DNA from: Deinococcus hopiensis KR-140 | Lineage (GTDB): Bacteria > Deinococcota > Deinococci > Deinococcales > Deinococcaceae | Direction of reading: 5' to 3' | Length of the DNA stretch: 64,000 bases | NCBI GenBank assembly: GCA_943327755.2 | Contig: CALPYF020000013.1 | Span: 15,998 to 79,997 of the forward strand | Program-made: the position numbers and the translations under genes | Part shown: piece after piece, positions 1 to 64,000 of the stretch | Position numbering within the stretch: position 1 is the stretch's first letter | Layout: the number at the start of each line of letters is the position of its first letter | Notes under the pieces: generated by a model | What the model saw: only the letters and a program-made list of their open reading frames with translations | The model's database searches: none | Told to the model about the DNA's origin: nothing

Positions 1-2307
1 TCCCTGCTGCTGTTGCCCATCGCCATTGCCTTCCTGGTGCTGGGCCGATTCCAGCCCGCCGGGTACGTTGGTGCTTCGTACCTCGCGGCCATGTTGACAG
101 CCGCGCTCATGCCGGTTGGGGTGGCGAGCGTCACCACGGTGGGCCTGAGCATCCCTGCGGCTCGCCTGACGCCGACGGTGACCAAGATGAACGCTGAAGT
201 GGCCACGAACCTCCAGCGGTACCAGCGGAGTATCGATCAGGGGTGCAGCTTCACGGAGATCGGGTGCCAGCTCAACGAGCAGGTCATGCTCCCGATTCAG
301 TCCGACCTGAGCAGCCTGAAAGAACTGTTCGGGCAGATGATCCTGATGGTGGCCGCCTTGATCGTCGGGCTGTCGATTGCCGCGTCCGCACTCCGCAGAT
401 TGCCCAGTGGCATTGCTGGTCTGATCGGGATCTCTGGCGGTGGTGAGTCCTCTGGCGTGGAAACTGGAGCGCTCACGAAAGTCCTGGGCGGCGCCGCGAA
501 GCTGGCAGGCGCTGAAATGCTCATGAAAGCCGTGCAGGCCAAAGCTGTGGGCGGCATGCTCGGCAAACGAGGGAGCGGGACCTCCACTGGAGGGAGCACC
601 GCTGGCGGGGAGAGTGCCGCACCAGGTGTGCCCAGTGGATCGGTCAGTGCATCCGGCAGTGTCCCTCCTGAAACCGTCACGGAAGGCGCTCAGGGCGCGG
701 CGGCCACCAATCCCAATGTTCCGCCCGAAGCAGTCACGGCACCCAGCATGAGCACGCCGATTGGCGCGGGGTACGCAGCCTTCCGGAGTGCCCGCGAGAA
801 TGGTCAGGGACGCGCGGGCGCTGCGGTCGCGGGCGGGCGTGGCGTCGCTACGGCCGTGGGTACCCAGGCCCAGGAATCCTTCAGCACGGGCGCTAAGGCA
901 GTGCGTGCGTCCGCCGGTCAGAGCCTCCAGGCAGCTCGGGCGCAGGTTGCCGCGTCCGCCTGGGGTGGAACGGCCAACGCGCAGAAGGCTGGCCAGGCCT
1001 GGGAAGCCGGTGTCGCTGGACCCGCGCGGGCCGTGCGGAATGACATCCGCGCCATCCGCCAGGATGTTGAGACGAGGCGCGGCCCAGACAGCACCAATCA
1101 GTTCGGGCCGCGCGACGCGGACGCCGCAGAGCTGCACCCGCGGGTGACCGTTGCGGAGGCTGAGGCGACCGCGACGGCGGACCGGGCGGCAGCCATCCGG
1201 GGCGCGACTGCGTACGCCGATGACGTCCGCCCCCCGAGCGGCCGGGCCATCAGTGCCATGCGAGCCCAGGGCGGTAGTGAAGGTTCTGCCCGTCCGGGAC
1301 CCGCCATCGTGACCCCACGGCAGGCAACGCAAGACGGCCAGTCGCTCCGGGGAGAAGGAACGAACCTGCCGGCGTACTCCGGAACGCCGAACCAGGCGCC
1401 CCCACCCGCTCCGAATCCGCTGGATGTGGAAGCAGAACGGAACCGGCAACGGGCGGAGCAGGGTCCGAGACCCGCAGTGGTCCTGGGGGGCGTGCCGAGA
1501 CGGGCCATGTCCGCGGCGTCCAGTGGCGGGCGTGCGATTCCGGGGGTGGACGTGAGTCCGCTGGGCCCGAGCCCCGCCCCTGCGCCCGCACCGGCCCCTG
1601 CGCCCACGCCCGCACGTGCGCCGTCCCGGAATGAGATCTCCCAGGCACGACTGGCCAATCGTGAATCGGCAGCGGCGAGCACGCCCGCGGCAGCGCCGCC
1701 CGCTTCACCTGCTCCGGCGCCATCGGCTCCGTCAGCGCCCACCTCGACTCCGGAAGCCCCGCCTGCCCCGAGGCCGACCACTGCACCGGCGAGTGAGACG
1801 CCGTCTGCTGCTGCGCCCGCCCCAACGCCAGCACCGGCCCCGACTGCTCCAGCGACCCCGACACCGACTCCTACACCTCGTCCCACTCCCCCTGCACCCG
1901 CACCGACGCCTGCCGCGACCCCCTCGGCTCCGGCTGCGCCGACTGCACCGACACCAGTGTCTCCCGCCCCCGCACCGCGTCCAGCTCCTGCCCCGGCCCC
2001 ATCGACGCCTGCAGAGACGCCTACGGCGCCGACTGCACCGACACCAGCGTCTCCTGCTCCTGCACCCCGGCCAACTCCGGCACCGGCACCTCGTCCTACT
2101 CCTGCACCGGCACCGACGCCTGCACCTGCACCCCAGGCTGCTCCAGTCACGCCGAACCTGCAGTCAGCTGCAGCGACACCGGCAAGCACGCCCACGCCTT
2201 CATCTCCTCCAGCCCCCGCTGGAACCCCCGCCCCGGCACCCAAGGTCACCCCCGCCAGCGCCGGACAGACGAATCCGTCCTCGACGTCAGACCAGAAAGA
2301 GGATTGA
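1..2307 (+). CDS. TrbL/VirB6-like conjugal transfer membrane protein with a long Pro/Ala-rich C-terminal tail (5' end lies outside the window)
   Basis: Frame is open from base 1. Several hydrophobic segments (IAIAFLVLG, MILMVAALIVGLSIAASAL) are followed by a Gly/Ala-rich linker and about 250 aa of PAPTP repeats. Lies directly upstream of a VirD4-like gene. Confidence 0.6.
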   Translation, partial: SLLLLPIAIAFLVLGRFQPAGYVGASYLAAMLTAALMPVGVASVTTVGLSIPAARLTPTVTKMNAEVATNLQRYQRSIDQGCSFTEIGCQLNEQVMLPIQSDLSSLKELFGQMILMVAALIVGLSIAASALRRLPSGIAGLIGISGGGESSGVETGALTKVLGGAAKLAGAEMLMKAVQAKAVGGMLGKRGSGTSTGGSTAGGESAAPGVPSGSVSASGSVPPETVTEGAQGAAATNPNVPPEAVTAPSMSTPIGAGYAAFRSARENGQGRAGAAVAGGRGVATAVGTQAQESFSTGAKAVRASAGQSLQAARAQVAASAWGGTANAQKAGQAWEAGVAGPARAVRNDIRAIRQDVETRRGPDSTNQFGPRDADAAELHPRVTVAEAEATATADRAAAIRGATAYADDVRPPSGRAISAMRAQGGSEGSARPGPAIVTPRQATQDGQSLRGEGTNLPAYSGTPNQAPPPAPNPLDVEAERNRQRAEQGPRPAVVLGGVPRRAMSAASSGGRAIPGVDVSPLGPSPAPAPAPAPAPTPARAPSRNEISQARLANRESAAASTPAAAPPASPAPAPSAPSAPTSTPEAPPAPRPTTAPASETPSAAAPAPTPAPAPTAPATPTPTPTPRPTPPAPAPTPAATPSAPAAPTAPTPVSPAPAPRPAPAPAPSTPAETPTAPTAPTPASPAPAPRPTPAPAPRPTPAPAPTPAPAPQAAPVTPNLQSAAATPASTPTPSSPPAPAGTPAPAPKVTPASAGQTNPSSTSDQKED

Positions 2308-2309
2308 CC

Positions 2310-2474
2310 ATGACACACGCCCATCAAACGGCGTGGAGAGTTCGGGGAGGCGCCGTTCGTGTCTCCCCGCTCTACACCCCCACGTCACCCGCACAGCCCC
2401 GCAGCACCCACCCCACTCCTCCCGTCAGCGTGACGGTACCGGCCATCTGGCGGCGTCTCTGGAGCGCGCCGTGA
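2310..2474 (+). CDS. small hypothetical protein, 54 aa (MTHAHQTAWRVRGG...WRRLWSAP)
   Basis: AGAAAGAGG purine tract before ATG 2310. Its TGA overlaps the GTG start of the coupling-protein gene (GTGA). Confidence 0.4.
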   Translation: MTHAHQTAWRVRGGAVRVSPLYTPTSPAQPRSTHPTPPVSVTVPAIWRRLWSAP

Positions 2475-5146
2475 CGCCCTCTCAACCGGAGCGGCCGCAG
2501 GCGAACCCGCCGAGTCCCGTCGCCATTGCGGCCATGAGCAGCACCATGCTCAGCGCGTCCATCCTGCTGATGCAAGCCCTGGACGTCGGTCAGCGGTCGG
2601 CTGCCCTGATCTACAAACACACCGGACTCGCGCAGGCCCGGCAGTTGAAGGAGGACGCCATGGCCGCCCTCCTGATCTCCTGCGGGTCGGACGCGAAGTG
2701 TGGCCCCTGGCTCAGCGCGCAGTTCTCCGCGGGCATGGCCGGGTACTGGCTGGCCCTCCTGCTGCCCGTCATCGCCATTCCCCTCACGATGAAATTCTTC
2801 CCCAGTCGCAAGGCGGTCCCGCAGAAGGATCCAGGGCTTGCCCGTTGGGAAAACAAGGCGGCACTGAAGCGGTACATGTACGTCAGTGACTCCACGAACG
2901 ACCCGTTCATCGGCTTCCTCGGGTACCTCAAGAGCGGCGAGGTGGGCGGCACGTTCGATTCCAAGGACCTGCCACCCATGTACATCCCGCTGGAGGACTG
3001 GTGCCAGAACACCCTGGTGTGGGGCGGCATCCGGAGCGGCAAGACGACGTCGTTCTTCCAGCCGAACATCTTCCTGGGCGCCCACCTGGGCATCACGTGC
3101 GTGGTGTTCGACGTGAAGTGGCCGCAGAAGGACAGCGGGTTCTACGAGACGATCGGGTACTGGCATGCGCGGAAGCGGCGCACGGTCCTCCTCGCCCCGT
3201 ACGAGCCGTATGGGGCGCGCGTCAACCTGATCGCGGGCGTCTTCTCCTTCTCGGACGCACTGGAGGTGGCGGACGCCGTGTTCCCACCACCAGAGTTCAT
3301 GGAGGAACGCGGGAAGCACTACAACGACAAGAAGCGCTTCATGATCGCCGCGTTGATGTGGCTCCTCCGCACGGAGATGGGTGACCAGGCCCACATGGGG
3401 CACGTCCTGGAACACGCCATGCTGCCCGACGACCGACTGATGGAATGGGTCGAGACGGCCAGGGACGAGCAGGCGAAAGCGATCCTCACCGGGTACCGGG
3501 ACGCGGGCGAGAGCAACTTCGCAGAGACGAAGAACGGCATCATCAGTGCCCTCAAAGTGTTCTTCAATCAGGATGTGGTCCGGGCAACGAGTGGCCTTCC
3601 GACCGAGACCACACAACTGGAGGAGTGCTTCCGCCAGCCCTCCCTGGTGATGGTCGGCATCAACCAGAAGAACATGATGGACGGCTCAGGCGAGGTGCTG
3701 TTCCGACTCTACAAACGCCTGCTGGATGCAGCGGCGATGCGCGTGGCGGCGGAGCAGGGCGGCCGTCTCCGGGTACACCTGGCGTACATGATGGACGAGC
3801 TGCCCAGCATCGGGAAGATCAACTACATGATGCGGTCCCTGGGAACGCTGCGCTCGTACAACATCTCCCACCACCTTGGAATTCAGAACGACGCGCAGGG
3901 CCAACTGGTGTACGGGGAGGCGTACTGGAAGGCCATCACGACGAACGTGGTGGCCCGCGTGATCGTGTTCCCGCGCGGCATCAATGGGGATGACGCGAAG
4001 AAGATCCGGGACCTGATCGGCAAGACGACCGCCACGGAAGTCGGGGTGACGGGTAGCCGCTCCATCCGCGTTCTGGAGCACGAGGGCAGCAATGCCGTGT
4101 CCGCCAAGCTCGTCGAGCGAGACCTGCTCTCCTACGAGGAGTTCTCTCAATTCACGCTGGGTGAAGCGGTGGTGCGCGTGAACGGTCACCAGCCGATCAG
4201 GACGCAGCTCGCGCCGATGACCATGGCGACCGTGGAGGGAAGTGGCATCAAGCCAGGGTCGAAGCCCAACCTGTTGCACGGGTTCTACCAGGAGACCATC
4301 ACGCGTTGCCCGGGCGGCCTGGTGGCGTACACAGCCCGGATCATTCAGGACGGCGCACTCGCAGGCGCCACCAGTGCAGTGCCCCAGGGAGGCACGCAGA
4401 ATGCGCCGTCACGCCCCGTGCCCGCATCGGTGGCACCACAACCCGTCCCCGCGCAGGGCGCGACGGGGAGTGCAGCCAATCTGTCAGTCGCTGAAGTAGT
4501 GCAGTGGCTCCGGGCGTGCATGGCTGAACTCATCGAGATCGAGCTACAACTGCCGGAGCGGGTGGTCACGGTGCGTGTGGACGGTGAGGCAGACCCTGTC
4601 AATGGCACGAATGCTGTGACGCGATTGGTGATCGGTGGACTCCTCGAACGGACCCGGACGGCCTCTCACGCCCGCCTGACCAAGAAGGCCCACGCCGCAC
4701 TTCCGGCTGATCTGCAAGCCGATCTGGCGGACTATCCGGATGCCTACGCGGTCTACCGGTGGCTGCGGGATAACGCCCTGAGCATCAGCGGTACGCCCGA
4801 ACGTGCGGCGTATGAGGCCCAGTGCGCGAGCACCGAACCCCCCACTACGCCGACCGAGCCTGCCGCTCAGGTGATCGACGGGACCCTGCTCTGCACTATG
4901 ACCCGCACGCGGGAGATCTTCAGGGGTGAGGGCGTCCTCCGGTTCCCCCAGAAGCGGATCGGCAGTCGGGACCACAACCAGATCCCCGTGCAATCACTCG
5001 CTGCGACGGCGGCCGCCGTCCGTCAGGCGCGGGCCGCAGAAGCTGAACCGACTGGGGAGGGCAGGCTGTCCCGGAAGGAGCAGAAGCGGCAATCGAAGGT
5101 GGACCTCGTGAACAGTGTCGTGGGGGGGCCACCCAGCTCGCCCTGA
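2471..5146 (+). CDS. virD4: type IV secretion coupling protein, VirD4/TraG family (891 aa)
   Basis: N-terminal TM segments, Walker A GGIRSGKT, Walker B YMMDELPSIG, and the RSYNISHHLGIQNDAQ motif typical of T4CPs. Start placed at GTG 2471; the upstream part of ORF 1616-5146 is an off-frame reading of the Pro-rich gene. Confidence 0.85.
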   Translation: MTPSQPERPQANPPSPVAIAAMSSTMLSASILLMQALDVGQRSAALIYKHTGLAQARQLKEDAMAALLISCGSDAKCGPWLSAQFSAGMAGYWLALLLPVIAIPLTMKFFPSRKAVPQKDPGLARWENKAALKRYMYVSDSTNDPFIGFLGYLKSGEVGGTFDSKDLPPMYIPLEDWCQNTLVWGGIRSGKTTSFFQPNIFLGAHLGITCVVFDVKWPQKDSGFYETIGYWHARKRRTVLLAPYEPYGARVNLIAGVFSFSDALEVADAVFPPPEFMEERGKHYNDKKRFMIAALMWLLRTEMGDQAHMGHVLEHAMLPDDRLMEWVETARDEQAKAILTGYRDAGESNFAETKNGIISALKVFFNQDVVRATSGLPTETTQLEECFRQPSLVMVGINQKNMMDGSGEVLFRLYKRLLDAAAMRVAAEQGGRLRVHLAYMMDELPSIGKINYMMRSLGTLRSYNISHHLGIQNDAQGQLVYGEAYWKAITTNVVARVIVFPRGINGDDAKKIRDLIGKTTATEVGVTGSRSIRVLEHEGSNAVSAKLVERDLLSYEEFSQFTLGEAVVRVNGHQPIRTQLAPMTMATVEGSGIKPGSKPNLLHGFYQETITRCPGGLVAYTARIIQDGALAGATSAVPQGGTQNAPSRPVPASVAPQPVPAQGATGSAANLSVAEVVQWLRACMAELIEIELQLPERVVTVRVDGEADPVNGTNAVTRLVIGGLLERTRTASHARLTKKAHAALPADLQADLADYPDAYAVYRWLRDNALSISGTPERAAYEAQCASTEPPTTPTEPAAQVIDGTLLCTMTRTREIFRGEGVLRFPQKRIGSRDHNQIPVQSLAATAAAVRQARAAEAEPTGEGRLSRKEQKRQSKVDLVNSVVGGPPSSP

Positions 5147-5185
5147 CGGTCAAGTCGTCACCCCGGCGCATGTCACGCTCGCGAC

Positions 5186-5692
5186 ATGCGCCGAATTCTC
5201 TGTCTCTTGCTGCTCTGCGCGTCCTCCGTGGAGGCGCAGAGCACTGCCGATGTGGCCAAGTCCATTCAGGGTGCCCGCCGGGAGGTGATCGCCGTTCTCC
5301 CCCGTGTCATGAACGAGGCCGTCGCTGCTGCACTGAAGGTGACGGCCGCCCGAGGCACCCGCGTGTTCCTCATTACTGAGCGGGCCACCGTGAAGCGCGG
5401 CGGGTACCTGCTGAACGTCTCGCATGGGCCCAGTGGCATCAACACATACCTCTACCCTGGGGCGATCTCCACACCCTGGATCCTCGTGGACGGGGCGTGG
5501 CTGGCTTCGGGTGCCGCACTGGATGCCGACCTCACGGCACCGGTGGCGATCACCAGGGATGCCGGCACGCTCTCCCGGTTGAACCTCTGGGCGACGCAGG
5601 TCACAGCGGCTGGTCCTACCCCGCGAGTGGATCTGCTGAAGCTCCGGTACGACAACGCCGGACGCCAGTCACCCCCACGTCCTGCACGGTGA
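5186..5692 (+). CDS. secreted PLD/Nuc-fold-like protein lacking the HKD motif (168 aa)
   Basis: Signal peptide MRRILCLLLLCASSVEA. The segment IQGARREVIAV...AAALKVTAARGTRVFLIT resembles PLD-like nucleases; the HxKxxxxD position reads STPWILVDG. Confidence 0.5.
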   Translation: MRRILCLLLLCASSVEAQSTADVAKSIQGARREVIAVLPRVMNEAVAAALKVTAARGTRVFLITERATVKRGGYLLNVSHGPSGINTYLYPGAISTPWILVDGAWLASGAALDADLTAPVAITRDAGTLSRLNLWATQVTAAGPTPRVDLLKLRYDNAGRQSPPRPAR

Positions 5693-5697
5693 GGGGT

Positions 5698-6093
5698 ATG
5701 GAACCAACCATCGACCGTCTGCTTCAACGGATCACGTACCGCTACGAACTCCTCCTCGGGGTCACGCTCATCGGCCTGCTGTTCTGGCCCATGTTCGCGG
5801 GCCTGCCAGGGTTCGTCGGCGCTTTCTCGGTCATGCTCGTGCTCCTGCATGCCCGCAATCTCAGTCAGTACAAACGGGGCACAGAGGACGAAACCATCAT
5901 GGACCGACTACTCAGCGCACTCCCCTTCCGCTACGAACTCCTCCTCCTGATCGCCACCGTGATCTGGGCCGTCTGGTGGTTCGCTGCTGGCATGACCGGC
6001 TGCATGCTGGGCCTCGGCATCGTGGCGCTCACCCTCACGGCCCGGTCCAGCTCACAGCTCAAACGGGGCACCGTCACGATCGGCGAGGCCTGA
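5698..6093 (+). CDS. membrane protein with an internal tandem duplication (131 aa)
   Basis: GAGGGG before the ATG. Two repeats: DRLL..I/L..RYELLL...AR..SQ.KRGT, each containing two hydrophobic helices. Confidence 0.7.
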   Translation: MEPTIDRLLQRITYRYELLLGVTLIGLLFWPMFAGLPGFVGAFSVMLVLLHARNLSQYKRGTEDETIMDRLLSALPFRYELLLLIATVIWAVWWFAAGMTGCMLGLGIVALTLTARSSSQLKRGTVTIGEA

Positions 6094-6095
6094 TC

Positions 6096-7118
6096 ATGCA
6101 CGCGGATATCCCAGGCATCGCCCGCGTGACGCGGCGGGTCACGCTGCCCCCACAACCGGTGTTCGACGTCAGCACGGCCAGTGAATTCGATCATCTGCTG
6201 CGCATGTTGCCCGGCCGGGTGCAGGTGCTCGTCGAGTCCCGCATTCGGGAGGTCGAGGAGATTCGCATGCAGGCGTTCGGGCCCGTGGAGGTTCTGTACC
6301 AGCACGCGCATGTCATCTACCCGATCGAACTGACCCTGGATGACATGAAGGTGCTGGACTCCGTGGGGCAGTGGCGCGCGGACGGACGCCTGGGACTGGA
6401 GGGCACCCTGCACCGCTTCGGTCGACTGGACACGATGGGGCACACGAGCCTCGTCACCGTCCGCGTGGCGAAGGCCTTCGTCGGCCTGGCTGAGCCGCTC
6501 CGGGAGTGGCTGTCGGTCGCGCAGGATGGCCTGGTGATCATGGGACTTCCCGGGAGTGGGAAGACGGCGCTGCTGCGAGATTGCATCCGGATTCTGGGCG
6601 AGCGGCTGGCCGGGCGACTGTTCGTGAACGACTCCTCGAACGAGATTCTGGGGGACGGCTTTCAGCCTCACCCGATCACGGACTGGGTGAGTCGCGTGCC
6701 GATCGGGGACCCGACCTTGCAGTTCGAGAAGCTCAATCAGACGGTGAAGAACTTCCAGCCGCGGTGGATGGTGGTGGACGAGGTCAGCAGCCCGGGGGAT
6801 GCCCGCGCGATTGCATACGCCCGGTCTCGGGGTGCGCGAGCAGTCATGACCTGGCACGCCGGTAGCCTCCGGAGTGCGTACCAGGAGAAGGACGAGCGGA
6901 CCCTCTGGCCGCTCATTCAACGCAACGAGGAGGGCGTCACAGGGCCGCCCGTCGCGTCCCTCGGCATCCTCGTGCGCGGCCGCGGGGAGTACGTCATCTT
7001 CGAGAACCTGGAGGAATGTTTTGACGAGGTAGCCCACGACCGGTTACCGCCCGGCGTGCAGGTGAGCGTGGCGCAGGGCAGTCGCTGGGGGCACCGCGAA
7101 CAGGCTTTGACTGGGTGA
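6096..7118 (+). CDS. SpoIIIAA/Ycf45-like P-loop ATPase (340 aa)
   Basis: GTLHRFG motif, VTVRVAKAFVG, Walker A GLPGSGKT, DSSNEILGDG, Walker B VVDE. This motif order matches SpoIIIAA-like ATPases. Confidence 0.7.
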   Translation: MHADIPGIARVTRRVTLPPQPVFDVSTASEFDHLLRMLPGRVQVLVESRIREVEEIRMQAFGPVEVLYQHAHVIYPIELTLDDMKVLDSVGQWRADGRLGLEGTLHRFGRLDTMGHTSLVTVRVAKAFVGLAEPLREWLSVAQDGLVIMGLPGSGKTALLRDCIRILGERLAGRLFVNDSSNEILGDGFQPHPITDWVSRVPIGDPTLQFEKLNQTVKNFQPRWMVVDEVSSPGDARAIAYARSRGARAVMTWHAGSLRSAYQEKDERTLWPLIQRNEEGVTGPPVASLGILVRGRGEYVIFENLEECFDEVAHDRLPPGVQVSVAQGSRWGHREQALTG

Positions 7119-7130
7119 CAGGAAGGGCAG

Positions 7131-7166
7131 GAAGAGGGGGGGAAGCACTGGCTTCCCCCCCTTCTC
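7131..7166. terminator. probable bidirectional terminator between convergent genes
   Basis: Inverted repeat AGGGGGGGAAGC-actg-GCTTCCCCCCCT followed by TCTCTTGT, between the stops at 7118 (+) and 7181 (-). Confidence 0.6.
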
Positions 7167-7180
7167 TTGTGTGGGGCGCA

Positions 7181-7783
7181 TCACGGACGGGTGACGGGAA
7201 TCACCTGCTCGCTGACCTGCACGCGGCCCTTCTGCGTCCTGATCCGCACACTGCCCACATCGTCTGTCCGGAGGAGCAACGTGACGGTCTGGTGGTACGT
7301 CCCGCAGGGGGTCATCAGTTCCACCGGCAGGAACACACCGCCCTTCCACGGCAGATCCAGCACGAGAACACTCAGGCCCGGCACGCGCTGGAAGTCCGGC
7401 GCCCGCAGCGTGAAGGCCCGGCCGGGAAGCTGTGCCCGGCCGAACCACCAGTGTTGGGTCGCGTGAGCCGGGAGGCCGTACAGACGTATGTGTCCGGCCG
7501 GTGCAGCATGCGCCGCGAGCTGTGCCTGAGCGACCTGGAGGTCCTGACTGAACTCTGCATCTGCGGTGAGTTGGAGATCGTCGAGACGCCGCTCGAGGTC
7601 AGTGGCGGTAGTCCAGCCGGGGCGGGCGTGAATGAAGGCGAGGCAGGCCTCACGCTCGTTCCGGGCGTCCATGGCGCGGGTAGTAGTTCGCCAGAATGAA
7701 GCACTCCAGAGTGGGAACGTGACGAAGATCAGCACGAGGGCCGGGCGTGTCCAGCGGCGGCAAGGACCGGCCTGTCCGGTCAC
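7181..7783 (-). CDS. hypothetical protein with an N-terminal membrane anchor (200 aa)
   Basis: Hydrophobic stretch ALVLIFVTFPLW. Start overlaps the stop of 7780-8268. Confidence 0.5.
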   Translation of the reverse strand: MTGQAGPCRRWTRPALVLIFVTFPLWSASFWRTTTRAMDARNEREACLAFIHARPGWTTATDLERRLDDLQLTADAEFSQDLQVAQAQLAAHAAPAGHIRLYGLPAHATQHWWFGRAQLPGRAFTLRAPDFQRVPGLSVLVLDLPWKGGVFLPVELMTPCGTYHQTVTLLLRTDDVGSVRIRTQKGRVQVSEQVIPVTRP

Positions 7784-8268
7784 TCGCGCGGCTCACGGCG
7801 AACAGCAGCGGGAACCGGGGTAGGTGTCGGTGCTGGAGCAGCTGGGAGCAAACTGACGACGTGATGAAGGAGGTCAAGCTGCTGCTTCATGACGGCCTCC
7901 TGCTTCTGGAGAAAGTCTGTCAGGCTAGCCTCAATGCGTGTGATCGGATCGTAAGGATCGGTAGGGGACGAAGGAACTGGCCGAGCAAGCAAAGTCCAGA
8001 GCAGAGGATTGCTGCAGGCCCGAATGGCTTCGACCTGATGCACACTGAGGCCAACACTGCGGAGAAGGTTGGCAAATTCAACGACTTGATCGAAGTCCGC
8101 ACGCTTGATTTGCAGCTGATTGCGTTCGGCCGTGTAGATGGGAATGCCCAGGTGCGCGGCGCAGGTATTCATCACATTCAGGGCACTCCGGCGGCCGAGC
8201 CCAAGGCGGTCGGCCAGTTCATTGACGGTGGCGTAATCAGGTTGACGGTCCAGTTCAAGATTTGTCAT
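7780..8268 (-). CDS. putative HTH DNA-binding protein with a C-terminal coiled coil (MerR/RacA-like layout, 162 aa)
   Basis: ATVNELADRLGLGRRSALN is HTH-like and is followed by an amphipathic segment ITRIEASLTDFLQKQEAVMKQQLDLL. TACGGT at -12..-7 of ATG 8268 suggests a leaderless start. Confidence 0.6.
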   Translation of the reverse strand: MTNLELDRQPDYATVNELADRLGLGRRSALNVMNTCAAHLGIPIYTAERNQLQIKRADFDQVVEFANLLRSVGLSVHQVEAIRACSNPLLWTLLARPVPSSPTDPYDPITRIEASLTDFLQKQEAVMKQQLDLLHHVVSLLPAAPAPTPTPVPAAVRREPRE

Positions 8269-8703
8269 ATGACTACCGTAGATGTCCTGGGGGTGACGAC
8301 TCGCAGTTCGCGCGCACTGCTGGTATCGGTTTGGCAGAAGCCCGAGTTGATCTGCTGCATCCCATTGAGCCACGGGGAGTCAGCCCGGAGGGCAAGCAGG
8401 CCACTCATCGCTACAGTCTCAATTCCTGGGCGCGTCTAGGTCGCACTCAGTCCCGCATGCAGTACCAAGCATGCCTTCCTTGTTCGATGCGTATGCCCGC
8501 ATCAGCCCACCGCTCACAGCTGAGATGAACGGAGTCGTGCGGCACACGACGACCTCTGCATCATTCCGCTTCAGACGTCTCAGAGGGGGGCATTCGTACG
8601 ATGTATCGCGGGAGTCATCGGCGTACCAGGAAGATGTCTACCGCCCAGCTCAACCTGCTACCGCGACCGAATCAGTAGATGACGGGCATGATGTGGCGAT
8701 TTA

Positions 8704-8975
8704 GGTACCAGCTTTTCCAAGTGATCTCAGCATGTCTTGGCGGTCTTGGTTCGAACTCTTCCAGGAATTCTTATACCACTAGGCGGTTCTGGTTCCAGTT
8801 TTTCCAAGTTGATCTGATGTGACCTAATTTCAGCTTCAATTTGGCAACTTCGCGCAGCTTGGTCATGCTGGTTCCAGCTTTTCCAGATGGTTGTCCCCGA
8901 TATGGCGGTCTTGGTTCCAGCTTTTCTAAGTGAGCCAAATAAAACTTGGCGATTCTGGTTCCAGCTTTTCTAACT
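8704..8975. repeat. six ~25-bp direct repeats (GGCGGTYYTGGTTCCAGCTTTTCYAAGT-like) with 43-44 bp period, followed by a lower-GC tract to ~9250
   Basis: GGT(T/A)C(C/G)A(G/A) cores at 8704, 8748, 8791, 8870, 8913 and 8957 (spacings 44, 43, 79, 43, 44). Confidence 0.8.
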
Positions 8976-9411
8976 GGCGGTGCTGCTCGCGAAAAAGCTG
9001 ATGACCTGCCGTCCAAGCGCGTAATAATGCGGTGTTTTCCACATGATTGATGAGGCGTCTTCATGTGTGATGTGGGTTTCGTTTGGTCGAAAAAGGGCGT
9101 TACATAAGCGTCCCATCTGGGATGTTTTGGACCCCCCGGTCGAAGTGCCGTTTTTTCCCTGGTGGTGAGGGGGAAACCGTTACATCGGCATCATTTCAAA
9201 TTGGGGATTTTATTGTGATTGGTTTTGTGGTGTGGTTCGTTTTTTACAGCATCGCATCCGGCTTTTCTGAGCGTGTCGTGAGTCGCCGCCTTTTCCGGCT
9301 CTCAGCCCATGCCTCAGCACCTTTCTGATCATGCCGACCAGGCCCACCCGACGACGCTCGGACGGAGCCGGAGCACAGCGGTGGCCCGCTCACGCGGGCC
9401 CGGCCGGGCGC

Positions 9412-9702
9412 ATGTCGAAAGTTCTCGCCAGCACTCAACTGCCCGACGGCACCACCCTCTCGTTCGACGCGGGCTTCGATCCGCCTCTCAACATCCACTT
9501 CCTGGACGTGTACCGGGAGGGGGAAGAGGACCCGGTGTTCGAGTCCCTCTTCCACCACCCGGGCGGCCGCTTCTCGTACTCCATCGCGGACCTCACGGCG
9601 GACGTGACCCGCCTCGCCGGTCGCCCCCTACCGGAGCTGACGGCGGCCATCATCGCGCTCGGTCCGGTGCCGAATGAGGTCCGCGACCTCGGCCGCCTCT
9701 AA
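9412..9702 (+). CDS. hypothetical protein (96 aa), hairpin-led
   Basis: ATG 10 nt after a hairpin; high GC3 frame; the next hairpin starts right after the stop. Confidence 0.7.
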   Translation: MSKVLASTQLPDGTTLSFDAGFDPPLNIHFLDVYREGEEDPVFESLFHHPGGRFSYSIADLTADVTRLAGRPLPELTAAIIALGPVPNEVRDLGRL

Positions 9703-9739
9703 CAGTCCTGGCCCGCGCACCGCGGGCCACGCGGCTTGC

Positions 9740-9877
9740 ATGAACCGACGCCTGAACCTCCGCGCGATCACCCTCACCGTCATCGTCACCAGCTGGGCAG
9801 GTGGCTTCGCCTTCCTGTCTCTCACCGTGTCCTCGACCATCCAGGCGAGCACCCCCGCATGGTCCGGTACCCCATGA
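9740..9877 (+). CDS. small putative membrane peptide (45 aa), hairpin-led
   Basis: MNRRLNLRAITLTVIVTSWAGGFAFLSLTVSS; ATGA overlap with the next ORF. Confidence 0.55.
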   Translation: MNRRLNLRAITLTVIVTSWAGGFAFLSLTVSSTIQASTPAWSGTP

Positions 9878-10068
9878 GTCCCCGCGAGCATGAGCGGCTC
9901 GCCCGCTCCCTCCTACAGGCGGCCCTGGATCACCAGCGCACGGCGCTCGCCTGCCCGGACGACTACCGGGCGGGCCTCGCCGCTCGCACCCTGGCCCAGG
10001 ACGCCTTGCATCACGCCCAGCTCGCCGAGCCCCGGGTGACTCCGGTGGGCGTGATCATCCGTACCTGA
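9874..10068 (+). CDS. small helical hypothetical protein (64 aa)
   Basis: MSPREHERLARSLLQAALDHQ...; translationally coupled by an ATGA overlap. Confidence 0.55.
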   Translation: MSPREHERLARSLLQAALDHQRTALACPDDYRAGLAARTLAQDALHHAQLAEPRVTPVGVIIRT

Positions 10069-10145
10069 ACAGGGCCCGGCATTCACCCTGCCCGGACCGC
10101 CTGCCGTCCAGTCCTGGCCCGCGCACCGCGGGCCACGCGGACGTC

Positions 10146-10757
10146 ATGCAAGGCACCCTGACCGGCGTCGTTCTGAATGCCACGACCACCGACACGCAGA
10201 CCACCGTGAAGCTCGCCGGGATCACCGACAACGGGCACCGGGGCGTCACCTGGATTCACACGGTGACCTTCACCGGCCCCCGCAAACTGGCCACCCTGCC
10301 CGCTGAGGGCAGCGTCGCGCGCGTCACCTGCATGGCCACCCAACAGGTCTTCCAGGGCCGCGACGGGCAGAAGGCCAGTGCCGTGAGCTTGCTCGGCGTG
10401 ACCCTCACCCCCCACGCCGGGCCGATCACGCGCAAGGGGTCCACGCCCTTCCTCCTGCAGGCCGTGAACGAGTTCCGCTTCGCCGCGTTCCTCACCCGCG
10501 ACCCTGTGCGTAAACCCATCGGCGTCACTGAAGCGCGCGTGGGCGTGCGCGACCGGAAGGGGCACACGCACTACTTCAACTGCGAAGCCTGGCGCGCCCT
10601 CGCCCCCACCCTGGGCGCCCGACGCGCCGCCGCGGAACTCACCCTCACCTGCATCCTCCGCCGCGATCGGGTGGACACGGCGGCCGGCGCGCGTGCGTTC
10701 GACGTGATGGAAGTCATCGCCCTGAACGCCCAGGGGGTCGCCAATGCCGCAGACTGA
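10146..10757 (+). CDS. ssb: single-stranded DNA-binding protein-like, two OB folds (203 aa)
   Basis: Second half AVNEFRFAAFLTRDP...HYFNCEAWRALA matches the SSB OB-fold pattern; first half is a second beta-rich OB-like unit. No acidic C-terminal tail. Hairpin-led. Confidence 0.65.
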   Translation: MQGTLTGVVLNATTTDTQTTVKLAGITDNGHRGVTWIHTVTFTGPRKLATLPAEGSVARVTCMATQQVFQGRDGQKASAVSLLGVTLTPHAGPITRKGSTPFLLQAVNEFRFAAFLTRDPVRKPIGVTEARVGVRDRKGHTHYFNCEAWRALAPTLGARRAAAELTLTCILRRDRVDTAAGARAFDVMEVIALNAQGVANAAD

Positions 10758-10887
10758 CCCCCGCGAACGGGAGATCCAGGCCCTCCTGCGCCTCATGACG
10801 ACCGGGCGTCACCCCGACGGCCGACGCGCCACGTGGATGGACGAACAACACGCGAACACGCGTCTGAATCAATTACGCCGGACCTGA
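10744..10887 (+). CDS. small hypothetical protein (47 aa)
   Basis: MPQTDPREREIQALLRLMTTG...; overlaps the end of ssb; high GC3. Confidence 0.4.
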   Translation: MPQTDPREREIQALLRLMTTGRHPDGRRATWMDEQHANTRLNQLRRT

Positions 10888-10971
10888 CCGGTGGGGGGAG
10901 GCCACGCGCCTCCCTCCCTTTCTTCATGCTCCGCCAGTCGTGGCCCGCGCACCGCGGGCCAGGCCGCTCGC

Positions 10972-11550
10972 ATGAGCCCACCCAACCTCATCCTGCACGC
11001 CACGACCTGCCTCACCCTGCTCGGCCTCACCGCGAAAGCCGCCCTCCGGGCCTTGGAGGACTCGTGGCAGATCCTCGACGCGGAGACAGGCCGCGCCCTC
11101 GGCACCCTCCAGGGCGACCGGGTCACCGTGGACGCGGCCACCCTCCTCCCGGAGGAACTGGACCGCTGCGTCGCCCCTCTGCTCGGCCCCCCACTCGCCA
11201 CGCGTTTCTTCCAGCAGTTCCCCGCCGCGAGCGGTGACTGGTTCCTCTGTGTGCAGGGTGGGCACGAGATCTCCCTGCGCGCTCGGGATGACACGGTTCT
11301 CGCCAGCGGCCACCTGTTCGAACCCACGAGCGGCGTCCTCTTCGCCACCGTGAACACCTGGAATCCCCTCCTGCACACCCTGCTCCCTGCCCCTGTTCCG
11401 GTCGGGCCGGGCAGTAACGAGAAGCAGGCACGCCTGCTCGATTGGCGAACCCTTAACGTCACGCCCAGCATCGCTGACTCGGACACGCTCGCCTTCTACA
11501 TCTCACGGACGGCACTCGACGCACCCGTACCCGTACGGCTGCTGGTATGA
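10972..11550 (+). CDS. hypothetical protein (192 aa), hairpin-led
   Basis: ATG 10 nt after GGCCA; coding-like codon usage. Confidence 0.7.
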   Translation: MSPPNLILHATTCLTLLGLTAKAALRALEDSWQILDAETGRALGTLQGDRVTVDAATLLPEELDRCVAPLLGPPLATRFFQQFPAASGDWFLCVQGGHEISLRARDDTVLASGHLFEPTSGVLFATVNTWNPLLHTLLPAPVPVGPGSNEKQARLLDWRTLNVTPSIADSDTLAFYISRTALDAPVPVRLLV

Positions 11551-11690
11551 CCCGGGGCACGCGGCCACCCGCACCGTGCTCCTCCTCTCGCAGGCGCTCA
11601 CCCTGGAGACAGGTGAGAGTTGGCCGCACGGCCGCGCCCCGTACGTCTGAACCAGCCCTGGCCCCACCCGCGTGGGGCCAGACTGGCGTC

Positions 11691-12155
11691 ATGCTCATCA
11701 CCGTCGGCCGCCTCGGCGATTCCCACGACACTGGACACGCGGAGTACGTCGGACGAGGCCGGGGCAGCGTCCTCGGCAATCCCCTGCCCGTCATCGGACG
11801 GGGCCGCTGGACGGGCGAGGCCGCCGCGTGGACAAGTCACCTGATCCACTCGGCGCACCTCACGGGCACCGAACGCGAGCAGGCACAGCGGGCGCTGCAC
11901 CGCCTCGGCTTCGAGCAGGGAGAGGCAGCCGCGCTGTACCTGCACGTCCTGCGGGAGCAGTGCCGGACGGACACCCCACAACGCCGTGCCGTGCTGCGAC
12001 TCGCCGCCCTCGCCACGCAGGGCCCCGTGCACCTCCAGTGCTGGTGCACCCCGAAGCCGTGTCACGCGGAGCACATCCGCTCGGCCATCCTCGGCTACGC
12101 GCAGACGTTGGTCGAGAGGCGCGCGACCGCCGCACGGGCTACCGTGCTCGGCTGA
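11691..12155 (+). CDS. DUF4326 domain protein (154 aa)
   Basis: YVGRG..S..GNP N-terminal motif and L.CWC.P.PCH C-terminal motif. Hairpin-led. Confidence 0.8.
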   Translation: MLITVGRLGDSHDTGHAEYVGRGRGSVLGNPLPVIGRGRWTGEAAAWTSHLIHSAHLTGTEREQAQRALHRLGFEQGEAAALYLHVLREQCRTDTPQRRAVLRLAALATQGPVHLQCWCTPKPCHAEHIRSAILGYAQTLVERRATAARATVLG

Positions 12156-12195
12156 ACAGACCTGGCCCCGGCACGGCCGGAGCCACGCGCCGGGC

Positions 12196-12624
12196 ATGGA
12201 TCCCTACACGCTCACCCTCGCCCCGGAAGACACGTTCGAGGTCACCGCGTTCACGGCCGCGGAGTACTGCACGCCCTCCGGACACCGCCTCGGCCAACCG
12301 AACGCCACTGGCATCGTTGACGTTGCTCTCCTCTCCCGCGCGCACCGCCGCGTGGTCCGCGCCCCTGATCGGCTGTTCCTCGCGGACGTGCGCCGCGCCA
12401 CGGCCGAAGGCTGTACCGTGTGGCTCATCCACCTGCACCAGCGGCCCGCCCACGGGTACGAGATCGGCGGCGTCACCATCCTCACGCCCACCGAAGCCGA
12501 CGCCCAGGCGCTCACCGATCAGCTCGAAGCGGCACAGACGCCCGACGCGTGGGCCACCGTCACCGCGCCCTACCGCGCCGGTCTGTTCGACCTGATCAGC
12601 TCCTACCTCACCGGCGAACCCTGA
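12196..12624 (+). CDS. hypothetical protein (142 aa), hairpin-led
   Basis: ATG 10 nt after an imperfect hairpin (right arm GAGCCA). Confidence 0.7.
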   Translation: MDPYTLTLAPEDTFEVTAFTAAEYCTPSGHRLGQPNATGIVDVALLSRAHRRVVRAPDRLFLADVRRATAEGCTVWLIHLHQRPAHGYEIGGVTILTPTEADAQALTDQLEAAQTPDAWATVTAPYRAGLFDLISSYLTGEP

Positions 12625-12831
12625 ACGCCCGGCGCGCCCGGCGGGGCGTGGGCGGAGACGGCGGCGGGCGCACGGCGCGCCCACCGCAGCCCGGCAACGC
12701 CAGACCCGGAACGCGCCGGGGGGTGGCTGCACGCAGTCCGCAAGCGGCCTGCGCGCGAAGGCGGCAATCCACCACCGACAGTCGCAAACCCCCAGAATCA
12801 CCCCACTCCTCCATCACGCGGAAGGGGAAGG

Positions 12832-12883
12832 GACCGGGGTGGCGCACGCCGAACGCCCAGTGCGAGACCCCCGCTCACCGCTC
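12832..12883. repeat. ~52-bp direct repeat, copy 1
   Basis: GACCGGGGTGGCGCACGCCGAACGCCCAGTGCGAGACCCCCGCTCACCGCTC; near-identical to 14476-14526. Confidence 0.85.
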
Positions 12884-12919
12884 CAGTCCTGGCCTGCGCC
12901 CGCAGGCCACGTCCCTCCC

Positions 12920-13375
12920 ATGCTCAGCCGATTCGATCTCGTCGCCGATGGTCCCGATGGCCCGAACACCTGGCAGTGTGCGGTCTACGCTCCCAGTGTC
13001 ACCACCGCCCTTCAGGCCACCCGCGCTGCTGGGTATGCCGGGACGAGTGCCTGGGACCTCGGGCAATTCGAACGGTCGGAAGGCATGACGCCCTTCGTGC
13101 TCACCCCCTCTCAGGCGTGGGACGTCCGGGGTGAGCGGCACGCATCGTTCGGGCGTGCCCAGCTCCTCTCCCCCCTTCTGCACGTCCACCTCCCTCCCGG
13201 AGACGTCGGCACGTCCAGTGAACTGCTGACGCGCTGGACCTTCCCCTCAGACATCCGGGCTCTGCTCGAAGCGGACGCGGGGAGCCCGGGCGAGGTGCAC
13301 TGGATCTGGATGCACGGCGAGCTGCTGGGACGCCCTGCTGATCAGCCCGTCCGGGTTGTGGCACGACCCTCGTGA
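12920..13375 (+). CDS. hypothetical protein (151 aa), hairpin-led
   Basis: ATG 10 nt after TGGCCTGCG-CC-CGCAGGCCA. Confidence 0.7.
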   Translation: MLSRFDLVADGPDGPNTWQCAVYAPSVTTALQATRAAGYAGTSAWDLGQFERSEGMTPFVLTPSQAWDVRGERHASFGRAQLLSPLLHVHLPPGDVGTSSELLTRWTFPSDIRALLEADAGSPGEVHWIWMHGELLGRPADQPVRVVARPS

Positions 13376-13431
13376 CGCGGCGACCTGCCCATGAAGTGCT
13401 GGCCCCCTGCGTCGGGGGCCACCTCGCCTGC

Positions 13432-13755
13432 ATGACCGGGGACGAAACACTGAGTGCGCAGCTGGACCGCCTGCGCGAGAGTTATGACGACGCGATAGAG
13501 GCGCTGGCCGAGCAGTTCGGCCTGATATGGACCGAGATGCACCCACGGGATGCCACGGCGCAGGGCGTCTGGCCACGCCTCACCATCGACGCCACGCCAG
13601 AGGGCACCATCACCTTCCAGGGCTTCCACTTCGAGTTCCGGACGTGCGTTCCCCTGGACTGCCGAGGGGCGTTTCTCGCGGCGGCCATCGCCCACCTGGA
13701 CGCGTACCCTCGCCACGCGTACGACTGGCAGGCGATCCCCGAAGCGGACGACTGA
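13432..13755 (+). CDS. acidic hypothetical protein (107 aa), hairpin-led
   Basis: ATG 10 nt after the hairpin; the next hairpin starts right after the stop. Confidence 0.7.
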   Translation: MTGDETLSAQLDRLRESYDDAIEALAEQFGLIWTEMHPRDATAQGVWPRLTIDATPEGTITFQGFHFEFRTCVPLDCRGAFLAAAIAHLDAYPRHAYDWQAIPEADD

Positions 13756-13792
13756 AGCCCTGGCCCCCGACCCCGGGGGCCACCTCGCCCGC

Positions 13793-14473
13793 ATGAACGG
13801 AATTCAAGCAGCTGGAGGTCGCCGACTGTGCGGCAGTGGACGCACCGCCGGGGAACTGTACCTGGAGTGCGGCCTGATGAAGGGCGGCTCGCCCATCGAG
13901 GACCGCCTCATGGACCTGCCCCTCGAGGTCGACCCAGTGGAGATGGGGGTGAGTGCCATCGGCATCAGCACCTTCACGGACGAGCATGGCGTCACGCATG
14001 TCCTGGACTGGGTGGGCGCGGACTCCTACCCGGAGATGGCGGACTTCATCGAGGAGGCGCGTCGCAAAGGCGTCAGTCGCAAGGTCAGTCGCACGGCGCC
14101 CCTGGGGGACCTCACCTCCCAGAGTTGCCTGTACCTCCTGCACCCCAGGGCCGTCGTCAAGAACGCGAGCACGCTGGCCACCCCCGACGGATTCGCCTGC
14201 CCATGCGGGAAGGGGCACACGGCGCAGGAGGGCTGCATCGGTCTGGGCTGGCACGTCCAGCCGAACGCCGGGGAGGGCCAGCGCCGACTGGCGGACGGCA
14301 CCTACCCCGTCAAGGCACCCCTCTCCCCTGCCCCGGACTACGCGCTCGGCGTGTTCATGGTCGTGCCCATCACGGCCCTCACCGTCATCCAGCACCCCGA
14401 CCCCACCGTCCAGGCCGACCGGGAGAAGCGGGCGGGACAGAGCGGCCTCCCGGTCTTCGTCGCACAGGAATAA
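13793..14473 (+). CDS. Cys/His-containing hypothetical protein (226 aa), hairpin-led
   Basis: RLCGSGR..LECG, HVLDWVG..YP..ADFIEEARRKGVSR and CPCGKGH...CIG motifs. Confidence 0.75.
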   Translation: MNGIQAAGGRRLCGSGRTAGELYLECGLMKGGSPIEDRLMDLPLEVDPVEMGVSAIGISTFTDEHGVTHVLDWVGADSYPEMADFIEEARRKGVSRKVSRTAPLGDLTSQSCLYLLHPRAVVKNASTLATPDGFACPCGKGHTAQEGCIGLGWHVQPNAGEGQRRLADGTYPVKAPLSPAPDYALGVFMVVPITALTVIQHPDPTVQADREKRAGQSGLPVFVAQE

Positions 14474-14475
14474 CA

Positions 14476-14526
14476 GACCGGGGTGGCGCACGCCGGACGC
14501 CCAGTGCGAGATACCCGCTCCCGCTC
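14476..14526. repeat. ~52-bp direct repeat, copy 2
   Basis: GACCGGGGTGGCGCACGCCGGACGCCCAGTGCGAGATACCCGCTCCCGCTC. Confidence 0.85.
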
Positions 14527-14605
14527 ACGCCGGGCCACGCACGGTGCGCGGTCCACCTCTTCCGGCAGTGGTGGCCCCCGGACACCCGGGGGCCATGACA
14601 TTCGT

Positions 14606-15427
14606 ATGCCGACCGATGCCCCCCCACCCCTGCTCAACGTGACCGTGCCCACGCCCTTCAGTACCGCCGTGCCCCTCGACGACCTCACCGAGGACACGCA
14701 CGGCGCCAGCAACCACCTCAAGGGCGCGCTGCGCTGCACCGGGCAACTCCAACCCATCGTGCTGGAATCCCTGCCCAGCGGCGAGTACCGCATCCGGGAT
14801 GGGAATCGCCGCGTCGCGGCCGCCCGGTCGCTCGGCTGGACGCACGTGCAGGCGGACGTGTACGCCGGACTGACCGAAGCGCAGTGGGCCCTGGTGGTCG
14901 CCGGAGTGCACAACCGCAGTGCCAACCCCGTGGAGGAAGCCCGCCTGTACGGCACGCTCACCCAGACGCTCACCGAGGCGGGCATCGCCGCGAACACCGG
15001 CGTTCCCGTGCAAGTCATCCGCGCCCGCCTGTCCCTGCTCAGCCTGCCGGGCGACGTCCTGGACCTGATCGGGACGCGCACCCTGAGCCTGAGTGTCGCC
15101 GAGCGCGCCGCGAAACTCCGGGGCGTGCACGCCGAGCGGGCCGTGCGGGAGATCCGGGAGGCGGAACAGGCGGGCAAGCCGTTCACGGCTGCGCAGCTGA
15201 AGGTGGTCACCGTGGCCCGCGCCAGCAGCCTCGGGGCGCGCCTCATGGCCGCGGCGCCGCCCCCACCCACGCTGCTGCCCCCAGAGACGATCCTCGCCGA
15301 GGAAGTCCGGGCGCTCTGCGAACGGCGGGGCGTGAGCGTGCAGGCCCTGACGCAGGTCCTCACCGGGTCGGTGCCGCCCGTGACCCCCGTGCAGGCGGCC
15401 CACGTCCACCGCGCCGTGGTGCACTGA
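14606..15427 (+). CDS. ParB/RepB/Spo0J-family protein (273 aa), hairpin-led
   Basis: GQLQPIVL...YRIRDGNRRVAAA ParB N-terminal motif, NPVEEARLY, and an HTH AGIAANTGVPVQVIRARLSLL. Confidence 0.85.
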   Translation: MPTDAPPPLLNVTVPTPFSTAVPLDDLTEDTHGASNHLKGALRCTGQLQPIVLESLPSGEYRIRDGNRRVAAARSLGWTHVQADVYAGLTEAQWALVVAGVHNRSANPVEEARLYGTLTQTLTEAGIAANTGVPVQVIRARLSLLSLPGDVLDLIGTRTLSLSVAERAAKLRGVHAERAVREIREAEQAGKPFTAAQLKVVTVARASSLGARLMAAAPPPPTLLPPETILAEEVRALCERRGVSVQALTQVLTGSVPPVTPVQAAHVHRAVVH

Positions 15428-15714
15428 TGGCCCCCACACCACGCACGAAACGGAAGACCCGGACACGGCAGGGCACCCTGCACGAGTCCCTCTACCCGGC
15501 CGTGCGCCGCATGTACCCCACCGCGACGCGAGTCGTGCGGCACGAACGGCTGACGACCCATGGCCGTCACCGCCGTCCGGTGCTCGACGTGACGCTCGCG
15601 GCGTTCGATGCGCAGGGCCGGACGCTGATGGCCCTCCGGCCGGAGGAGATGCCCGAACTCCACGACGCGGTGACGGCCCGGCATGGTCCGGGGTACGTCT
15701 CGCTCGACCTCTGA
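15427..15714 (+). CDS. basic hypothetical protein (95 aa)
   Basis: TGATG overlap with the ParB-like gene. Confidence 0.6.
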   Translation: MAPTPRTKRKTRTRQGTLHESLYPAVRRMYPTATRVVRHERLTTHGRHRRPVLDVTLAAFDAQGRTLMALRPEEMPELHDAVTARHGPGYVSLDL

Positions 15715-15820
15715 GATCGCTGCATGCATACCACGCAGCCCGTGACACCGAAGCAAGACCGACGCCAATAGACGGCAGATGAGTTCACCTCGCGGTCAGT
15801 TGTGCGCTAGCGTGCCCGTC

Positions 15821-18800
15821 ATGACCGAGCGTGTCCACCAGCTCCAGCGGAAGACGGCCGGGGCAGCTCGCCCCGCACGGCCGGACCTCCAGCGCCCGGC
15901 TGAGGAGCTGGCGCACCACCACCGCGCCCTGCAGCGGCAGACAGCCCGCCCGGTCACGGCTCAGCGTCAGGCCGTCGCCCCGGTCCTGCGTGCGGCTGCC
16001 CTGGAGGGGCAGGAGACGGCCCGCCTGACGACCGCGCGCACCCAGCTGCAGCGGCAGGTGGACGCCCTGGCTCCCCTGCCAGCTGCTCCGCGCAGCGCGC
16101 CCACCGCCGTGCCCGCGGCGCCCACGACCCCGTCGGATTGGGTGACCGTGATGCGCGCCCGCGCCGAGGGTGCCGAAGGTCAGCGCCTCGATGCCCGCGC
16201 GTACGGGGAGTTCCAGGCGCTGCAGCGGCAGGTGGCGCACACCCTGGCGCAGGGCTTCCGGCAGGACCGCGGCGACCCCGCCGCCCGGTACGCCACGTAC
16301 GGCACGCACCTCGCGACCCTGCAACGTCACCCGGTGAGTGCCCCCGTCTCTCGGGTCGTCCTGGGCCTGGTGCCCTCCAGTGAGCGGCTTCCCCTGCAAC
16401 GGGCGGCGGACGAGGCCCTGCAGCGTCTGCAGGCCCAGGAACAGGCCGCCCTGAACGCAGAGACCTGCCACTCGCTGCAGCGGCAACTGGCTGAACTCGA
16501 CGCAGAGGCCACGCAGCCCGTGTTGCAGCGCATCCAGGCGCGGCGTGGCGGGGGCGCACCACTGCCGGAGGCCGTGCAGCGGCACCTGGAGCAGGGCCTC
16601 AACCATGACCTCAGTCGTGTGCGCATCCACGACGACGCGGAAGCCGACAAGTTGGCCAAAGGCGTGAATGCCATTGCGTTTACGACAGGCACGGACATCT
16701 TCTTCCAGGCGGGGCGGTTCGAGCCGAACACCCAGAGCGGCTTGGAACTCCTCGCGCATGAGGTCACGCACACGGTGCAGCAGAGTCAGGGCCGCGTGGG
16801 CACCGGCATCGACCCGGACGCTGGCCTGGAAGCGGAGGCGCGCGCCATGGGCGCACGACTGGCCCAGAAGACCACCCTGCCGACGCGGGCCACCCAACCC
16901 CAGCCTCACTCGACCGTTACACCAACCACGACCTTCCAGCGGCGTCCCGCCGCGGGAACGGCGCCCGTCCGCACGCCGACTCCGCAAGCGGTCGGTCGGG
17001 TCGGCATCATCACCCACTCCGACGGAGCCAACCTCCGCACGCAACCGGACGCGCAGGCCAGCAAGGTCCTGCCACAGCCTCTTCCGGTCGGCACGAAAGT
17101 CGGCGTGATCAGTCAGGCGGCGAACGGCTGGAGTCGGGTGTCCCTCCCGTCCGGGCAGAGCGGGTGGCTTCAGACCCTGCGCGTCACCACGAACCTGCCC
17201 GATCCCGGCTCGCGCCTGATCCGGGTAGCACAGCAGACGACCGCAATTGGCGTGGCGGAACGCTACTACCGCGCCCTCGTGCGGCCCGGTCAGGACCTCC
17301 GGTATTACGTGAATGTGCTCGAGCAGGTGAACCGCCAGCGGGGGACAGGCGCGTTCCAGGCGGGTCAGACCCTCCAGGCGGGCAGCCTGCTGTGGGTTCC
17401 CGGCGCCGCGTATGCGCAGACCCTGGCGGGGACTGTTCAATCCGGCTCGATCACGGGCGGAGCCCTGGCACGGGTCAATGCCGCCATGGGGCAGAGTCCC
17501 GGCGCGAACATCATGCGTTCCGTGCTGGAGTCGCCGCAGTACGTGCGGGAAGTGCTGGGGGACGCCTGGGTGACGGTGAAGGAGCACTGGCCCGTGATCC
17601 TGGCGACGACCACGGCGCTGATCGGCGCGGAGTTGCTCGTGGGGGTGCTCGCGGCCGCGCCGGAACCCACCACCGTCACGAAATTCCTGGCGGTGGGCCT
17701 GCAGGGCATCATCACAGCCGTCGCCGGGGTGGGGGCCGTCACGGCCGGAGCGGCCGCTCTCGAAGCGGGCGCGCGGTGGCTGAAGACGGCGTGGAGTTCC
17801 CGTGGGAACGCCACGCAGATCAAGGTGGCGGCCAAGGCGTTCCTGACGATGATCGGGCAGACCGTAATGGCGGTCGCCAGTGCGGCTGGGGTGCGCGCCA
17901 GTGCCGGGCGTACAACGGCCCTGCGCGGCCTGTACACGCGGGAGCAACTGGTCGCCCAGATCGGCAACAAGGCCACGTACGAGGCGCTGATGGACGTCCT
18001 GGCGGCGCGGGGCGTCAAGACTAACAACGCGCAACTGCTGGGGAATCTCCTGAAGAAGGTTCCGGATCCCCTCGAGCTCAAGGGCTTCCTGCGCAAGGTG
18101 GACAAGCCCAGCGAGTTCCTGGCCACGCTGAACAAGTACCCACTGAACCGCGTGCGTCAGGTCCTGGCTGAGATCGACAGCCAGAGCATTCCGCCGCAGT
18201 TCGCGAGTCGACTGCTGACCCTCAATCTCGAAAATCCCGTCCCGACCAGGCCGCTGAACGCGGCGCGCGTCGCCTTACTGAACCAGAAAGTGCCCGGCGG
18301 AGCGGCCGACAAGACCTTCGGGGGCAAATCCGTGGTGCTGCGCGAAGAGCTGACGCCCACCCAGGCGGCGCAGGACAAGGCGGCAGGCGCGCGGTACCAG
18401 GCTCTGCTCGACGACATTCTGGAACGCAGCCCCTACGTCTACCGCTACACCACACGGTTCGCCCTGAACAAGGTGCGTGAGAACGGCTGGGACATCCGCG
18501 AAGCCTTCATGACCAACGTCCTCGTGAAGAATCCCAACGACGTGAGCCTGGGGGCACAACTCAAGCCCGCCTGGTACCAGTTCAGCGACGGGAACCCTGA
18601 TGTGGTCGTCAAGATCCCCAGGCGCCTGCTGAAAGCCTCCACCGTCCCACGCCCCTCCGGGAATACGGCGGAAGTGGCGGGCTGGGAATTCACGACGTCC
18701 GCCTATCCGGAAGCGGGGAAAGGCGGGCTGCTGCAGTTCATGGGCACGCTGGACAACGGTGTCCTGGAAAGTGGCATCAAGACTGGCGAGATCGAAATCA

Positions 18801-18844
18801 TAGAGCTGTCGGGCGGCACGTCCCGGTTGCCGCGGCCCCGATAA
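15821..18844 (+). CDS. DUF4157 (eCIS-core) protein with SH3b, LysM-like, hydrophobic and variable C-terminal (putative toxin) regions (1007 aa)
   Basis: DUF4157 motif DLSRVRIHDD...AFTTGTDIFF...LLAHEVTHTVQQ, SH3b ANLRTQP...GWSRV...SGW, and a TM region. TAGCGT at -13..-8 of ATG 15821. Confidence 0.8.
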   Translation: MTERVHQLQRKTAGAARPARPDLQRPAEELAHHHRALQRQTARPVTAQRQAVAPVLRAAALEGQETARLTTARTQLQRQVDALAPLPAAPRSAPTAVPAAPTTPSDWVTVMRARAEGAEGQRLDARAYGEFQALQRQVAHTLAQGFRQDRGDPAARYATYGTHLATLQRHPVSAPVSRVVLGLVPSSERLPLQRAADEALQRLQAQEQAALNAETCHSLQRQLAELDAEATQPVLQRIQARRGGGAPLPEAVQRHLEQGLNHDLSRVRIHDDAEADKLAKGVNAIAFTTGTDIFFQAGRFEPNTQSGLELLAHEVTHTVQQSQGRVGTGIDPDAGLEAEARAMGARLAQKTTLPTRATQPQPHSTVTPTTTFQRRPAAGTAPVRTPTPQAVGRVGIITHSDGANLRTQPDAQASKVLPQPLPVGTKVGVISQAANGWSRVSLPSGQSGWLQTLRVTTNLPDPGSRLIRVAQQTTAIGVAERYYRALVRPGQDLRYYVNVLEQVNRQRGTGAFQAGQTLQAGSLLWVPGAAYAQTLAGTVQSGSITGGALARVNAAMGQSPGANIMRSVLESPQYVREVLGDAWVTVKEHWPVILATTTALIGAELLVGVLAAAPEPTTVTKFLAVGLQGIITAVAGVGAVTAGAAALEAGARWLKTAWSSRGNATQIKVAAKAFLTMIGQTVMAVASAAGVRASAGRTTALRGLYTREQLVAQIGNKATYEALMDVLAARGVKTNNAQLLGNLLKKVPDPLELKGFLRKVDKPSEFLATLNKYPLNRVRQVLAEIDSQSIPPQFASRLLTLNLENPVPTRPLNAARVALLNQKVPGGAADKTFGGKSVVLREELTPTQAAQDKAAGARYQALLDDILERSPYVYRYTTRFALNKVRENGWDIREAFMTNVLVKNPNDVSLGAQLKPAWYQFSDGNPDVVVKIPRRLLKASTVPRPSGNTAEVAGWEFTTSAYPEAGKGGLLQFMGTLDNGVLESGIKTGEIEIIELSGGTSRLPRPR

Positions 18845-18878
18845 TGACTCGCACCACACGCGCCGCATCAGGAGAGCC

Positions 18879-19193
18879 ATGAACAGCGAACGACAATTGG
18901 ACAATCAGGGCAACGCCATCGGCCTCTTTCGATCGGCCTTCCAAACTGCGGTTGGACACTTGCAGGAGACGCACCAGAACCTGCAAGACGTGTCTCAGGA
19001 GGAGCTGCTGGCCGCGACTGCCGCGCAGAAAGCAAGTCGCGCCTGGTACTTCGAGAACGATGGCGTGACCCAGCACGATCTGGACCTGTTCGATGAGGTG
19101 ATGCTGGATTACTGGGCGAGCCTGCTCGACTGCCTGAAGGACCCGAGGGCCGACACGACCGTGGACGCCTGCCTCAATCTGCTCTTCCGCTGA
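18879..19193 (+). CDS. putative cognate immunity protein (104 aa)
   Basis: Small acidic ORF with CAGGAGAG RBS, 35 nt after the toxin-like gene. Confidence 0.55.
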   Translation: MNSERQLDNQGNAIGLFRSAFQTAVGHLQETHQNLQDVSQEELLAATAAQKASRAWYFENDGVTQHDLDLFDEVMLDYWASLLDCLKDPRADTTVDACLNLLFR

Positions 19194-19541
19194 ACAGGGG
19201 AAGCGCAGCCGGTCATTACTTGATCTGTCAGTTGACATCCAGAAGTGTTCGAGTGATATGGAATCAAGCGCATAGATCGCGTTCCATAGGCGATAACTTG
19301 CGGCTGTCAGACCCTCAGCAAAATGATGGGCTGCTCGATCTGGGCTTCCTCCCGAAAACTGGACGGGATGAAATAGAGACTCTGGCTCGCCCTTGCCAGT
19401 CATAGGCTGGGAAGTGAGGCCCCTATGAACAATCGGCAGTTCAGCACCTGAATAAAAATCGATTCCCGTTCCGCAGGCCTGCAAGTGCGCTTCACACACG
19501 AGTCTTGATTCATGTGCCTCACGACCATTGGAATGTCTTGG

Positions 19542-20846
19542 TCACAGGGGTGCGTTGAGCAGGCTCTGGAGAAGTGGCAGCGCCTCTGCGGCGGGTCGCC
19601 GGGCCGCCGCAAGCACAGCATGCACCTGCTGGTCTGTCAGATCCTCGAAGGCCATCAGGCCCATCGGCGACAGAGGCCGGCCCAGGCGCACTTTGATGAG
19701 CGTGAGGGCCATGGTTCTGGGGTTGGTGTCCAGGTCCGGCGCGGCGTCCGAGATTGGCGTGGCCTTACGCTTGGGTGCGACCGCCTTTTGGGCGCTCGTT
19801 CGGGGCTGGGGGATGCCCTGCGTCCACTTTTCAGGGTGACGGATGCCGTCGACGATGCTGGCGGGGAGGCTGCGGGGTTTCCAGCCGGTGGTCAGGGCCA
19901 CGTCGATCTTGCGCAGCACTGGCTCAACCCGCTCCGGATGATCGGAGGCCAGGGATTCCGCCACGGGCCGGGTCACGCCCCGCGCGATGAGGAGTTCGGC
20001 CAGCTCAGGTTGCGGTGCCGACACGAACTGGTAGGTCACGGTGCCGCTGAACCCGCGTCCTGTAAAGGCGGCGCCTTTGAGGTACCCCTGCTCCTGCAGG
20101 TGCTCGTGCGCGAGGGTCAGGACGCGCCGGGCATTGTCCGCGCGGGTTTCGTCGATGCCGCAGGCGCGCACCCAGTCCTTCATGGGTACGGTGAGTTCTG
20201 AGGCCAGTGAGCCGTCCGCCTGAATGCGGTGCGCCTGAATGACGCGGTACAGGCTGCGGGCGGGGGCCTGCTTCAGTCGGGCGAGAAGTTCCGCGTCGAG
20301 GATCTGGTAGAGCCCGGCGCGAATGGCGTCCGCGAAGGTGGGACTGAAGATGACTTCAATGGGGAGTCGCTCGTCGAGTTGACGGTGCTCGAAGGGTTGC
20401 CGTGCGCCGCCGGAATCCACGAGGCGCAGTTCGCTGATGATGCCGACGACGCTGGTCGCGCCGGTGTGCCGCTGGTCCGTTTCGTTCCAGCTGGTGCGCA
20501 CCATACTCCAGCGCACGCCAGCCAGGCGGAGCAGCGCTTCACGGAGTCGCACATACGACCGGCCGCCGACGTCCAAGCCAGCCATGCGCAGGATGTCGGT
20601 GGGTTTGACTTCAATCCGGTCTCCAAGGGGGCATCCGGCTCGGAAGAACATGGTCTGCAAGGCCAGGAGCACGTCGCTGTCGGTTCCGTGGGGCCGGCCG
20701 TTGTTGGCGTGCCCTTCGATGCGGTAGAGGGTGTTGCCGATGGCGTAGTCGACAGTCCATGAGGTGGATTCTTTCGGAAGGACCTTCTGCACGCTGAAGA
20801 TGCCCGCCAGGGTCATGTCCAGTTCGTTGATTCGCAGGGGGTCCAC
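19542..20846 (-). CDS. repA: plasmid replication initiator protein (RepA-like, 434 aa)
   Basis: PHGTDSDVLLAL, LREALLRL and ARSLYRVI motifs of Deinococcus-type initiators. Adjacent iteron arrays. TATCAT at -12..-7 of GTG 20846. Confidence 0.85.
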   Translation of the reverse strand: MDPLRINELDMTLAGIFSVQKVLPKESTSWTVDYAIGNTLYRIEGHANNGRPHGTDSDVLLALQTMFFRAGCPLGDRIEVKPTDILRMAGLDVGGRSYVRLREALLRLAGVRWSMVRTSWNETDQRHTGATSVVGIISELRLVDSGGARQPFEHRQLDERLPIEVIFSPTFADAIRAGLYQILDAELLARLKQAPARSLYRVIQAHRIQADGSLASELTVPMKDWVRACGIDETRADNARRVLTLAHEHLQEQGYLKGAAFTGRGFSGTVTYQFVSAPQPELAELLIARGVTRPVAESLASDHPERVEPVLRKIDVALTTGWKPRSLPASIVDGIRHPEKWTQGIPQPRTSAQKAVAPKRKATPISDAAPDLDTNPRTMALTLIKVRLGRPLSPMGLMAFEDLTDQQVHAVLAAARRPAAEALPLLQSLLNAPL

Positions 20847-20965
20847 CCCTTGATGATATCAGTCAAGACTTCTTAAAAAGATTGATTTGTTGTCATCAAG
20901 GCGGGGGGGCAGGCCTGATTTTTATTGTGCTGGACGTGCCTGCACGGGATAAATGAGATGCGTTA

Positions 20966-21254
20966 CCTCACAACGCCCGATGAAATCCCTCACAACGCCC
21001 GCGCCATTCCCTCACAACGTCCGCTATTTCCCCTCAGAACGCCCGCGGTTTTCCCTCACAACGCCCGGCCGTTGGTGCCCTCCGGGAATCGCGTAGTGCG
21101 GCATGGATCGGGGGTTCTGAGTGATTTCATCGGGCGTTGTGAGGTGATACTTCGGGCGTTGTGAGGTGTTTTCACGGGCGTTCCGAGTGATGACGTCGGG
21201 CGTTGTGAGGGATTTGTCCTGATCCTGTCTCTGCGCCTATCGGGCGTTGTGAGG
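20966..21254. repeat. iterons / probable oriV: five CCTCACAACGCCCG copies plus five inverted copies, 22-bp period
   Basis: Forward copies at 20966, 20988, 21010, 21032, 21054. Inverted CGGGCGTTGTGAGG copies at 21131, 21153, 21175, 21197, 21241. Directly upstream of rep. Confidence 0.9.
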
Positions 21255-21325
21255 GATGTTCATACCATCACCTGCCTCACCGAGATCCCAGCGCTGGCCC
21301 ACCGCGGGTGGGCCACGAGACGAGC

Positions 21326-22846
21326 ATGACCATCAGCACCAGCAGCGTGTTCTCCTTCAAGACGGCGAAGTTCCCTGGACTCGGGAAGGGCGGCCGGGTG
21401 CAGATCCCACAGCATCTGCACAGCCAACTCGACACGTCCAACCGGATGCGCATCATCCCGTGGGCTGCCGCTGAAGCAGTCGCCCAGGTCCTGCTGGGCC
21501 GCGTGGAGGCTGAACGCACTCCCAAGTCCCTCACCGTCCAGACCATCGACAAGGACGGGCAGCCCGTCCTCATGGCCTCCCACCCCGCCCAGGCGACGTG
21601 GGTGAATGCCGGGCAGACCGTGCGCCCGTACATCCTCCTGATCGCCGAAGCCCAGCTCGCAGCCAAGCACACCGAACTCGCCGAACGCTGGGGCGAACTC
21701 CTGCACACCATCGACCGGCACGCCGTCACCCTCCCCGCCACTGAGGATCAACTGGCCACGCTCAGCTACACCGCTGAATTCAAGGATGATCTCCAGCGCG
21801 TCCTGGACACCCTGTACTACACCGGGAAGCTCTACGCGGACACCTGCTCCTGGATCACCGGGCCCCTCTCCGCCCCCGCCGCGTGGACGCATTCCCCGGT
21901 CCTCCTCGGGCAGTCCCCCCGCCAGCCCGGCGAGCCCGGTGCGGATCTCAGCGAGGAAGGCCGCCTCACCCGGCGGGCCGCGTACGGCATCCGCGCCCTG
22001 CTCGTCGGCCCCACCGGCTGCGGGAAGACCGAACTCGGCAAGCGCGTCGCCCTGTCCACCGGTTCGACGATCGTCTCCCTCAAGGGCCGCCCCGGTCTGG
22101 AGGACCGCGACATGATTGGGTTCATCTCCCCCACCCTGCAGGGCGCCCGCTGGGTGGACGGCCCGCTCGCCCGGGCCATGCGCCTCGCGCAGCAGGGCAC
22201 ACGCACCACCCTCCTGATCGACGAGCTGCTCCGCCTGGACGCGTACCACCGCAACGCCCTGATCGGCCTGCTCGACGACGTCAGCGCCACGGAACTCAAA
22301 GCCACGCTGGGCGTCGACGTGCCCGACGGGCGGTACTACACCCTGGATCTCCCCGGCGCCGGTGAAGTCCTGTACGCCCCGACGCGCCTACTCAGCGTCC
22401 TGTGCACCACGAACGCCGGCAGCTCGTACACGCAGAGCGGCGAGCTCGACCCCGCCCTCCTGCGGCGCTTCCAGCGTGTCATGTTCGTCTCGTACCCTGC
22501 CGAGGCGGTCATCATGCCGGTCTACGCGAAGGCGGCCACACCTGGGACGGCGCGCGTCGCGTACGCCCTGGAAGTGGCCACGCGCAGCATGACGGTCGAC
22601 CAGGGGCAGCTGCTCGCCCGGCCCATGAACACCGGCATCACCCTGAACTTCCTCGCGGAAGTGCAGGACCTCGTCCAGGCGGGCCTCTCCGAGACCAACG
22701 CCTTGCGCGAGGCGCTGCTCGTCACCGTCACGCCGTTCTGCTGCGAGTTGACCGACGAGGGCCTGCCCGACCCGGCGGCCGTGAATGCCCTGAAGGCCCG
22801 CCTGGAAGAGCAACTCCGCAAGGGCCTGCTTCACAAGGCCGCGTGA
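21326..22846 (+). CDS. MoxR-like AAA+ ATPase with an N-terminal extension (506 aa), hairpin-led
   Basis: Walker A GPTGCGKT, WVDGPL, Walker B LIDE, sensor TTN, and LDPALLRRF Arg finger. Confidence 0.85.
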   Translation: MTISTSSVFSFKTAKFPGLGKGGRVQIPQHLHSQLDTSNRMRIIPWAAAEAVAQVLLGRVEAERTPKSLTVQTIDKDGQPVLMASHPAQATWVNAGQTVRPYILLIAEAQLAAKHTELAERWGELLHTIDRHAVTLPATEDQLATLSYTAEFKDDLQRVLDTLYYTGKLYADTCSWITGPLSAPAAWTHSPVLLGQSPRQPGEPGADLSEEGRLTRRAAYGIRALLVGPTGCGKTELGKRVALSTGSTIVSLKGRPGLEDRDMIGFISPTLQGARWVDGPLARAMRLAQQGTRTTLLIDELLRLDAYHRNALIGLLDDVSATELKATLGVDVPDGRYYTLDLPGAGEVLYAPTRLLSVLCTTNAGSSYTQSGELDPALLRRFQRVMFVSYPAEAVIMPVYAKAATPGTARVAYALEVATRSMTVDQGQLLARPMNTGITLNFLAEVQDLVQAGLSETNALREALLVTVTPFCCELTDEGLPDPAAVNALKARLEEQLRKGLLHKAA

Positions 22847-22922
22847 GGCGGTGGCCCCCTCCGGGGGGCTTTCTTCATGTGGGGAGTTCTGGCCCCCAGA
22901 CGCTGGGGGCCACGGTATACGC

Positions 22923-24422
22923 ATGACCCAGCAGAAATGGTGGCAGACCCCCCGCATTCAGAAGTGGGCGTGGGACGCCTGGCGGTACTACTCCTGGCGG
23001 CCCACCTACCGCCTCACCCTCACCCCCAGCGAACCGTCCGCCTACGTCGACATGGTCAATCACGTCGTCGTGTGCAACCCCGAGTACCCGTACCCGCCCC
23101 TGCACCTCGCCCGCCACGTGCGTGGCCTACCGGCGGACCTGCACGAGTTCCAGCAGACCTACCTCGAATCCCTCATCGCGCACGAGGCCGGGCACACGCA
23201 CCACTCCGGTCTACTCCCCGCGGGGCTGCACGGCCAGCTCGTGAACATGCTCGAGGACGAACGCATGGAGCGCCTCACCGCCGTGGACTTCCCGCACCTC
23301 ACGGCGCTGTTCCAACTGGCAGCGGACGTGGACGCCGCGCACGCCATCGAACAGGGTGGCCTGGGTGGAGACGTCCTGCGTGGTTGCCTCCTGCACCGCT
23401 TCACTGCCCACCATCCCACGTGGTCGTTCACGCCCGATCAAGCGGACGCAGGCCTGTGGCCCGAGGTGAAGGCGATCGTGGAGGAGGCCTGGGTCGCCCC
23501 CACGTACGACGCGGTCGTCGACGCCGCCCGGCGCATCCTGCAGATCCTGAATCTCCCCGAGCAGGCGCCCGAACGCGAGGAGTTCCGGTTCTTCCTCGAT
23601 GGAGGTGGGCAGGCCCTGCTGCCGCAGACACCCGGTCCATCCCTCCAGGGGAGTGCCGCTGGAGACGGGCCCGGCCAGTTGCACGGTGCGGAGCCCCGCC
23701 CGATCAAACCGGAGGTGGATCCGCAGGTGACGCCCCGCGCCGAGTACCTCCAGGCCCAGGTGCATGGTGAGGCCCGCCGCCTCGCCGCAGCCCTGTGCCC
23801 CCCGGCCCTGCCCGACCGGACGCAACCCAGCCGCGACCGCGGCCGCTACCGGTACGACCGGCACGAGACAGGTAGCGAGCGCCCCTTCGACCTGAAGGTC
23901 GGCTCGAAGCGCCCCGGTCCAGCACACCTGCGGCTCGCGATCGACGTGAGCAGCAGCATGAACCACCAGGACCGCGTGGCGCACGCCCGGCGCATGGCGT
24001 TCATCCTGACGCTGGCCGCGCAGCAGAGCGGCACGCCCATCCTGGCCACCGCGTTCGCCGATGATGCGCAGACGCTCATTCAGACGGGCACGCTGCCCAC
24101 CGCCGCCCTGAATGCCGTGGCGGATCTGCAGGCGTACGGCAACACCCGCCTCGCCCCCACACTCCAGGGCCTGTGGTCCCCCGTCCTGCCCGGCCGGAGT
24201 ATCACCGTGATCCTCAGCGACGGCGCCCTCATGGAGCGTGATTACACCCAGTGCGCCCAGCTGCGCGCGCGGCATGATGGCCTCGTCGTGCCGATCCTGC
24301 TCGACGTGCAGCCGGACGTGGCGGCCGCGTACGAGCGCGCGTTCGGCCCCTGCGTGCTGATGAGCGATCCGGCCCAGCTCACCACACACGTCCTGACATT
24401 CCTGCGCACCCTGCTCCGCTGA
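22923..24422 (+). CDS. zincin-like (HExxH) plus vWA domain protein, MoxR partner (499 aa), hairpin-led
   Basis: AHEAGH...NMLEDERME in the N-terminal part; MIDAS motif DVSSSM, T (GNT) and LSDG in the C-terminal part. Confidence 0.85.
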   Translation: MTQQKWWQTPRIQKWAWDAWRYYSWRPTYRLTLTPSEPSAYVDMVNHVVVCNPEYPYPPLHLARHVRGLPADLHEFQQTYLESLIAHEAGHTHHSGLLPAGLHGQLVNMLEDERMERLTAVDFPHLTALFQLAADVDAAHAIEQGGLGGDVLRGCLLHRFTAHHPTWSFTPDQADAGLWPEVKAIVEEAWVAPTYDAVVDAARRILQILNLPEQAPEREEFRFFLDGGGQALLPQTPGPSLQGSAAGDGPGQLHGAEPRPIKPEVDPQVTPRAEYLQAQVHGEARRLAAALCPPALPDRTQPSRDRGRYRYDRHETGSERPFDLKVGSKRPGPAHLRLAIDVSSSMNHQDRVAHARRMAFILTLAAQQSGTPILATAFADDAQTLIQTGTLPTAALNAVADLQAYGNTRLAPTLQGLWSPVLPGRSITVILSDGALMERDYTQCAQLRARHDGLVVPILLDVQPDVAAAYERAFGPCVLMSDPAQLTTHVLTFLRTLLR

Positions 24423-24468
24423 ACCCGGCAGGAGTGGCCCAGCCAGGGGGCTGGGCCACGGGAGGCGT

Positions 24469-25581
24469 ATGAGTCTCACCACAGCCATCGATGCCTGCGA
24501 CCTGCGCGCCCTGATTGCCACGCACTGCGGCGCACCGGCCGCCCGGGGCCTCGGCACCAAGGGCGGCACCATCCATGATCCCCGCCCCGGCATGCAGGAA
24601 GCCGACCCCAGCTTCAGCGTCTGGCGCAACCGCGCCGGAACGTGGATGTGGAAGAAGCGCGGGCGCAACGCCGGGAGCGGTACCGCCTACACCTTCCTGA
24701 TCAGCCTCGGCTTCAGCGGCCCGGACGCCCGGGCGGAACTCCTGCGCTTTACGGGCACGCCCGATCAGGGCTTCACGCCCAGCACCGCCACCGAGAAACC
24801 CCCCGTGGACGTCCTCGCACTCGCGCAGGAGGCACTGGCCGACCTCCGCGCGGTCGCGCACCGGGACGCCGAGGCACTCCGCCGGCGGCTCACCCCCCTG
24901 CACGAGGACCATCCGGCCGCGAAGGACCTCGCCCGGCGGGGCCTGTGGCCCCCCAGTGAACTCGACGTCGCCGCCCTCGGGAATGACCTGGTCTTCGCCG
25001 TCCGGGGCCCCACCGGGCGCGTCGTGAACTTCAAGCGGCGCGTGCACGGCGCGGCGCGCAGCAAGTACTCCGTCATGATTCCCGGCCACGGCACGCCCGC
25101 TTGGTGCAACCCCCGGTACGGGCAGGCCAGCCGCCTCCTGGTCATCGAGGGTGAACTCAACGCGGCCGCGGCCTGGCGAGTCATCCGGGAGTTGGGGTTG
25201 GACTTCGACGTGCAGGGCCTGCCCGGCACGGACACCACACCCTTCCTCGAAGGCCTGGACCGCGAGGTGTGGGTGTACGCCGACGCGGATGAGAGCGGCG
25301 AGCGTATGCGGGCCCGCATCCAGGATCTCGCGTTCCGTGTGGGCGCGCCCCGCGTGCGGCAGATCCCCGCCCTGGCGGAGGGAGACTTCTGCGACGTGCT
25401 CGGCCGCGCCGGGGTGCTGGCCCTGGCTGACGTGTTGCACGCTGAGCAGCACCAGGACGTGGAACCGGACTCCATCGCCCTCTGGCCGGCGCAGCTGGAA
25501 GTGCAGCACGCCGCGCGCCTCACCCCCCTGCTCGGCGTCACGCAGGATTACGCAGGCTGGCCCCTGATGACCCGCTCCTGA
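24469..25581 (+). CDS. Toprim-domain (DnaG-like primase) protein (370 aa), hairpin-led
   Basis: VIEGELNA (Toprim Glu), YADADESG (DxD) and GDFCDVL. The N-terminal DPSFSVW region resembles the primase Zn-binding domain but lacks its cysteines. Confidence 0.75.
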   Translation: MSLTTAIDACDLRALIATHCGAPAARGLGTKGGTIHDPRPGMQEADPSFSVWRNRAGTWMWKKRGRNAGSGTAYTFLISLGFSGPDARAELLRFTGTPDQGFTPSTATEKPPVDVLALAQEALADLRAVAHRDAEALRRRLTPLHEDHPAAKDLARRGLWPPSELDVAALGNDLVFAVRGPTGRVVNFKRRVHGAARSKYSVMIPGHGTPAWCNPRYGQASRLLVIEGELNAAAAWRVIRELGLDFDVQGLPGTDTTPFLEGLDREVWVYADADESGERMRARIQDLAFRVGAPRVRQIPALAEGDFCDVLGRAGVLALADVLHAEQHQDVEPDSIALWPAQLEVQHAARLTPLLGVTQDYAGWPLMTRS

Positions 25582-25591
25582 ACCCCACGCC

Positions 25592-25623
25592 CACGCCCCC
25601 CACTTGACACGGTGGGGGGCGTG
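25592..25623 (+). terminator. perfect 12-bp hairpin, possible terminator
   Basis: CACGCCCCCCAC-ttgacacg-GTGGGGGGCGTG followed by TTGCTCTT, 11 nt after the Toprim stop. Confidence 0.5.
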
Positions 25624-25639
25624 TTGCTCTTCATTGAGC

Positions 25640-26056
25640 ATGATCAAGGTGATGACCAGCAAGGATGGACCCGTGTGCGCCGCGTACCGCTGGCCGATCG
25701 GCGAGGCGATCGTCGACGCCTTGCGCGCCATGTACCCCGCGCAGCGCGTCTGGATGGTCCCCAGCACCGCCGCCGAGGTGGAGAAACTCGGGCTGGAAGT
25801 CCTGACCACCGTGCAGGACACGGAACGGGCCGACGCGTACCGGGTGGCCATCCAGGGTGAGCGCGTGGAGCGCGCCCTGCACCGCCGCACCCTGCGCGGT
25901 CTCGTCCGCCGGGGCGCGGTCTTCCACAACGGCACTGCCACGGGCGAAGCGACCAGCATGGAGGAAGCCGAACGACTCGCCCGGGAGACGTACGACGAGG
26001 CCGTCCCGAAACTGAACCTGAACCTGCGCGATCTGCTCGGCCTGCCGCCCCTTTAG
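25640..26056 (+). CDS. hypothetical protein (138 aa)
   Basis: High GC3 frame from ATG 25640 (MIKVMTSKDGPVCAAYRW...). Confidence 0.65.
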   Translation: MIKVMTSKDGPVCAAYRWPIGEAIVDALRAMYPAQRVWMVPSTAAEVEKLGLEVLTTVQDTERADAYRVAIQGERVERALHRRTLRGLVRRGAVFHNGTATGEATSMEEAERLARETYDEAVPKLNLNLRDLLGLPPL

Positions 26057-26089
26057 GTGTGGCCTCCTGGCGGAGGCCAGGTCAGGGTC

Positions 26090-26191
26090 ATGCACCCCAC
26101 CCGACTCCGCCGCGAGAGCGCCCCGCACCGTGCCCCCCGCAGTCTCCCCCACCGGCCCAGCCTGCACCAGCCACGCCTCCCCCACCGATGA
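26090..26191 (+). CDS. His/Arg/Pro-rich micro-ORF (33 aa), hairpin-led
   Basis: ATG exactly 10 nt after TGGCCTCC-TGGC-GGAGGCCA. Chained by ATGA overlaps to 26188-26268 (26 aa) and then to 26265. Confidence 0.4.
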   Translation: MHPTRLRRESAPHRAPRSLPHRPSLHQPRLPHR

Positions 26192-26264
26192 TCCCACCAC
26201 AGGCCGCACGCGAACCGCGTGCGGCCACGTCCTGCATGGAACGACCTTCCACCAGGAGACCCCC

Positions 26265-26876
26265 ATGATCGAGATCCCGAAGACCTTCGAAGAGCAGGCC
26301 GCCCAGCGCATGACCCTCTACGCGGACGCCCTCCACACCCATGGCGTGTTCCCCGGCGCGCCCCTCGCGTTCGTGGGTGTCCTCACCACCGGCCTACCCG
26401 GCGAGGTCATCGAACTGGCCCTGATCACTCCGGGTGCCGAGCACGTCTGGCGCGCCCAGCCACTCGGGTCCATCGAGGGAGGTGCGTACCGGCGGCATGG
26501 CCTCACGACCCTGGACCTCGCGAGCGAGCCGCCCTTCACCCAGGTGTACCCGCAGGTGCTGGAGGTTCTGCAGTCCGCCGGTCCGGTCACCCTGATCGCG
26601 TGGGCGGGGCGCTTCATCACGGCGGCCGTGGCCGCCAGCCTTCCACCGGGTACACCGCCCCTGACGCCACTGGACCTCCAGGCGATCGTGGACGAGCAGG
26701 ACTGGACGCTGAATCCGTACGCGCGGTACCTGCCGAGCCTGCCCGGCATGGGGTACACGGTCGAGACGCCGCAGATCGACCCGGCCAGTGCGCTCAGTCA
26801 CGCGCGCGCGCTCCAGGCCGTCACGGCAGCGCTGCTGGAGCGCCGCTCCACACGAACCATCCCACCCCGCTGGTGA
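26265..26876 (+). CDS. DnaQ/DEDDh exonuclease-fold protein with degenerate catalytic residues (203 aa)
   Basis: FVGVLTTGL..EVIELALI, RRHGLT..DL..EPPF..V and LIAWAGRF follow the DEDDh ExoI/ExoII layout, but the acidic residues are replaced. CAGGAG RBS. Confidence 0.6.
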   Translation: MIEIPKTFEEQAAQRMTLYADALHTHGVFPGAPLAFVGVLTTGLPGEVIELALITPGAEHVWRAQPLGSIEGGAYRRHGLTTLDLASEPPFTQVYPQVLEVLQSAGPVTLIAWAGRFITAAVAASLPPGTPPLTPLDLQAIVDEQDWTLNPYARYLPSLPGMGYTVETPQIDPASALSHARALQAVTAALLERRSTRTIPPRW

Positions 26877-26981
26877 TCCAGCACGTGTAACTCAAGGAAG
26901 TGGCCGCAGATGCGGCCACCTTTCCCTTCGAGAACGTCAGAGATGGCCTGTCCGCGATGCGGCCCGGCCCCGCCAGCGCGC

Positions 26982-27716
26982 ATGTTGTATTTCGCGAGCA
27001 CGAGCAGTGACTTGGACGACCTGGACGCCCACCCGGACATTGGGGTGATGACCGGACCGCGCGTGGGTGGACTGGGCAGCATACTGACGTCCCAGCGCCC
27101 CTGGGCGTCGGACTGCGACGCCCTGAGCAAGCACGGCTTCCACTATGACGAGTTCGTCGAGCACCTGCGGCGCGTGCACGACCCGGAGTTGATCGCCCGC
27201 TGCCAGTTCGTGGTGGTCCCCGATGTCCCCGGTTGCGGACGCAGCACCCTCGCGGCATTCCACGCGGCCGCGCCGGAACTCGCCGAACTGGGGTTCCCCC
27301 TCGCGTACTGCCTGCAAGACGGTGCAGAGGAACTGGAGTTGCCGCCCTGCGACGTGGCCTTCCTGGGCGGCAGTGACCCCTGGCGGGAGGCGGTTGGCGC
27401 CGCGCTCCTGGAACGGGCGGCCGCTGAATGCCTGCGAACCCACGTGGGCCGCGTGAACAGCGCGCGGCGCGTCCGGCACCTGAGTTTCTGCCATTGCGAC
27501 AGCGTGGACGGCACGTACGTGGGCTTCCGAGGCGTGGAGCGGGGCGCGCGGGAGATCGGGTCGTGGCTGCGGGGCGCGGCGGATGAGAAGCTGCTGGGCG
27601 CGGCGGACCTGCGGGCCATGACGCTGGACCCGGCGCGCGTGGCGCGCTGGCGGGAGCGGCGTCGCCCCGCCCCGCGGTGGGGCGAGATGCAGCCCGGCAC
27701 TGAGCGGCTGTTCTGA
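26982..27716 (+). CDS. TGT/DpdA-like TIM-barrel protein (244 aa)
   Basis: WASDCD, VVPDVPG, CLQDG, FLGGS, HVGRVNS and DSVDGT resemble the motif series of phage/plasmid transglycosylase-like proteins. Degenerate hairpin upstream. Confidence 0.55.
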   Translation: MLYFASTSSDLDDLDAHPDIGVMTGPRVGGLGSILTSQRPWASDCDALSKHGFHYDEFVEHLRRVHDPELIARCQFVVVPDVPGCGRSTLAAFHAAAPELAELGFPLAYCLQDGAEELELPPCDVAFLGGSDPWREAVGAALLERAAAECLRTHVGRVNSARRVRHLSFCHCDSVDGTYVGFRGVERGAREIGSWLRGAADEKLLGAADLRAMTLDPARVARWRERRRPAPRWGEMQPGTERLF

Positions 27717-27733
27717 GGCATGCACGGGGCACC

Positions 27734-27762
27734 TTGTAAAAAGTGTTCAACATTTGTACCTT
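27734..27762 (+). promoter_or_regulatory. sigmaA-type promoter for a leaderless parA transcript
   Basis: TTGTAA (27734)-N17-TACCTT (27757-27762), with GTG at 27769; the -10 box sits at -12..-7. Confidence 0.7.
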
Positions 27763-27768
27763 ACTCTC

Positions 27769-28776
27769 GTGCCCCGAAAGAAGCGGACCCCAGATCAGCG
27801 ACCGGAGGGCGTGGTGCTCACCTCTCAGCTCCGCCAGCAACTGCCCGCCGTCCTGAGCGCGGTGCAGCGTGGGCAGGAGTTCACCCTGAGGCACTACGCC
27901 ACCGACGTGGCCCGCATCGTTCCCCTCACGACCGTACCCAAGGAGACCCCCATGCGCCCCACCATGACTGTCCTCGCCACCTACAACCAGGCTGGCGGCA
28001 GCGGCAAGACCAGCCTCACCCGCGACCTGGGCTACGCACTCGCCACTCGCGGTCACCGGGTTCTCCTCATTGACGCAGACCCCCAGGCCAGCCTCACGCG
28101 GTGGCTCGGCCTCTTCCAAACCCCTGAAGACGGCTCGGTCCCTGCAGCCCTGAGCGTCCAGGCCACCATCCGCCAGGTGCTCGACGAGACCGCCGACACC
28201 CTCCCTCAACCGATCCCAGCCTTCGACATGGACGTCATCCCCTCGAACCGCCACCTCAAAGGCGCCGAACTCTACCTGAGTGGACAGCTCCCCGAAGAAC
28301 AGGGCCGACTGCGCCGCGCCATTCAAGCCCTCAGTGACCGCTACGACTACGTCCTGATTGACACACCCCCCGCGGACAACGCTCTCGTCCTGGCCTGCAT
28401 TGCCGCAAGCGATCTGATGATCATGCCTGTCACCGGCTCAAAGGGCCTGGACAACATCGACAACGTCAGCCGGGTCATTCGGCAGGCCCGTGCCATCAAC
28501 CCGGGCCTGAACTTCGGTCTGTTCGTCGTCACTGGCTACAACAAAAATCTTCTCCACGACGCCGAGGTATACGACGCCCTGACGCAGGTGTATGCCGATC
28601 TCGGCCCCACCGCGCCGCCCATCGCCTTCCGCCCCGGCATCTACAAGGATGCGCCCAACGCGATGCAGCCCGTCGCGGTGTACCGACCCAAGAGTCCGGC
28701 CGTGCAGGAGATCGATGCCGTCACGGACGCGGTCGTGCATGCTGCCGCCCGCCAAGCTCAGCTGGTGGCCCCATGA
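27769..28776 (+). CDS. parA: ParA partition ATPase with an N-terminal Phd/YefM-like extension (335 aa; internal SD-led start at 27952)
   Basis: Deviant Walker A NQAGGSGKT, LIDADPQASLT, YDYVLIDTPP. N-terminal SQLRQQLPAVLSAVQRGQEFTLRHYATDVARIVP. Confidence 0.9.
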   Translation: MPRKKRTPDQRPEGVVLTSQLRQQLPAVLSAVQRGQEFTLRHYATDVARIVPLTTVPKETPMRPTMTVLATYNQAGGSGKTSLTRDLGYALATRGHRVLLIDADPQASLTRWLGLFQTPEDGSVPAALSVQATIRQVLDETADTLPQPIPAFDMDVIPSNRHLKGAELYLSGQLPEEQGRLRRAIQALSDRYDYVLIDTPPADNALVLACIAASDLMIMPVTGSKGLDNIDNVSRVIRQARAINPGLNFGLFVVTGYNKNLLHDAEVYDALTQVYADLGPTAPPIAFRPGIYKDAPNAMQPVAVYRPKSPAVQEIDAVTDAVVHAAARQAQLVAP

Positions 28777-29723
28777 GTGGTCGGCGTGGCCGGCCAGGTG
28801 GTCTCTCCCTGCACGACCAGCAGATCCGTGCGCAGGCGTCAAACGACGAACTGAATCAGGTGGTGAAGGCAGCGTACGCCTCAGGCGTGCACGAGATCCC
28901 GCTGAGCGAGATCGACATCACGGGCGACTGGAACCCTCGAGGCAGCCTTGGGAATGACCCATACGGCGAGGCGGATCTCGCAGGCCTGATGGCGGCCATC
29001 CAGGAATACGGCCAACTACAACCAGTCCTACTGCGCCCCCACCCTGACCGCACTGGTCCCTACCGCTACCAACTGGTCGCTGGGTGGCGGCGGTACCACA
29101 GCCGCCGTCTACTCGGTGACACCGTCGTCCTTGCGAGCGTCTACAGCTTCCGGGATGATCAGCTTGACGCGCTGTCCACGTTGGAGAACACGCAGCGTGA
29201 GGAACTCGATCAGTTCGAGGTGGTGCGCGGTGTGTTCCGGACGCTCGCCGCCCAACTGAATGTCGAAATGGATGCCCTCCCTGGCTTGATGAGCCGCGTC
29301 CTGAAGACGGGCGAGGATCCCCACGACCTGCAGGACAAACTTAAAGTCCTCACCAGTGCCAGTCTCTCTACCTTCAACACCAAGTACGCCCGCGTGCTGC
29401 GGTTGCGCCCGGCAGAGATTCGTGCGGTGTACGGCCGGACGGTGGCGCCCACTGTCGCGCTGGAACTTGTGCGGCTGGGCGAGCGCCCGGAGCGAGCCAC
29501 TCTCCTTCAGCAGGCCGTCGACGGCGCCTGGACCACCCGAACCGCGAAAGACCGTGTGAACGAAGTCCTCAAGGGCACACAGGAACGCCCTGAGGTCTAT
29601 GACGCTGCTCTCCGAGTCACCCGGCACCTGAAACCCGCTCGACTCGATGCCCTCACCACCGAACAGCAGGCTCACGTGCATAACCTGCTTCGCCAGCTTG
29701 AGGAGGCGTTTGCGCCATCCTGA
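28773..29723 (+). CDS. parB: ParB partition protein (316 aa)
   Basis: WNPR, GQLQPVLLRP, YQLVAGWRRY, ENTQREEL. ATGA overlap with parA. Confidence 0.9.
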   Translation: MSGRRGRPGGLSLHDQQIRAQASNDELNQVVKAAYASGVHEIPLSEIDITGDWNPRGSLGNDPYGEADLAGLMAAIQEYGQLQPVLLRPHPDRTGPYRYQLVAGWRRYHSRRLLGDTVVLASVYSFRDDQLDALSTLENTQREELDQFEVVRGVFRTLAAQLNVEMDALPGLMSRVLKTGEDPHDLQDKLKVLTSASLSTFNTKYARVLRLRPAEIRAVYGRTVAPTVALELVRLGERPERATLLQQAVDGAWTTRTAKDRVNEVLKGTQERPEVYDAALRVTRHLKPARLDALTTEQQAHVHNLLRQLEEAFAPS

Positions 29724-29804
29724 GCCAGGCCTTGCCGGGACGAACAAGAGGAGGCGATATCGCCTCCTCTCAAGCTATTCGCCTTTTCCAGTTCGCTCTT
29801 GCAT

Positions 29805-29894
29805 CCCGGGGTTGATGCGCGTCAACCCAGCTCCACACCCGGGGTTGATGCGCGTCAACCCAGCTCCACACCCGGGGTTGATGCGCGTCAACCC
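29805..29894. repeat. three tandem 33-bp repeats with a palindromic core, candidate parS
   Basis: CCCGGGGTTGATGCGCGTCAACCC(AGCTCCACA) at 29805, 29838 and 29871, 81 bp after parB. Confidence 0.85.
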
Positions 29895-29945
29895 TGTTGT
29901 AAGGAAGCTATGGCCCGTGACCAGGTCACGGGCCCAGTCGGGCAC

Positions 29946-32900
29946 ATGTCACTGATCAGCCTGTTCGATGCCGTGAAGCCCGCAGCCCAGCCTGCCCGCA
30001 AGGCCAGCCAGGGCAAGGTCAAGAGCAAGGGCGCCGCACACCCCACTCAGGCCGCCCCCGCTGTGATCACAGTGGATCCAGCCCTCGACGCATTCCGGAT
30101 GCGCTCCGCGCCGACGTACGCTCCCGCCTCCAGCGCCGAACCCTACGGCGTAGAGGCTCTGCCCATCGTCAGCACGGACGCTCGCCTGAAGGCCAACCAG
30201 GCCGTCCGCGACATCCTCGCCCGCGGCGTCACCCCCGCCGACCACGCCGCCCTGCGCGCCTGGAGTGGTGAAGGCGGCCTCGGCGAGCACAGCGCCAGCA
30301 CCAGCGCCTTCTACACCCCCGGCGAACTCGTGCAGGTCGCGTACGACCTCAGCCAGGCGCTCGGCAGCACCCGCCGCATCCTCGAATTCAGCTGCGGTGG
30401 CGGCGCCTTCCTCGCGCGCGCACCCAAGTTCAGTGACGTGGTCGGCGTGGAACTCGACGAGACCAGCGCCGCCGTCGCGCAGGCTCTGCACCCTCACGTG
30501 ACCGTCTGGAACGCCTCCTTTGAGACGTACACCACGCAGAGCGAGGACGCCCCGTTCGATCTCGTGATCGGCAACCCGCCCTTCGGCACACGCGGCGCCC
30601 AGGCGAGATTGCACCGCCCCGACCTCCGGCAGGCGCACTGGTACTTCGTCCTCGAAGGCCTGCGCCGCGTCACCCCCGGCGGCCTGATGACCGTCGTCGT
30701 GCCCGAGAGCATGCTCCGCGTGGACAGCGACCGCCCGCACCGCGAGGCGCTGATCGACCTCGCGCACCCCCTGATGCTGTCCGCCGTGCCCGAAGGGGCC
30801 TTCCGGGCGGCCGGGGCGGGCGTCACCACCGTCCTGCTGGTCCTGCGCCGCCACGATGCCAGCGTGACCGAAGCGCTGGCCGCCCTCACCCACGAGGAGC
30901 AGGCCCAGCTGCGCGAGCAGCGCCTGACGCACAGCGGGTACCTCCGCCAGATCGTGAACGGGGAAGGCGTCTTCTACCGCAGCGGGACCGAGTGGAAGCT
31001 CCAGTACGCCGGGGAACCCCTCGGCACGCCCCGCCACCAGGCCAAGATCGGGGACGGCCGCTTCGGCGACCCCGTGTACCCCGGTGGACTGCGCGTGGAC
31101 CTGGCGACCCTCACCAAGCAGGCCAGTGCGCGCGTGAACGACATCCTGACGCTGCCCGGCGCGCTCGCGGCCATCCAGACCCTGTTCGGCTCGAAGCCCG
31201 TGCCCGGCAGGCCCGCCCCCAGGCGCACCCCATCACGGACGGAGAGACCAGTGCGTGCGGCACGTACCGCTTCCAGGGCGGCCACTGGCAGTACGGCTCG
31301 CACCTGAGCAACCCCGCCGTACTCAGCGCCCTGACCGTCGCCCAGGCCATCACGGCGGCCCGCACTGGCCGGCAGCACGCCGCACGCGACACGGCCCTGC
31401 GCCTGCACGACACCCACCTGAGCACGCACGGCGCGTACGACCTGACCCTGCTGCGCCGCGCTGCAAAATCCGCGCCCGCCCTGCACGCGCTCGTCGAAGC
31501 GAACGGGGACGTCCCGGCGCTCCTGACCGAACTCACCGACCGGGAACCCCCCATCACGCCCGGCACGGTGGGCGAGGTCGCCCACCAGCTCGAAGCGTAC
31601 GGCCTGCTCACCATCACGAGCCTCGCCCAGTACGCTCAGGTCACGGATGGGGACGCCGCCGCGCACCTGCTCGCCCAGTACGCCTTCACCGGGCACACGT
31701 GGGAGGCCGCCAGCACGTACTACCGGGGCCGCGCGCACGAGAAGGCCCGCCTCGCCGAGACCCTGGCCGCCGATCACACCGGCACCGAGCGCCAGGCCCT
31801 CCTGCAACAGGCGCAGACCTGCCGCGAACGCGCCCTCTGGGTGGACATCACCGACATGACCCTCGAGGCGCGGGACCCACTGATCCCCGAGCACGTCCTG
31901 GCCGACTGGGTGAACGCCAACCTCGGGACCTGCGTGGCCGTCAAGCGCAACTCGTGGGACGCCGACGGTGCGCCCGTGAACCTAATCCAGGCGGTCCGCG
32001 GTGAGCACGGTGTCACCCTGCGCCTGCGCAACGCCCTGGATGACGAGCTCGCCCTGAAGGAGCGGCAGGCCATCAGTCCTGGGCGCGTGCGGGAACTGGA
32101 GGCGTACCTGAACTTCCGCACGCCGGTTGAACCGGTCGTGAACCAGGACGTGAAGACGCCCGAGCAGATCACCGCCGAACGCCACGCGCATCAGGCCCGC
32201 GCGGTACAGTTCGAACGGCAGCTCGCCGCGCACTTCCGCACGTGGCTGCTCGGCAGTGAGCACGTGGGCACGGTGGAACTCACCCTGAACGAGCACCGGT
32301 ACGGCCTGCTGACCGCCACGCCCGACCTGCGCCCCCTGACGCTCCCCCGGTACCAGGGGCCGCTCGCGCATCCCTTCCAGGCCGGACACGTCCGCGCCGC
32401 CGCGCGTATGGACGGCGTCATCCTGGACTTTTCAGTTGGGCTTGGGAAGACTTTGACCGCGCTGATGCTGGCTGAACTGCTTCTCCAGTCTGGCCGCGCC
32501 CGCCTGCCCGCGGTGGTCGTGCCGCTCTCCCGCCTGGGGGACTGGGTCATGAACGCCGCCACGGCCCTCCCGGGGTTGCGGATCAGCGTGATCGGCGGGG
32601 AACCCGTCCGTGCGCCGGACGGCAGCGTCGCGCTGGACGAGGACGGCGAACCCAGGGTCCTGACGGACACCGGGGACCGCCGCCGCGCGAAGATCGCCGC
32701 GCTCCTGACCAGTCCCCCGGATCTCGTGATCTTCACGTACGAGGCGTTCGAGATGACCCCCATGCTCGAAGAGACCCGCAAGAAGTACGTGCAGAGCGAC
32801 GAGACCCTCATGAGCGCGCTGGCCACCACGACCACGTTCGACGAGCGGCACCGGAAGATGGGCGGGCACCGCGCGCTCGCGGCCGGGGAGAAGTTCACGC

Positions 32901-35164
32901 AGCGGCACCTGGGGCGCGTCAAGGTCGCCACGAGCACCGACGTGCCCTTCGAAGCGCTCGGCATCGACGCGGTCCTGTGGGACGAGGCGCACGCGCTGAA
33001 GAACACGTACGCCGCGCCCGCCGTGTACGGGGACTCCAGCCCGAAATTCCTAGGTGGGGGAGGGGAGAGTAACCGCGCGCTGGACGGCAACCATAAGGCC
33101 CGCTTCATCCGCGAGCGTGGCGGCTGCACGGTTGCCCTGAGCGCCACGTGGTTCACGAACAGCCCTCTGGAGATCTGGAACATGCTCTCCCTCGTAACCG
33201 ACGCGCTGCCCGCGTACGGCATCACGAATGTGCAGGCCTTCACCGCCCGCTTCTGCGTGATCGAACCCCGCCTGATCACCCTCCCGGAAGGGGACGTGGA
33301 GTTCCACTCGTGCGTCGTGGGCTTCCGGAACCTGGACGAGCTGCGCGCCATCATCGGCCAGCACGTCATCCGGGAGACGGAGGACACCTGCCAGATGCAC
33401 GACCGCGTGGGGATGCCCCTGCCGCCCCTGACCACTGTCGAGCACCTGTTCGACCTGCACCCGGTCGTGCAGGACGAATACGACGCGGAGCAGGCCACCA
33501 TCAGCGAGGCTGAGAGTGACGGGGAGAAGCACCTGTTCTCGATCTTCTCCCGCCTGAGCAAGCTCACCCTGCACCCCCCGCTGATGAACGTCCAGGCCCC
33601 GAATGCCCGTTTCGCGGCGTGTGTCGAGGCCTGCCTGGCAGCCCGTGCCCAGGGTGGCCGGAATGTCGTGTTCATGTACACCGGCGGCGAAGGCGGCATG
33701 ACGTACACGGCCCTGCGCGACCAGCTCATCGCGGCCGGGTACCCCGCCGGTGAAATCGAGATCATCACCGCGAGCACGCACCAGGGTGGGGAACGCCTGA
33801 CGGTCGAACGCCGGTTCCGCCGTGGCGTCCTGACCTGCGTCATCGGCAGCAGCGTGATCGAACAGGGCGGCAATTACCAGGGTGCCACCGACCTCCACCA
33901 CCTCGATTACCCGCACCACCACATGGCGTTCGTGCAGCGCATCGGACGCGGCCGCCGTCAGGGCACCTGGGTGAAGGAAATCCGCAACCACGTGTACTTC
34001 GCCCGGGGCAGCTTCGACGTCATCCGCTTCCAGAACATGATGGGCAAGAAAGGCTGGGCGCAGCAGGTGTTCGACCCCACCCTCACCAGCTGCGAGAACA
34101 CCGACGTGGGCTTCGACGGCGAGGAACTGGCCGTCATGCTCAGCCGCGACCCGGACGCCACCCGCCACGCCATCCGCGCCAAGCGGGAGGCCCGGCAGGC
34201 GGAGAGTCACGCCGCGAGCCTGCTGGCAGACCTCACGGTCATCCGCGAGTACCTCGAAGCGCTCAGCCTGCTGGAGAAGCGCGACCGGACCGCCCGCAGC
34301 CGCGAGCACGGCCCGAGCACGCAGGACGTCGCCGGGATCAATCGCCTGGTGACCGCCCTGCGTGGCCTGCACGGTCAGGTACAGGCCCTGCGCGCCGCGG
34401 CGAACCCCATGGCTGCCCTCACCCGCCTTCAGCAGCCGATCCTGTGGGTGGAGGGCCTGCCCATCCACGCTGGGCTGACGTTCGAGCACCAGGGCAACCC
34501 CGTGACCGTCCGGGACCTGCGCGGCGCAGACACGGGCATCCGGGTCACGGACGTGGGTGGGAACGTGGACGTCATCGCGCACGTGGACCTTGCCAGGGCC
34601 CGGCACGTGCAGCCCACCCGCACGGAAGGCGCGTACGGTGCGGAAGGCCTCACCCGCCTACGCGCCGAACTTCAGGAGCGCATCCTGAGCGCTGAAGTCG
34701 CGCCCCAGACACCGGCTCAGCCTGCGGTCCCCATCCAGCTCGCCCCGGTGACGGAGATCCAGTCTGTTCCAACGCAGGACGCAGCTCCGGTGCAGCAGAC
34801 CCAGGCGGGCCCGCTGGTCGCGGCAGCAGACCCGGTGGTGGAGACCACGCCCACCCCGCGCCCCGCACCCGCCGTCCACACCGTCCAGCGCCCCCCGCTG
34901 CGCCTCCGGTACGGGCTCACCGTGACCGAGCAGCTCCCCGCCCGCCCCGCGCAGGTGTACGCCATCCAGGGCGACACCCTCACGCCCGGCGCGTTGGACG
35001 GCTGCCCGCTCGTGATCGTCGAGTACCGCGCCGAGCGGGACGTACGGATGGTCACGCTGGTGTTCCCGGACCCCACCCGCGCGGCGCAGACCCGCACGCT
35101 CCTCCGGCAACAGGACCCCCGAGTCCGCGCCCGGATGGATCAGCTGCTGCTCGCGGCCATCTGA
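29946..35164 (+). pseudogene. DarB-like N6-adenine methyltransferase plus SNF2 helicase, split by a single frameshift near 31190
   Basis: 5' frame carries LEFSCGGG and NPPF; 3' frame carries DFSVGLGKT, WDEAH, SATWFTNS and QRIGRGRR. The coding frame switches at TTCGGCTCGAAGCC (LFG|LEARARQA). May be a sequencing error. Hairpin-led at 29946. Confidence 0.8.
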
Positions 35165-35204
35165 TCAGAAGCTCTGGCCCCCAGCAGGGGGCCACGCGGG
35201 CATC

Positions 35205-35684
35205 ATGCATACCACCACGATCTCCTTCCACCAGCCCCAGCCGCCCCTGAGCACCACCCTGACCTGCACGCCCGACCCACAGCAGGACTTTGTCGCCGAC
35301 CACAACCTGGGGACGCTCACCCCGGACCCCACGCCCACCAGCGTGCCCATCCGGGACGGCCTGCACTTCACGCCCGCCTGGAGTGAAGCGGACGAAGCCC
35401 GCGTGCGGATCACGTTCCTGGGCTTCACGCCTGAACAGGCCCTCCGGGAAGCACGGACGGACGCGATGCGCGCCGCGCGCCGCCGGGCCCTGTGCGGTGT
35501 CACGTGGCACGTCCAGCGGGTCACCTGCCGGGTCACGAACGCGGCCGGGGAGGTCCTGGCGTGCCGCACGATCGGCGGGATCTCCAGTGACCTCAGTGGC
35601 GGGGCACGCGCGCAGTTGGAAGGTGACCTCACCAGCGAAGCGCTCGCCGAGGCGCGCGACCGGGCCATCCTGGGGCTGAACTGA
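35205..35684 (+). CDS. hypothetical protein (159 aa), hairpin-led
   Basis: ATG 10 nt after the hairpin. Confidence 0.7.
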   Translation: MHTTTISFHQPQPPLSTTLTCTPDPQQDFVADHNLGTLTPDPTPTSVPIRDGLHFTPAWSEADEARVRITFLGFTPEQALREARTDAMRAARRRALCGVTWHVQRVTCRVTNAAGEVLACRTIGGISSDLSGGARAQLEGDLTSEALAEARDRAILGLN

Positions 35685-35902
35685 TGCAGCGGCACACCAG
35701 TCTGGACGGGTTGAATGCCGGCGACACCGTGCGCGTGAACGCGACGTGCCGCATCCCGGAGTGTCGCGGGCGACCGGGCATGATTGCGTTCATGTACGCC
35801 GCGCAACCTGCCTTCGGCACGCCGGCGGAATTCATCGTGGATGTCGACTTCATTCTTCGGCCTCTGGGCCGGGAGGAGTTCGATGTCCCTGCGGCGCCAT
35901 GA
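35684..35902 (+). CDS. small beta-rich hypothetical protein (72 aa)
   Basis: TGATG overlap; GDTVRV...G.I pattern is SH3/KOW-like. Confidence 0.55.
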   Translation: MQRHTSLDGLNAGDTVRVNATCRIPECRGRPGMIAFMYAAQPAFGTPAEFIVDVDFILRPLGREEFDVPAAP

Positions 35903-35943
35903 GTGGTGGCCCACCCGGCTCCCGGGTGGGCCAGGTCGCCGTC

Positions 35944-37146
35944 ATGACCTATACCCAGCCCCGTCCGGCCCCCACCGCCCAGCACGCCCCGATCCTCCCC
36001 GACGACAAGGCCCGCGCCGCCGAACTCTGGGAATCCGTCAAGGGCACGGTCCTGGAGGACGACTTCCGCCGTGTCAGCCGCGAGCACCCCGACAAGGACG
36101 CCAGCCGCATGCACTACCTGGCCTTCCTCGCGGACATCGAGGGCCTGTTCGCCGCGCCTGAAGCGGACCCGTGGGAGGCGTCCCAGCCCGCCCCGGTCAC
36201 CCAGCCTGTCCTGAGCGCCCCGCAGCCCGAGCCCACCCCAGAGCCCGAGCCGCAGCAGTCCACGCCCGCTACGGAACCCGCCCCGGACCCCGAGATGCAG
36301 CCCGACGCGACCCCCGCGCCCGAGGAGGGCGCCGCTGAATCCGAACCCGTCAGCGACGCGCAGGACGCCCCCGCGCCCATCGCCACGCTCGCCGCCCCGG
36401 TGCACAGCGGCCTGATCGCCCAGCTCGCCGGGCTGCTTGCCGACGGCGGGGAACTCACCTTCCAGCTGCTGCGGGTCGGGGGAGACGTCACCATCGGCAT
36501 CTTCCCCAAACCGCACCCCGGCGAGGCGGCCCCTGTACCGTTCATGCTGACCGAGACGCCCGACTGGATGGACGCGAACCTCGTGACCGCCATGCAGGGC
36601 TACGCCGGGGCGCGCCGGGATGCCTTCAGCGTCGCCCAGCAGGCCGCGCAGCGTCAGCAGGCCGCGAACAAGAAGGCGGCCGACAAGCCCGCCCCCACCC
36701 CCGCGAAGGCGAAAACGAGCGTCCTGACCCTCAAGGCCGCCGAGGGCACGACCCTGAAAGGCACCCTCGGCGGCAAGGACGTCCCCCTGGTGGTCGGGAA
36801 GAACGACGTGCCGCAGGGCACCCTGGAGATCGTCGCCACGCACCCCGCGTTCGGGGAGGTGAAGAAGACGGTCGCCACGCACGCGAACAAGGAGCACGAC
36901 TTCACCGAGCAGCAGGGCGCGCGCGTCACCGTGAACGTCACCCCGCAGAGTGCCACGCTCGAAGTCACCAAGGGCGACACGGTCATCGCCCTGCATCACG
37001 GCATCGAGATCCTGCTCGCGCCCGGCACGTGGGTCGTGAATGCGCAGGCGGCCGAGCACGCCACCGCGAATCAGACGATCAGCGTGAAGGCTGGGAAGCC
37101 CCAGGTGATCGAGATGACACTCAAGGAAGAGCAACGCCTCTTCTGA
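35944..37146 (+). CDS. PRTRC system protein E-like, fused to C-terminal PEGA-like beta repeats (400 aa), hairpin-led
   Basis: Central LIAQLAGLL...VTIGIFPK...PFMLTETPDWMDANL..AMQGY plus an Ala/Lys-rich tail resembles protein E. Two PEGA-like units follow. Lies next to protein C. Confidence 0.65.
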   Translation: MTYTQPRPAPTAQHAPILPDDKARAAELWESVKGTVLEDDFRRVSREHPDKDASRMHYLAFLADIEGLFAAPEADPWEASQPAPVTQPVLSAPQPEPTPEPEPQQSTPATEPAPDPEMQPDATPAPEEGAAESEPVSDAQDAPAPIATLAAPVHSGLIAQLAGLLADGGELTFQLLRVGGDVTIGIFPKPHPGEAAPVPFMLTETPDWMDANLVTAMQGYAGARRDAFSVAQQAAQRQQAANKKAADKPAPTPAKAKTSVLTLKAAEGTTLKGTLGGKDVPLVVGKNDVPQGTLEIVATHPAFGEVKKTVATHANKEHDFTEQQGARVTVNVTPQSATLEVTKGDTVIALHHGIEILLAPGTWVVNAQAAEHATANQTISVKAGKPQVIEMTLKEEQRLF

Positions 37147-37181
37147 CAGCGCTGGCCCCCTCTGGGGGCCATGTCGTCTGC

Positions 37182-37442
37182 ATGAGCCTGCCCCACTTAC
37201 ACGCCGCCCTGAACCGTACCGATTGGGCCGCCCTCGCCGAACAGAAAGAGGTCCTGGCGAACGAGGTCGCCAGCATCCGCTCCGCGAGGGCGCTCCTGGC
37301 CGCGCACGAGTGCGACTCGGCCGCTGACCTCGCCCTCGATCAGGCGGAGTCGCTCGACGGCATCCTGCACTGGATGGATGCGCTGATGGACGCCGCGCAG
37401 CAGGATGGGTTCCCCGTCGTGTTCCACATGGCCTCCAAGTGA
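37182..37442 (+). CDS. helical hypothetical protein (86 aa), hairpin-led
   Basis: ATG 10 nt after the hairpin. Confidence 0.7.
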   Translation: MSLPHLHAALNRTDWAALAEQKEVLANEVASIRSARALLAAHECDSAADLALDQAESLDGILHWMDALMDAAQQDGFPVVFHMASK

Positions 37443-37478
37443 CAGTGCTGGCCCCCTCCCGGGGGCCACGCGAAGCAC

Positions 37479-37709
37479 ATGACGAATCCCACAGTCAGCG
37501 GTCAACCCCAGGATCTCACCCGTAAGTTCGAGTTCGACGGGCACACCCTCGCAGACCCCAACCCGAAGATGACGCCCGAGCAGGTCAAACAGTTCTACGC
37601 CCCCACGCACCCGGAACTCACCACCGCCGGGATCGGGAGCCCCGTCACGGACCTGAAAGCCGGGACGATCACCATCACGTTCATCAAGAACTATGGCCGG
37701 AAAGGCTGA
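37479..37709 (+). CDS. PRTRC system protein C (ubiquitin-like; 76 aa), hairpin-led
   Basis: RKF.F.G..LADP.P..TPEQVK.FYA..HPELTTA...P....F...GRKG with a C-terminal Gly. Confidence 0.85.
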   Translation: MTNPTVSGQPQDLTRKFEFDGHTLADPNPKMTPEQVKQFYAPTHPELTTAGIGSPVTDLKAGTITITFIKNYGRKG

Positions 37710-37851
37710 TCCGTGCCCGCCCCGCACGCCACTCGTGCTGGACGTGCCCCGGCAGGGGCCGTCCGGGGCGCTCGACGCCCTGCGCCGCAGCCTGAAGACC
37801 ACGCGGGGCGCGCCCGAGCCGAGCGCAGCCCAGGTGCCCCTCCTGCCATAG
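37693..37851 (+). CDS. small PRTRC-associated ORF, paralogue 1 (52 aa, ends VPLLP)
   Basis: High GC3 frame overlapping the start of the F-like ORF; similar to 40732-40920 and 44580-44780. Confidence 0.55.
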   Translation: MAGKADPCPPRTPLVLDVPRQGPSGALDALRRSLKTTRGAPEPSAAQVPLLP

Positions 37852-38867
37852 TCGACCAGCTCATCTCAGTGGTGCCGCGCGCCGTGCCTTCCCTGGCCGG
37901 CGTGCGGCCCCTTGTGCTTCAAGCGGACCTGGATGCCGCCGAGCGGATGTACGAAGAAGGTCTGCGCAACGACCCCATCCCGCTCGTGACGCCCCTGCTG
38001 GGCACCGTTCTCCCGGACCCCGGCCCGGACGGGACGCTCGACCAGCGCCTCCAGCGCGCCCTGACGGCCGCCCTGCGCACCGACGGCTGGACGCTCAGCG
38101 TGCAGAACGAACGTGGCCACCTGCACTTCCGGGGGGAGACGGACGTGTCGTGCACGATTGACCTCCACCGCCTGCACGCCGCCCTGTGGCCCGTGGACCG
38201 ACACCTGCTCCCAGGCCTTCTCTTTGCACTGGAAGTCGGGTCCAGTCGGGTCACGCCCATCGTAGGCCCGCATGGAGCGTCGTTCATCTGTCAGCAGCAC
38301 TTCAGCACGGAAGCCCTGGCGGAGTACACCCTGCCAGAACGCTTCGAACGGCCGGACCTGGTCCTCACGGAGCGGGATGCCGTTCGGGCCGCGCGACGAC
38401 TGGGCATTCCACACGGGCAGCAGGTGCAGGACGCGTTGCCCTGGCCATACTTCCGGGATCTGCTGAGCCTGGAGGACACCCTGGCACGCCTGGAGCAGGT
38501 GCTGCCCCGTGTGCCCGCTCTCGGTCCACTCCTGACGCTCCTGCCAGAGTTGCACGCCGCAGACGGCGCGTTCCTCCACCCCACGGACGACGAGTGGAGT
38601 GATCTCTTCCATGACCCGATCCCGCACACGTTCCTGACCATCACGGGTGGGGACGATGACCTGAGCCTGGACACCATGAACGAGTTCCTTCAGAACCACT
38701 GGGAGTGCGGGAACGTCAGCCCCCAGTGGTGCGTGCAGGTCGGCCGGAATGGCGAGGGACACGACCGGCTCGCGGCGTACCTCCAGCACGCGCCCAGGAT
38801 CGCCGAGCTGGCCGCGAAGTGCGTCGGCGTGCTCGATTTTGCCAATCGGAGTCTGCCAAAGCCATGA
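37713..38867 (+). CDS. PRTRC protein F-like, paralogue 1 (true start uncertain; coding signal begins ~37848)
   Basis: Follows protein C; clearly similar to 40746-41894 (DL..LHAAL...D..LLPG, GIPH...V.D..PWPY). Confidence 0.6.
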   Translation: MPAPHATRAGRAPAGAVRGARRPAPQPEDHAGRARAERSPGAPPAIVDQLISVVPRAVPSLAGVRPLVLQADLDAAERMYEEGLRNDPIPLVTPLLGTVLPDPGPDGTLDQRLQRALTAALRTDGWTLSVQNERGHLHFRGETDVSCTIDLHRLHAALWPVDRHLLPGLLFALEVGSSRVTPIVGPHGASFICQQHFSTEALAEYTLPERFERPDLVLTERDAVRAARRLGIPHGQQVQDALPWPYFRDLLSLEDTLARLEQVLPRVPALGPLLTLLPELHAADGAFLHPTDDEWSDLFHDPIPHTFLTITGGDDDLSLDTMNEFLQNHWECGNVSPQWCVQVGRNGEGHDRLAAYLQHAPRIAELAAKCVGVLDFANRSLPKP

Positions 38868-38977
38868 CCGTCGCCCAACCCCAGCATTTCCAGAATGGAC
38901 CTGACGCTTCTGGATCAGGTCCGTGATACGTCCAGAAGACAGCCTCGTGTGGGATAAGTATCCAATACAGTGACCGC

Positions 38978-39856
38978 ATGCGGCACGACGGTGAAACGTG
39001 GGTCGAGCTCGGTGGTGTGCGCCAGTGGGTCCGCATTGCTGGATCGACCTGTAACACCGTGCCCCTCATCGTCCTTCACGGTGGCCCTGGAGGTCACCAC
39101 TGGGTCTTTGAGCGGACGGCAGGAACACGCTTGGAGACCGAGCGCACGGTGGTGTATCACGAGCAACGCGGCTGCGGTCGGAGCGAAGCGCCCGCTGACT
39201 CAGCCGCATACAGCATTCCCATACTTGTTGAAGACATTGTTCAACTCATGACCTGGTTGAATGTGCCGTGCGTTGATCTGCTCGGGTATTCGTTTGGGGG
39301 CGGTTTGGCCCTGAAGGTGGCACAGGTCAGACCAGATCTGATCAGACGAGTGATTGCGCAGGCTCCTGTCCTTGATGTGTGGCACTCAGAGATCGTCGAG
39401 TACCAATTAGCCGAGTTTAAAAAACTGACCTCGGCGAGCGAATCAGCCATGCCGAATCGAAGAGTATGTGAAAGCTCAGCGGAAGAGCTTGAGCAGATCT
39501 GGGCCATGGCAGGTGAATCACTGGTGAATCTATTCCTATTTCAGGACGCTGCGCATGGTGCTCAAAACCGACAGTGGTGGGCTGAAAGTGGATTGATCAA
39601 TACCGGGGAGATGCAGGCCGCATTGGCCTGTAGCCCGCACCATGAGGCCATCGATAGAACGATCCAGATACCAACGCTTCTCCTGATGGGCTTACATGAT
39701 CGTAACGTGCCACTTTCGTCTGTCAGGCGGCTGATGAACAACGTGGAGGATGTGAGGTTGATTTTGTTTGAGAACAGTGCGCACTTTCCAGACATTGAAG
39801 AAGTCGACGCTTACGTCCGCGTTGTTCTGGATTTTTTATCTGCTGTGACGTCGTGA
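38978..39856 (+). CDS. alpha/beta hydrolase, proline iminopeptidase-like (292 aa); lower-GC cargo
   Basis: LHGGPG, YHEQRGCGRS, nucleophile GYSFGG, D..V and SAHFP. TACAGT at -12..-7 of the ATG. Confidence 0.9.
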   Translation: MRHDGETWVELGGVRQWVRIAGSTCNTVPLIVLHGGPGGHHWVFERTAGTRLETERTVVYHEQRGCGRSEAPADSAAYSIPILVEDIVQLMTWLNVPCVDLLGYSFGGGLALKVAQVRPDLIRRVIAQAPVLDVWHSEIVEYQLAEFKKLTSASESAMPNRRVCESSAEELEQIWAMAGESLVNLFLFQDAAHGAQNRQWWAESGLINTGEMQAALACSPHHEAIDRTIQIPTLLLMGLHDRNVPLSSVRRLMNNVEDVRLILFENSAHFPDIEEVDAYVRVVLDFLSAVTS

Positions 39857-39983
39857 TCAGGAGAAGAGCCGACAGTGCGACAGCGTCACGTCAACACCGT
39901 TCAGTGAGATGGCGGTCCCCACTGTTACCTGAATGAAACGCACCGTAGCTGTGGCCCACCCCGATGTGGGCCACTCGAAGGGC

Positions 39984-40694
39984 ATGGTCAACGTGTTCCT
40001 CACCCCAGCCCCGGAGCGGCGCACCCCCACCCCCCTCGCCCCGGAGATGGCCCTGCTCCTGTACGGCGGCCACCAACGCGCCGCGATCCTCAAGCACCCC
40101 GTACACGACACCCCGCAGGGCTACGTGCTCGGGCCGGGCCAACTCCTCAGTAGAGAGGATCAGCAGCGCCTCGTGGACTTCACCGCCGGGACGGGGTTGA
40201 CGTTCACGGTGCCGACGACCCTGGCCACCGGCGTGCACTGCGTGTGCTGGTGGGTGCCGCCCCACACGCGGCCCCTGCTGTTCGATGCGAAGTACGACGC
40301 GGCCCGCTCCGTCGCGCGCCTCAGCGGCCAGCCCGTCCCGCACCCCGGCCTGGTGTTCATCGCCTCGCCCGGCACGCTGACCGTGTACGCCGTACGCGGC
40401 GATCAGCGCCCCACCCCAGCCACGGCCCTGTGCCACGCGCCGTACTGGAACATGTTCAGTTCCGCCCAGGTGTGCCGTGGCACCACCCGCTACCCGGAGG
40501 CCTGCACGCCAGACACGCAGGACGCGTGGGAAACGGCGTTCTTCCAGTCGGTGTTCACCGGGCCCAGCCGCACCGATCGGTACATGAATTGGAGCAAGAG
40601 CTACGAGGAACTGCTCGATGAGGCCAGGGCCCAGGGAGCCTTCCCGGACAGCGCGCTGCTGGAGACCGGGCGAATCCTGGCGGACCTCGCGTGA
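39984..40694 (+). CDS. PRTRC system protein B (prokaryotic E2 family D-like), copy 1 (236 aa), hairpin-led
   Basis: VPHPGLVF, LTVYAV...RP...LCHAPYWN....VCRG (putative catalytic Cys) and WETAFFQSVFT. Confidence 0.85.
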   Translation: MVNVFLTPAPERRTPTPLAPEMALLLYGGHQRAAILKHPVHDTPQGYVLGPGQLLSREDQQRLVDFTAGTGLTFTVPTTLATGVHCVCWWVPPHTRPLLFDAKYDAARSVARLSGQPVPHPGLVFIASPGTLTVYAVRGDQRPTPATALCHAPYWNMFSSAQVCRGTTRYPEACTPDTQDAWETAFFQSVFTGPSRTDRYMNWSKSYEELLDEARAQGAFPDSALLETGRILADLA

Positions 40695-40731
40695 AGGGCT
40701 GGCCCACCTTCGGGTGGGCCACCGCGCGCGC

Positions 40732-40920
40732 ATGGAGGAGCCCACATGCCCCGACTTCACCCCGACCCTGCGCGCCCTGCTGCCCACCGGAACGCGCGTC
40801 ATTCCCGCGCCCAAAGCAGCCGACCTGCAATCCCCCGACCTGAAACGCCTGACCGTCACCCTGAGGCAGAGCGGCGCCAGTCCCGCGCAGAGCAGCCCGC
40901 TCGTGCCCCTGCTGCTCTGA
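40732..40920 (+). CDS. small PRTRC-associated ORF, paralogue 2 (62 aa, ends VPLLL), hairpin-led
   Basis: ATG 10 nt after the hairpin; high GC3; stop overlaps CTG of the F frame. Confidence 0.65.
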   Translation: MEEPTCPDFTPTLRALLPTGTRVIPAPKAADLQSPDLKRLTVTLRQSGASPAQSSPLVPLLL

Positions 40921-41894
40921 TCCCGGCCGTTCCCCGCCTGGACGGCGTGACGCCCCTGATCCTCGACGCGGACCTGCGTGGCCTGGACGCCCGCGTGCAG
41001 CTCGCTCTGCATCAGGACCCAGCAGACGTGCTCCGCGCCCTGTTCCGGGATCTCCTCCCCGATGAACCGGGCAGCGCCCCGACCCTTCAGGCAGAACTCA
41101 ACCTGCTGGCACCCCTGGAGGACGCCGAGGTGACCCTGCACGCCTGCACGGACCAGGTCACGCTCACCGTCGAAGCCAGCGCGAACGGGTTCACGCACCT
41201 GCCCGCCCTGCATGCGGCCCTCGCCCGGCGTGACCCACACGTCCTCCCCGGGATCCTTGCCGCACTCGAAACGCACTCCGCGCGCCTCACCCCGCAGTTC
41301 GGGCCGCGTGAAGCGCATGGGCTGGCCGAGCAGTGGCACCACGAGGACCGCGTCATCGAGGACCTCCTCCAGGAGCACCCGGACTGGGACACCCTGACGA
41401 AGCGGGACGTGATCCGCCTCGCGCGGCGCAGCGGCATCCCGCACCCCTGGGTGGTGCGTGACGAGATGCCCTGGCCGTACCTGCGGGACGTGCCAGGCCT
41501 GGACGAAACCGTGGCGCGCCTGCGGTCCCTCGTGCCGGACTTCCCGGCCCTCGCGCCCCTGCTGCGTGCCCTGCCGGAGTTGCGCGAGGCGCATGGCGCC
41601 CTGCCGGCCATGACAGCCGAGGAGCGCGGCAGCGGTCTGCTCGACCACCTGCCCGGTCGGGCATACAGCCCTCTGAAGGAAGGGGCAAGCGCGATGGTGG
41701 ACGTGCTCGATGAGGTGATGGACCTGCACTGGCAGGGCGGGGAGACCGGCGCGGCCCTGCACCTGATCCTGCACGACTGCGACGCGGACCGCGCGCGGCT
41801 CGCGGACCTGCTCACGCACGCCCCGCGCGTGGAAGACGCCCTGAACCGCATTCACGACGCCCTGACGACTGCGGAGAACACGTGCTCATCCTGA
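40746..41894 (+). CDS. PRTRC protein F-like, paralogue 2 (start 40746 or 40917)
   Basis: Paralogue of 37713-38867. GGAGG precedes ATG 40746, but GC3 bias begins at CTG 40917. Confidence 0.65.
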   Translation: MPRLHPDPARPAAHRNARHSRAQSSRPAIPRPETPDRHPEAERRQSRAEQPARAPAALIPAVPRLDGVTPLILDADLRGLDARVQLALHQDPADVLRALFRDLLPDEPGSAPTLQAELNLLAPLEDAEVTLHACTDQVTLTVEASANGFTHLPALHAALARRDPHVLPGILAALETHSARLTPQFGPREAHGLAEQWHHEDRVIEDLLQEHPDWDTLTKRDVIRLARRSGIPHPWVVRDEMPWPYLRDVPGLDETVARLRSLVPDFPALAPLLRALPELREAHGALPAMTAEERGSGLLDHLPGRAYSPLKEGASAMVDVLDEVMDLHWQGGETGAALHLILHDCDADRARLADLLTHAPRVEDALNRIHDALTTAENTCSS

Positions 41895-41979
41895 GGGCGA
41901 CTGCCCCACAGAATGAATGTCATGCACTTGTGTCAGCACGTGCGTTCACGCCATCATGGGCGACAAAGGAGGACCACCG

Positions 41980-42174
41980 ATGCGCAACCGACTGAGCAAA
42001 CTCATGCAGGACCTGCTGGCCACCCGAGAAGGCACGGCGGCCGTGCACCGCGCCGCGACGAACGAAGAGGGATTCGTCCGGACCGTTGTCAACGGCAAGC
42101 GCGTCGTCGTGGCCACCCGTGACGGCCTCCGCAACATGCAGCGCAACAGACCGCGCCCGACCGTCAGCAGATGA
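41980..42174 (+). CDS. small basic protein (64 aa)
   Basis: AAGGAGG RBS; ATGA overlap with the next gene. Confidence 0.65.
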   Translation: MRNRLSKLMQDLLATREGTAAVHRAATNEEGFVRTVVNGKRVVVATRDGLRNMQRNRPRPTVSR

Positions 42175-42977
42175 ACATCGCCTTCCCGGTCCTGCTCCTC
42201 ACCCTGGTACTCCTACCAGGGTTTTTGTTGCGCTACGGCATGTTGCGCGGCACCTACCGCCGCAGCCCCATCACCGCCCAGACCGTGACGGCTGACCTGG
42301 GCAGCGTCACCTTCTTCAGTGCGCTGATCCACCTGTTCTTCGGCTGGGCAACATTCAACTGGGGCGTGGCCCCAAAACTCGATGTCCTCCTGCCCCTTCT
42401 CCTCGGTCAATTCGGAAAGGACAGCGTGTTGCTCACGACGATCCTTCAGGATCTCGGCGGGCGCCCCTGGGTGTACATCGGGTACTTCTTCGGGACCAGT
42501 GCAGCCGCCTACCTGCTCGGCCTGGGGCTGCATGACAGCATGCGGCGCGGCACCCTCGCCCGACGGCTCCCGCTGATCAACGACTGGCACGACCTGCTCT
42601 CCAGAGACGCCAACCGTCAGCCGAACCCCAATGGCGGCCCCGACCTGCTCCCGGACGTGTACATCACGACCGTAGTCGATCTGAAGATCAAAGATCAGCC
42701 GGTGCTCGTCCGAGGCCTCGTGAAGGACTGGTTTCTCACGCCGGCGGGCGATCTGGACTACATCGTCCTGAGCCGGGCATTCCGTCGACCCCTGAGCGCC
42801 GAAAGTCCAGCAGGCGATCCAGATCCGGTCACAGGGGTTGACAGTCGCTACTACGACATCAGGGGCGATCACTTCATTCTTCGTCGCAGTGAGATGATCA
42901 CCCTGAATGTCCTGCACCTATACATCGCGGATGACTCTTCATCTGAACCCCTGCCCACGCTCGACGCCTCGTCCTGA
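42171..42977 (+). CDS. multi-pass membrane protein with a soluble C-terminal domain (DUF6338-like, 268 aa)
   Basis: LLLTLVLLPGFLL N-terminus, three TM segments, then a beta-rich GLVKDW....DYIVL region. Confidence 0.65.
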   Translation: MNIAFPVLLLTLVLLPGFLLRYGMLRGTYRRSPITAQTVTADLGSVTFFSALIHLFFGWATFNWGVAPKLDVLLPLLLGQFGKDSVLLTTILQDLGGRPWVYIGYFFGTSAAAYLLGLGLHDSMRRGTLARRLPLINDWHDLLSRDANRQPNPNGGPDLLPDVYITTVVDLKIKDQPVLVRGLVKDWFLTPAGDLDYIVLSRAFRRPLSAESPAGDPDPVTGVDSRYYDIRGDHFILRRSEMITLNVLHLYIADDSSSEPLPTLDASS

Positions 42978-43022
42978 AGCGGGGAGTTCTGGCCCACCGC
43001 CAGGGTGGGCCAGTGCACGCGC

Positions 43023-43751
43023 ATGCCCTTCCAGGTCACGTACCCGCCCAGCCCCGCCGAGCTCATGCCCCAGCCCCTCCTGCCCACCCTCGCTCTGCTG
43101 ATCTACGAGCGCGCCACTCAGCACGGCAGCCAGGTCCTCCTGCGCAAGCACGCCGTGCGGCAGGACGAGAGGGCGTGCACGCTCGGACCCGCCCAGGCGC
43201 TCACCCGGGCCGACGTCAACGACCTCACGCGCCTCCTCGCTGGTCAGGGCCTGCAGCGCACCCGCCCCACGACCCTCGCGGTCGGCCTCCAGTGCGTCGC
43301 CTGGTGGCGGCCGCCCGGCCTACGCCCCATGCTCTTCGACGCAAAGTACGCCCAGTCGAGGAGCGTCGCGCGCCTGTCCGGCATTCCGGTCCCTCACCCA
43401 GGTCTGGTCTTCGTCGCCACGCCCGGTACGCTCAAGGTGTACGCCGTCACCGGGAACGGGCTTCCCACGGACGACACGCCCCTGATGCACGCCCCGTACT
43501 GGAACATGTTCCCCGGCGGGCAGCTCTGCCGCGGTACCACCCGCTACCCCGACTCGTGCACACCTGCCGCGCAGGACGATTGGGAGACCGCGTTCTTCCA
43601 GTCCGTGTTTACCGGCCCCAGCCGCACTGACCGGTACATGAACTGGGGCAAGAGCTACGAGGAACTCCTCAACGCGGCCCTCGCCGCCGGGACGTTCCCC
43701 GAACAGGTCCTCATTCCCGCTGGACTGACCCTCGCCCAGGCCCTGAGCTGA
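43023..43751 (+). CDS. PRTRC system protein B (E2 family D-like), copy 2 (242 aa), hairpin-led
   Basis: VPHPGLVF...LMHAPYWN....LCRG...WETAFFQSVFT. Confidence 0.85.
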   Translation: MPFQVTYPPSPAELMPQPLLPTLALLIYERATQHGSQVLLRKHAVRQDERACTLGPAQALTRADVNDLTRLLAGQGLQRTRPTTLAVGLQCVAWWRPPGLRPMLFDAKYAQSRSVARLSGIPVPHPGLVFVATPGTLKVYAVTGNGLPTDDTPLMHAPYWNMFPGGQLCRGTTRYPDSCTPAAQDDWETAFFQSVFTGPSRTDRYMNWGKSYEELLNAALAAGTFPEQVLIPAGLTLAQALS

Positions 43752-43794
43752 CACCCGAGAGTCCTGGCCCCCTGACGGGGGCCACGCGGGCATC

Positions 43795-44583
43795 ATGCAC
43801 ACCCTGACCTTCGACCCCAAGGACCCCGTCCGCCTCATTCTCGTGGGCGTTGGCGGCACCGGCAGCCTCATGCTCACCCACCTCGTCCGACTCGACCAGG
43901 CCATCCGCGCCCTCGGCGGCGCCGGCCTGCACGTCACGGCCTTCGATCCGGACGTGGTCAGTGAAACGAACCTCACCCGGCAGAACTTCGCCCCCGCCGA
44001 CATCGGCCGCCATAAGGCCGTCGTGCTCGTCGAGCGCTGCAACCTGTACGCGGGCCTGTGCTGGGACGCGTACCCCCGTACCCTCCAGGACGGGGACGTG
44101 AAGGGTGCGCACGTCGTCATCAGCTGCGTGGACAGCGCCCAGAGCCGCCGGGCCATCCACGCCGCCTTCCGCTCCCAGCCCCCGCAGTACTGGCTGGACT
44201 GCGGGAACGACGCGGCCACCGGGCAGGTCATCCTCGGGCAGGTCCGTCAGAGTCCGGCGCGCCTCCCGCACGTCCTGGACCGCGACCCCACCATGCACAC
44301 GGGCGTGGATGATGACCGCCCCAGCTGCTCGGCCGCGGAGGCCCTGACCCGTCAGCACCTGTTCATCAATCCGGCCGTCGCCCTCCAGGCGGTGCAGCTC
44401 CTCGGTGAACTCCTCCTGAACGCGAAGACCCCCACGTGCGGGGCGTTCATCAACCTCGCTGAGCCACTGCGCGTCGTGGCGCTCCCCGTGCCCGAGGGAC
44501 AGCCCGACGTCCCGCGTGCCCGCCGCCCCAAGCCCCTACTCAAAGCCCGCCGGGAACGCCGTCCCCGCCGTCCCGCCGCATGA
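43795..44583 (+). CDS. PRTRC system ThiF-family (E1-like) protein (262 aa), hairpin-led
   Basis: GVGGTGS, D.VSETNLTRQ.F...DIG..KA, SCVD, WLDCGN and SCSAAEAL..Q.LFIN. Confidence 0.9.
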   Translation: MHTLTFDPKDPVRLILVGVGGTGSLMLTHLVRLDQAIRALGGAGLHVTAFDPDVVSETNLTRQNFAPADIGRHKAVVLVERCNLYAGLCWDAYPRTLQDGDVKGAHVVISCVDSAQSRRAIHAAFRSQPPQYWLDCGNDAATGQVILGQVRQSPARLPHVLDRDPTMHTGVDDDRPSCSAAEALTRQHLFINPAVALQAVQLLGELLLNAKTPTCGAFINLAEPLRVVALPVPEGQPDVPRARRPKPLLKARRERRPRRPAA

Positions 44584-44780
44584 CGCCCATCCCGACCATC
44601 TCCGAGGAGGAGTTCATCATATGGCTCGACTCGCACCGCACCCGACAACCCCCGCTCCGCACGCTCGCCCAGCGTACGCGCGCCCCCGAGGCGCTCACCC
44701 GCGCCCTGGTCAAACTCACACGGACGCAGGAGCGTACGCCATCCGACCCGCGCTTGCCCCCACCACCCCTGCTGCCCTGA
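44580..44780 (+). CDS. small PRTRC-associated ORF, paralogue 3 (66 aa, ends PPLLP)
   Basis: ATGA overlap with ThiF; high GC3; stop overlaps CTG 44777. Confidence 0.6.
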   Translation: MTPIPTISEEEFIIWLDSHRTRQPPLRTLAQRTRAPEALTRALVKLTRTQERTPSDPRLPPPPLLP

Positions 44781-45814
44781 TCCCACATCGCACGGCACCC
44801 CTGAACGTGCCCCGCGCGCACCGCCTCCCCACCGGGTACGTCATCCGCCCAGTGGAGGAGGGCGTCATGGACGCCGCGTGTACCCTCGCCCTACACCTCA
44901 CCCAAGTAGGCCTCATCCCCCGCCGCGCCCCCCGTCCGGGCGAGACGCCGGAGTCGTACTCCCTGAACTCGTATGTGGAGACCTGGCGGGCAGATCTCAG
45001 CGCGCCGGACGTGCTCCTTGATGTCACTCTCCTGTGCGGGTACTCGCAGCACAACACGGCCACCATCGGCGTGGAGGTCCTGCCCCAGTCCGGCCGGGTG
45101 CTGGACCTGCGGGCCCTGCGCGCGGATCTGCGCGCCCGGGACCGGTACCTGTTCGGCGCCCTGATGTTCGCCCTGCGCGCAGCTCTCGCCCCGTACCAGC
45201 CTGTCTTCACTGGTCAGGACGCCGTCCAGGGCGAGGAGGCCCTGCGGTTCGGGGAGATGTGGTGGGATGACCACCTCGAAGCGCTCAGCGAAGCCGAGCA
45301 CGAGGAACGCACCCGCGAACCCCGCGCGCGTGACCTGTGCCGCTGGCTGCAGCGCCAGGGCGCGCCCACGCCCTACGACCTGGGCCGCACGTACCCCATG
45401 GACACGTGGACTGCGCCAGACGACGTGGCCCGCTCCCTCCAGGCCCGCCTGCACGCCCACCGGGTGGTCCCAGGGCTGACGGAGGCCGCGGACCTGCTCG
45501 CGCACCTCGCCACGCTGCCCTTCGAGTGGCGCACCACGCGCGCCTGGGCCGAGGACAGCCTGCACCCGGGGGTGATCGACGTGGTGATCTGCCAGGACAC
45601 CCCAGAGCGCGACCCCGTGCTGGAATTCCACCGGGACGTGACCGACCTGCTCGGCATGCCGCACACGGAGAGCCCCGTCGAATCCCTGGCCATGCTCGAA
45701 GTCCACGACTGGGCCTCACACGAGGCCGCACTGAGGTACCTGCGCGCGGTCGCGGACGTGCAGGCCCGCTCGCGCGCCATGTGGGACGCCCTCACCCGCG
45801 GCGCCACCTCGTGA
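44777..45814 (+). CDS. PRTRC protein F-like, divergent paralogue 3 (frame open from 44516)
   Basis: LDLRALRADLRARDRYL..ALM.AL and A.P..L...YP resemble paralogues 1 and 2; same upstream architecture. Confidence 0.55.
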   Translation: MIPHRTAPLNVPRAHRLPTGYVIRPVEEGVMDAACTLALHLTQVGLIPRRAPRPGETPESYSLNSYVETWRADLSAPDVLLDVTLLCGYSQHNTATIGVEVLPQSGRVLDLRALRADLRARDRYLFGALMFALRAALAPYQPVFTGQDAVQGEEALRFGEMWWDDHLEALSEAEHEERTREPRARDLCRWLQRQGAPTPYDLGRTYPMDTWTAPDDVARSLQARLHAHRVVPGLTEAADLLAHLATLPFEWRTTRAWAEDSLHPGVIDVVICQDTPERDPVLEFHRDVTDLLGMPHTESPVESLAMLEVHDWASHEAALRYLRAVADVQARSRAMWDALTRGATS

Positions 45815-45852
45815 CGTAGCCCTGGCCCCCTGCCCGGGGGCCACGGACGCGT

Positions 45853-46230
45853 ATGAGCGAACTCAGCCTTCTGGACCACATGGCCCGCACTCACTTCCCC
45901 GCTGAACCGGCGTGGCAGGCCCGCCGGGCCCTCATCGACTTGCTGGATGACCTGGATCACGAGACGCTGCGCACCCTCCGCGTCCAGCGGCACCAGGCAC
46001 CGAACGCGCCGGACGCCCCCGCACTCGAACAGGGCACGCTTGGCGCCCTGATCGAGGACTACGTGCACACCAACCCAGGAGTCACCGCCGTGGAGGTGCA
46101 GCAGGCCTTCCCACACGCCCACCCCGGTAACATCACCGACGTGCTCGCCGACTTCAGGGCGAGCAGGCGGGTGCGCGTGATTCACAAGCACCTGTACCCC
46201 TGGTCGCCCGCCGCAGTCTCCACCCCGTGA
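45853..46230 (+). CDS. hypothetical protein with a possible C-terminal wHTH (125 aa), hairpin-led
   Basis: LIEDYVHTNPGVTAVEVQQAF...ITDVLADF..RRV pattern. Confidence 0.7.
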   Translation: MSELSLLDHMARTHFPAEPAWQARRALIDLLDDLDHETLRTLRVQRHQAPNAPDAPALEQGTLGALIEDYVHTNPGVTAVEVQQAFPHAHPGNITDVLADFRASRRVRVIHKHLYPWSPAAVSTP

Positions 46231-46265
46231 AGCGCTGGCCCCCAGCTGGGGGCCACCCCGCACGC

Positions 46266-47003
46266 ATGAGCGCCACCATCACCATCTCCACCGAGCGCAC
46301 CCAGCGCGCTGCCCCCGCCCTGCACGAACCGGTCCTCGCCCTGGTCCTGTACGCGCCCGGCGGCCAGGACGGCCTGAACAGCGCGTACACCCGCAAGCAC
46401 CGCATCCGGCACGACAGCCGTGGCCGGGCCATGCTGGGCGCCGCGCAGGCGCTGACCCACGAGGACGCCCGTGACCTCCTGATGACCCTGGGCGGCCGGG
46501 CTCTCACCCCCACCCGAGAGAACACGCTGGCCACCTCACCCACCGCGTGCGCCTGGTGGATCCCCACCGGGGAACGAGCCCTCCTGTTCAACCCCAAGTA
46601 CGCCCAGGCCGGCAGCGTGGCCCGCTTCTTTGGGCAATCCGTGCCCCACCCACCGCTGGTCTTCATTGCTGGGCCGGGCAGCCTGAGCGTGTACGCCCTC
46701 CGGGAGAACACGCGCCCCACCCTGGACACGCCCGTGTGCCACGCGCCGTTCTGGAACATCTTCCCCAGCGGACAGGTGTGCCGGGGGTCCACCGCGTACC
46801 CGCAAGCCTGCACGCCGGACACGCAACCGGACTGGGAGGCGGTGTTCTTCCAGTCGGAGTTCACCGGGCCGAGCCGCACCGACCGGTACATGAACTGGGG
46901 GAAGAGCTACGAGGAACTGCTGGACGCGGCGCAGGCGCAGGGCACGTTCCCGGCCGAGGTGCTCGTGGACGCGGGGAAGACCCTCGGGCAGATCCTGACC
47001 TGA
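46266..47003 (+). CDS. PRTRC system protein B (E2 family D-like), copy 3 (245 aa), hairpin-led
   Basis: VPHPPLVF...VCHAPFWN....VCRG...WEAVFFQSEFT. Confidence 0.85.
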   Translation: MSATITISTERTQRAAPALHEPVLALVLYAPGGQDGLNSAYTRKHRIRHDSRGRAMLGAAQALTHEDARDLLMTLGGRALTPTRENTLATSPTACAWWIPTGERALLFNPKYAQAGSVARFFGQSVPHPPLVFIAGPGSLSVYALRENTRPTLDTPVCHAPFWNIFPSGQVCRGSTAYPQACTPDTQPDWEAVFFQSEFTGPSRTDRYMNWGKSYEELLDAAQAQGTFPAEVLVDAGKTLGQILT

Positions 47004-47038
47004 TCGCCGTCACCCCCAGGCACGTCACCCTGCGGGAC

Positions 47039-47476
47039 ATGGACACGCCGCCGGTCACCGAACCACACTTCCCCTCGCGCCTCGTCCTCCTCGCCGACAA
47101 CGACGCGTGCTGCGCCCGGCTCCAGACCGGGAAGGACACCTCGGTGACCGGCCACGGGCCTACCATCGAGGCCGCCCTGACGCACCTGGCGGCCCAACAG
47201 CCCGTCCTGCTGCCGCCCGCCCCAGGCCTCGACGTCCCCCTGACGCCCGGCCATCACCTCACCGTTGAACTGCGCGTGCAGCAGCCGGACTTCGATTTCG
47301 TCTTCGCGGCCTGGTGGACCACCCCACAGGGCCGCGCGCTCCACCGACCCGTCCTCGCGGAGACCGCCCCGCAGGCCATGGCGGACCTGCTGGCCGCCCA
47401 CCCTGACCCCGCCGCGATCCGACCAACCCAGTCACGCCCGGGCGGCACCCGCACGCCCGGTCCCACCCGGAAGTAG
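47039..47476 (+). CDS. hypothetical protein (145 aa; an in-frame CTG at 47000 overlaps the upstream stop)
   Basis: High GC3 frame following protein B copy 3. Confidence 0.6.
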   Translation: MDTPPVTEPHFPSRLVLLADNDACCARLQTGKDTSVTGHGPTIEAALTHLAAQQPVLLPPAPGLDVPLTPGHHLTVELRVQQPDFDFVFAAWWTTPQGRALHRPVLAETAPQAMADLLAAHPDPAAIRPTQSRPGGTRTPGPTRK

Positions 47477-47535
47477 TGCTGCACCGCCCGCCCAAGAGTG
47501 ATGGCCCCCGGGCGTGCCGGGGGCCACGGGCACGC

Positions 47536-47910
47536 ATGGCCCAGACCACACAACGTCCATCCCGGTTCATCCCTGGGGAAGTCCGCGCCGTGCAGGGCGA
47601 TCAGACCCAGACCGTGCCCTGCGTCCGTCTCGCTGACCTGCCCGGCGCTGCACTGCACCGCATGCAGGGTGACGCCGGGTGGGCCCTCACGCATGAACGC
47701 TCCGGGCTCGCCATCCGCGCCCTGCTGCCCACGGAACGCGTCGGGCGGCGGCTGATGCGTCGCCTCGCCGGGCACAACTTCGACCGGGAGCAGGCCGAAA
47801 TCATCCGGGACGAGGAGCTCACCGCTGACGTGCTCGGCCACGCATCCCAGCTCACCGGCGAGCAGCTGTACGCCCACAACCCCGACGGGACCTGGACGCT
47901 GACGTTCTGA
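47536..47910 (+). CDS. hypothetical protein (124 aa), hairpin-led
   Basis: ATG 9 nt after the hairpin. Confidence 0.7.
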   Translation: MAQTTQRPSRFIPGEVRAVQGDQTQTVPCVRLADLPGAALHRMQGDAGWALTHERSGLAIRALLPTERVGRRLMRRLAGHNFDREQAEIIRDEELTADVLGHASQLTGEQLYAHNPDGTWTLTF

Positions 47911-47942
47911 CCCGCCCCCATTCCACCCCAACAGGAGTGACC

Positions 47943-48464
47943 ATGTTCAACCCCAATGGATACGACATCAAAGGCGTGAAGTACCTCCCCACCCACGACG
48001 GCGTCGCCTTCACTGGCACGCTGTACAAGGACGGCAAGCGGATCGGCAGCGTCGAGAACGGCGGTACCGGCGGCCCCAACTGCGCACACTTCGATACGCG
48101 TGAAGGCGGGACCGCCTTCCGCGCGTGGGTCGCCACCCTCGGCACGCACACCTACCCCGCCCAGAATGGCAGACCCGAACTCACCGTGCCGTTCGACGAG
48201 GAGACCGCCATCGAGTGCCTGCTCCAGATCGACGACGCGCGCCGCGAGGCGCGGGCCTTCGACCGGCGAGCCCAGAAGGCCATCGTCTACCGCGAGGCGG
48301 GCGACGGACCCGATCAGTACCGCAGCGTGAAGTTCGCGTCCACCCTGACGCCCACCCGCGCCCTGGCCGCCTACCGGGCCAGTGCCCCCTGGTGGTCCCG
48401 CGTGACGGAGGTCTGGCACATCGGCGAAGGCTGGAAGCTGGAACGGGCTACACCCCAGGACTGA
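47943..48464 (+). CDS. hypothetical protein (173 aa)
   Basis: CAGGAG RBS; beta-rich N-terminus FTGTLYKDGKRIGSVENGGTGG. Confidence 0.75.
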   Translation: MFNPNGYDIKGVKYLPTHDGVAFTGTLYKDGKRIGSVENGGTGGPNCAHFDTREGGTAFRAWVATLGTHTYPAQNGRPELTVPFDEETAIECLLQIDDARREARAFDRRAQKAIVYREAGDGPDQYRSVKFASTLTPTRALAAYRASAPWWSRVTEVWHIGEGWKLERATPQD

Positions 48465-48508
48465 CCAGGGCTGGCCGGGGGGGTTGCCCCCCGGCCCACC
48501 TGCTCTTG

Positions 48509-49339
48509 ATGACTCTCCACGGCTTCATTCCGGTCCTCACCCACCGCTTCCCACTCGACGCGCTCCTCACCCCGTACGTGGAACGTTACGCGCCTGCCGC
48601 GCTGATCAGCGCCGCCGAACTCCGCGCCGCGCCCGGCGCACCCCTGCCCGCCTTGCCCCTGATGATCGACAGCGGCGGGTACCAGGCCCTGGACGCCCAC
48701 GCAACCGTCGTAGACACCGGACCGTTCGCGGCGCTGCACGTGCCCGGCGCGGTCCCACTCACCCCACTGGACGTGTATGACCTGCAGCGGTCCGCGCGGG
48801 CTGCCGTGTGCTTCACCCTGGATTTCCCGTCTCCCGCTACCGCGACCACCGACGAACGTGTCCGCCGCCTCCACCTTGGGGAACGCAATGCCCTGTGGGC
48901 CCTGTCCCAGATCCGCCCCGGCACCCTGTACGCCAGCGTCCAGCCCGGCCAGGACCTCACCGCGGTTCTCGCTGCCCGCCCGGACGGCATCGCCCTGGGC
49001 GGCCTCGCCCCGCACAGCGCCGACCGCGACCGCCTCCGGCACGAGATCCGCACCGTCCGCGCCCAGCTCCCCGCCGGACTGCCCCTGCACGTGTTCGGCC
49101 TCGGGCACCCCGACTCCATCCACGCAGCCCTTTCGGCCGGCGCGACCACCGTGGACTCCAGCAGCCCGCAGCGCATGGCCGCCAGCGGCCGCGCCTGGAC
49201 GGGGGAGGTCATTCCGGACGCCGCCCCACACGAACGCCTGCGGCTCGCCGTCACGAACCTCCTCACCGCCCTGCACGCGGACGTGCCCCTCGCCCTGCAC
49301 CCCGCGTGGCGACCCCTCACCCCCAGGAGAAGCGCGTGA
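48509..49339 (+). CDS. tRNA-guanine transglycosylase (TGT)-fold protein without the C-terminal Zn domain (276 aa), hairpin-led
   Basis: MIDSGGYQ, TLDFP, GIALGGL, HVFGLG and VDSSS; all TGT catalytic-position Asp residues are present. Confidence 0.85.
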   Translation: MTLHGFIPVLTHRFPLDALLTPYVERYAPAALISAAELRAAPGAPLPALPLMIDSGGYQALDAHATVVDTGPFAALHVPGAVPLTPLDVYDLQRSARAAVCFTLDFPSPATATTDERVRRLHLGERNALWALSQIRPGTLYASVQPGQDLTAVLAARPDGIALGGLAPHSADRDRLRHEIRTVRAQLPAGLPLHVFGLGHPDSIHAALSAGATTVDSSSPQRMAASGRAWTGEVIPDAAPHERLRLAVTNLLTALHADVPLALHPAWRPLTPRRSA

Positions 49340-51408
49340 CCAGGCCAGCCCCGATCACCGCCCTTCCCGTCCTCTCCGGCCCGGACCTCGCCCTGGCGTG
49401 CGGCGTCACCACGCTCCCCGTCAGCGCCCTGATCACCAGCCCCACCGGGAGCGGCAAGACCCACCTCGCCCGCGAAGCCGCCCGGCACGCCCTCACGTGC
49501 GGCGAACGCGTCATCGTGACCGTGCCCACCAAAGCCCTCGCGCACGAGATCGCCCGCACCTGGGCGGACTTGCCCGGCCGCGTGCAGGCCTTCACCCGCG
49601 ACCAGCCCAGCCCCCCGTACCGCGCCGCGCACGTCCTGATCATGACGCCCGAACGCCTGGACCTCGTGACGCGCCGCTGGCGCCGCCACCACCCCTGGCT
49701 CGCGCGGGTGGGCCTCCTGATCACCGACGAGATCCACACCATCAGCGACCCCGCCCGCGGCGCCGCCCTGGACGCCGCCCTCACGCGCCTGCGGGCCACG
49801 CTGCCCCTCCTGCGCGTCCTGGCCCTGACGGCCACCTGCGGGAACCCCCGCGTCCTCGCCGACTGGCTGGGCGCCCTTCACATTGGAGGTGGCATCCGAC
49901 CGATGCCACTTACCTGGACTGCCAAGACCGTCCGCGCAGTCGCTGACAAACCCGCCGCCCTCCAGCGGGTGCTCACGCCCGGGGAGTCCACGCTGGTGTT
50001 CGTGCACGGCCGCCAGCGGGCCGCTGATCTCGCCGCGCACCTCAAGAAGGCTGGGCATGCCAGCGCCGCGCACCACGCGGGCCTCACGCCGGGCGTGCGT
50101 GCCCAGGTCGAACGCGATTTCCGTGAGGGCCGTACCCGTGTCCTGATCGCCACGCCCACCCTGGAAGTCGGCGTGAACCTCCCCGCTGAGCACGTCGTTC
50201 TGTACGACCTCACCACCTTCGGTCTCGATGGGCGACAGGCTCTCACTGTGAACGCTGCGTGGCAGCGCGCCGGACGCGCCGGACGGCCCGGCGCCACGCG
50301 CGCCCACGTCACGGTGCTCGGCACCCGCGCGGAGCAGCCCGGCCAGTACGAACGCGGCCGCTTCGAACCGCTCAGCAGTCCCCTGAGCCGCGGCGAGCAC
50401 CTGCTGGGTTTCCTGCTCGGATGCGTGGACGGCGGGTACGCCCGCACCCGCGCACAGGCGACCCGCATGGCCCAGCAGACCTTCGCGGCGCACACCGGCA
50501 CCCTGAACGCCCCTCGCGCCGTGGCGACCCTCCTCCAGCAGGGTGCCCTCGCCGACCACGGGGGCGTGCTCAGCGTCACGCCACTGGGCCGCGTGGCCAG
50601 TCAGGCGCTGCTCCCTGTGCCCGTCGTCGCGGCCGTTCGCGCCCTCCCACAGGACCCGACGGTGCTGGACGTGCTGCTGGCCGCCGCCGCGCATGTCCGC
50701 CTGCCCAGCCTCGGGGACGAGTCGCGCGCCACCCTCGTCGGCGCCCTGATGAGCGTTCCGTCCCGCACGCTGGACGCGGGCACCGCCCCGCCGGACGCGG
50801 TGATCGGCGCGGCCCTCCTGCACGCCACCACCCACCACGGGGACGACGGGGCCGCGGAGCTGAGTGGCCTGCACGAGCCAACCCTGACGGCCCTGCGCGA
50901 GGAAACTCTCCGCATCGTGAGCGCCTGGCACGCCCTGTCCCCCAGCATCAGCGTGAACCTCACCCGCGTGAGCCTCGCCGCGCAGCTCCCTCCACTCACC
51001 GCGACCCTCGCGCTGCTCAGCGGGGTCGGGCAGGTCACCGCCCGCGCACTCAGCGCCGCCGGCGTCCCGGATCTCCCCACGCTCGCCCGCACGCCCCCCG
51101 CGCAGCTCACCGCTGCCGGATTCACGCTCCGCACCGCAGAACGGCTGACCCAGGCTGCCCAGGCATACGGCCCGCTCACCCTGAGCGAACCCACCCCCGC
51201 GCCCCGCACCCGGACGGTCCTCGCCGACCCGGCCCGGCTCGCCCGCGCACGCCTCTTGACGGTCACCCCCACGACACACGGCTGGACGGTCACCGGCGGA
51301 AGTCAAGCACGCACCGTCACCCGCCAGGGCGAGGCCTTCATCTGCGACTGCCCGGATGGCGTGCAGCTGTGCAAACACCTCTTGGCCGTGGGATTGCACC
51401 TGGCGTGA
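49336..51408 (+). CDS. Ski2/Hel308-like DEAH helicase with HhH and C-terminal SWIM zinc finger (690 aa)
   Basis: SPTGSGKT, PTKAL, TPE, TDEIH, TAT, HHAGL, ATPTLEVGVNLPA, QRAGRAGR and SWIM CDC..CKH. GTGA overlap with the TGT-fold gene; AGGAG RBS. Confidence 0.9.
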   Translation: MTRPAPITALPVLSGPDLALACGVTTLPVSALITSPTGSGKTHLAREAARHALTCGERVIVTVPTKALAHEIARTWADLPGRVQAFTRDQPSPPYRAAHVLIMTPERLDLVTRRWRRHHPWLARVGLLITDEIHTISDPARGAALDAALTRLRATLPLLRVLALTATCGNPRVLADWLGALHIGGGIRPMPLTWTAKTVRAVADKPAALQRVLTPGESTLVFVHGRQRAADLAAHLKKAGHASAAHHAGLTPGVRAQVERDFREGRTRVLIATPTLEVGVNLPAEHVVLYDLTTFGLDGRQALTVNAAWQRAGRAGRPGATRAHVTVLGTRAEQPGQYERGRFEPLSSPLSRGEHLLGFLLGCVDGGYARTRAQATRMAQQTFAAHTGTLNAPRAVATLLQQGALADHGGVLSVTPLGRVASQALLPVPVVAAVRALPQDPTVLDVLLAAAAHVRLPSLGDESRATLVGALMSVPSRTLDAGTAPPDAVIGAALLHATTHHGDDGAAELSGLHEPTLTALREETLRIVSAWHALSPSISVNLTRVSLAAQLPPLTATLALLSGVGQVTARALSAAGVPDLPTLARTPPAQLTAAGFTLRTAERLTQAAQAYGPLTLSEPTPAPRTRTVLADPARLARARLLTVTPTTHGWTVTGGSQARTVTRQGEAFICDCPDGVQLCKHLLAVGLHLA

Positions 51409-51466
51409 TCGACGTGACGTCCTCGCAGCACTGGCCCACACCGGGGGTGTGGGCCAGGACGGCAGC

Positions 51467-51973
51467 ATGCTTACCCCTCTGACGATCAGCGTCCCCGGCG
51501 CTCACAAGCCCGCTCCCACCCCTCAGCAGGCCCTCGAGGACCTCCGCAAGGTGGCCCGGCACCGCCCCGCCCTGCGCCTGCGCCTCAAACGCCTCGCGCG
51601 CCTGCTCGCCGCTGGCCGCGCCCTGAAACTCACCGGCGACCCCTGCCGCGTCCAGGCCACCGTCACGGCCCTGCGCGCCTACGCCGCAGAGGGACCTGTG
51701 GTGCTCACGGCCGTCACCCCCGACGACATCCTCGCCGGTCTCACGCGTGGACCCGTGCGGGTCAGCGTGCACGACCAGGACGGCTGGCCCATCTGCGAGT
51801 ACCGCCTGTCGCACGCCACGGCTGGCGTGGACATCCTCTGCCGGGACGGCCGCAGCCGCTTCCTGCCACGTGACGAGTTCCGCGCGCAGTTCCGCCTCGC
51901 AATCTACACGCTCCGCGTCCCCGCCACGTGGGTCGCCGAAGATGCCCCCGTTCAGCAGGAGCAGGCCGCGTGA
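51467..51973 (+). CDS. hypothetical protein (168 aa), hairpin-led
   Basis: ATG 10 nt after the hairpin. Confidence 0.7.
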   Translation: MLTPLTISVPGAHKPAPTPQQALEDLRKVARHRPALRLRLKRLARLLAAGRALKLTGDPCRVQATVTALRAYAAEGPVVLTAVTPDDILAGLTRGPVRVSVHDQDGWPICEYRLSHATAGVDILCRDGRSRFLPRDEFRAQFRLAIYTLRVPATWVAEDAPVQQEQAA

Positions 51974-52709
51974 CAGTCACCCCCACGTCAGGCACCGTGC
52001 ACCCTATGCCGCACCAGATCGCGTACACCGACGCCAGCCTCGCCGTTCAGGACGTGTACGCCCTGGCGGCCGTCGTGAACGGCGTGACCATCACGACCAC
52101 CGCGCGGGCGCACACCACCCAGCAGGCTGAACTGCAGGCCGCACGCCTCGCGGTCCAGCACGCCGATCCCGGCCCCCTGCACCTGCATGTGGACTGCATT
52201 GCCACCGCGCACGTCCTGACGGGACTCGCGCGGTCCAAGTCGCCCCTGACCGAACCTGCGCAGGAGCTCCTCCAGCTCGCCGCGGAACGGGGCGTCGCCC
52301 TGCACGTGCAGTGGATTCCCAGAGGGGAGAACGCCGCCCACCACCCGGCGCATCACACCGCCGGGCACATGCGTACCCACCGCCGCGCCCGCCGGGTCCA
52401 CCTCCCCCCACTCCCCCCCAGACCCCCGGTCTGGTCGTCCGCCTGCGCCACCACCCGGACGGCACATCCGCCTGCGGCGGTGGACTGCGCGCGGTCGCCC
52501 ACGGGCCCCTGGCCGCCCTGCGCATCCTGATCGACCTCGCGGGCCGCGCCCCGCCTGGCGTCCGCGTCCGGGTCCGCGGCGTGCCGCCCTATGCCGCGCA
52601 CCTCTGGACCCACCCCGAGCACGCGCCGGACGACCTGCTCGCCTCCCTCAGTGCAGCCCGCTGCACCCTCTCCCTGCGCGGCAGCCGACTGCACTTGATG
52701 ACCCCGTGA
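51970..52709 (+). pseudogene. RNase H-like protein, apparently frameshifted in a C7 run (52413-52419)
   Basis: AYTDAS, TTQQAELQA, HVDC and QWIPRGEN are RNase HI-like motifs. Coding signal continues in the -1 frame (PQTPGLVVRLRHH...) to 52709. Confidence 0.6.
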
Positions 52710-52765
52710 CTTCACCCCGCTGGTCTGCCCACCACGTCCCCTCACCCCCCAAGGAGTCCGACACC

Positions 52766-53128
52766 ATGACCACCCCCCACCTGACCGACCTGCTCGACCG
52801 CTACGCCACCCTCCGCGACACCATCCTCGGCCTGGAAGCTGAACGCGACCAGCTCGGCGCGGAACTCAAAGCCGCTCTGCTGGACGGCGAGACCGTGCAG
52901 ACCGACCTGTACCGGGCGGAACTGCGCACCTCGACCACCGTCGAGTACCCCCTGGACCGCTTCCGGGAATGCTTCGGGGACGCGGCGACCCTGGAGGTGG
53001 CCACCATCGACCGGAAGAAAGCCGATCGTCTCGCCACGGCCGGGGATCTGGACGCGGATACGCTCGCCAACCTCGCCGTGAAGAAACCCCGCGCCCAGAG
53101 CCTCGTCCTCACCCAGGTCCGCGCATGA
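52766..53128 (+). CDS. hypothetical protein with an N-terminal coiled coil (120 aa)
   Basis: AAGGAG RBS; LLDRYATLRDTILGLEAERDQLGAELKAAL heptads. Confidence 0.75.
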   Translation: MTTPHLTDLLDRYATLRDTILGLEAERDQLGAELKAALLDGETVQTDLYRAELRTSTTVEYPLDRFRECFGDAATLEVATIDRKKADRLATAGDLDADTLANLAVKKPRAQSLVLTQVRA

Positions 53129-53523
53129 CCGGCAGCAACGTGCAGCCCGCCGCGACCGCCGCCCCACAAACCGCGGCCACCCACACGGTCACGCTTACCC
53201 TCGCGTCCGGCCTGACCGTCCACGTGGCCCACCGGCAGGACGTCGACGGGGAAGCCATCGTGATCGAGGCGCCGCAGGGCAGCGGCGGCTTCCATCCCAC
53301 CTGGGCTGCCACGTGCGCCGCCCACCTGGTCGACGGTGCGGCTGGCACCTTCAAGGACCACAGCGATCCCCTGGAGCCCGCGAGCGTCACCCTGCACCCC
53401 GCCTGCCTGACCCTGAGCGTGCACGGTGGGGACGTCACCCTGCACGTCACGCCCGCCGACCGTCAACTGCTCGCCGACGCCATCACGGCCGTCGCGGCCG
53501 CCACGCCGGAGCGGGTCGCGTGA
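53125..53523 (+). CDS. hypothetical protein (132 aa)
   Basis: ATGA overlap; high GC3. Confidence 0.65.
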   Translation: MTGSNVQPAATAAPQTAATHTVTLTLASGLTVHVAHRQDVDGEAIVIEAPQGSGGFHPTWAATCAAHLVDGAAGTFKDHSDPLEPASVTLHPACLTLSVHGGDVTLHVTPADRQLLADAITAVAAATPERVA

Positions 53524-53876
53524 TGGTCCTGCACCGCCTGGCCGCGCACTGCGAGGGCGATCTGGTCGCCCTGGTCTCCCTGCTGGACGTTCTCGACGAG
53601 GACACGCTTCACGCCGCCCGGACTGAACGGGCCGCCCTGCCCACCCCACTCGCCCCGCAGCCCCTGAGTGCCGAGCAGCTTGACCAGCAGGCCCTCGCGG
53701 ACGAGCGCACAGCCCAGCAGCTGGGCGAGCTGCGCGCGGAGAGCCTCGAGGCGTCCGGGCTCCCCCTGCCGGACCTCACCCGTCTGGACCGCCGGGCATA
53801 CCTGTGCCTGGAGCTCGCGAGCCTCCTGCGGGACGCGGCCGCCCTGAGGCGTGAACTCGCCCTCGACCTCGCCTGA
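53523..53876 (+). CDS. helical hypothetical protein (117 aa)
   Basis: TGATG overlap; high GC3. Confidence 0.65.
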   Translation: MVLHRLAAHCEGDLVALVSLLDVLDEDTLHAARTERAALPTPLAPQPLSAEQLDQQALADERTAQQLGELRAESLEASGLPLPDLTRLDRRAYLCLELASLLRDAAALRRELALDLA

Positions 53877-53890
53877 CTCCTGGAGTGCCC

Positions 53891-54001
53891 ATGAATCTGC
53901 TCACCCTGTTCCTCGCGTACGTCGGCCTGCTCGCCACACTCGGCACCCTCACGGCCGCAGTCATCGCCGTGAAGGTCCGCCGGGGCCCCCGGCACCCGTA
54001 A
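53891..54001 (+). CDS. small single-TM peptide (36 aa)
   Basis: GGAG RBS; MNLLTLFLAYVGLLATLGTLTAAVIAVKVRRGPRHP. Confidence 0.6.
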   Translation: MNLLTLFLAYVGLLATLGTLTAAVIAVKVRRGPRHP

Positions 54002-54039
54002 CCAGTCCTGGCCCCCTGCCCGGGGGCCACGTGAGCCGC

Positions 54040-54153
54040 ATGCTCACCGCGATCCTGTCTGTCCTGATCCCGCTCGCCCTCTGCCGCACCCTGTACGGAG
54101 GTTCCATGCACCCCACCCGCTCCAACGTCCCTTCTGCTGGGAGCCGCGCGTGA
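54040..54153 (+). CDS. small peptide (37 aa), hairpin-led
   Basis: ATG 10 nt after the hairpin; GTGA overlap with the next gene. Confidence 0.5.
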   Translation: MLTAILSVLIPLALCRTLYGGSMHPTRSNVPSAGSRA

Positions 54154-54587
54154 CCGCCCTGGCGAGTCTGCTGCTCACGCCCCAGGGCACCCCACCTACG
54201 GCCCATGACGCGACGGGCTGCATGGCCGTGTGCGCCCTGCTCGTCGCGGCGCAGCAGCATGGTCTCGTGCCGATCCTGCCGGAGGACGCGCCCCGTGCCC
54301 GCGCCGCAGACGGGTACTGCGGCGACCATCTGAAACGCGTGGAGCCCGGCGAGGTGGAAGCCCTCTCCCTGGCGAGTCGCGTGCAGGAGCACCCGGACGC
54401 CCCGGCGTACCTGATGCACGAGGGCACGCTCCTGGTACTGGAGGACGGCCGCCTGATCTTCCGGGGGGTGCACCGGCACAGCGGACTGGAACGCGCGTAC
54501 CGGGACGTCCGGTACGGGACGCTGCTGGGCCTCCGACACCGCCTGCCCGCCGAGCACCTCCTGACCTTCGAGCAGGTGCCCCTGTGA
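54150..54587 (+). CDS. hypothetical protein (145 aa)
   Basis: Coupled by GTGA overlaps at both ends. Confidence 0.65.
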   Translation: MTALASLLLTPQGTPPTAHDATGCMAVCALLVAAQQHGLVPILPEDAPRARAADGYCGDHLKRVEPGEVEALSLASRVQEHPDAPAYLMHEGTLLVLEDGRLIFRGVHRHSGLERAYRDVRYGTLLGLRHRLPAEHLLTFEQVPL

Positions 54588-54931
54588 CGGGCGGCCTGAT
54601 CCCCAGGCCGGACCTGATCACGTTCGAAGGCGAACCCATGGTGATCGGCCGGGTGAGCGTCTTCGCGTACCTGGACGGTGAGCCGACCGGGTTCCTCCTC
54701 GGGACGGACACCGAGTCGGACGCGCGGCTGCTGTACCATGCGACCCCAGCAGCGGTGACCTGCTTCCACCTGGACGCCCTGGATGCCCTGAACGACGCCC
54801 GCCTGACGCCGTTCCTAACGGCGCTGCGCCGGTGGAACCGGACGGGCGACGCCCAGGCTGCCCAGGAGGTCCTGACCCTCTGGGAGACCCCACTGGCCCG
54901 GGAGCTACTGCTGGCCCCCACGCTCCTATGA
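54584..54931 (+). CDS. hypothetical protein (115 aa)
   Basis: GTGA and ATGA overlaps; high GC3. Confidence 0.65.
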   Translation: MTGGLIPRPDLITFEGEPMVIGRVSVFAYLDGEPTGFLLGTDTESDARLLYHATPAAVTCFHLDALDALNDARLTPFLTALRRWNRTGDAQAAQEVLTLWETPLARELLLAPTLL

Positions 54932-55422
54932 AACACACCACCAAGACCACCCTGCGGCAGGCCCTGAAGGTCCTGTCTCCCACCACCCTGCGCATGTTCG
55001 CCATCGAGATCGGCCTCGTGGAGCACCGGCGCGGCCGCGCGACGAACGAGGTGACGTCCGCGCAGCTCGCCGATCACGTGCACGCCCACCCGGTCCGGGC
55101 ACGGCAGGTGGCGGCGTCCCTGCGCGCCGCGTCGAAAGATCCCCGCTTCCTGCCGACTCTGGAGGCGCTGGATGGGGTGCGGGGGGCGGGGCCACTCACG
55201 CTGAGCACGTGGACGCTCACGCCCGAAGGCCTGAACCGGGTGCGGGTGCAGCACGGTCAGAAGCCGCCGGTGTGGGTGGAGTACAGCACGGACGCCCGGG
55301 TGGGCCTGATTGCCCTCGCGGCGCCTGACGCCACGGTGGCGGCCCCGGTCCTGCCATCGACCTTCCCGGAGACGGTGGGGAAGGAACTCCCAGCGTTGAT
55401 CCTGCCACCCGCCCCTCGCTGA
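54928..55422 (+). CDS. hypothetical protein (164 aa)
   Basis: ATGA overlap; high GC3. Confidence 0.65.
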   Translation: MKHTTKTTLRQALKVLSPTTLRMFAIEIGLVEHRRGRATNEVTSAQLADHVHAHPVRARQVAASLRAASKDPRFLPTLEALDGVRGAGPLTLSTWTLTPEGLNRVRVQHGQKPPVWVEYSTDARVGLIALAAPDATVAAPVLPSTFPETVGKELPALILPPAPR

Positions 55423-55467
55423 CGCACCCTGCAGTTCTGGCCCCCTCCCGGGGGCCACGTGACACGC

Positions 55468-55818
55468 ATGATCGAAGCCAACGACAACCAGCAGGTCACC
55501 CAGTCCCCGACAGCAGCACCTCAGCCCCGCTCCTCGACCGTGCAGCTGAGTGCGCTCGTTCAGGACCCTGCCACGCTCGAACGTCTCGCACTGGCCCTTC
55601 AGCACGCCCCGGACGCCCTGGCGGACGTGCTGAGTGTGGAACTGCCCGGGCTGCTGGATAGCGTGGGCGCGTACCACGTGGCCTGCCCGGGGTGCAGCGC
55701 GAAGCATGTGGAATGCACGCTCCTCGAAGCGCCGGACGAGACGTGGACGTGCCCCACCTGCGGGGTGGCGAGTGCTGCACACGACTGGATGCAGTCCCGC
55801 CGCGCGCTCCGCGCCTGA
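55468..55818 (+). CDS. zinc-ribbon protein (116 aa), hairpin-led
   Basis: CPGC...WTCPTC. Confidence 0.75.
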   Translation: MIEANDNQQVTQSPTAAPQPRSSTVQLSALVQDPATLERLALALQHAPDALADVLSVELPGLLDSVGAYHVACPGCSAKHVECTLLEAPDETWTCPTCGVASAAHDWMQSRRALRA

Positions 55819-55856
55819 CCAGCCCTGGCCCCCACTCCGGGGGCCACGCGGCCGTC

Positions 55857-56055
55857 ATGGCAAAGCTGCTGATCACTCTCGACCCCGCGTGCCCTGAATA
55901 GCTACCGCAAGCCCTCTCTCAGGCCACCGGGAGTGAGATCGTCGCCCTCGAACGCGATGGACGCACCCTCTATGCCGCGTGCCGCCGGGTGGGGCTCACC
56001 ACGGCCCTGATCGGCACGGTGCACCTGCTCGACCATCCCCTTCCGAAGGGGAATA
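55857..56055 (+). pseudogene. 5' remnant of a hairpin-led gene with an internal TAG (55899), truncated by the merR-thioesterase insertion
   Basis: MAKLLITLDPACPE*LPQALSQ...HLLDHPLPKGN. A probable 3' remnant lies at 58344-58454. Confidence 0.6.
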
Positions 56056-56220
56056 ATGCTCCGCTGACCAAGGAGAGAGAGGACCGTAATCCCGTGACCG
56101 CTGGCACGAAAATGGGCGCATACGCTTTACTGAAAACCTGCTGGATGCATCACTCAATGACAGTTGTCGATGACATGCGGAGTCCGTTTTCTTTCCGGGT
56201 CGGTGACCAACGGAAGCGGT

Positions 56221-57495
56221 CTACTCCCAGATTGAGCGGAGCGTGTCCACCCTCGCCTGCCAGGCCAGCACTTGCAGGTGGGCATTGGCCTGATCCTGAC
56301 CACCCATCGCCGTCCAGGGCACCGAGATGTAGGTGGGGAGCCCTGGCAGGCTGAGCGAATGTCCCGCGGCAGGGTCAGTGAGATGCTGTACGGGCAACTT
56401 GGCCTGTTCACGCCTGAACTGGGCCACCTGGCTTAACTCCATGGCAGGCCAGACCTGATCCTCACCTCCACTGACCAGCAGAACCGGACCGGCAATCCTC
56501 TCGACCGGGATAGTCGCTACCGCGATGTCCTCCCTAGATGCCCGCGCCACTGCTTCCCGGTGAATGGGCGTCATGTTATAGGGGCCTGATCCACCGAAGA
56601 ACGCCGACCAGTCCGTCTGGTAGGGAATATAGGGGAGGGGATTGCCGCCCCATGCCCACGAGGACATCGGCTGACCCGCCGGAAACTGCCTGGTCCGGTC
56701 AATCCCCTCAAAGATCAGCCCGCTAGAAGCGATGGCCGCCACGGCACCCACGTCTGAAGGGAACGTAGACCCGATGAGCAACGCGGCTTCCGCTCCCTTG
56801 GACGCGCCGGTCACGCTGACACGGCGCCCGGCCACTTCGGGCCGGGCGCGCAGCCAACAGAGGGCGTCATGGAAGTATTCCAGGGGAATATTGATCAGAT
56901 CGGCAGGCAGCGTGGAGTGTGGAACGCCGAAATAGGCCAGATTGAGGACTATCAAGCCCTCAGATGCCAGGAGGGCGGCCACGGTGTCATACAGGCCCCC
57001 TTCTGAACCCCCCAGAAAGAGACACGCTCCACGCAGGTCTCGCCCGGAGGCCGGTGCCAAGAGTTGCCCGTACAGCCCGTTGTCACGCACATCCTCCACC
57101 TGAAGGTCAGGCCAGCGGGAGAGACGCCGCGTGGTCGCTCGGGCCTGTTCCTGATCACCCACCGTGAGAGAAAGCGTCAGGTCGTACCCACCTGGCGGCA
57201 GTTCGAAGAACGCTGGAAAGAGGTCAGGGCGCGGTCGCAAGCTCCAGATCAGACCGGAAGGGTTGATCCCCTGGTAGCTGCCGTCCAGGGCAGGATCGCG
57301 GGCCAGATTGAGCTGCCCGTCACCCCTCGTTCTGAAGCTCGCTGAGGACCGCCACACCTCACCGTGCAGATCGGTCGTTTCGGCCGTGACAGTGACTCCG
57401 GTAAGCGGAGGCAGATCACTGGCTTGAAGGTTGAATGGGGCGGACAGGAGCGCGTCGGGTGTGACGTTCAGCAGCATAGGGAACCTCTCCGGCAC
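56221..57495 (-). CDS. acyl-CoA thioesterase / BAAT family hydrolase (424 aa)
   Basis: N-terminal bile-acid hydrolase-type domain (G.Y.G..P.GL.WS), GGSEGG, nucleophile GASKGAE, D..WP and AGH. Confidence 0.9.
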   Translation of the reverse strand: MPERFPMLLNVTPDALLSAPFNLQASDLPPLTGVTVTAETTDLHGEVWRSSASFRTRGDGQLNLARDPALDGSYQGINPSGLIWSLRPRPDLFPAFFELPPGGYDLTLSLTVGDQEQARATTRRLSRWPDLQVEDVRDNGLYGQLLAPASGRDLRGACLFLGGSEGGLYDTVAALLASEGLIVLNLAYFGVPHSTLPADLINIPLEYFHDALCWLRARPEVAGRRVSVTGASKGAEAALLIGSTFPSDVGAVAAIASSGLIFEGIDRTRQFPAGQPMSSWAWGGNPLPYIPYQTDWSAFFGGSGPYNMTPIHREAVARASREDIAVATIPVERIAGPVLLVSGGEDQVWPAMELSQVAQFRREQAKLPVQHLTDPAAGHSLSLPGLPTYISVPWTAMGGQDQANAHLQVLAWQARVDTLRSIWE

Positions 57496-57522
57496 GGCAC
57501 GGCCGGGTGGTGGAAGGTGAGT

Positions 57523-58296
57523 TCAGTTCAGCAGGAAGCCGAGTTCGGTGCCCTCTGGGGTGTCCAGGGTGTAGGCAGAACCTGGGTGGTGGCCGTCCTG
57601 ACTGGCCGCGAGGTAGATGGCGCCATACGTGGCGCTGAACGTGCGCCAGTCGTCCCGGTGGAGCGCGCAGACCACGGGAGTTTCCGGGAGGGTCATGAAG
57701 CGGACGCGGCCCTGTCCGACCAGTGGCTCAGCCACAGGGAGGCACACCTCGGTCTGGAGAGGACCGCTGAAGTAGTCCTGCCCGTGGTAAAGGCCGAAGT
57801 CCATGCCCTGCACCTGAACCCCAGCGGTCTGGGCGTGCTGGCGTAACGTCCAGACGCTCTGGCGGTAGTAGGTGTCAAAGCTCTCCGCTTCGGCATTCAT
57901 GGTGAGACTCAGGACATGCTGCGCCTCCCAGCAGCGGTACCGGACGCTCACGCTGGGTAGCACCCGCCGTCCATTCAGTAGTTCCCCTACCTCCAGCAGC
58001 AGTTCACGTTTTCTCTGAAACTGTTCGATGAGGCGTCGCTCGTGCCGTTCGAGAATCGCCGTGGCCTGCTCCGGGGAACCGCTGAGAAGGTCGTTTAATT
58101 CATTCAGGGGAAGGTCCAGGGCGCGCAGATGGGCGAACCTCTGGCCGAGCGGAATCTGTTCCGGGGTGTAGTACCGGTACCCGTTGTCCTGATCAATCTG
58201 GGCAGGCGAGAGGATTCCGCTGTCGGCATAGAACCGGAGTGCGGAGACACTGAGGCCGACCAGGGACGCAAACTGTCCGATGGAGAGCAGTTTCAT
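57523..58296 (-). CDS. MerR-family regulator with a GyrI-like effector domain (257 aa)
   Basis: LSIGQFASLVGLSVSALRFY...NGYRYY and a C-terminal effector domain. AGGAGG RBS. Confidence 0.92.
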   Translation of the reverse strand: MKLLSIGQFASLVGLSVSALRFYADSGILSPAQIDQDNGYRYYTPEQIPLGQRFAHLRALDLPLNELNDLLSGSPEQATAILERHERRLIEQFQRKRELLLEVGELLNGRRVLPSVSVRYRCWEAQHVLSLTMNAEAESFDTYYRQSVWTLRQHAQTAGVQVQGMDFGLYHGQDYFSGPLQTEVCLPVAEPLVGQGRVRFMTLPETPVVCALHRDDWRTFSATYGAIYLAASQDGHHPGSAYTLDTPEGTELGFLLN

Positions 58297-58314
58297 GCTT
58301 ACCTCCTAGGCGTC

Positions 58315-58345
58315 AGTGTGAAGTCTCAGGCCGCTTGAGAGTCAA
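58315..58345 (-). promoter_or_regulatory. MerR-type promoter/operator
   Basis: On the minus strand TTGACT-N19-CACACT, with the dyad TCTCA-N7-TGAGA in the 19-bp spacer. Confidence 0.75.
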
Positions 58346-58454
58346 GGGCAACACCCCAAGGTGTCTGCGGTTACCCGTTGTTCGTACCCCCGGGGCACGC
58401 CAGGACATGCGCGTGACCCTGACGCCCGAGCACGTGGACGCCCAGGTGGCGTGA
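58344..58454 (+). pseudogene. probable 3' remnant of the gene starting at 55857
   Basis: KGNTPRCLRLPVVRTPGARQDMRVTLTPEHVDAQVA*. Its stop abuts the next hairpin, as for intact genes. Confidence 0.5.
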
Positions 58455-58488
58455 AGCCCTGGCCCCGCCCCGGGGCCACGCCTCACGG

Positions 58489-59013
58489 ATGCCGAGAACG
58501 CCCCGCACCCCACGCACGCCCGAGCAGGCCAGTGCACGCAACGCCCAGCGCTGGAATGACCGCCAGCGTGCCCGCCTGCCCCTGTTCATGGACGCCGGGC
58601 TGGAGGGCGACCTGATCCGGACTGGCGTCCTGCGCGACCGCCGCCCTGATCATCAAGTCCGGCTGAATGAGGACCTGCGAGAGCGGCTCGGGGCGCTGGA
58701 GGCGGCAGCGGCCGTGCGCGGTGAGCAGTTCCGCCGCTCAATGAAGTCCCACTGCCCAGAGACCTATCCCGCTGCGCTGCGTCAGTTGCGCCGCCTGCGG
58801 GCGCTCGCGCCGAGCCTGCGGCGGGCCATCCACACGAGCGATCACTGGCTCACGGCGCTGCGCCGCGCGCTTCCCGAGGGCGCACTCCTGAACATCCTGG
58901 ACGAGATCTGGACAGAGCACGCCCAGACGCTGCGGCAGCTGTCAGACATCGACGCGCGCATTCAACGGAAGACCGCGCTTGGCCAGGTGAACCCCTGGCA
59001 CCCCGTGGACTGA
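58489..59013 (+). CDS. basic helical hypothetical protein (174 aa), hairpin-led
   Basis: ATG 10 nt after the hairpin; RLPLF motif. Confidence 0.75.
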   Translation: MPRTPRTPRTPEQASARNAQRWNDRQRARLPLFMDAGLEGDLIRTGVLRDRRPDHQVRLNEDLRERLGALEAAAAVRGEQFRRSMKSHCPETYPAALRQLRRLRALAPSLRRAIHTSDHWLTALRRALPEGALLNILDEIWTEHAQTLRQLSDIDARIQRKTALGQVNPWHPVD

Positions 59014-59021
59014 AGTCGAGA

Positions 59022-59279
59022 TCAGAGGAGCAGCGTGACGAGGCCCGCGGCAGCCACACCACCAGTGAGGTACACGGGCATCCGTCCGAGGGCCGCTGTG
59101 ACCCGCTCGCCAGGCCGAACAAAACCAAGCGTCCACACGTTCAGAAGGGCCAGCGCCACGACGAACCCACAGGCCAGCAGGACCGCCCAGTGCAGGAGCG
59201 GGAGAGGGAACACGACGGCCAGCAGGACGCTCACGAGAAGCGCAGCGGCAATCAGGAAGGTCTCCTGATCGGCCGTCAC
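59022..59279 (-). CDS. small membrane protein (85 aa)
   Basis: Three hydrophobic segments; start overlaps the upstream stop. Confidence 0.6.
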   Translation of the reverse strand: MTADQETFLIAAALLVSVLLAVVFPLPLLHWAVLLACGFVVALALLNVWTLGFVRPGERVTAALGRMPVYLTGGVAAAGLVTLLL

Positions 59280-59998
59280 GAAGCCACACCAGTACGAGTC
59301 ATAGGTCTACTCTGCACAAACAGGGCTGCCAGGGGCAAGACCACGCCCGGTCCGACGAGTTCACCCGCGCGCTCCTGCAGGAAGGCGGCGGGCACACTGA
59401 GCCCGTCCGCGCTCACGACGAAGAGCATACCTGTGGGGTGCGCCCAGACGACGTGCCCGCCCAGCTCCCGGGCGTGCGGCCACGCCCCCATGCGGCCGGT
59501 GACGGCACACGCCGTCCAGTGGCGCACCCACGCCGCGAGGGCCGGGTGAACGCCGCACAAGCGGACGCCCTGCACCTGACGGGCGAGGTGGAGTCCCGAC
59601 TGGGGGTCACGGGTGGTGACCGTGAGGTGCGGGGCGAAACCGCCGCCGTGCGCGGTAGGCGTATCCAGGGTTGGGTGGAAGGCCTGGACACTGAGGAAGC
59701 GAGTCTGGCTCACGCTGTACCGGACGCCGCCGGTGGCCAGGGTGAAGCGGACGGTGGTGACGTGCAAGGTCTCCTCGACGAGATCCTGCTCATTCAGGGC
59801 GGTCAGGGGCTGGACGTGGTAGCGGACCTGGCCGGCCTGGGTGTTCAGGAGGTGCGCGACCCGCAAGGCATTCGCTTCCGGGCAGTGCAGGACGTGCAGT
59901 GGGGTGCGGACGGGGCCGCCGGGGGCGTCGTGGGTGCGCAGGAGGGCGAACACGCCGGGAACGGGCGCGCCATCGTGGGGGTGTGGGGGGAGGGACAT
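59276..59998 (-). CDS. hypothetical protein (240 aa)
   Basis: Minus-strand frame with coding-like codon usage from ATG 59998. Confidence 0.55.
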   Translation of the reverse strand: MSLPPHPHDGAPVPGVFALLRTHDAPGGPVRTPLHVLHCPEANALRVAHLLNTQAGQVRYHVQPLTALNEQDLVEETLHVTTVRFTLATGGVRYSVSQTRFLSVQAFHPTLDTPTAHGGGFAPHLTVTTRDPQSGLHLARQVQGVRLCGVHPALAAWVRHWTACAVTGRMGAWPHARELGGHVVWAHPTGMLFVVSADGLSVPAAFLQERAGELVGPGVVLPLAALFVQSRPMTRTGVAS

Positions 59999-60160
59999 AA
60001 CCAGAGCGTCCCGTGCGTAGGGGTGACGAGTGCAAAAACATGCGGTCCCAGTGGACCCGGTGGTCAGGGGTGGCCTGCCCGGGGGGCAGGCCAGGGCAGA
60101 GGGGTTCACGCGTGTCGCACGCCGATCACGCCCGTTTCGTCCTCATTCCAGGAGCACCCC

Positions 60161-60670
60161 ATGAACGAGATTCCGCACCGCAGCAGCCTCGTGCTGGTCG
60201 ACGCCATCGGCACCCGCATCACCGTGTACGCGAACACTCCGCAGGAACTCCGCGCCCTGCAACGCGAGTACGGACGGCGAGGGTACCGCCCCGAAGGGGA
60301 GATCCCGTGCGGCGGCCTCCAATTGCCGTACGCGCAGCACGACACGTTCGACTGGTCGCTGATCGGCGCGACCCCGTGGACGAGCCCGGATGGAGAGCGG
60401 GGCGTGATTCATGACGGCAGCTTTTACAAGCTCAGGGAGCTCGAAGCCGTGGACTCCAGGAAGATGAAGTTACCTCAGGCCCTGAAGTACAGCCGTGGGG
60501 CCCGGGAGACCGACCCGGAGCACCTCGTGGAGGAATCGAACGGGGAGTTCAAGTACCGGACGCTGATCATGTTTCGGGGTGGCGGGAAGGCCATGCCGGA
60601 ATTCAGCCTGCCGGGCGGGCAGCGGCAGCGGCACGCGGTGGGGCCCGCGCAGGAGAACGCCGCCGACTGA
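60161..60670 (+). CDS. ddrB: DdrB ssDNA-binding/annealing protein homologue (169 aa)
   Basis: GEIP.GG.Q.P...FDWSLIGA..W.SP.GE..VIH.G..Y..RELEAVDSRK.KLP.A.KYSRGA is nearly the D. radiodurans DdrB core as recalled. CAGGAG RBS. Confidence 0.92.
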   Translation: MNEIPHRSSLVLVDAIGTRITVYANTPQELRALQREYGRRGYRPEGEIPCGGLQLPYAQHDTFDWSLIGATPWTSPDGERGVIHDGSFYKLRELEAVDSRKMKLPQALKYSRGARETDPEHLVEESNGEFKYRTLIMFRGGGKAMPEFSLPGGQRQRHAVGPAQENAAD

Positions 60671-60805
60671 CCCGCGAGTGGGGGAGAGGACCGTGCCTCT
60701 TCCCCTCCCGCATGCCTTCGCTTCAGGGGTGGCCCCACCGATGCGGTGGGGCCAGGCCGCGCTGCAACCCCACGCGCTCTGTCGTGGCGTTCAGGAGACC
60801 CCATC

Positions 60806-63589
60806 ATGCCTAAAACTGCCCCACGTGCCCGCCCGATCCCCTTCACCCCTCGACTGACGCCACCGGACGCCCGGTTTGCAGTGCCGACCCTGAGCGCGGA
60901 CGCGCAACTTGCGTACGACCGTCTCTCCCAGGATGGACGGCTCTCCCAGGTGGCCCTGACCAGACTCGTCGGGGAAGCGCGGGCAGGAGAAGTGCTGGCG
61001 GAACTCACGGCGGCGTGGCTGGCTGTGGAGGTGCCGGGGGGCCTGGAGACGCGCACGGGCCGGGCAGGGTACATCGCGCCCGTGGCGTGGGTGCCGGCAG
61101 CGGGTCTGCTGGAGGTGGAGGCGGCCGCGCGGCTGCTCTCTGGGCGCAGTGGGCTGCTGGGGATGTTTGCGCGGGCGCTGGACATGGATTCGGCAGGGGC
61201 GCTGGGGGTGATGCGGGCCCTGGTGATGCTGGGCCTGGCGCAGGGCGGTCCGGTGGGGGCGACGTTCGCATTCCGGGTGCATGCTCAGGATCAGGTGCAC
61301 GTGCAGGAGGTCCAGGCTTGCCCGCCATCTGGCGGGCATGTTCGCCTGGAGGCGAGTGTGGTGGAGGCGCCGGTGAACGGTGAGGGTGATCGCCATAGCG
61401 TGGTCACCCCTACGCCGCATACCGTGAAGGCAGGAGGCGAGCGTATGACCCGGTCTATTCCAGCGCAGTTCACGGTCGAGCAGCGGCAGTTCATGACGGC
61501 CGTCACGACGTCGAGACGACACCTGTTCCTGCGGGCGACCGCCGGGGCGGGGAAGACGACCACGTTGACGGAGGCGGCGTGGCACCTGGAGGAGCGTGGC
61601 GTGTACTTCGCGTACAACCGGCACGCCGTCTCGGACCTCCAGCCGCGCTTACCGGCCCGGGTGCGCGCCCTGACGCTGCACTCGCATGGATTCCGCCTCC
61701 TGCAGCAGCAGCTGGGCAGCCCCTTGCAGATCCTCGACGAGAAGGGCCGCCTGGTCGCGTCCACGGTGATCCCGGACCACACACAGCTCCATGCACCGGC
61801 TGCGCGGGCGTGGACGATCGCGCGCGAGGAAGGCCTGCATGTCCCGACGCCTGAGCAGGCGAAGTGGCTGGCGGACCGGGCGGAGTGGCCCGCGGCGCCC
61901 GACGAGCTGGTGGACTTGATCCCCGTGTTCCATCAGGTGGGCGCGGACCTGTGGTCGGACGCAGGTGCGGCGGACTTCACGGACCTGCTATGGCTGCCGG
62001 TGACGCTCGGGTACGGGGTTGGGAGCCTGTCCCTGGCACTCGTCGACGAGGCGCAGGACCTCACGCCGCTGCGGCAACGGTACGTGTTGCACCTGCTGGG
62101 CCTGCGTGGCGCGTCAGCGTCCCCTGGGCGGCTGATCTTCGTGGGGGACAGCGACCAGTCGATCTACACCTGGGCGGGGGCTGACCCCATGGCACTGTCC
62201 CGCCTCAAAGAGCGCGTGGACGCCTTGGAACTTCCGCTGAGCGTGTCGTTCCGCTGTCCGCGTGAGGTGGTGCGGTACGCGCGGGCGCACTCGAGCTTCA
62301 TCCGGCCAGCGCCGCGCGCGGAGCCGGGCATCGTCGAGCATGTCAGCGCAGAAACGGCCACGTACGCTCGCGGGGACGTGGTGCTGTGCCGCACGAACGC
62401 ACCGTTGATCCGTCTGGCGCTGGAGTTGATGAGTCGGAAACTCAGTGTGGCGGTGACCGGGCGGGATCTCGCGCAGCGCCTGCGGGACGGCGTGACGGAG
62501 GCGTTCCCACCGGACTTCGAGAACGACATGGTGACGGACCTTGTCCGGGCGTACCTGGAGCCAGTTGCTGCGCCACTGAAGGCGCGGGCGAGTACGGGTG
62601 ACCAGGGAGCCCGGCGGGCGCTGACGGAACTCCTGGACGTGGGGCGTTGCCTGCGGTACCTGGCGTGGGTGGTGTCGCGGCGCACGGGTGCGGGAACCCA
62701 GGCGGATGCGCTGACGCTCCTGGGGCAGCTGTGCCGGGAGGACGCGGAGGCGGACGTGCTGCTGGCGTCGGTGCACCGGGCCAAGGGCAAGGAGTGGCCG
62801 CGCGTGACCATCCTGTACCCCGAGCTGATGCCGCTGAGTCAGGGGGACGAGGCGGAGGAGCGAGCCGTGCAGTTCGTGGCGGTGACGCGCGCGCAGCGGG
62901 TGTTGCGGTTCGCATACGGGAAGGAGGCGTGGGCGGCGCAGCAGCTCGTGGTGCCGGGCGTCCTACCCGCTGTGGAAGTGGAGGAGGTCGCACCTGAACT
63001 GCCTGCCTGGGCCGAGGTGCTGGAAGGTGTTGCTCCGGTGCCCTCGCCCGTTCTGGCCGTGTCGGTGCCGCCGCCCAGCTCGGGGTGCCGGTCGATGCTG
63101 CCGGCGCTGCCGCAGGGGGGACCGCCGGTGGCGACTCTGACGGATCTCCGGGGGGCGTGGCCGCTGTTCGGTGGGGGCACGCCCATGCCGCTGGGTCTCG
63201 TACGCGAGCGGCTGGCGGCGCTCGCTGAGGAGGATCGGACCTTGCTGCGCACGTGGGCGGTCGACGGTCTGACGCTGCTGCAGGGCGTGGAGGCGCCGTA
63301 CGTGGCGGTGCACGAGGTGCACCTGGCGTTGTTCGAGCGGGCGGCGCGTCAGGCGCGACTGGCGATTCCGGCAATGTTCGGGACGGGCGTGCCGGTGTGT
63401 GTGTTTGAAGGGCCGCTGTTGCGCGTGCGCCTGGCGCGGAAGGTGCGGCTGAGCGGGCGGGTTCTGCGGGTGGCACTGGGGGACGTGGAATTGCGGTTCG
63501 ACCGGGCAAGTGGGGAACTGCTGGATGGGGCGGAACCACTCGCGCCGTTCATCCGGCCGGCGGAGTTGGGTCGTTTGCAGGCCAGCTGA
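60806..63589 (+). CDS. UvrD/Rep-family SF1 helicase with N- and C-terminal extensions (927 aa; strong internal start at 61445)
   Basis: ATAGAGKT, TLHSHG, DFTDLL, VDEAQD, VGDSDQSIY, SFRC, CRTNA, SVHRAKGKEW and FVAVTRA. Confidence 0.9.
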   Translation: MPKTAPRARPIPFTPRLTPPDARFAVPTLSADAQLAYDRLSQDGRLSQVALTRLVGEARAGEVLAELTAAWLAVEVPGGLETRTGRAGYIAPVAWVPAAGLLEVEAAARLLSGRSGLLGMFARALDMDSAGALGVMRALVMLGLAQGGPVGATFAFRVHAQDQVHVQEVQACPPSGGHVRLEASVVEAPVNGEGDRHSVVTPTPHTVKAGGERMTRSIPAQFTVEQRQFMTAVTTSRRHLFLRATAGAGKTTTLTEAAWHLEERGVYFAYNRHAVSDLQPRLPARVRALTLHSHGFRLLQQQLGSPLQILDEKGRLVASTVIPDHTQLHAPAARAWTIAREEGLHVPTPEQAKWLADRAEWPAAPDELVDLIPVFHQVGADLWSDAGAADFTDLLWLPVTLGYGVGSLSLALVDEAQDLTPLRQRYVLHLLGLRGASASPGRLIFVGDSDQSIYTWAGADPMALSRLKERVDALELPLSVSFRCPREVVRYARAHSSFIRPAPRAEPGIVEHVSAETATYARGDVVLCRTNAPLIRLALELMSRKLSVAVTGRDLAQRLRDGVTEAFPPDFENDMVTDLVRAYLEPVAAPLKARASTGDQGARRALTELLDVGRCLRYLAWVVSRRTGAGTQADALTLLGQLCREDAEADVLLASVHRAKGKEWPRVTILYPELMPLSQGDEAEERAVQFVAVTRAQRVLRFAYGKEAWAAQQLVVPGVLPAVEVEEVAPELPAWAEVLEGVAPVPSPVLAVSVPPPSSGCRSMLPALPQGGPPVATLTDLRGAWPLFGGGTPMPLGLVRERLAALAEEDRTLLRTWAVDGLTLLQGVEAPYVAVHEVHLALFERAARQARLAIPAMFGTGVPVCVFEGPLLRVRLARKVRLSGRVLRVALGDVELRFDRASGELLDGAEPLAPFIRPAELGRLQAS

Positions 63590-64000
63590 CGGGGACCAGT
63601 CACCGAAGGCGTTCGCAGAGCTGTTCAGTCGGCGGGTGAGTGGGTGCCGTATCGTGACACATCTCCACCTGATTTCGAGGCGAAGTGCCCTGGGAAGGCG
63701 TGCACCGTACCCCCTGGGCGCCTCTGTGCTGGCTTTGAAGCCACCAGCAAACGTCTCTGAGTAGGCAGAGACGTAGATGATCTTGCTCACCCGTTTCCGG
63801 CCCGCCTGAAGCTTCCGGGGCGTGCATCGTTTGCTCGGCAGTTCAGCCACAGATTCCTGTGAAACGACGAAAGCATTTGATGAGGCACCGATCTGAGCAC
63901 CCTGTCCGGGGCAGTCGCAGGCAGGTCCGTCCCCGCAGATTTCAGAGAGGGGCAGGGTTGAGCGTTGCTCTGCACTGTGCTGGAGCCGGGGGGGTGGATA

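Follow-up and report, generated by a model that had tools for sequence, protein, structure and literature searches.

At the hairpin promoters of the phage N4 virion RNA polymerase and at the minus-strand origin of filamentous phages, RNA synthesis on single-stranded DNA begins a set distance away from a small DNA hairpin; these sites differ from the modules described here in enzymes, hairpin sequence, geometry and copy number, and they are not tied to start codons. Leaderless promoters of the Deinococcus-Thermus group show a -10 motif, TANNNT, adjoining the ORF (PMC4007540, PMC12340547), and in D. radiodurans expression is lost when the motif is mutated (PMC12340547). In plasmid leading regions, the promoters of single-stranded DNA (Frpo/ssi of F and ColIb-P9, pESBL classes 1-3 and ssp2) are long stem-loops, below -75 kcal/mol, which rebuild a -35 and a -10, are few per plasmid and head operons, and their structures may also prime DNA synthesis (PMC12672017, PMC13478746). 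Among priming sites, the start triplet of DnaG and Prim-Pol is 3'-GTC-5', with pppAG as the product (PMC5934617), and RSF1010 ssiA contains a hairpin at nt 7-27, the start base T32 and six bound 5' bases (PMC8567376).

Canonical boxes and hairpin modules of the window

The window, a stretch of 64,000 nucleotides from a conjugative megaplasmid of Deinococcus hopiensis KR-140 (contig CALPYF020000013.1, positions 15,998 to 79,997), contains two classes of genes with a real contrast between them: maintenance and cargo genes stand on an ordinary leaderless box, whereas around 30 "establishment" genes are led by a hairpin, which confirms the division proposed in an earlier, sequence-only reading. 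Five genes are ordinary members of the Deinococcus-Thermus leaderless class: the HTH gene (ATG 8268, minus strand) with TACGGT at 8275..8280, rep (GTG 20846, RPA family, minus strand) with TATCAT at 20853..20858 and the hydrolase gene (ATG 38978, plus strand) with TACAGT at 38966..38971, these three at -12..-7; the DUF4157 gene (ATG 15821, plus strand) with TAGCGT at 15808..15813, at -13..-8; and parA on the plus strand, whose promoter (27734..27762) shows TTGTAA, 17 bp, TACCTT and six nucleotides to GTG 27769. Each box lies where the sequence-only reading had placed it, and the 17-bp spacing upstream of parA is exact. The boxes of these five genes are well above chance: TANNNT at -12/-13 is found at 12 of the 5081 start-like triplets of the window (0.24%), offsets 12 and 13 peak at 314 and 311 in the genome minus this contig against a background of about 35, and the motif is about 9-fold enriched 5' of start codons genome-wide. 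In canonical boxes T(-12) is located 12 or 13 nt from the start, and canonical leaderless genes start with GTG in 22-28% of cases.

The hairpin-led genes show a module with the anatomy AG-N3-T-[GGCC stem-loop GGCC]-A-N10-ATG, present in 33 copies in the window, all on the plus strand and about one per kilobase. The string GGCCA-N10-ATG is found 27 times, on the plus strand only, against 2.9 expected; the count of 33 follows a looser definition, under which 31 of the 33 have an ATG behind. Counted from the final C of the stem, the ATG follows after 11 nt in 28 modules, 10 nt in two and 12 nt in one; the pair that ends the stem stands as far from the ATG as a -12 pair normally does, and no T-run is found 3' of the stems. 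Position -12 is C without exception and -7 is T in only two of 26 modules, as had been claimed; CAGACT at 11691, given as the best hexamer, is present, and CACGGT at 22923 also has T at -7. The A at -11, which hairpin genes were said to keep, is found in 28 of the 31 window modules with an ATG, and the 3' foot A is missing from three of 33.

From left to right, modules (AG to ATG) are located at 9377..9414 (ATG 9412, ORF of 96 aa, with C as the 3' foot base), 9704..9742 (ATG 9740, a short ORF of 45 aa), 10110..10148 (ATG 10146, 203 aa), 10936..10974 (ATG 10972, 192 aa), 11654..11693 (ATG 11691, a DUF4326 protein, with the CAGACT hexamer in the sense strand), 12885..12922 (ATG 12920, 151 aa), 13395..13434 (ATG 13432, 107 aa), 13756..13795 (ATG 13793, 226 aa, conserved in G027, G060 and G092) and 14567..14608 (ATG 14606, a ParB-like protein), where the G063 alignment resumes at the foot T, 14572. 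The first gene past the rep iterons encodes an AAA_5 ATPase (21290..21328, ATG 21326), and synteny with relatives picks up again at the AG of its module, 21290; it is followed by 22885..22925 (ATG 22923, a VWA protein, sense hexamer CACGGT), 24430..24471 (ATG 24469, a conserved ORF of 370 aa without a family match) and 26055..26092 (ATG 26090, an ORF of 33 aa and then an SD-led gene at 26265). The module at 29906..29948, with a 3' foot C, precedes a giant N6-MTase/SNF2 gene (ATG 29946), frameshifted in the window copy. Further modules are located at 35170..35207 (ATG 35205, 159 aa), 35902..35946 (12 pairs, ATG 35944, PRTRC protein E), 37148..37184 (ATG 37182, 86 aa), 37444..37481 (ATG 37479, PRTRC protein C) and 39947..39986 (ATG 39984, PRTRC protein B), in the last of which synteny resumes at 39951, past the hydrolase insertion. 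They are followed by 40695..40734 (ATG 40732, 62 aa), 42985..43025 (ATG 43023, a PRTRC B paralogue), 43760..43797 (ATG 43795, PRTRC ThiF), 45818..45855 (ATG 45853, N9 spacing), 46231..46268 (ATG 46266, a PRTRC B paralogue), 47497..47538 (ATG 47536, N9 spacing) and 48467..48511 (ATG 48509), the last with a 3' foot C, a 12-nt spacing and a gene for a TGT-fold protein, behind which an SD-led helicase gene starts at GTG 49336. The right part contains 51427..51469 (ATG 51467, 168 aa), 54004..54042 (ATG 54040, 37 aa), 55433..55470 (ATG 55468, 116 aa), 55821..55859 (ATG 55857, an ORF of only 14 aa) and 58455..58491 (ATG 58489, 174 aa), the last gene of the tract. Two copies, 60066..60093 and 60725..60754, show AG-N3-T-hairpin-A without an ATG behind, and the second is around 50 nt 5' of an SD-led UvrD-like helicase gene (ATG 60806). 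Several modules thus precede ORFs of just 14-45 aa.

Conservation, start mode and distribution

The module was followed through eight Deinococcus lineages, in about 220 copies, and in 216 hairpins selected solely by GGCC..GGCC plus a downstream ATG. Among the 216 hairpins, AG is found at the exact offset, five bases 5' of the hairpin foot, in 96%, the 5' foot T in 99.5% and the 3' foot A in 83%. In the copies of the eight lineages C stands at -12 throughout and T at -7 in 10%; between the last stem C and the ATG, 74% have 11 nt, 14% have 10 nt and 3% have 12 nt. The 3' foot A, found in 83-85% of these copies, is less conserved than the foot T or the AG, and the ATG spacing is the same in the 34 modules (about 15%) without it; the -11 A is therefore dispensable and not the retained key base that it had been taken for, and its presence is best explained by pairing with the invariant foot T. 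Hairpin length ranges from 16 to 28 nt, yet the AG offset stays fixed relative to the foot and not to the ATG, which indicates a signal read as a folded single strand and excludes a fixed-distance duplex signal.

Stem pairs 6-8 are Watson-Crick in 100, 95 and 81% of cases against 78, 50 and 45% in shuffles, pairing immediately outside the foot is avoided (19% versus 37% expected, z = -5.1), and the loops are unconstrained, with no tetraloop preference. Stems are perfect in 146 of 159, and among about 1350 stem pairs A.C/C.A mismatches (seven) versus T.G (four) give no G.U excess, in a comparison of 11 mismatches, some of them orthologous. An Rfam search of the modules gave no match; judged by this and by the stem mismatches, the pattern is not that of an RNA. 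The hairpins, of 7-12 bp, have a mean stability of -17 kcal/mol as RNA and about -10 kcal/mol as DNA. The proteins of the elements share only 30-66% identity, yet AG, T, spacing and ATG are kept and the inner stems covary, which argues for selection and not inheritance.

Hairpin-led genes always start with ATG and never with GTG, SD-like tetramers in the N10 are at background rate (6%), and neighbouring genes without a module do carry AGGAG. Their -6..-1 context is leaderless-like (68% positive in modules versus 73% in leaderless and 22% in SD-led genes), and they share with Deinococcus-Thermus leaderless promoters the start codon at the expected +1 from the -12 pair, the absence of an SD, a G-rich stretch at -6..-2 and C at -1 (PMC4007540, PMC12340547). 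They differ from these promoters in having C at -12, no T at -7 and ATG only, and in the need for a hairpin with an invariant AG on the side away from the start. On the sense strand (-12..-6) the PWM score of the modules is -16.5 bits, versus +9.0 for canonical boxes and -20 for random sequence; by this score hairpin-led genes offer sigma-A no -10 box that it could use in the duplex. The earlier idea of crippled -10 boxes, silent on the duplex, holds in this respect, but the modules do not look like weakened sigma-A boxes.

Within the 4.6-Mb genome the full module is confined to this contig. Of 111 Deinococcus species, around 10 have many copies apiece, controls show 0-2, and outside the genus only singleton matches were found. 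In the complete 424-kb plasmid NC_017791.1 of D. gobiensis, 33 of 33 modules are on one strand, with 73 of 189 ORFs on the opposite strand. A T4SS coupling-protein gene lies 5-17 kb upstream of the tracts and co-oriented with them in four elements, and a Prim-Pol gene about 20 kb further upstream; no Prim-Pol orthologue is present on G000's own contig. The contig contains no sigma-70-family gene, a search for the relaxase family PF03432 gave no match, and the helicase at the right end is no more than UvrD/Rep-like. Tracts include MTase-SNF2, ParB-like, AAA/VWA, PRTRC and TGT-plus-helicase genes, tightly packed and co-oriented; of 112 cases scored, 44 have the upstream stop against the AG (-1 to +1 nt), and stop-to-AG distances reach 57 nt. 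Ahead of the module that opens the second tract is a TACCAT hexamer, so that ordinary read-through transcription is possible. Gene-content breaks among close relatives fall at module feet (14572, 21290, 29910 and 39951), and G063 shows additional hairpin-plus-gene units. In Deinococcus sp. VB343 chromosome 2 the modules run in both orientations, which is counter to a one-strand reading of the kind preferred below, and no coupling protein was found there in a search excluding 56 kb.

Reading of the module and rival explanations

No earlier description of the module was found in the literature. Our tentative preference is for a foot-defined module read as a folded single strand, probably the template (minus) one, during the single-stranded phase of the establishment tract. 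The module most likely works only in that state, e.g. right after conjugative entry, where the template strand would be the transferred strand; if the sense strand were transferred, the model would fail. DNA as the folded form, the choice of strand, the reading enzyme and a transcript start at the ATG are what we infer. The template strand, on which the invariant single-stranded bases (A-NNN-CT) sit, reads 5'-CAT-N10-(t)-[GGCC stem-loop GGCC]-A-NNN-CT-3'. Its last stem pair occupies the place that the -12 pair has in ordinary leaderless promoters of Deinococcus, and synthesis starting 11 nt past this pair would give an mRNA beginning with AUG, one leaderless message per gene. The 3' arm and the unpaired tail stand in non-template polarity, and the near-invariant A-NNN-CT resembles the local -10 (A-NN-CT-G) plus one extra base. 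The same tail has the form of a textbook site for primase initiation, with 3'-GTC-5' in the template and pppAG as the product, and like that of RSF1010 ssiA it is set five bases off the hairpin. In the duplex the module has no promoter and the hairpin genes would be quiet or read through, with rep, parA, toxin and hydrolase meanwhile on ordinary TAnnnT boxes. The tail is one base too long (A-NNN-CT versus A-NN-CT) with C at -12, and the spacing is on average about half a base shorter than the canonical one (N10/N9 versus 11 or 12 nt, A to +1); both are counter to this reading.

The proposed logic is that of the leading-region promoters, with establishment or anti-defence genes in one orientation on a conjugative plasmid and a structure specific to single-stranded DNA and silent in the duplex (PMC12672017, PMC13478746). 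The modules differ from them in their short stems, the lack of a box, the occurrence of one per gene and a proposed start that coincides with the ATG. With RSF1010 ssiA/ssiB and RepB' and with G4-type DnaG sites they share a hairpin of about 21 nt, a start T at the fifth base 3', a product starting with A (AG), conserved 5'-flank bases and the presence, in elements of the same type, of a gene for an AEP-type primase-polymerase (PMC8567376, PMC5934617). However, oriV of RSF1010 contains a single site on each strand and the modules number tens, each tied to the start of a gene; only 50% of them have the cryptic G, and priming by the module is putative.

An RNA intercistronic element is a less likely account: long operons would be transcribed from ordinary promoters, and the mRNA hairpin would guide an endonuclease cut after the AG and/or protect the downstream 5' end, the AUG 10 nt past the stem being used without an SD or after a second cut leaving a leaderless end. 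RNase Y cleaves after a G a few nucleotides 5' of a guiding hairpin in the S. aureus sae operon, and the packed genes with stops abutting the AG, the stability of the hairpins as RNA and the TANNNT-like hexamer 5' of the second tract fit as well. Nevertheless, the lack of G.U excess and of tetraloop preference, the stop-to-AG distances of up to 57 nt, the reliance of nearby internal genes on an SD and tract-heading modules without an upstream ORF (e.g. 21290, after the iterons) argue against it. A host-only mechanism leaves the absence of modules from the rest of the genome unexplained, as it does the one-strand rule of the D. gobiensis plasmid, and we know of no translation start 10 nt behind a stable hairpin without an SD. 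That sigma-A reads the sense CA(N4) as a degenerate -10 box keeping the -11 A, activated by cruciform or fork extrusion or by a dedicated activator or sigma, as the sequence-only reading proposed, is improbable. The frequent -11 A in the window, the G-rich -6..-2 and the TA at -12/-11 that foot T and A form when the hairpin is looped out speak for it, but extrusion is poor for GC-rich arms of 7-12 bp around loops of 3-5 nt, the A is dispensable, T at -7 is below need and the PWM is random apart from the A. A rescue at a double-strand/single-strand fork agrees with the AG following the foot, which a duplex-bound factor cannot account for; a dedicated sigma is at odds with the lack of a sigma-70-family gene on the contig, and loss of the -10 abolishes D. 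radiodurans expression (PMC12340547).

Priming alone is also rather doubtful. Modules would be ssi sites at which the element's Prim-Pol or host DnaG begins the complement of the transferred strand, AG being the first dinucleotide of the primer and the link to the ATG reflecting genes packed against an obligatory flank and not a transcription start. The template tail 3'-(G)TC-5', with TC in 96% and the cryptic G in half, matches the DnaG/PrimPol site giving pppAG (PMC5934617), its T is the fifth base past the hairpin like T32 of ssiA (PMC8567376), and the Prim-Pol gene in the backbone, the density of modules, the two copies without an ATG and those before very short ORFs would be accounted for. 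The ATG-only starts and the absence of SD would be left unexplained, as would the spacing: simple packing should give a one-sided tail and the observed peak (N10, N9 and N11) is two-sided. Some 30 genes would be left without a visible expression signal, and sites would be needed all round a plasmid of 370-420 kb, whereas modules are confined to tracts. Hairpins as passive junctions, that is, U-less terminators or insulators between cassettes and recombination hot spots with flanks inherited from an ancestor copy, are very improbable, given flanks and covarying stems kept at such low protein identity, stems without a T-run and the fact that a terminator needs no fixed distance to the next ATG; the gene-content breaks at module feet and the extra units of G063 are what such junctions would predict.

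Canonical boxes and hairpin modules

Five genes of the window without a hairpin, encoding the HTH protein (8268), the DUF4157 protein, Rep, ParA and the hydrolase, show a TANNNT box at -12 to -7 or -13 to -8 of the start codon, and all five boxes were found where the sequence-only reading had placed them. Since only 0.24% of the start-like triplets in the window carry such a box, five of them at gene heads are far above chance. Across the genome outside the contig of the window, TANNNT starts 12 nt before 314 candidate start codons and 13 nt before 311, over a background of about 35. Publications on D. deserti and D. radiodurans are in line with this peak (PMC4007540, PMC12340547). Locally, the -10 consensus reads T-A-(C/G)-N-C-T-G, and 22-28% of the canonical leaderless genes start with GTG.

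The hairpin-led genes show a module of the form AG-N3-T-[GGCC stem-loop GGCC]-A-N10-ATG, in which T and A stand at the 5' and 3' foot of the stem. The window contains 33 copies of the full module, which within the 4.63-Mb genome is restricted to this contig. The shorter pattern GGCCA-N10-ATG occurs 27 times, against 2.9 expected, and all 27 copies are on the plus strand. Conservation was calculated over a pool of about 150-220 unique module copies. AG is found at its exact offset in 96% of them, the 5' foot T in 99.5% and the 3' foot A in 83-85%, none of these positions having been pre-selected. ATG is the only start codon, and it is preceded by a pyrimidine at -1 in 95% of the modules. At -12 every module has the final C of GGCC and never the canonical T, and -7 is C in 52%, G in 34% and T in 10% of the pooled copies (T in two of 26 window modules), as had been claimed from the window. 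The A at -11 that these genes were said to keep (the 3' foot A) is present in most but not all modules, and the 34 modules without it keep their spacing. With only the 5' side of the module fixed, the distance from the last stem C to ATG is 11 nt in 74%, 10 nt in 14% and 12 nt in 3% of copies, and this pattern is identical in the 34 modules that lack the A. Scored with a weight matrix built from the promoters of the same genome, the sense-strand heptamer of the modules reaches -16.5 bits, close to random sequence (-20) and far from canonical promoters (+9.0). It is no -10 box, and the proposal that the hairpin genes carry a degenerate one is not borne out. The sequence-only reading is confirmed in its observation and supported only in part in its interpretation, a crippled box rescued at the fork between double- and single-stranded DNA or by a dedicated activator.

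Hairpin length ranges from 16 to 28 nt, with AG fixed to one foot and ATG to the other. A factor reading straight duplex is ruled out, because both elements keep their distance from the foot while the length of the hairpin changes. Stems contain 6-12 pairs, with a mean DNA free energy of -10.3 kcal/mol and no box inside. Watson-Crick pairing at stem pairs 6, 7 and 8 is 100, 95 and 81%, compared with 78, 50 and 45% in shuffled sequence, and four pair types occur. Immediately beyond the foot pairing is avoided (19% versus 37%, z = -5.1). The two bases that flank the T:A foot are often the same letter, C/C in the genome of the window and G/G in G060, another module-bearing Deinococcus genome; they shift jointly between lineages and yet stay unpaired.

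The main rival to a signal in single-stranded DNA is an element acting at the RNA level. An RNA helix is expected to accept G.U far better than A.C. Perfect stems make up 146 of 159, and among the mismatches A.C/C.A (seven) are no rarer than T.G (four), which weakly favours a DNA fold. The loops are unconstrained, GNRA and UNCG accounting for two and three of 58 tetraloops, respectively. A known RNA family was discarded, as Rfam at gathering thresholds gave no match in the whole window.

Start of the hairpin-led genes

Two start modes are known for this organism, leaderless and SD-led. SD-like tetramers occur in 6% of the module spacers, which is the background rate, and an SD concealed in N10 was therefore ruled out; AGGAG is present before the non-module tract genes at 18879, 26265, 47943, 49336 and 60806. 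Modules are G-rich from -6 to -2, and G at -2 reaches 62%, as in leaderless genes (63%) and unlike SD-led genes (24%). C at -1 and A at +4 were discarded as leaderless marks, being common to SD-led genes. Both the lack of an SD and the spacing, with ATG 11 nt (74%) or 10 nt (14%) after -12, match a leaderless promoter. In half of the canonical promoters the -12 pair is as far from +1 as the last stem pair of a module is from ATG; on average, the module spacing is about half a base shorter. On these sequence features, the simplest reading is that the message of the hairpin genes begins at AUG. Translational coupling or re-initiation was also rejected: the distance from stop codon to module varies widely, and an upstream ORF is lacking for some modules.

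The complement of the module reads CAT-N10-(t)-[hairpin]-A-NNN-CT. If this strand folded, the 3' arm and tail would be in non-template polarity and would show C-A-(G/C)-N-N-C-T-(G), which would match the local -10 consensus apart from an additional base and from having C at -12. The same tail reads 3'-(G)TC-5', a candidate primase start triplet. The triplet 3'-GTC-5' is the start site of E. coli DnaG and of PrimPol, with pppAG as the product (PMC5934617). TC is present in 96% of the modules; at the cryptic 3' position only 50% have G, the others having C (30%), T (17%) or A (3%). Counted from the foot, the template T comes fifth in 96% of copies. The ssiA site of RSF1010 is similar, since its hairpin ends at nt 27 and RepB' starts with dATP at T32 (PMC8567376).

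A Prim-Pol gene, encoding an AEP-type primase-polymerase, is found in the backbone of three other module-bearing genomes and their relatives: G027 (C3:181787-182980), G060 with two copies (C15:16155-17324 and C18:19490-20659) and G069 (C4:186724-187914). Each element has this conserved gene on the strand of the coupling-protein gene and about 20 kb upstream of it. A close orthologue (at least 61% identity) is present in six module-rich genomes and one module-poor genome. The gene is absent from the contig of the window, its expected place lying just past the contig end.

Readings of the module

The best explanation, a tentative one, is that the module is a single-strand initiation module. It seems unlikely, as a stronger claim, that a hairpin of 20 nt on the incoming single strand is by itself a complete minimal initiation unit for each establishment gene of these conjugative plasmids, providing per-gene expression and priming specific to single-stranded DNA without -35 and -10. 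In this version the two sides of the foot would serve different syntheses: a leaderless mRNA made by host RNA polymerase or by the Prim-Pol of the element would begin at ATG, and the complementary strand would begin at AG. Frpo-type single-strand promoters differ in being long stem-loops that rebuild -35 and -10, neither of which the modules have (PMC12672017, PMC13478746), and the published examples are below -75 kcal/mol (PMC12672017). As the known single-strand promoters are large hairpins that rebuild boxes, the modules would be a different and much smaller kind.

An intrinsic terminator would need a T/U run, and there is none, the 3' flank being GC-rich with T at 4-39% per position. A palindrome bound by a dimer on duplex DNA is rejected, as its half-sites would stand at distances that vary by 12 nt, with an inner stem that covaries. 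A sigma-54, ECF or -35-type reading of TGGCC or AG does not hold, because these bases shift relative to ATG with hairpin length, and a dedicated sigma factor was set aside since a search of the contig found no sigma-70-family gene. Integron attC or REP/RAYT-like sites were considered because indels break at modules; they leave the fixed ATG distance unexplained, and no recombinase gene was noticed among about 40 window ORFs scanned.

No earlier description of these modules was found in the searchable literature. To our knowledge, expression of the first genes of a plasmid before the duplex is formed is known from just a handful of large Frpo-type structures of enterobacterial plasmids. The hairpins described here belong to a distant phylum, number more than 200, are small and precisely placed, and covary; they mark every gene of a conserved establishment tract, while maintenance and cargo genes of the same replicon use the normal promoter of the host. 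Should the modules prove to be start signals on single strands, they would reduce the rule for initiation on single-stranded DNA to a stem foot and a few flanking bases, make it possible to test directly how RNA polymerase or a primase-polymerase recognizes a fork junction, and offer a portable switch active solely in single-stranded DNA. If they act in RNA instead, they would be a new kind of SD-independent start signal.

The tract and its carriers

Downstream of the type IV coupling protein gene (1616-5146), a long array of hairpin-led genes covers 9.4-59 kb on the plus strand. Its products are a DUF4326 protein, a ParB-like protein, an AAA_5 ATPase with a VWA partner, an N6-methylase/SNF2 giant, the PRTRC set (E, C, B and ThiF) and a TGT-fold protein with a DEAD helicase. 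The DUF4157 gene, a RepA-type initiator with iterons, parAB and the hydrolase lie interspersed among these genes. Three segments are absent or replaced in the close relatives G063 and G069: 15720-21289 (DUF4157 gene, rep and iterons), 27717-29909 (parAB) and 38852-39950 (hydrolase). Alignments with the relatives restart at the module feet 14572, 21290, 29910 and 39951. The two gene classes therefore differ in history: four of the five canonical-box genes (DUF4157, rep, parA and hydrolase) lie in later or exchangeable inserts, and the hairpin genes form the conserved core, the HTH gene (8268) falling outside the stretch compared.

Differences in gene content from G063 and G069 start or stop at module feet (14531-14572, 15719-21290, 27716-29910, 35681-35687, 38851-39951, 51378-51424 and 56094-58417), and G063 shows additional units of 483 and 309 nt, each a hairpin plus a small gene; hairpins are therefore the points at which the evolving tract gains and loses genes in cassette-like fashion.

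About 10 of 111 Deinococcus species contain many module copies each, with 0-2 in the reversed-pattern control; carriers include plasmid NC_017791.1 of D. gobiensis I-0 and Deinococcus sp. VB343. Outside Deinococcus, the matches listed in an all-species scan are singletons only. The elements share a common gene core, and since its proteins are just 30-66% identical they are old relatives and not recent copies. Plasmid pDEGR-2 of D. grandis ATCC 43672 matches window positions 20000-29895 at 98% identity; a phage origin was rejected, as a search found no phage match to the window. In four elements the tracts lie 5-17 kb downstream of the coupling-protein gene and are co-oriented with it. This arrangement, like the presence of the Prim-Pol gene further upstream, would fit a stage as single-stranded DNA. 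The complete D. gobiensis plasmid (424,524 bp) has 33 of 33 modules on one strand, in about seven clusters, with 39% of its ORFs opposite that strand. Against this one-strand rule, chromosome 2 of VB343 shows modules in both orientations. A search with PF03432 found no relaxase and no oriT, and the helicase at the right end is only UvrD/Rep-like.

Past the coupling-protein operon and ahead of the first module, inside a lower-GC stretch (8300-9300), six repeats of about 35 nt (core GGTTCCAGCTTTTCYAA) are spaced 43-44 bp apart at 8686-8973. They share no sequence with the rep iterons and are a possible oriT accessory array or second origin. At 60066-60093 and 60725-60754, complete AG-N3-T-hairpin-A units without ATG behind them flank a minus-strand ORF (59276-60142), ahead of the SD-led UvrD-like helicase gene (ATG at 60806); they may mark the tract end or adjoin oriT. 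Modules at 9740, 26090, 54040 and 55857 precede ORFs of only 45, 33, 37 and 14 codons, which are either small proteins, decayed genes or sites where the module is kept for a reason other than expression. The N6-methylase/SNF2-helicase giant is a single ORF of about 1716-1740 codons in pDEGR-2 and in two further elements (G026 and G092) and lies in two frames in this copy (29946-31307 and 30992-35164), because of a frameshift or else a sequencing error. Between the module-led gene at 24469-25581 and the next gene (ATG at 25640), a distinct 12-bp hairpin (25592-25623), which has TTGACA in its loop and is followed by a T-rich tail, resembles an ordinary terminator within the tract. Directly downstream of parB, three tandem 33-bp repeats (29805-29903), each with a 7-bp hairpin GGGTTGA...TCAACCC, are a likely partition site.

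Follow-up and report, generated by a model that had tools for sequence, protein, structure and literature searches.

Frpo promoters are long imperfect hairpins that rebuild −35 and −10 boxes, yield leadered transcripts and occur once or a few times per plasmid. Leaderless mRNAs are efficiently translated in Deinococcus. Frpo/ssi single-stranded DNA promoters belong to the leading regions of conjugative plasmids (F, ColIb-P9; background in PMC11541004, PMC9849209). The early promoters of phage N4 depend on certain conserved bases of the stem, whereas the others need only pair, and they act on newly entered DNA together with the co-factor SSB (PMC4496689). Deinococcus leaderless promoters follow the pattern TANNNT-N6-ATG, with an A at −11 (PMC12340547), and in RSF1010 ssiA a 6-nt 5′ tail that is bound specifically precedes a 21-nt hairpin, with initiation 3′ of the latter, at the T of a GTG (PMC8567376). 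We compared these systems with an element that is repeated in the window, the whole 64,000-nt stretch of Deinococcus hopiensis KR-140 DNA analysed here. Each copy follows the consensus AG-N3-TGGCC-(variable paired stem/loop)-GGCCA-N10(9)-ATG, in which a sequence-specific foot, AG-N3-TGGCCY...RGGCCA with an invariant T-A closing pair, carries the hairpin. The window contains 30 plus-strand copies, 28 canonical and two slightly degenerate, against a chance expectation of <1:

Element 1, 9377–9414, plus strand: degenerate, C for the foot A; starts a 96-aa gene; covariance model 26.1 bits
Element 2, 9704–9742, plus strand: hairpin 9709–9729 with AG-N3 before and N10 after, ATG at 9740; 45-aa ORF
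Element 3, 10110–10148, plus strand: conserved 203-aa protein, function unassigned, no Pfam or PHROG match
Element 4, 10936–10974, plus strand: terminator-like hairpin with T-rich tail (10893–10917) directly before
Element 5, 11654–11693, plus strand: DUF4326 gene
Element 6, 12158–12198, plus strand: degenerate, C.A mismatch in the foot; ORF from ATG 12196; covariance model 29.3 bits
Element 7, 12885–12922, plus strand: canonical element
Element 8, 13395–13434, plus strand: canonical element
Element 9, 13756–13795, plus strand: conserved 226-aa gene
Element 10, 14567–14608, plus strand: ParB-like gene
Element 11, 21290–21328, plus strand: AAA ATPase gene; preceded by minus-strand RepA gene, gap without σ70-like promoter
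Element 12, 22885–22925, plus strand: VWA gene; terminator-like hairpin with T-rich tail (22853–22870) directly before
Element 13, 24430–24471, plus strand: toprim/primase-like gene
Element 14, 26055–26092, plus strand: 33-aa ORF, then SD-led ATG at 26265
Element 15, 35170–35207, plus strand: canonical element
Element 16, 35902–35946, plus strand: longest stem, 12 bp; PRTRC-E-like gene
Element 17, 37148–37184, plus strand: canonical element
Element 18, 37444–37481, plus strand: Ubl (PRTRC-C-like) gene
Element 19, 39947–39986, plus strand: Prok-E2_D gene; 1.1-kb window-specific insert ends at the element's 5′ edge
Element 20, 40695–40734, plus strand: 2.1-kb D. grandis insert ends at the element's AG
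Element 21, 42985–43025, plus strand: Prok-E2_D paralogue; replaced segment ends at the element's AG
Element 22, 43760–43797, plus strand: ThiF/E1 gene
Element 23, 45818–45855, plus strand: 9-nt spacer
Element 24, 46231–46268, plus strand: Prok-E2_D paralogue; 1.7-kb D. grandis insert ends just 5′ of the element
Element 25, 47497–47538, plus strand: 9-nt spacer
Element 26, 51427–51469, plus strand: canonical element
Element 27, 54004–54042, plus strand: 37-aa ORF whose stop overlaps the next ORF start (GTGA)
Element 28, 55433–55470, plus strand: canonical element
Element 29, 55821–55859, plus strand: 14-aa ORF only, ahead of minus-strand genes in a segment of lower GC; a probable remnant
Element 30, 58455–58491, plus strand: preceded by minus-strand MerR gene, divergent junction

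The pattern TGGCC-N(4–30)-GGCCA-N(8–12)-ATG matched 33 times in the window against 0.68 expected, a number reached in 0/100 shuffles. A filter for true stems (≥7 bp) left 28 plus-strand elements, and the covariance model built from these, as the original prediction had asked, recovered the two degenerate plus-strand copies (9377–9414 and 12158–12198) when run on the window; on the minus strand it detected only the palindromic core, at ~20 bits compared with 38–59 bits. The predicted repeat is therefore real, but after the stem filter and the model its count is 30 and not about 33; the surplus matches are overlaps, chance matches or minus-strand readings. TGGCC hairpins at 26901, 60071 and 60730 have no ATG at the correct spacing and are not members.

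Among the 28 filtered elements, AG occupies positions −5/−4 from the first T of the hairpin in every case, as claimed for the AG and the TGGCC/GGCCA arms, and it stands 5 nt upstream of the foot in 109/112 elements where the pattern did not demand it. Stems measure 8–12 bp, loops are free in sequence and mostly 3–5 nt long, hairpins range from 18 to 27 nt (mode 20–21 nt), and 26 copies have a foot-to-ATG spacer of 10 nt, the other 2 one of 9 nt. All copies lie on a single strand in one long tract, ~1.6 kb apart. The original statement that the element usually begins just after the previous stop codon holds for about half of the copies (within roughly 10 nt), and for about half of the genes it occupies the entire stop-to-start gap.

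Four variable stem pairs show 25 double-sided and 0 one-sided changes in the 28 elements; pairing holds in 95% of cells compared with 37–54% when the partner column is slid, and the observed score was reached in 0/500 shuffles, so that the compensatory inner stems first noted by eye stand. As had been argued, a length varying from 18 to 27 nt combined with strictly compensatory changes points to a folded-structure signal rather than a protein-read operator of fixed spacing, and hairpins of such unequal length rule out an upstream box at constant distance on linear DNA. The inner part of the inverted repeat would thus need only to pair, while the foot appears to be read as sequence. Judging from the missing one-sided (G.U-type) changes, the few T.G mismatches (3, compared with 5 A.C, in 125 pooled elements), strand-symmetric loop composition and loops that are inverted between near-identical plasmids (e.g. 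GCCAG vs CTGGC), the pairing looks DNA-like. Alternatively, the stems may be perfect because a highly stable hairpin in the RNA was selected for (mean predicted stability −18 kcal/mol). The two bases just outside the T-A closing pair could pair with each other in 17% of elements compared with ~36% expected from column frequencies, which suggests that the position of the foot is kept sharp.

The start codon is ATG for 30/30 elements, orthologue N-termini are conserved from Met1, and the spacer has GGAG or GAGG in only 6/125 pooled elements, while hairpin-less neighbour genes do carry GGAG; the hairpin-linked ATG is, by these sequence measures, a true, SD-less start. The invariant foot A lies at −11 relative to the ATG in 103/125 elements. 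Further features resemble canonical leaderless genes: −2 G in 61% (65% in leaderless, 23% in SD-led genes), −1 C in 75% (71% in leaderless genes) and +4 A in 53% (57–61% in leaderless genes). The T-12 and T-7 that hardly ever vary in Deinococcus −10 elements are missing here, with C and C/G in their place, and no −35 element is present. The compact, SD-less organization without −35/−10 boxes was hence described correctly, and the proposal that fixed spacing positions a leaderless start fits the fixed foot-to-ATG distance, the ATG-only starts and the host-like context.

Four indel breakpoints between the window and D. grandis coincide with an element, and all four are found on the 5′ side of it (AG or first base of the hairpin); the element stays with the downstream gene. 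Elements 4 and 12 directly follow canonical terminator-like hairpins with T-rich tails, and a simple σ70-consensus scan found no promoter in the gaps before the two elements that follow divergent minus-strand genes, from which expression must restart at the element. The element is directional and tied to the gene downstream of it. The plasmid carries a DdrB-domain (SSB-type) gene; neither oriT, relaxase nor a plasmid sigma factor was located, and a search for a T7-like RNA polymerase, whose control was uninformative, detected no match. The genome holds three non-primary σ70-family genes. The minimal modules of two genomes, G111 and G081, have only a RepA-family gene in common. GGCCA-N10-ATG occurs at 0/2095 host chromosomal starts, 352 of which have TANNNT 6–7 nt upstream.

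We consider it quite possible, if somewhat short of probable, that the element is a structure-dependent promoter starting leaderless mRNAs at ATG. Each copy would be the start module of its downstream gene: the inverted repeat would fold as a DNA hairpin, either as an extruded cruciform or in single-stranded DNA, and the folded hairpin would place RNA polymerase so that the first base transcribed is the A of ATG, 11 nt downstream of the terminal A of the foot, and the product is a leaderless mRNA. We infer the RNA 5′ end at ATG, the folding of DNA rather than RNA, and the reading polymerase or factor, for which host RNA polymerase is favoured because no dedicated specificity factor linked to the elements was found. 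The −11 A and the −2G/−1C/+4A context, as in host leaderless promoters, count for leaderless initiation, and the DNA-like pairing, the sharp foot position and the N4 precedent count for a DNA hairpin. Against a promoter count (i) the absent T-12/T-7, the missing −35 and the variable length; (ii) the lack of chromosomal counterparts, combined with a plasmid on which neither a sigma factor nor a T7-like polymerase was detected; (iii) minimal modules sharing only the RepA-family gene; and (iv) GC-rich 8–12-bp stems that are not obviously extrudable at physiological supercoiling.

N4 virion-RNA-polymerase promoters likewise have a small upstream inverted repeat, a part-conserved stem and a start at fixed distance, and their SSB co-factor compares with the DdrB-domain gene on this plasmid. 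However, N4 has three promoters with 5–7-bp stems, 3-nt loops with specific purines, the hairpin centre at −11 and an injected T7-like polymerase, whereas the 30 copies here have longer stems, free loops and the foot at −11 of a leaderless ATG start. As for Frpo/ssi and for sso origins read by host RNA polymerase, no dedicated plasmid factor would be needed; the setting, co-oriented establishment and anti-defence genes beside transfer genes, is Frpo/ssi-like, and the proposed action of Frpo/ssi on folded single-stranded DNA offers a further likeness. Unlike Frpo, the 18–27-nt elements contain neither box, stand before ~30 genes and abut the ATG. Expression exclusively from single-stranded or newly arrived DNA, as originally proposed, would be a conjectural extension of this reading; neither oriT nor relaxase was located, and one genome, G094, contains element clusters of either orientation 6 kb from each other. 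Deinococcus–Thermus leaderless promoters (TANNNT 6–7 bp before the ORF) share the −11 A, the −2G/−1C/+4A context, the absence of an SD and an apparently unneeded −35 (PMC12340547), but not the covarying hairpin that forms the upstream half here.

Less likely, the hairpin forms in long tract RNAs and either guides an endonuclease cut fixed 10 nt downstream, which would create a leaderless 5′-terminal AUG and leave the upstream mRNA with a protective 3′ hairpin, or brings the ribosome to an internal AUG that has no SD. Co-orientation in one long tract, completely filled stop-to-start gaps and high RNA stability agree with such an RNA-level module, and ATG-only SD-less starts suit leaderless translation however the 5′ end arises; but G.U is not in excess over A.C, one-sided changes are missing, loops flip freely and conserve no motif, two elements have a canonical terminator just before them, a read-through transcript after divergent genes would have to be antisense, no ribonuclease candidate is common to the minimal modules, and −2G matches the transcription-start context of leaderless, not SD-led, genes. 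T4-type phage PeSLs repeat a short stem-loop and start signal before many small accessory genes and mark insertion or replacement boundaries between related genomes (PMC2839356). It is rather improbable that the elements are similar terminator-plus-minimal-promoter cassettes, in which the hairpin would terminate or insulate the upstream gene at the RNA level, the GGCCA arm (−15 to −11) and spacer would serve an alternative sigma factor as an ordinary promoter in double-stranded form, and TGGCC would be conserved only to pair with GGCCA, making DNA secondary structure unnecessary. Terminator stem and promoter geometry would explain covariation and fixed distance without exotic structures, and the intergenic stem-loop, the cassette-bounded indels (as in PeSLs; PMC2839356) and the three non-primary σ70-family genes fit. 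PeSLs, however, have strong σ70-type hexamers, a terminator stem-loop and ordinary leaders, whereas the elements have no hexamers and no T-tract (≤4 T in the next 8 nt for every element) and stand at a constant 10 nt from a leaderless ATG. Separate T-tailed terminators before two elements suggest that the element itself is not one, the 2095 chromosomal starts indicate that no host regulon uses GGCCA-N10-ATG, G.U pairs are not tolerated, and the near-invariant AG and invariant closing pair are left unexplained.

Priming of the complementary strand every 1–2 kb on single-stranded plasmid DNA by ssi/sso-type signals, read by the plasmid toprim primase or host enzymes and possibly doubling as mRNA starts like Frpo, is improbable to a greater degree. 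RSF1010 ssiA/ssiB (RepB′ primase) share a sequence-specific 5′ tail and a ~21-nt hairpin with unread upper part (PMC8567376), comparable to the 5-nt tail with invariant AG, the modal 20–21-nt hairpin and the xTG triplet here; the larger family plasmids and G111, though not the PRTRC-only module of G081, conserve a toprim/primase-like gene; and the one-strand ~1.6-kb spacing, the absence from the chromosome and the lack of a dedicated factor suit a signal meaningful only on single-stranded DNA. Yet the RSF1010 signals number two, one on each strand of oriV, start 5 nt from the foot and are not linked to genes, unlike the 30 one-strand copies, which all stand in phase, 11–12 nt from the foot, with the true starts of genes lacking an SD, a phasing for which a pure replication signal has no need; the plasmid primase is toprim-type, not RepB′-type, and the clusters in G094 occur in both orientations at a distance of 6 kb. 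We regard as very improbable that the array was assembled through recombination sites or cassette boundaries (integron attC-like, REP/RAYT- or IS200/IS605-like single-stranded DNA hairpins), with ATG phasing as a by-product. Hairpins with a conserved foot and an interior that varies but stays paired, located between co-oriented genes that lack promoters, would be expected of such sites, as would indel boundaries at elements and inverted loops, but attC sites are ≥57 nt and carry R/L boxes and extrahelical bases that these perfect 18–27-nt hairpins lack, Pfam scans of ~60 window and flank proteins detected neither an integrase nor a Y1-transposase domain, the covariation with the spacer expected of a guide sequence is missing from the 5′ flank, orientation is strictly single, and gene order is conserved across plasmids at 50–60% identity, which indicates that cassettes do not shuffle.

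No Rfam family matches the element and literature searches found no description of it, in agreement with the initial impression of novelty. In the source genome, 28/29 exact-pattern copies lie in this one tract. About 11/110 Deinococcus genomes carry 3–29 copies, including D. grandis pDEGR-2 and D. gobiensis P1, compared with >2 copies in 0/239 genomes from other families of the phylum. Between orthologous genes at 50–60% protein identity, foot, AG and spacing are kept while loops, lengths and inner stems turn over, the latter via double-sided changes only; the element is conserved in a family of Deinococcus plasmids, to which the conjugative-type plasmid of the window belongs. A looser sister variant, CCCTC-hairpin-~10 nt-ATG, is present on D. 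proteolyticus pDEIPR02.

We scanned the window for TGGCC-N(4-30)-GGCCA-N(8-12)-ATG and obtained 33 matches, compared with 0.68 expected from shuffled sequences. A membership filter that demands a real stem of at least 7 bp retains 28 plus-strand elements, located between 9709 and 58478. The covariance model proposed with the original prediction was built from these 28 elements and run on the window, where it recovers 28/28 at 38-59 bits and adds two degenerate plus-strand copies, giving a total of 30.

Degenerate copies matched by the covariance model
9377-9414, plus strand, with the A of the foot (the conserved TGGCC/GGCCA ends) replaced by C
12158-12198, plus strand, with one C.A mismatch in the foot

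The tract of hairpins predicted at 9377-58488 is therefore real, its count being 30 rather than about 33, and its start coordinate, 9377, is that of the AG in copy one, which is degenerate. The element is directional: its minus-strand reading matches the model in the palindromic core alone (~20 bits). TGGCC hairpins at 26901, 60071 and 60730 have no spaced ATG and were not counted. The first of these (TGGCC..GGCCA, 26901-26918) scored as terminator-like, and an ATG within its loop (26910) is the first codon of a conserved 268-aa ORF (phrog_15826).

All 28 elements carry AG at positions -5/-4 from the first T of the hairpin, and all have perfect stems of 8-12 bp (7-12 bp over the family). Hairpins measure 18-27 nt, with loops of mostly 3-5 nt, up to 14, that lack a conserved base. 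The distance between hairpin and ATG, originally described as fixed at 10 nt, is 10 nt in 26 copies and 9 nt in two. Five foot pairs are invariant (TGGCCY/RGGCCA), and the next four pairs (6-9) change on both sides at once in 25 cases and on one side alone in none, which bears out the original observation that the inner stems differ yet stay complementary. Paired cells amount to 95%, compared with 37-54% when the partner columns are slid. The conserved AG extends beyond the window, where it is present in 109/112 elements even when the pattern does not demand it.

Within the 4.6-Mb assembly, 28/29 exact-pattern hairpin-plus-ATG copies are located on the contig of the window; the other contigs hold isolated TGGCC palindromes, a single one of them with a spaced ATG. 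We scanned other genomes with a stricter pattern that includes AG, using the reversed pattern as control. Among 124 other Deinococcaceae genomes, eight carry 14-29 copies, always clustered on one strand, and three more carry 3-4; the control gave 0-2 copies per genome. In a scan of 364 genomes from the phylum, multiple copies were confined to the genus Deinococcus; pDEGR-2 of D. grandis (~94% identical to part of the window) and plasmid P1 of D. gobiensis I-0 are among the named carriers. The pooled set of 125 unique elements includes related plasmids, and its statistics thus derive from samples that are not independent. Rfam gave no match at or above the gathering threshold in the 64-kb window, and literature searches on Deinococcus leaderless genes and hairpin plasmids, PRTRC plasmids, Frpo and leading regions yielded no description of the element, in line with the original remark that it was not recognised as a described one.

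Comparison of orthologues indicates that each element is part of the gene that follows it and marks a genuine start of the leaderless type. At 50-60% identity, orthologues (in D. grandis, D. gobiensis, the Deinococcus genome G062 with two copies, and G094) keep AG-N3-TGGCC...GGCCA-N9/10-ATG; their proteins are conserved from Met1 (MSLTTAIDACDL versus MSLTRAIDTCNL; MHTLTFDP versus MHRITFDP), and their inner stems, loops and lengths differ. The ATG is the start codon at every element. GGAG or GAGG occurs in 6/125 pooled spacers, confirming that the spacer is SD-less. Between the window and D. grandis, 4/4 synteny breakpoints located at elements fall at the 5′ edge (39951, 40695, 42985 and 46220), and cargo insertions leave the element joined to the downstream ATG. 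If the element served the upstream gene as a terminator or 3′ stabiliser, one would expect the opposite breakpoint behaviour. The cargo between the two plasmids consists mostly of minus-strand or lower-GC genes.

Cargo insertions or replacements ending at the 5′ edge of an element
38868-39950, window
41886-42984, window
35053-37177, D. grandis (L001)
42887-44557, D. grandis (L001)

Roughly one Deinococcus gene in three carries TANNNT 6-7 bp ahead of its ORF and yields a leaderless mRNA (PMC12340547). In the genome analysed here, a TANNNT peak lies 6-7 nt before 352/2095 candidate starts. With a 6-nt spacer, TANNNT places its A at -11 from the ATG, and the foot A occupies -11 in 103/125 elements. 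The start context is also similar: G at -2 is found in 61% of elements, 65% of canonical leaderless genes and 23% of SD-led genes; C at -1 in 75%, 71% and 67%, respectively; and A at +4 in 53% of elements and 57-61% of canonical leaderless genes. The canonical leaderless -10 promoter thus shares the A-11-to-ATG geometry and the start context with the element. It differs in that T-12, A-11 and T-7 are nearly invariant, whereas the element lacks T-12 and T-7 (position -12 is always C; -7 is C in 54%, G in 33% and T in 8%). GGCCA-N10-ATG occurs at 0/2095 chromosomal starts.

The surroundings of four elements, numbered along the tract, provide evidence that expression would restart at the element. 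Terminator-like hairpins with T-rich tails lie directly upstream of elements 4 (10893-10917) and 12 (22853-22870), both ending in ...CTTTCTTCATG. Elements 11 and 30 come after minus-strand genes, and a simple sigma70-consensus scan found no sigma70 promoter in the gaps before them. In both regions (10893-10927 and 22853-22880), the tail shared by the hairpins reads ATG-AAG-AAA on the minus strand, where a small antisense ORF (MKK...) is possible. Intrinsic (Rho-independent) terminators consist of a GC-rich hairpin followed by a T/U tract. More than four T in the 8 nt after the stem were found in 0/125 elements and two or fewer in 105/125, and a terminator scan picks other hairpins. The plain terminator or REP considered in the original prediction thus finds no counterpart in elements that lack a T-tract, share one orientation and all sit on ATGs. 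We also rejected three linear-DNA promoter readings: (i) AG cannot be a -35 element because the 18-27 nt range of the hairpin shifts it; (ii) a sigma54-like GG/GC reading has the wrong spacing; and (iii) joining the flanks as if the hairpin were extruded yields no TANNNT, as reasoned from base profiles.

We examined whether the fold is constrained as DNA or RNA. One-sided changes of the G.U type are absent among the 28 elements. Internal mismatches occur in 11/125 pooled elements (five A.C, three T.G and three others); three T.G versus five A.C are too few to name the folding strand, and the mismatch types indicate only that G.U-type pairs are not favoured. The loops have no conserved motif and a strand-symmetric base composition. 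Between near-identical plasmids they can be inverted: at element 21 (42990-43012) the window has GCCAG where D. grandis has CTGGC, and at element 16 (35907-35933) it has CTC where D. grandis has GAG. Such reverse-complementing reads as the signature of DNA-level flipping between inverted arms. Bases flanking the closing T-A pair are complementary in 17% of cases, compared with ~36% expected from column frequencies; complementarity is avoided beside the foot, whose position is therefore kept sharp, as a ruler needs. These features speak for selection acting on the DNA to keep the palindrome perfect, without proving it; at the minimum, they reveal no RNA-type tolerance. An IS608-like guide sequence was rejected, since no covariation links the 5′ flank to the spacer and the sole signal is the pairing avoidance beside the foot. 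The GC3 skew of the tract genes was uninformative as a sign of a single-stranded phase because its values do not leave the range seen for the chromosome (mean -0.11, sd 0.22).

On D. proteolyticus pDEIPR02 (NC_015162.1 25136-66245), the homologous tract (AAA protein at 34% identity; PRTRC, ssb, rnhA and topA genes) contains no TGGCC element. Nine of its plus-strand genes are instead preceded by CCCTC, a hairpin (often TCCCAG...CTGGGA), 9-12 nt and ATG, and none of these CCCTC-type elements lies on the minus strand of the tract.

Examples of CCCTC-type elements on pDEIPR02 (positions within the locus L022)
5633-5674, plus strand
7670-7710, plus strand
17605-17636, plus strand
36499-36541, plus strand

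Two of these elements have GGAGG-N4-ATG after the spaced ATG, which suggests that on pDEIPR02 the spaced ATG marks an RNA 5′ end rather than a start codon only. The architecture thus seems to predate the TGGCC foot, each lineage having a foot of its own; the CCCTC variant is looser than the TGGCC type, and our confidence in it is lower. No clear pattern was seen on D. ficus pDFI3. Four further pDEIPR02 genes (L022 CDS 8862, 9472, 12941 and 31570) have a hairpin-less conserved motif, CCAACCAGATTCGCAGGCAC, ~10-11 nt and then ATG, which may represent another promoter class.

We searched for a protein that could read the signal. Sigma70_r2 had no match on the plasmid contig. The T7-like RNA polymerase family PF00940 had none in the genome, where control genomes gave none either. 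Scans of conserved no-family proteins against Pfam, NCBIfam and PHROG gave nothing useful. About 10 kb left of the window, beside T4SS genes, a 519-aa protein (4594-6153 of the window's contig, C13) matches the GreA/GreB N-terminal coiled coil over residues ~330-455 (Pfam 1.8e-08, TIGR01462 1.6e-11), and would be a plasmid-borne factor binding the RNA polymerase secondary channel. It is preceded by a 735-aa protein without family match that is conserved on D. gobiensis P1 and the G062 plasmids; this protein was rejected as a specificity factor, being missing from three hairpin-bearing genomes. The fetched DNA of two minimal modules, a 39-kb contig of genome G111 (AAA-to-SNF2 part, five elements) and a PRTRC-only cluster of genome G081 (six elements), has a RepA-family gene alone in common. 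Such limited overlap speaks for host machinery as the reader rather than for a dedicated factor linked to the elements. One way to reconcile a host reader with the absence of the signal from chromosomal starts would be that it is meaningful only in a physical state foreign to the chromosome, such as single-stranded or highly supercoiled incoming DNA.

Inferring function from sequence comparisons throughout, we consider a structure-dependent promoter that fixes a leaderless start the leading candidate, with a nearly even chance of being correct. A module for RNA-level processing or translation, which would act at the same SD-less start codon but for which the stems reveal no RNA-type tolerance, is possible, though rather unlikely. 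A terminator combined with a minimal double-stranded promoter is distinctly unlikely. PeSL cassettes, which this reading resembles, mark indel boundaries as the element does (PMC2839356), but consist of a strong sigma70-like promoter adjoining a terminator stem-loop, and the element has neither hexamers nor T-tract. An ssi-type priming signal, possibly dual-use, appears improbable. Its model would be RSF1010 ssiA, which has a specific 5′ tail, a ~21-nt hairpin, a start at the T of xTG and a RepB′-type primase (PMC8567376). The element resembles it in tail (AG), hairpin length and xTG, but the distance is 11-12 nt versus 5, and the plasmid offers a toprim-type candidate (24469-25581, weak PHROG match) in place of the RepB′-type primase. 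A recombination or cassette site has hardly any probability. Integron attC sites are imperfect hairpins of at least 57 nt with R/L boxes, extrahelical bases and an IntI integrase; the hairpins here are perfect and shorter (18-27 nt), and the window proteins that were scanned contain no integrase domain. REP/BIME and IS200/IS605-type repeats are intergenic, occur in both orientations, and in the latter case involve guide-to-cleavage-site pairing and a Y1 transposase. We rejected both, as the elements share one orientation, are all ATG-phased, occur 28/29 in one tract and have flanks that do not pair with the spacer; Y1_Tnp had no match among the window and flank proteins scanned.

A further promoter reading, a fold-back single-strand promoter on the incoming template strand used by host RNA polymerase without dedicated factor, we regard as unlikely but worth stating. 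The hairpin would replace the promoter duplex from -11 upstream, its terminal T-A forming the -11 pair; the 5′ tail would serve as template, so that the start lies at the ATG, 11 nt on. In non-template polarity the 3′ tail would then read A(-11)-NNN-CT, in which CT complements the invariant AG; offset by one base, this string resembles TANNNT. Some 30 establishment genes could thus be turned on from one strand before the plasmid becomes double-stranded. If true, this would account for both the chromosomal absence of the signal and the lack of a factor gene common to the minimal modules. However, the D. proteolyticus variant does not fit, since its tail would read AGGGAC. Genome G094 (C2:341000-366000; L021, L024) also weighs against a strict transferred-strand model: hairpin-led genes run outward from a 6-kb gap, part of which is given as N, on the minus strand up to 355002 and on the plus strand from 361105. 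This replicon carries several paralogous tracts.

To our knowledge, the only well-studied hairpin promoters are those of phage N4, which need a special phage polymerase. The element would work most like these, in which some bases are conserved, others need only pair and the start lies at a fixed distance (PMC4496689). They differ in having a 5-7-bp stem, a 3-nt loop with specific purines and a hairpin centred at -11, whereas the element has its foot A, not the loop, at -11; the dedicated T7-like single-subunit polymerase of N4 also has no counterpart in our search, in which the PF00940 controls were empty as well. Known plasmid ssDNA promoters are long mimics of normal promoters. Frpo/ssi promoters share context and rationale with the element, but Frpo is a long imperfect hairpin that rebuilds -35/-10 hexamers. 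Promoters of the Frpo type lie in the leading region, have the transferred strand as template and are active on single-stranded template only. The elements are perfect, 18-27 nt long and, as originally noted, free of sigma70-like hexamers. If they are promoters, they would constitute a compact, structure-specified start signal without -35/-10 hexamers, governing a regulon of ~30 plasmid establishment and anti-defence-type genes, among them ParB-like, AAA/VWA, primase-like, methylase-SNF2, PRTRC E1/E2/Ubl, TGT-helicase and DdrB genes. This would be a third solution beside N4 and the ssDNA mimics, tied to leaderless translation, with bearing on the expression of newly arrived plasmid DNA and on the minimal features that position bacterial RNA polymerase. 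Testing would be straightforward, since D. grandis ATCC 43672 and D. gobiensis I-0 are cultured and carry the element, and its invariant foot and free interior would make it a convenient portable part for Deinococcus engineering.

The window belongs to a conjugative-type plasmid, with VirB4-like and other T4SS genes upstream on the contig and the co-oriented element tract adjoining the T4 coupling protein and VirB4-like genes. No oriT or relaxase was found; the helicase at 60746-63589 (947 aa) matches UvrD/Rep helicases only.

Conjugation and maintenance genes and SD-led starts in the window
1616-5146, T4 coupling protein
19542-20846, minus strand, RepA, maintenance gene without hairpin
27754-29723, ParA/ParB, maintenance genes without hairpin
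26265, SD-led start, CAGGAGACCCCC-ATG
47943, SD-led start, ACAGGAGTGACC-ATG

RepA and ParA/ParB sit in lower-GC segments. Hairpin-led genes are of establishment type and encode DUF4326, ParB-like, AAA, VWA, toprim/primase-like, three Prok-E2_D paralogues, ThiF/E1, Ubl and other proteins. Other co-oriented genes of establishment type, without their own canonical element in the window, encode an N6-methylase-SNF2 protein, TGT-like protein and DEAD helicase, RNase H-like, DdrB-domain and UvrD-like proteins. Hairpin-less tract genes are SD-led or overlap the preceding stop, with starts away from elements called by a simple GC3 heuristic. Orthologues of the methylase-SNF2 gene (1704-1740 aa) are hairpin-led in G111 (L026, G111:C33) and in a further genome, G028 (L028, G028:C52). 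In the window and D. grandis the gene follows parAB without hairpin, and across 29799-35164 of the window it appears as two ORFs that overlap (29799-31307 and 30992-35164). After element 29 come only a 14-aa ORF (55821-55901 including the element) and then a segment of lower GC (56221-58296) whose minus strand carries genes for a BAAT-like hydrolase and MerR. As the Deinococcus genome G065 keeps ~1.2 kb between the orthologous element and the next, the gene after element 29 was probably displaced by this insertion in the window.

Follow-up and report, generated by a model that had tools for sequence, protein, structure and literature searches.

A co-oriented, hairpin-led gene tract forms the conserved non-T4SS backbone of a Deinococcus T4SS plasmid family

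Leading-region gene families have been reported to follow a rule of uniform orientation, and the leading regions described are on the scale of the 'first 30 ORFs' (PMC11541004). Establishment genes can be expressed transiently under the control of a repressor, as in p576 (PMC6294495). In Deinococcus, leaderless mRNAs are the norm; in D. deserti, 60% of transcription starts coincide with the start codon or are close to it (PMC4007540). The window analyzed here, 64,000 nucleotides of contig C13 of Deinococcus hopiensis KR-140, contains at 9412-63589 a tract that the original prediction had likened to a leading region. Our results agree with this likeness in that the element is a T4SS plasmid, the orientation is uniform and gene classes typical of establishment or leading regions are present (SSB, DnaG-type primase, DdrB, a DarB homologue, an MTase, and a TGT/DpdA-like protein with a helicase), but not in the location of oriT and the relaxase to the right. 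The tract also differs from described leading regions in size, since its 53 ORFs over 54 kb, parAB and rep included, are far above the 'first 30 ORFs' (PMC11541004). Its hairpins, with stems of 8-12 bp and no -35/-10 elements, are unlike Frpo.

Strand bias and the conserved backbone

The gene calls were codon-based and were then curated by Pfam, PDB and fold evidence together with codon-position GC. After curation, 53 of the 58 genes at 9412-63589 were on the plus strand and 5 on the minus strand, with about 91% of the coding bases on the plus strand. The 54-kb tract of co-oriented genes is thus real, and nearly all genes from 9.4 to 63.6 kb are on the plus strand, as had been noted. The true minus-strand genes are repA (19542-20846), those for a BAAT thioesterase and a MerR regulator (56221-58296) and a small pair (59022-60109). 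Seven minus-strand calls were rejected as antisense artefacts of the 70% GC sequence (25631-26167, 26937-27725, 29949-31037, 37197-37727, 39891-41855, 48371-49300, and 51988-52694), as was a 536-aa minus-strand ORF within 1..2307. With a crude caller, the co-orientation of 54-kb intervals over the tract was 0.75-0.79, which places them in the 95th-98th percentile genome-wide; equally high scores were reached by contigs C6 and C7. Co-orientation by itself is not unique to the tract; it is the hairpin signal described below that is exceptional. GC skew tracks the coding strand, and the minus-strand repA has the same sign, so the skew carries no strand signal.

In a family of T4SS plasmids specific to Deinococcus, the tract makes up the conserved backbone outside the T4SS. 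Members of this family include D. grandis pDEGR-2, one D. gobiensis plasmid and a circular plasmid of 170,845 bp (G074:C3). The backbone extends from 1809 to 79586 of C13 (contig coordinates) with 94-97% identity to G074:C3. In both sibling plasmids, G074:C3 and pDEGR-2, the similarity breaks off exactly at 63589, the stop codon of a helicase gene, and in D. gobiensis the counterpart of the tract is dispersed across about 257 kb. MOB-suite classes the relatives as non-mobilizable.

Gene content of the T4SS module and the tract

The tract is preceded on its left by the T4SS genes, every one of them plus-strand and co-oriented with it; their synteny is kept in D. gobiensis and D. aquatilis. They code for VirB4, the type IV coupling protein (T4CP), and VirB2-, VirB6-, VirB10-, and VirB11-like proteins. 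Those identified in the window are:

1..2307, plus strand: VirB6-like T4SS component, 3' part, from a six-frame reading
2546..5146, plus strand: type IV coupling protein (VirD4/TraG family); Pfam T4SS-DNA_transf 2e-25, TraG-D_C, TrwB_AAD_bind
6096..7118, plus strand: VirB11-like AAA ATPase, the final gene of the T4SS module; Pfam Spore_III_AA 3.8e-10

The VirB6-like protein (about 1000 aa) is a multi-pass membrane protein with a Pro/Ala/Thr-rich tail, and its syntenic counterpart in D. gobiensis is annotated at 198564-201026. Close homologues of the coupling protein were found in 8 other Deinococcus species, and the VirB11-like ATPase is 75% identical in D. gobiensis and D. aquatilis. The module is headed by genes coding for a sigma-like protein of 669 aa and a GreA-domain neighbour of 483 aa. 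In Foldseek, the 669-aa protein matched sigma-S and sigma-A chains best (probability 0.99-1.0, E about 0.1). Alignment to the RpoD of the same genome by hhalign gave an E of 0.41, and the Pfam Sigma70_r2 model gave no match; the sigma assignment is weak.

The following genes were identified in the tract:

10146..10757, plus strand: divergent two-OB-fold SSB (Thermus/Deinococcus type), hairpin-led; PDB 2cwa E 4.2e-5, 2fxq E 9.6e-5
11691..12155, plus strand: DUF4326 protein, hairpin-led; Pfam 4.1e-9
14606..15427, plus strand: ParB-like protein (ParB_N and HTH_ParB), hairpin-led, without a cognate ParA
15812..19193, plus strand: DUF4157/eCIS-core polymorphic-toxin-like protein and a small downstream ORF, no hairpin; Pfam eCIS_core 1.5e-28
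19542..20846, minus strand: RepA (RPA family) replication initiator, no hairpin; Pfam RPA 5e-15
21326-22846, plus strand: MoxR-type AAA+ ATPase, hairpin-led
22923-24422, plus strand: VWA protein, hairpin-led, with an HExxH motif (HEAGH)
24469..25581, plus strand: DnaG-type primase catalytic core (Toprim), hairpin-led; AlphaFold2 (pLDDT 83) and Foldseek
27814..29723, plus strand: parA-parB partition pair, no hairpin
29946..35164, plus strand: DarB-like N6-MTase and SNF2 helicase, hairpin-led
35944..47003, plus strand: PRTRC ubiquitin-like cluster
48509-49339, plus strand: minimal TGT-fold protein, weakly DpdA-like, overlapping the next gene
49306-51408, plus strand: DEAD-box/HhH helicase, overlapping the TGT-fold gene
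56221..58296, minus strand: BAAT acyl-CoA thioesterase and MerR regulator, a cargo insertion missing from G074:C3
59022..60109, minus strand: small membrane protein and a protein of about 240 aa, originally called a toxin pair; conserved in pDEGR-2
60161..60670, plus strand: DdrB, ssDNA-binding and annealing protein, Shine-Dalgarno (SD)-led; Pfam DdrB 3.9e-40
60806..63589, plus strand: UvrD/Rep/PcrA-like SF1 helicase, the last conserved backbone gene

The SSB, DdrB, ParB-like protein and DarB homologue named in the original prediction are present, as are three helicases. One of its TGT folds was found at 48509-49339, and a second candidate (26910-27716) was not confirmed. The DnaG-type primase, the MoxR/VWA pair and the PRTRC cluster are additions to it. 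The SSB at 10146-10757 is missed by the Pfam SSB model, and its PDB match 2cwa is a two-OB-fold Thermus SSB. Pfam also gave no match for the primase; its model matched the E. coli DnaG core in Foldseek (1eqn, E 3.8e-8), and all 25 matches at or below 1e-3 were primases. In D. grandis the DarB-like gene is intact (1739 aa); here it carries a frameshift near 31190. The best phage matches of its product are annotated as 'DarB-like anti-restriction protein' (E 2e-45), and a 'defense against restriction' protein of the P1-like phage D6 also matches. The PRTRC cluster comprises PRTRC_E, PRTRC_C (Ubl), three Prok-E2_D proteins, a ThiF E1 and three paralogous proteins of 335-384 aa, and an alpha/beta-hydrolase cargo gene (38978-39856) is inserted into it. 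Both repA and the DUF4157 gene, the latter within a 5.6-kb segment, are missing from G074:C3. The UvrD-like helicase has a 230-aa N-terminal region without assignment, and no HUH motif was found in this protein.

Hairpin start signals

About 31 genes begin 11 nt after a perfect hairpin of 8-12 bp with the base TGGCC...GGCCA:

9383..58478, plus strand: hairpin start signals, about 31 copies; TGGCC-stem-loop-GGCCA, 10-11 nt, then ATG, no Shine-Dalgarno

Strict and relaxed searches gave 28 and 33 hairpins, respectively, every copy in plus orientation. The plus strand of C13 carries 29, compared with 13 on both strands of the other 4.5 Mb, an enrichment of roughly 200-fold. The DdrB and helicase genes, both SD-led, are each preceded at 50-65 nt by one further hairpin (60071-60093 and 60730-60754, respectively). 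As originally noted, the hairpin is lacking from repA, parAB and the cargo genes, and the DUF4157 toxin gene lacks it too. Stem positions 7 and 9 covary (C:G, A:T, G:C), and as single-stranded DNA the hairpins form stable folds, including on the minus strand (-12 to -19 kcal/mol, z -2.2 to -4.6). Of 111 Deinococcus species, about 10 show enrichment of the signal, and controls with the reversed pattern were close to zero. It co-occurs with a close T4CP type (at least 56% identical), and the two are co-oriented on every contig having both.

The co-orientation might be unrelated to transfer, with the tract an ordinary backbone of long operons expressed constitutively in the resident plasmid and the hairpins serving as intercistronic RNA elements (terminators, attenuators, or processing/stabilising stem-loops). 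Consistent with this, about half of the hairpins lie 3-25 nt past an upstream stop codon, a similar strand bias occurs on the plasmid-like contigs C6 and C7, parAB and rep are inside the tract, and cargo insertions such as those in pDEGR-2 and D. gobiensis would preserve orientation without selection. However, the hairpin-ATG spacing is fixed (11 nt in 27 of 31), whereas the stop-hairpin spacing varies from 3 to 562 nt, and the first hairpin (9383) is preceded by 1.1 kb of non-coding DNA rather than by a gene. The hairpin-led genes have neither a Shine-Dalgarno nor a canonical -10 element, and the base at -1 is a pyrimidine (C in 24 of 28), as at transcription starts. In addition, the signal is restricted to the plasmid family and absent from chromosomal operons. 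We consider this explanation very unlikely.

The best explanation, for which our confidence is about evenly balanced, is that the tract is a single-polarity establishment/maintenance regulon directly downstream of the T4SS, with hairpin promoters and with oriT more likely within the backbone. About 31 transcription units would share one signal, namely the hairpin, 11 nt, and an ATG after a pyrimidine, with no Shine-Dalgarno. The hairpin might be a structure-dependent promoter that takes the form of a cruciform when the DNA is supercoiled or of a stem-loop when it is single-stranded, and leaderless mRNAs would start at the A of the ATG. Plasmid factors, for which the sigma-like 669-aa and GreA-domain 483-aa proteins are candidates, may redirect the host RNA polymerase to the hairpins. 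The products (SSB, DnaG-type primase, DdrB, UvrD-like helicase, DarB-type MTase-helicase, TGT/DpdA-like protein and helicase, ParB-like protein, MoxR/VWA pair, and PRTRC ubiquitin-like system) would handle and protect incoming DNA in the new host. The analysis establishes which genes are present, how they are arranged, how the family is distributed and where the conserved backbone ends; we infer the promoter function, the sigma role and the expression timing. Alternatively, the hairpins may serve as terminators, as operators or as RNA elements within polycistronic transcripts.

Position of oriT

The original prediction placed oriT and the relaxase beyond 64 kb, where the conserved element has already ended:

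63590..64000, strandless: beginning of the right flank, which is not conserved and continues into minus-strand RepA2, TnpB and ParAB2

The 21 kb of contig to the right of the tract code for RepA2, TnpB, ParAB2, an MBL nuclease, a lipase, XPB/Bax1, PAP2, and ABC-F, and contain no relaxase. This flank is mosaic DNA common to unrelated Deinococcus plasmids, with a second rep/par module and cargo. Seven relaxase Pfam families searched against the whole genome gave nothing over the family cut-off and nothing on this contig, sub-threshold matches being confined to C36, C27, C5, and C35. Two relaxase families searched genus-wide were missing from the sibling genomes, the one exception being a weak match below threshold in G062, on a small separate contig. 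Neither a relaxase nor a nic site was identified, which leaves the plasmid at most putatively self-transmissible. Because the similarity ends at 63589 and the flank is mosaic, an oriT there would fall outside the conserved element. Together with the T4SS on the left, the negative relaxase searches, and the rep/par genes and cargo on the right, this makes an oriT beyond 64 kb unlikely.

These results bear on the possibility that the minus strand is transferred from an oriT at or beyond the right end, the tract being a giant leading region. The hairpins would then be minimal single-strand promoters or primase start signals, and synthesis of RNAs from the ATG would use the incoming strand as template while it is still single-stranded. 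The uniform orientation resembles that of leading-region gene families (PMC11541004), the regulon has SSB, DnaG-type primase, DdrB, and a UvrD-like helicase, and the hairpin folds stably on the single-stranded minus strand. A host prone to leaderless mRNAs (PMC4007540) could directly translate an RNA beginning at the A of the ATG, Frpo is a precedent for a single RNA as message and primer, and DdrB and the helicase, at the right end, would enter first. Nevertheless, we regard this model as improbable, since there is neither a relaxase nor conserved non-coding DNA to the right of 63589, where sibling similarity stops at the helicase stop codon and cargo with a second replicon module follows. 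The hairpin stems of 8-12 bp and the lack of -35/-10 elements, both unlike Frpo, the size of the tract, its spread in D. gobiensis and the uninformative GC skew also argue against it. Were oriT instead located on the circle upstream of the T4SS, the tract would enter only after 21 to 99 kb of cargo.

An oriT within the conserved backbone is more probable than one to the right of the window. By position, either the 260 bp that precede the T4SS module or the gap at 8.3-9.4 kb would be a better candidate; the gap contains or adjoins the following:

7780..8268, minus strand: small DNA-binding (HTH-like) gene, divergent, beside the repeat array; gene call and sequence
8686..9290, strandless: repeat array and AT-richer stretch; candidate oriT, centromere or operator array, by position

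With oriT in this gap, near the coupling protein and ATPase genes, the plus strand would enter 5' to 3' and the T4SS last. The tract would physically be a leading region whose genes point away from oriT, and hairpin (cruciform) promoters would drive their expression only once the complementary strand had been made. Zygotic induction until a plasmid repressor accumulates is one possibility, for which the transient establishment-gene expression of p576 is a precedent (PMC6294495), and a plasmid primase and SSB would speed complementary-strand synthesis. Such an arrangement breaks the orientation rule of leading-region families (PMC11541004) and belongs to a system without a known relaxase, and for the repeats a role as iterons, as operators or as a centromere of the orphan ParB-like protein is just as plausible. 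Comparison of the gap regions of three lineages gave no common sequence block of at least 10 nt that might suggest a nic site, so the gap is an oriT candidate by position and architecture only. We consider this model unlikely as a whole. The architecture itself is oriT-like, with 6 direct repeats at 8686-8973 (43-44 bp spacing), an AT-richer stretch with GTTACAT/TTTACA motifs after them, and the adjacent divergent gene, for which family searches gave no match. The gap lies within the conserved backbone and keeps its syntenic position across three diverged lineages; that of D. aquatilis also carries an equivalent divergent gene. D. aquatilis and D. gobiensis have analogous arrays of unrelated sequence here (4 x 21 bp and 4 x 33 bp, respectively), with GC falling to 39-52%.

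Strand layout and conservation of the tract

Our preferred reading of the co-oriented tract at 9412-63589 is that of a regulon for establishment and maintenance, belonging to a new family of Deinococcus T4SS plasmids and driven by a start signal based on structure. It lies on contig C13 (CALPYF020000013.1; 101,363 bp, 67.6% GC) of a 4.63-Mb genome that has 70% GC and is complete by markers. Because antisense artefacts dominate raw ORF lists at 70% GC, genes were called with a codon log-odds model trained on this genome, and the calls were curated with Pfam, NCBIfam, PADLOC and PDB sequence matches, two AlphaFold models, the D. grandis annotation and codon-position GC. Seven minus-strand calls within the tract were antisense artefacts. 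After curation, 53 of its 58 genes were on the plus strand, which held about 91% of the coding bases, in agreement with the original prediction of a co-oriented block. The five genuine minus-strand genes are as follows:

19542-20846, minus strand, RepA
56221-58296, minus strand, BAAT thioesterase and MerR regulator
59022-60109, minus strand, small gene pair

With a crude caller, 54-kb windows over the tract fell in the 95th-98th percentile of the genome for co-orientation. Two other plasmid-like contigs scored about as high by the same caller, so the co-orientation of the tract is notable, not unique.

The nearest public relative is the D. grandis plasmid pDEGR-2 (circular, 373,915 bp), which is 92-98% identical over much of the tract. 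A second relative, G074:C3 (170,845 bp), can be taken as circular because its alignment to C13 crosses its contig ends. It matches C13 1809-79586 (to window 63589) at 94-97% identity, is without three insertions (15.7-21.3 kb, toxin and RepA; 38.9-39.9 kb, hydrolase; 56.1-58.4 kb, BAAT and MerR), and has nothing in common with the right flank of C13. The similarity to pDEGR-2 stops at 63589 too. The tract occurs in two blocks about 150 kb apart in pDEGR-2, and in pieces over about 257 kb in the D. gobiensis plasmid, with its orientation unchanged in both. These alignments indicate that the conserved element is the T4SS module plus the tract, ending at the helicase stop codon, which implies that a cis-acting oriT should lie within the element. 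Replication is an unlikely cause of the co-orientation: the internal RepA is missing from G074:C3, and gene order and orientation are unchanged there. A prophage or phage-plasmid reading was dropped, as there were no capsid or terminase genes among the annotated proteins.

The segment 15719-21290, containing a DUF4157/eCIS-core toxin, a small partner ORF and RepA, is missing from G074:C3 as one piece. In pDEGR-2, both block borders have a duplicate of its toxin part, suggesting a hot spot of recombination or cointegration.

Codon-score sliding windows were unreliable for strand calls on G074:C3 in such composition. GC and AT skew were rejected as a read-out of the transferred strand, since skew tracks the coding strand; the third-position skew had the same sign in the minus-strand RepA, at a chromosomal baseline of -0.13. 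The UvrD-like helicase gene (60806-63589) has a third-position GC skew of +0.37, against about -0.2 elsewhere in the tract and the chromosomal mean of -0.13, a contrast that may point to another origin or another mode of expression. The genes for the type IV coupling protein (T4CP), the VirB11-like protein and DdrB deviate in this skew too.

Hairpins ahead of tract genes

The proposed start signal is a hairpin consisting of TGGCC, a perfect GC stem (8-12 bp in total), a loop of 2-6 nt and GGCCA, followed after 10-11 nt by ATG. There were 28 copies under a strict definition and 33 under a relaxed one, all within 9383-60754 and every one in plus orientation. The motif occurred 29 times on the plus strand of C13 and 13 times in the remaining 4.5 Mb of the genome. 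The distance from stem to ATG was 11 nt in 27 of 31 copies, while that from the preceding stop codon ranged from 3 to 562 nt, so the hairpin is tied to the downstream start and not to the end of the upstream gene. Only the five outer pairs are fixed, and the inner pairs covary (stem position 7: C:G 17, A:T 7, G:C 4). Since the hairpins are 19 to 27 nt long, the 5' arm would lie at varying distances from the start on linear duplex DNA, which argues for a folded structure over a two-half-site operator. As single-stranded DNA, the hairpins fold at -12 to -19 kcal/mol. No known RNA family was found by an Rfam search of the window.

The hairpin units have C at position -1 (24 of 28) and no Shine-Dalgarno (SD) sequence. 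In D. deserti, 60% of transcription starts are at or adjoining the start codon (PMC4007540), so RNA begun at the hairpin-linked ATGs would be translatable. The hairpins at 60071-60093 and 60730-60754 have no ATG at 11 nt and lie 50-65 nt upstream of the SD-led genes for DdrB and the UvrD-like helicase, an arrangement more easily reconciled with a role in transcription than with one in translation. The upstream regions of the RepA, parAB, DUF4157 toxin and cargo genes were free of the hairpin. The motif was enriched in about 10 of 111 Deinococcus species, co-occurring with a close T4CP type and having the same orientation on every contig with both.

Five hairpin-led ATGs (9740, 26090, 40732, 54040 and 55857) open very short ORFs of 14-62 aa, which end at or shortly before the start of a longer ORF in another frame. 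These could be cases of translational coupling, programmed frameshifting or leader peptides.

Three known systems resemble this signal in part. Single-strand promoters of the Frpo/ssi type are found in the leading regions of F-like, IncI and other conjugative plasmids (Masai and Arai, 1997; PMC11541004). Frpo elements are few, long stem-loops with -35 and -10 elements, whereas the tract has about 31 short hairpins, one per gene, at 11 nt from a leaderless ATG; neither a long imperfect stem-loop rebuilding -35/-10 nor any TTGACA- or TATAAT-like element was found in the hairpins. The repressor-controlled establishment genes of the Bacillus p576/pLS20 family (Reg576) are also similar, in that a number of these genes have one recurring signal upstream and are presumably switched on transiently after entry (PMC6294495, PMC8708921). 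The signal in that family is a dual heptamer operator with a ribbon-helix-helix repressor and ordinary sigma-A promoters. In the tract, by contrast, the hairpin covaries, differs in length from copy to copy and is conserved at its base only, features that speak for structure and against a linear operator.

The promoters of the phage N4 virion RNA polymerase are short DNA hairpins (5-7 bp stems, 3-nt loops) that lie a constant distance ahead of the start. They involve SSB, require a phage-borne single-subunit polymerase and serve early genes of incoming DNA. The tract is like N4 in its short hairpin and fixed start distance, and possibly in the involvement of SSB and in serving early genes of incoming DNA. 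No gene for an N4-type single-subunit polymerase was found on C13, the large ORFs of which code for toxin-like, DarB-like and VirB6-like proteins.

Gene content of the tract and the T4SS module

The principal plus-strand genes of the tract are as follows:

10146-10757, plus strand, divergent SSB with two OB folds (Thermus SSB 2cwa, E 4e-5)
14606-15427, plus strand, ParB-like protein without a ParA partner
21326-22846, plus strand, MoxR AAA+ protein
22923-24422, plus strand, VWA protein with an HExxH motif
24469-25581, plus strand, DnaG-type primase core of 370 aa, hairpin-led (pLDDT 83; Foldseek 1eqn, E 3.8e-8)
29946-35164, plus strand, N6-MTase and SNF2 helicase, DarB homologue
35944-47003, plus strand, PRTRC cluster (PRTRC_E, PRTRC_C, ThiF E1, three Prok-E2_D)
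48509-49339, plus strand, TGT fold
49306-51408, plus strand, DEAD/HhH helicase overlapping the TGT-fold gene
60161-60670, plus strand, DdrB (E 4e-40)
60806-63589, plus strand, UvrD/Rep/PcrA-like helicase

Most of the predicted gene content was recovered, namely SSB, DdrB, the ParB-like and DarB-like proteins, the helicases and the TGT fold at 48509-49339; a second TGT fold proposed at 26910-27716 was not confirmed. The SSB had no match to the Pfam SSB model. The primase was likewise not recognised in Pfam and PDB sequence searches. All 25 significant Foldseek matches of its model were primases, and its EGELNA and YADADESG motifs, corresponding to the conserved Glu and DxD of Toprim, were invariant in 16 homologues. 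Judging from the structural model, the protein is a DnaG-type primase with a Toprim catalytic core; no zinc-binding domain was identified in it.

The DarB homologue shares with phage P1 DarB the architecture of an N6-MTase plus an SNF2-type helicase. It matches Thermus phage proteins annotated as 'DarB-like anti-restriction' (30% identity over 66% of the query, E 2e-45) and a protein of the P1-like phage D6 annotated as 'defense against restriction'. It differs from P1 DarB in being plasmid-borne and in that the gene is frameshifted near 31190 in this assembly, where the D. grandis counterpart is an intact ORF of 1739 aa; the frameshift reflects either a pseudogene or an assembly error. No homologue of ArdA, ArdC, PsiB or Acr was detected in the tract.

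The cluster at 35944-47003 resembles the PRTRC (ParB-related, ThiF-related cassette; NCBIfam TIGR03734-03742) in its mobile-element setting and in combining PRTRC_C (Ubl; TIGR03738, 69 bits against a cut-off of 46), PRTRC_E (TIGR03741, 41 against 38), a ThiF-type E1 and E2-like proteins. It differs in being expanded, with three E2-like and three paralogous large proteins, and in having no PRTRC-type ParB within the cassette; the only candidate is the ParA-less ParB-like gene 20 kb away, at 21 versus 279 bits. No function of the PRTRC cassette has been established in any system.

The tract has several features in common with leading regions: a T4SS plasmid, uniform orientation, SSB, an MTase, a DarB-type anti-restriction homologue, a small opposite-strand pair, many small ORFs without assigned function and DNA secondary structure upstream of genes. 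Leading regions are enriched in genes for SSB, MTases, anti-restriction and toxin-antitoxin systems within about the first 30 ORFs (PMC11541004), whereas in the tract the genes for SSB, the DarB homologue and MTase, and also DdrB and primase, are dispersed among 53 ORFs in 54 kb. Unlike leading regions, the tract includes parAB and, on this plasmid, the rep gene.

To the left of the tract, a T4SS module extends from C13 2636 to window 7118, all on the plus strand except two genes, one of them VirB10-like. Its order is as follows:

Head: a 669-aa protein, a 483-aa protein with a GreA domain, then a lipoprotein and secreted proteins
Middle: VirB10-like (minus strand), VirB2-like, VirB3-like, VirB4, coiled-coil protein
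Next: VirB6-like membrane protein of about 1000 aa
2546-5146, plus strand, coupling protein
6096-7118, plus strand, VirB11-like ATPase, the last gene of the module

Of the components expected of a self-transmissible conjugative plasmid, the VirB4-type ATPase and the type IV coupling protein are both present. The gene order is kept in D. aquatilis and in the D. gobiensis plasmid NC_017791.1, which MOB-suite types as MPF_T and non-mobilizable. To our knowledge, conjugation in Deinococcus is essentially undescribed, and plasmids called non-mobilizable by standard typing nevertheless have a T4SS that looks complete and includes a coupling protein.

D. gobiensis and D. aquatilis both retain the two genes at the module head (C13 2636-6153; window -13361 to -9844). 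The 669-aa protein occurs only in Deinococcus. The only coherent set of Foldseek matches to its AlphaFold model (pLDDT 72) was sigma factors in initiation complexes (probability 0.99-1.0, E about 0.1), with E. coli sigma-S and the sigma-A of M. tuberculosis and M. smegmatis at the top. In hhalign, its residues 37-93 aligned with regions 2.1-2.2 of the RpoD of the same genome at an E-value of 0.41, which is not significant, and the Pfam sigma-70 model gave no match. The 483-aa protein has a GreA N-terminal domain, and its D. gobiensis orthologue is named 'transcription elongation factor' by PGAP. The two proteins are possibly a plasmid-specific transcription pair. With two proteins that putatively interact with RNA polymerase, the module head would be consistent with the plasmid having its own programme for transcribing the hairpin units.

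Relaxase, oriT and direction of transfer

Seven relaxase families (PF03432, PF08751, PF03389, PF07514, PF02486, PF13814 and PF01076) were searched in six frames over the whole genome. None exceeded its family cut-off anywhere in the genome, and C13 had no match at all; the only sub-threshold matches were to PF08751 (contig C36) and PF13814 (contigs C27, C5 and C35). A regex scan of C13 found no HUH motif in real reading frames, neither an HUH nor a Tyr motif is present in the first 230 aa of the UvrD-like helicase, and NCBIfam and PDB sequence searches of the T4SS-module proteins without assignment yielded nothing. T4CP homologues were present in 25 of 111 Deinococcus species; canonical MOBP and MOBF relaxases are almost absent across the 111. 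In a search of these 111 genomes, PF03432 and PF08751 were not found in the siblings and their T4SS contigs, nor any MOBP or MOBF relaxase in genomes with this T4SS type, save for a single weak match to PF03432, below threshold, on another small contig of G062, a further Deinococcus genome. The relaxase of this plasmid, if any, is from an unrecognised family, and T4SS elements of Deinococcus may rely on a DNA-processing enzyme that is as yet undescribed.

The original prediction placed oriT and the relaxase beyond 64 kb. This was not supported: the right flank carries no relaxase and is not conserved in the siblings.

21 kb beyond the window: RepA2, TnpB-type transposase, ParAB2, MBL/Excalibur nuclease, lipase, XPB and Bax1, PAP2, ABC-F

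In F-like plasmids, a leading region adjoins oriT on the side that is first into the recipient, and its genes have the transferred strand as template. The description of the tract as leading-region-like is in keeping with gene content and orientation and is not supported for position, as nothing to the right of the window resembles oriT or a relaxase or is conserved as one. An oriT-like architecture was found only at the left border of the tract, and a second candidate lies upstream of the module:

Site 1, 8268-9412, non-coding gap of 1.1 kb with six repeats spaced 43-44 bp apart and a segment richer in AT
Site 2, C13 1809-2067, conserved 260 bp upstream of the module, with a long inverted repeat

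A small, divergently oriented DNA-binding gene adjoins the gap at site 1. At the corresponding position, D. aquatilis and D. gobiensis have arrays of like layout and different sequence, and no nic-like block of at least 10 nt is common to the T4SS-tract gaps of the three lineages. By analogy with F, where the tra genes face away from oriT and are the last to be transferred, site 2 as oriT would mean transfer of the minus strand, as originally inferred, with 21 to 99 kb of cargo entering ahead of the tract. With site 1 as oriT, the tract would enter first, but as the coding strand.

That the hairpins are single-strand promoters is an idea that we consider possible and rather unlikely. Its full form is improbable: the hairpins would be minimal single-strand start signals on a transferred minus strand, processed by an undescribed relaxase, and the backbone would be expressed zygotically from ssDNA. 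At entry, host RNA polymerase with the plasmid sigma-like factor, or alternatively the plasmid DnaG-type primase together with the plasmid SSB, would start RNA at the A of the ATG. The leaderless messages would double as primers for complementary-strand synthesis, and nearly the whole plasmid backbone would be expressed from single-stranded DNA. If true, this model would widen the notion of a leading region, so far a few genes driven by Frpo, to an entire backbone.

The tract defines the conserved accessory backbone of a plasmid family, wired to one unusual structure-based start signal. If it is an establishment regulon, as we prefer to read it, it would offer about 30 uncharacterised candidate genes for anti-defence or DNA protection, a new promoter type suited to leaderless translation, and a clear place to search for a new relaxase and oriT.

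Two further observations concern the surroundings of the module. The left end of C13 (1-1650) codes for a collagen-like Gly-Pro-Gln repeat protein, and its place is taken in pDEGR-2 and D. gobiensis by a primase-polymerase gene and a full-length ssb gene. Another contig of the same genome, C7, has lower GC and strong gene co-orientation, and carries a second, distant T4CP-like gene (26% identity) at about 89.5-90.7 kb.
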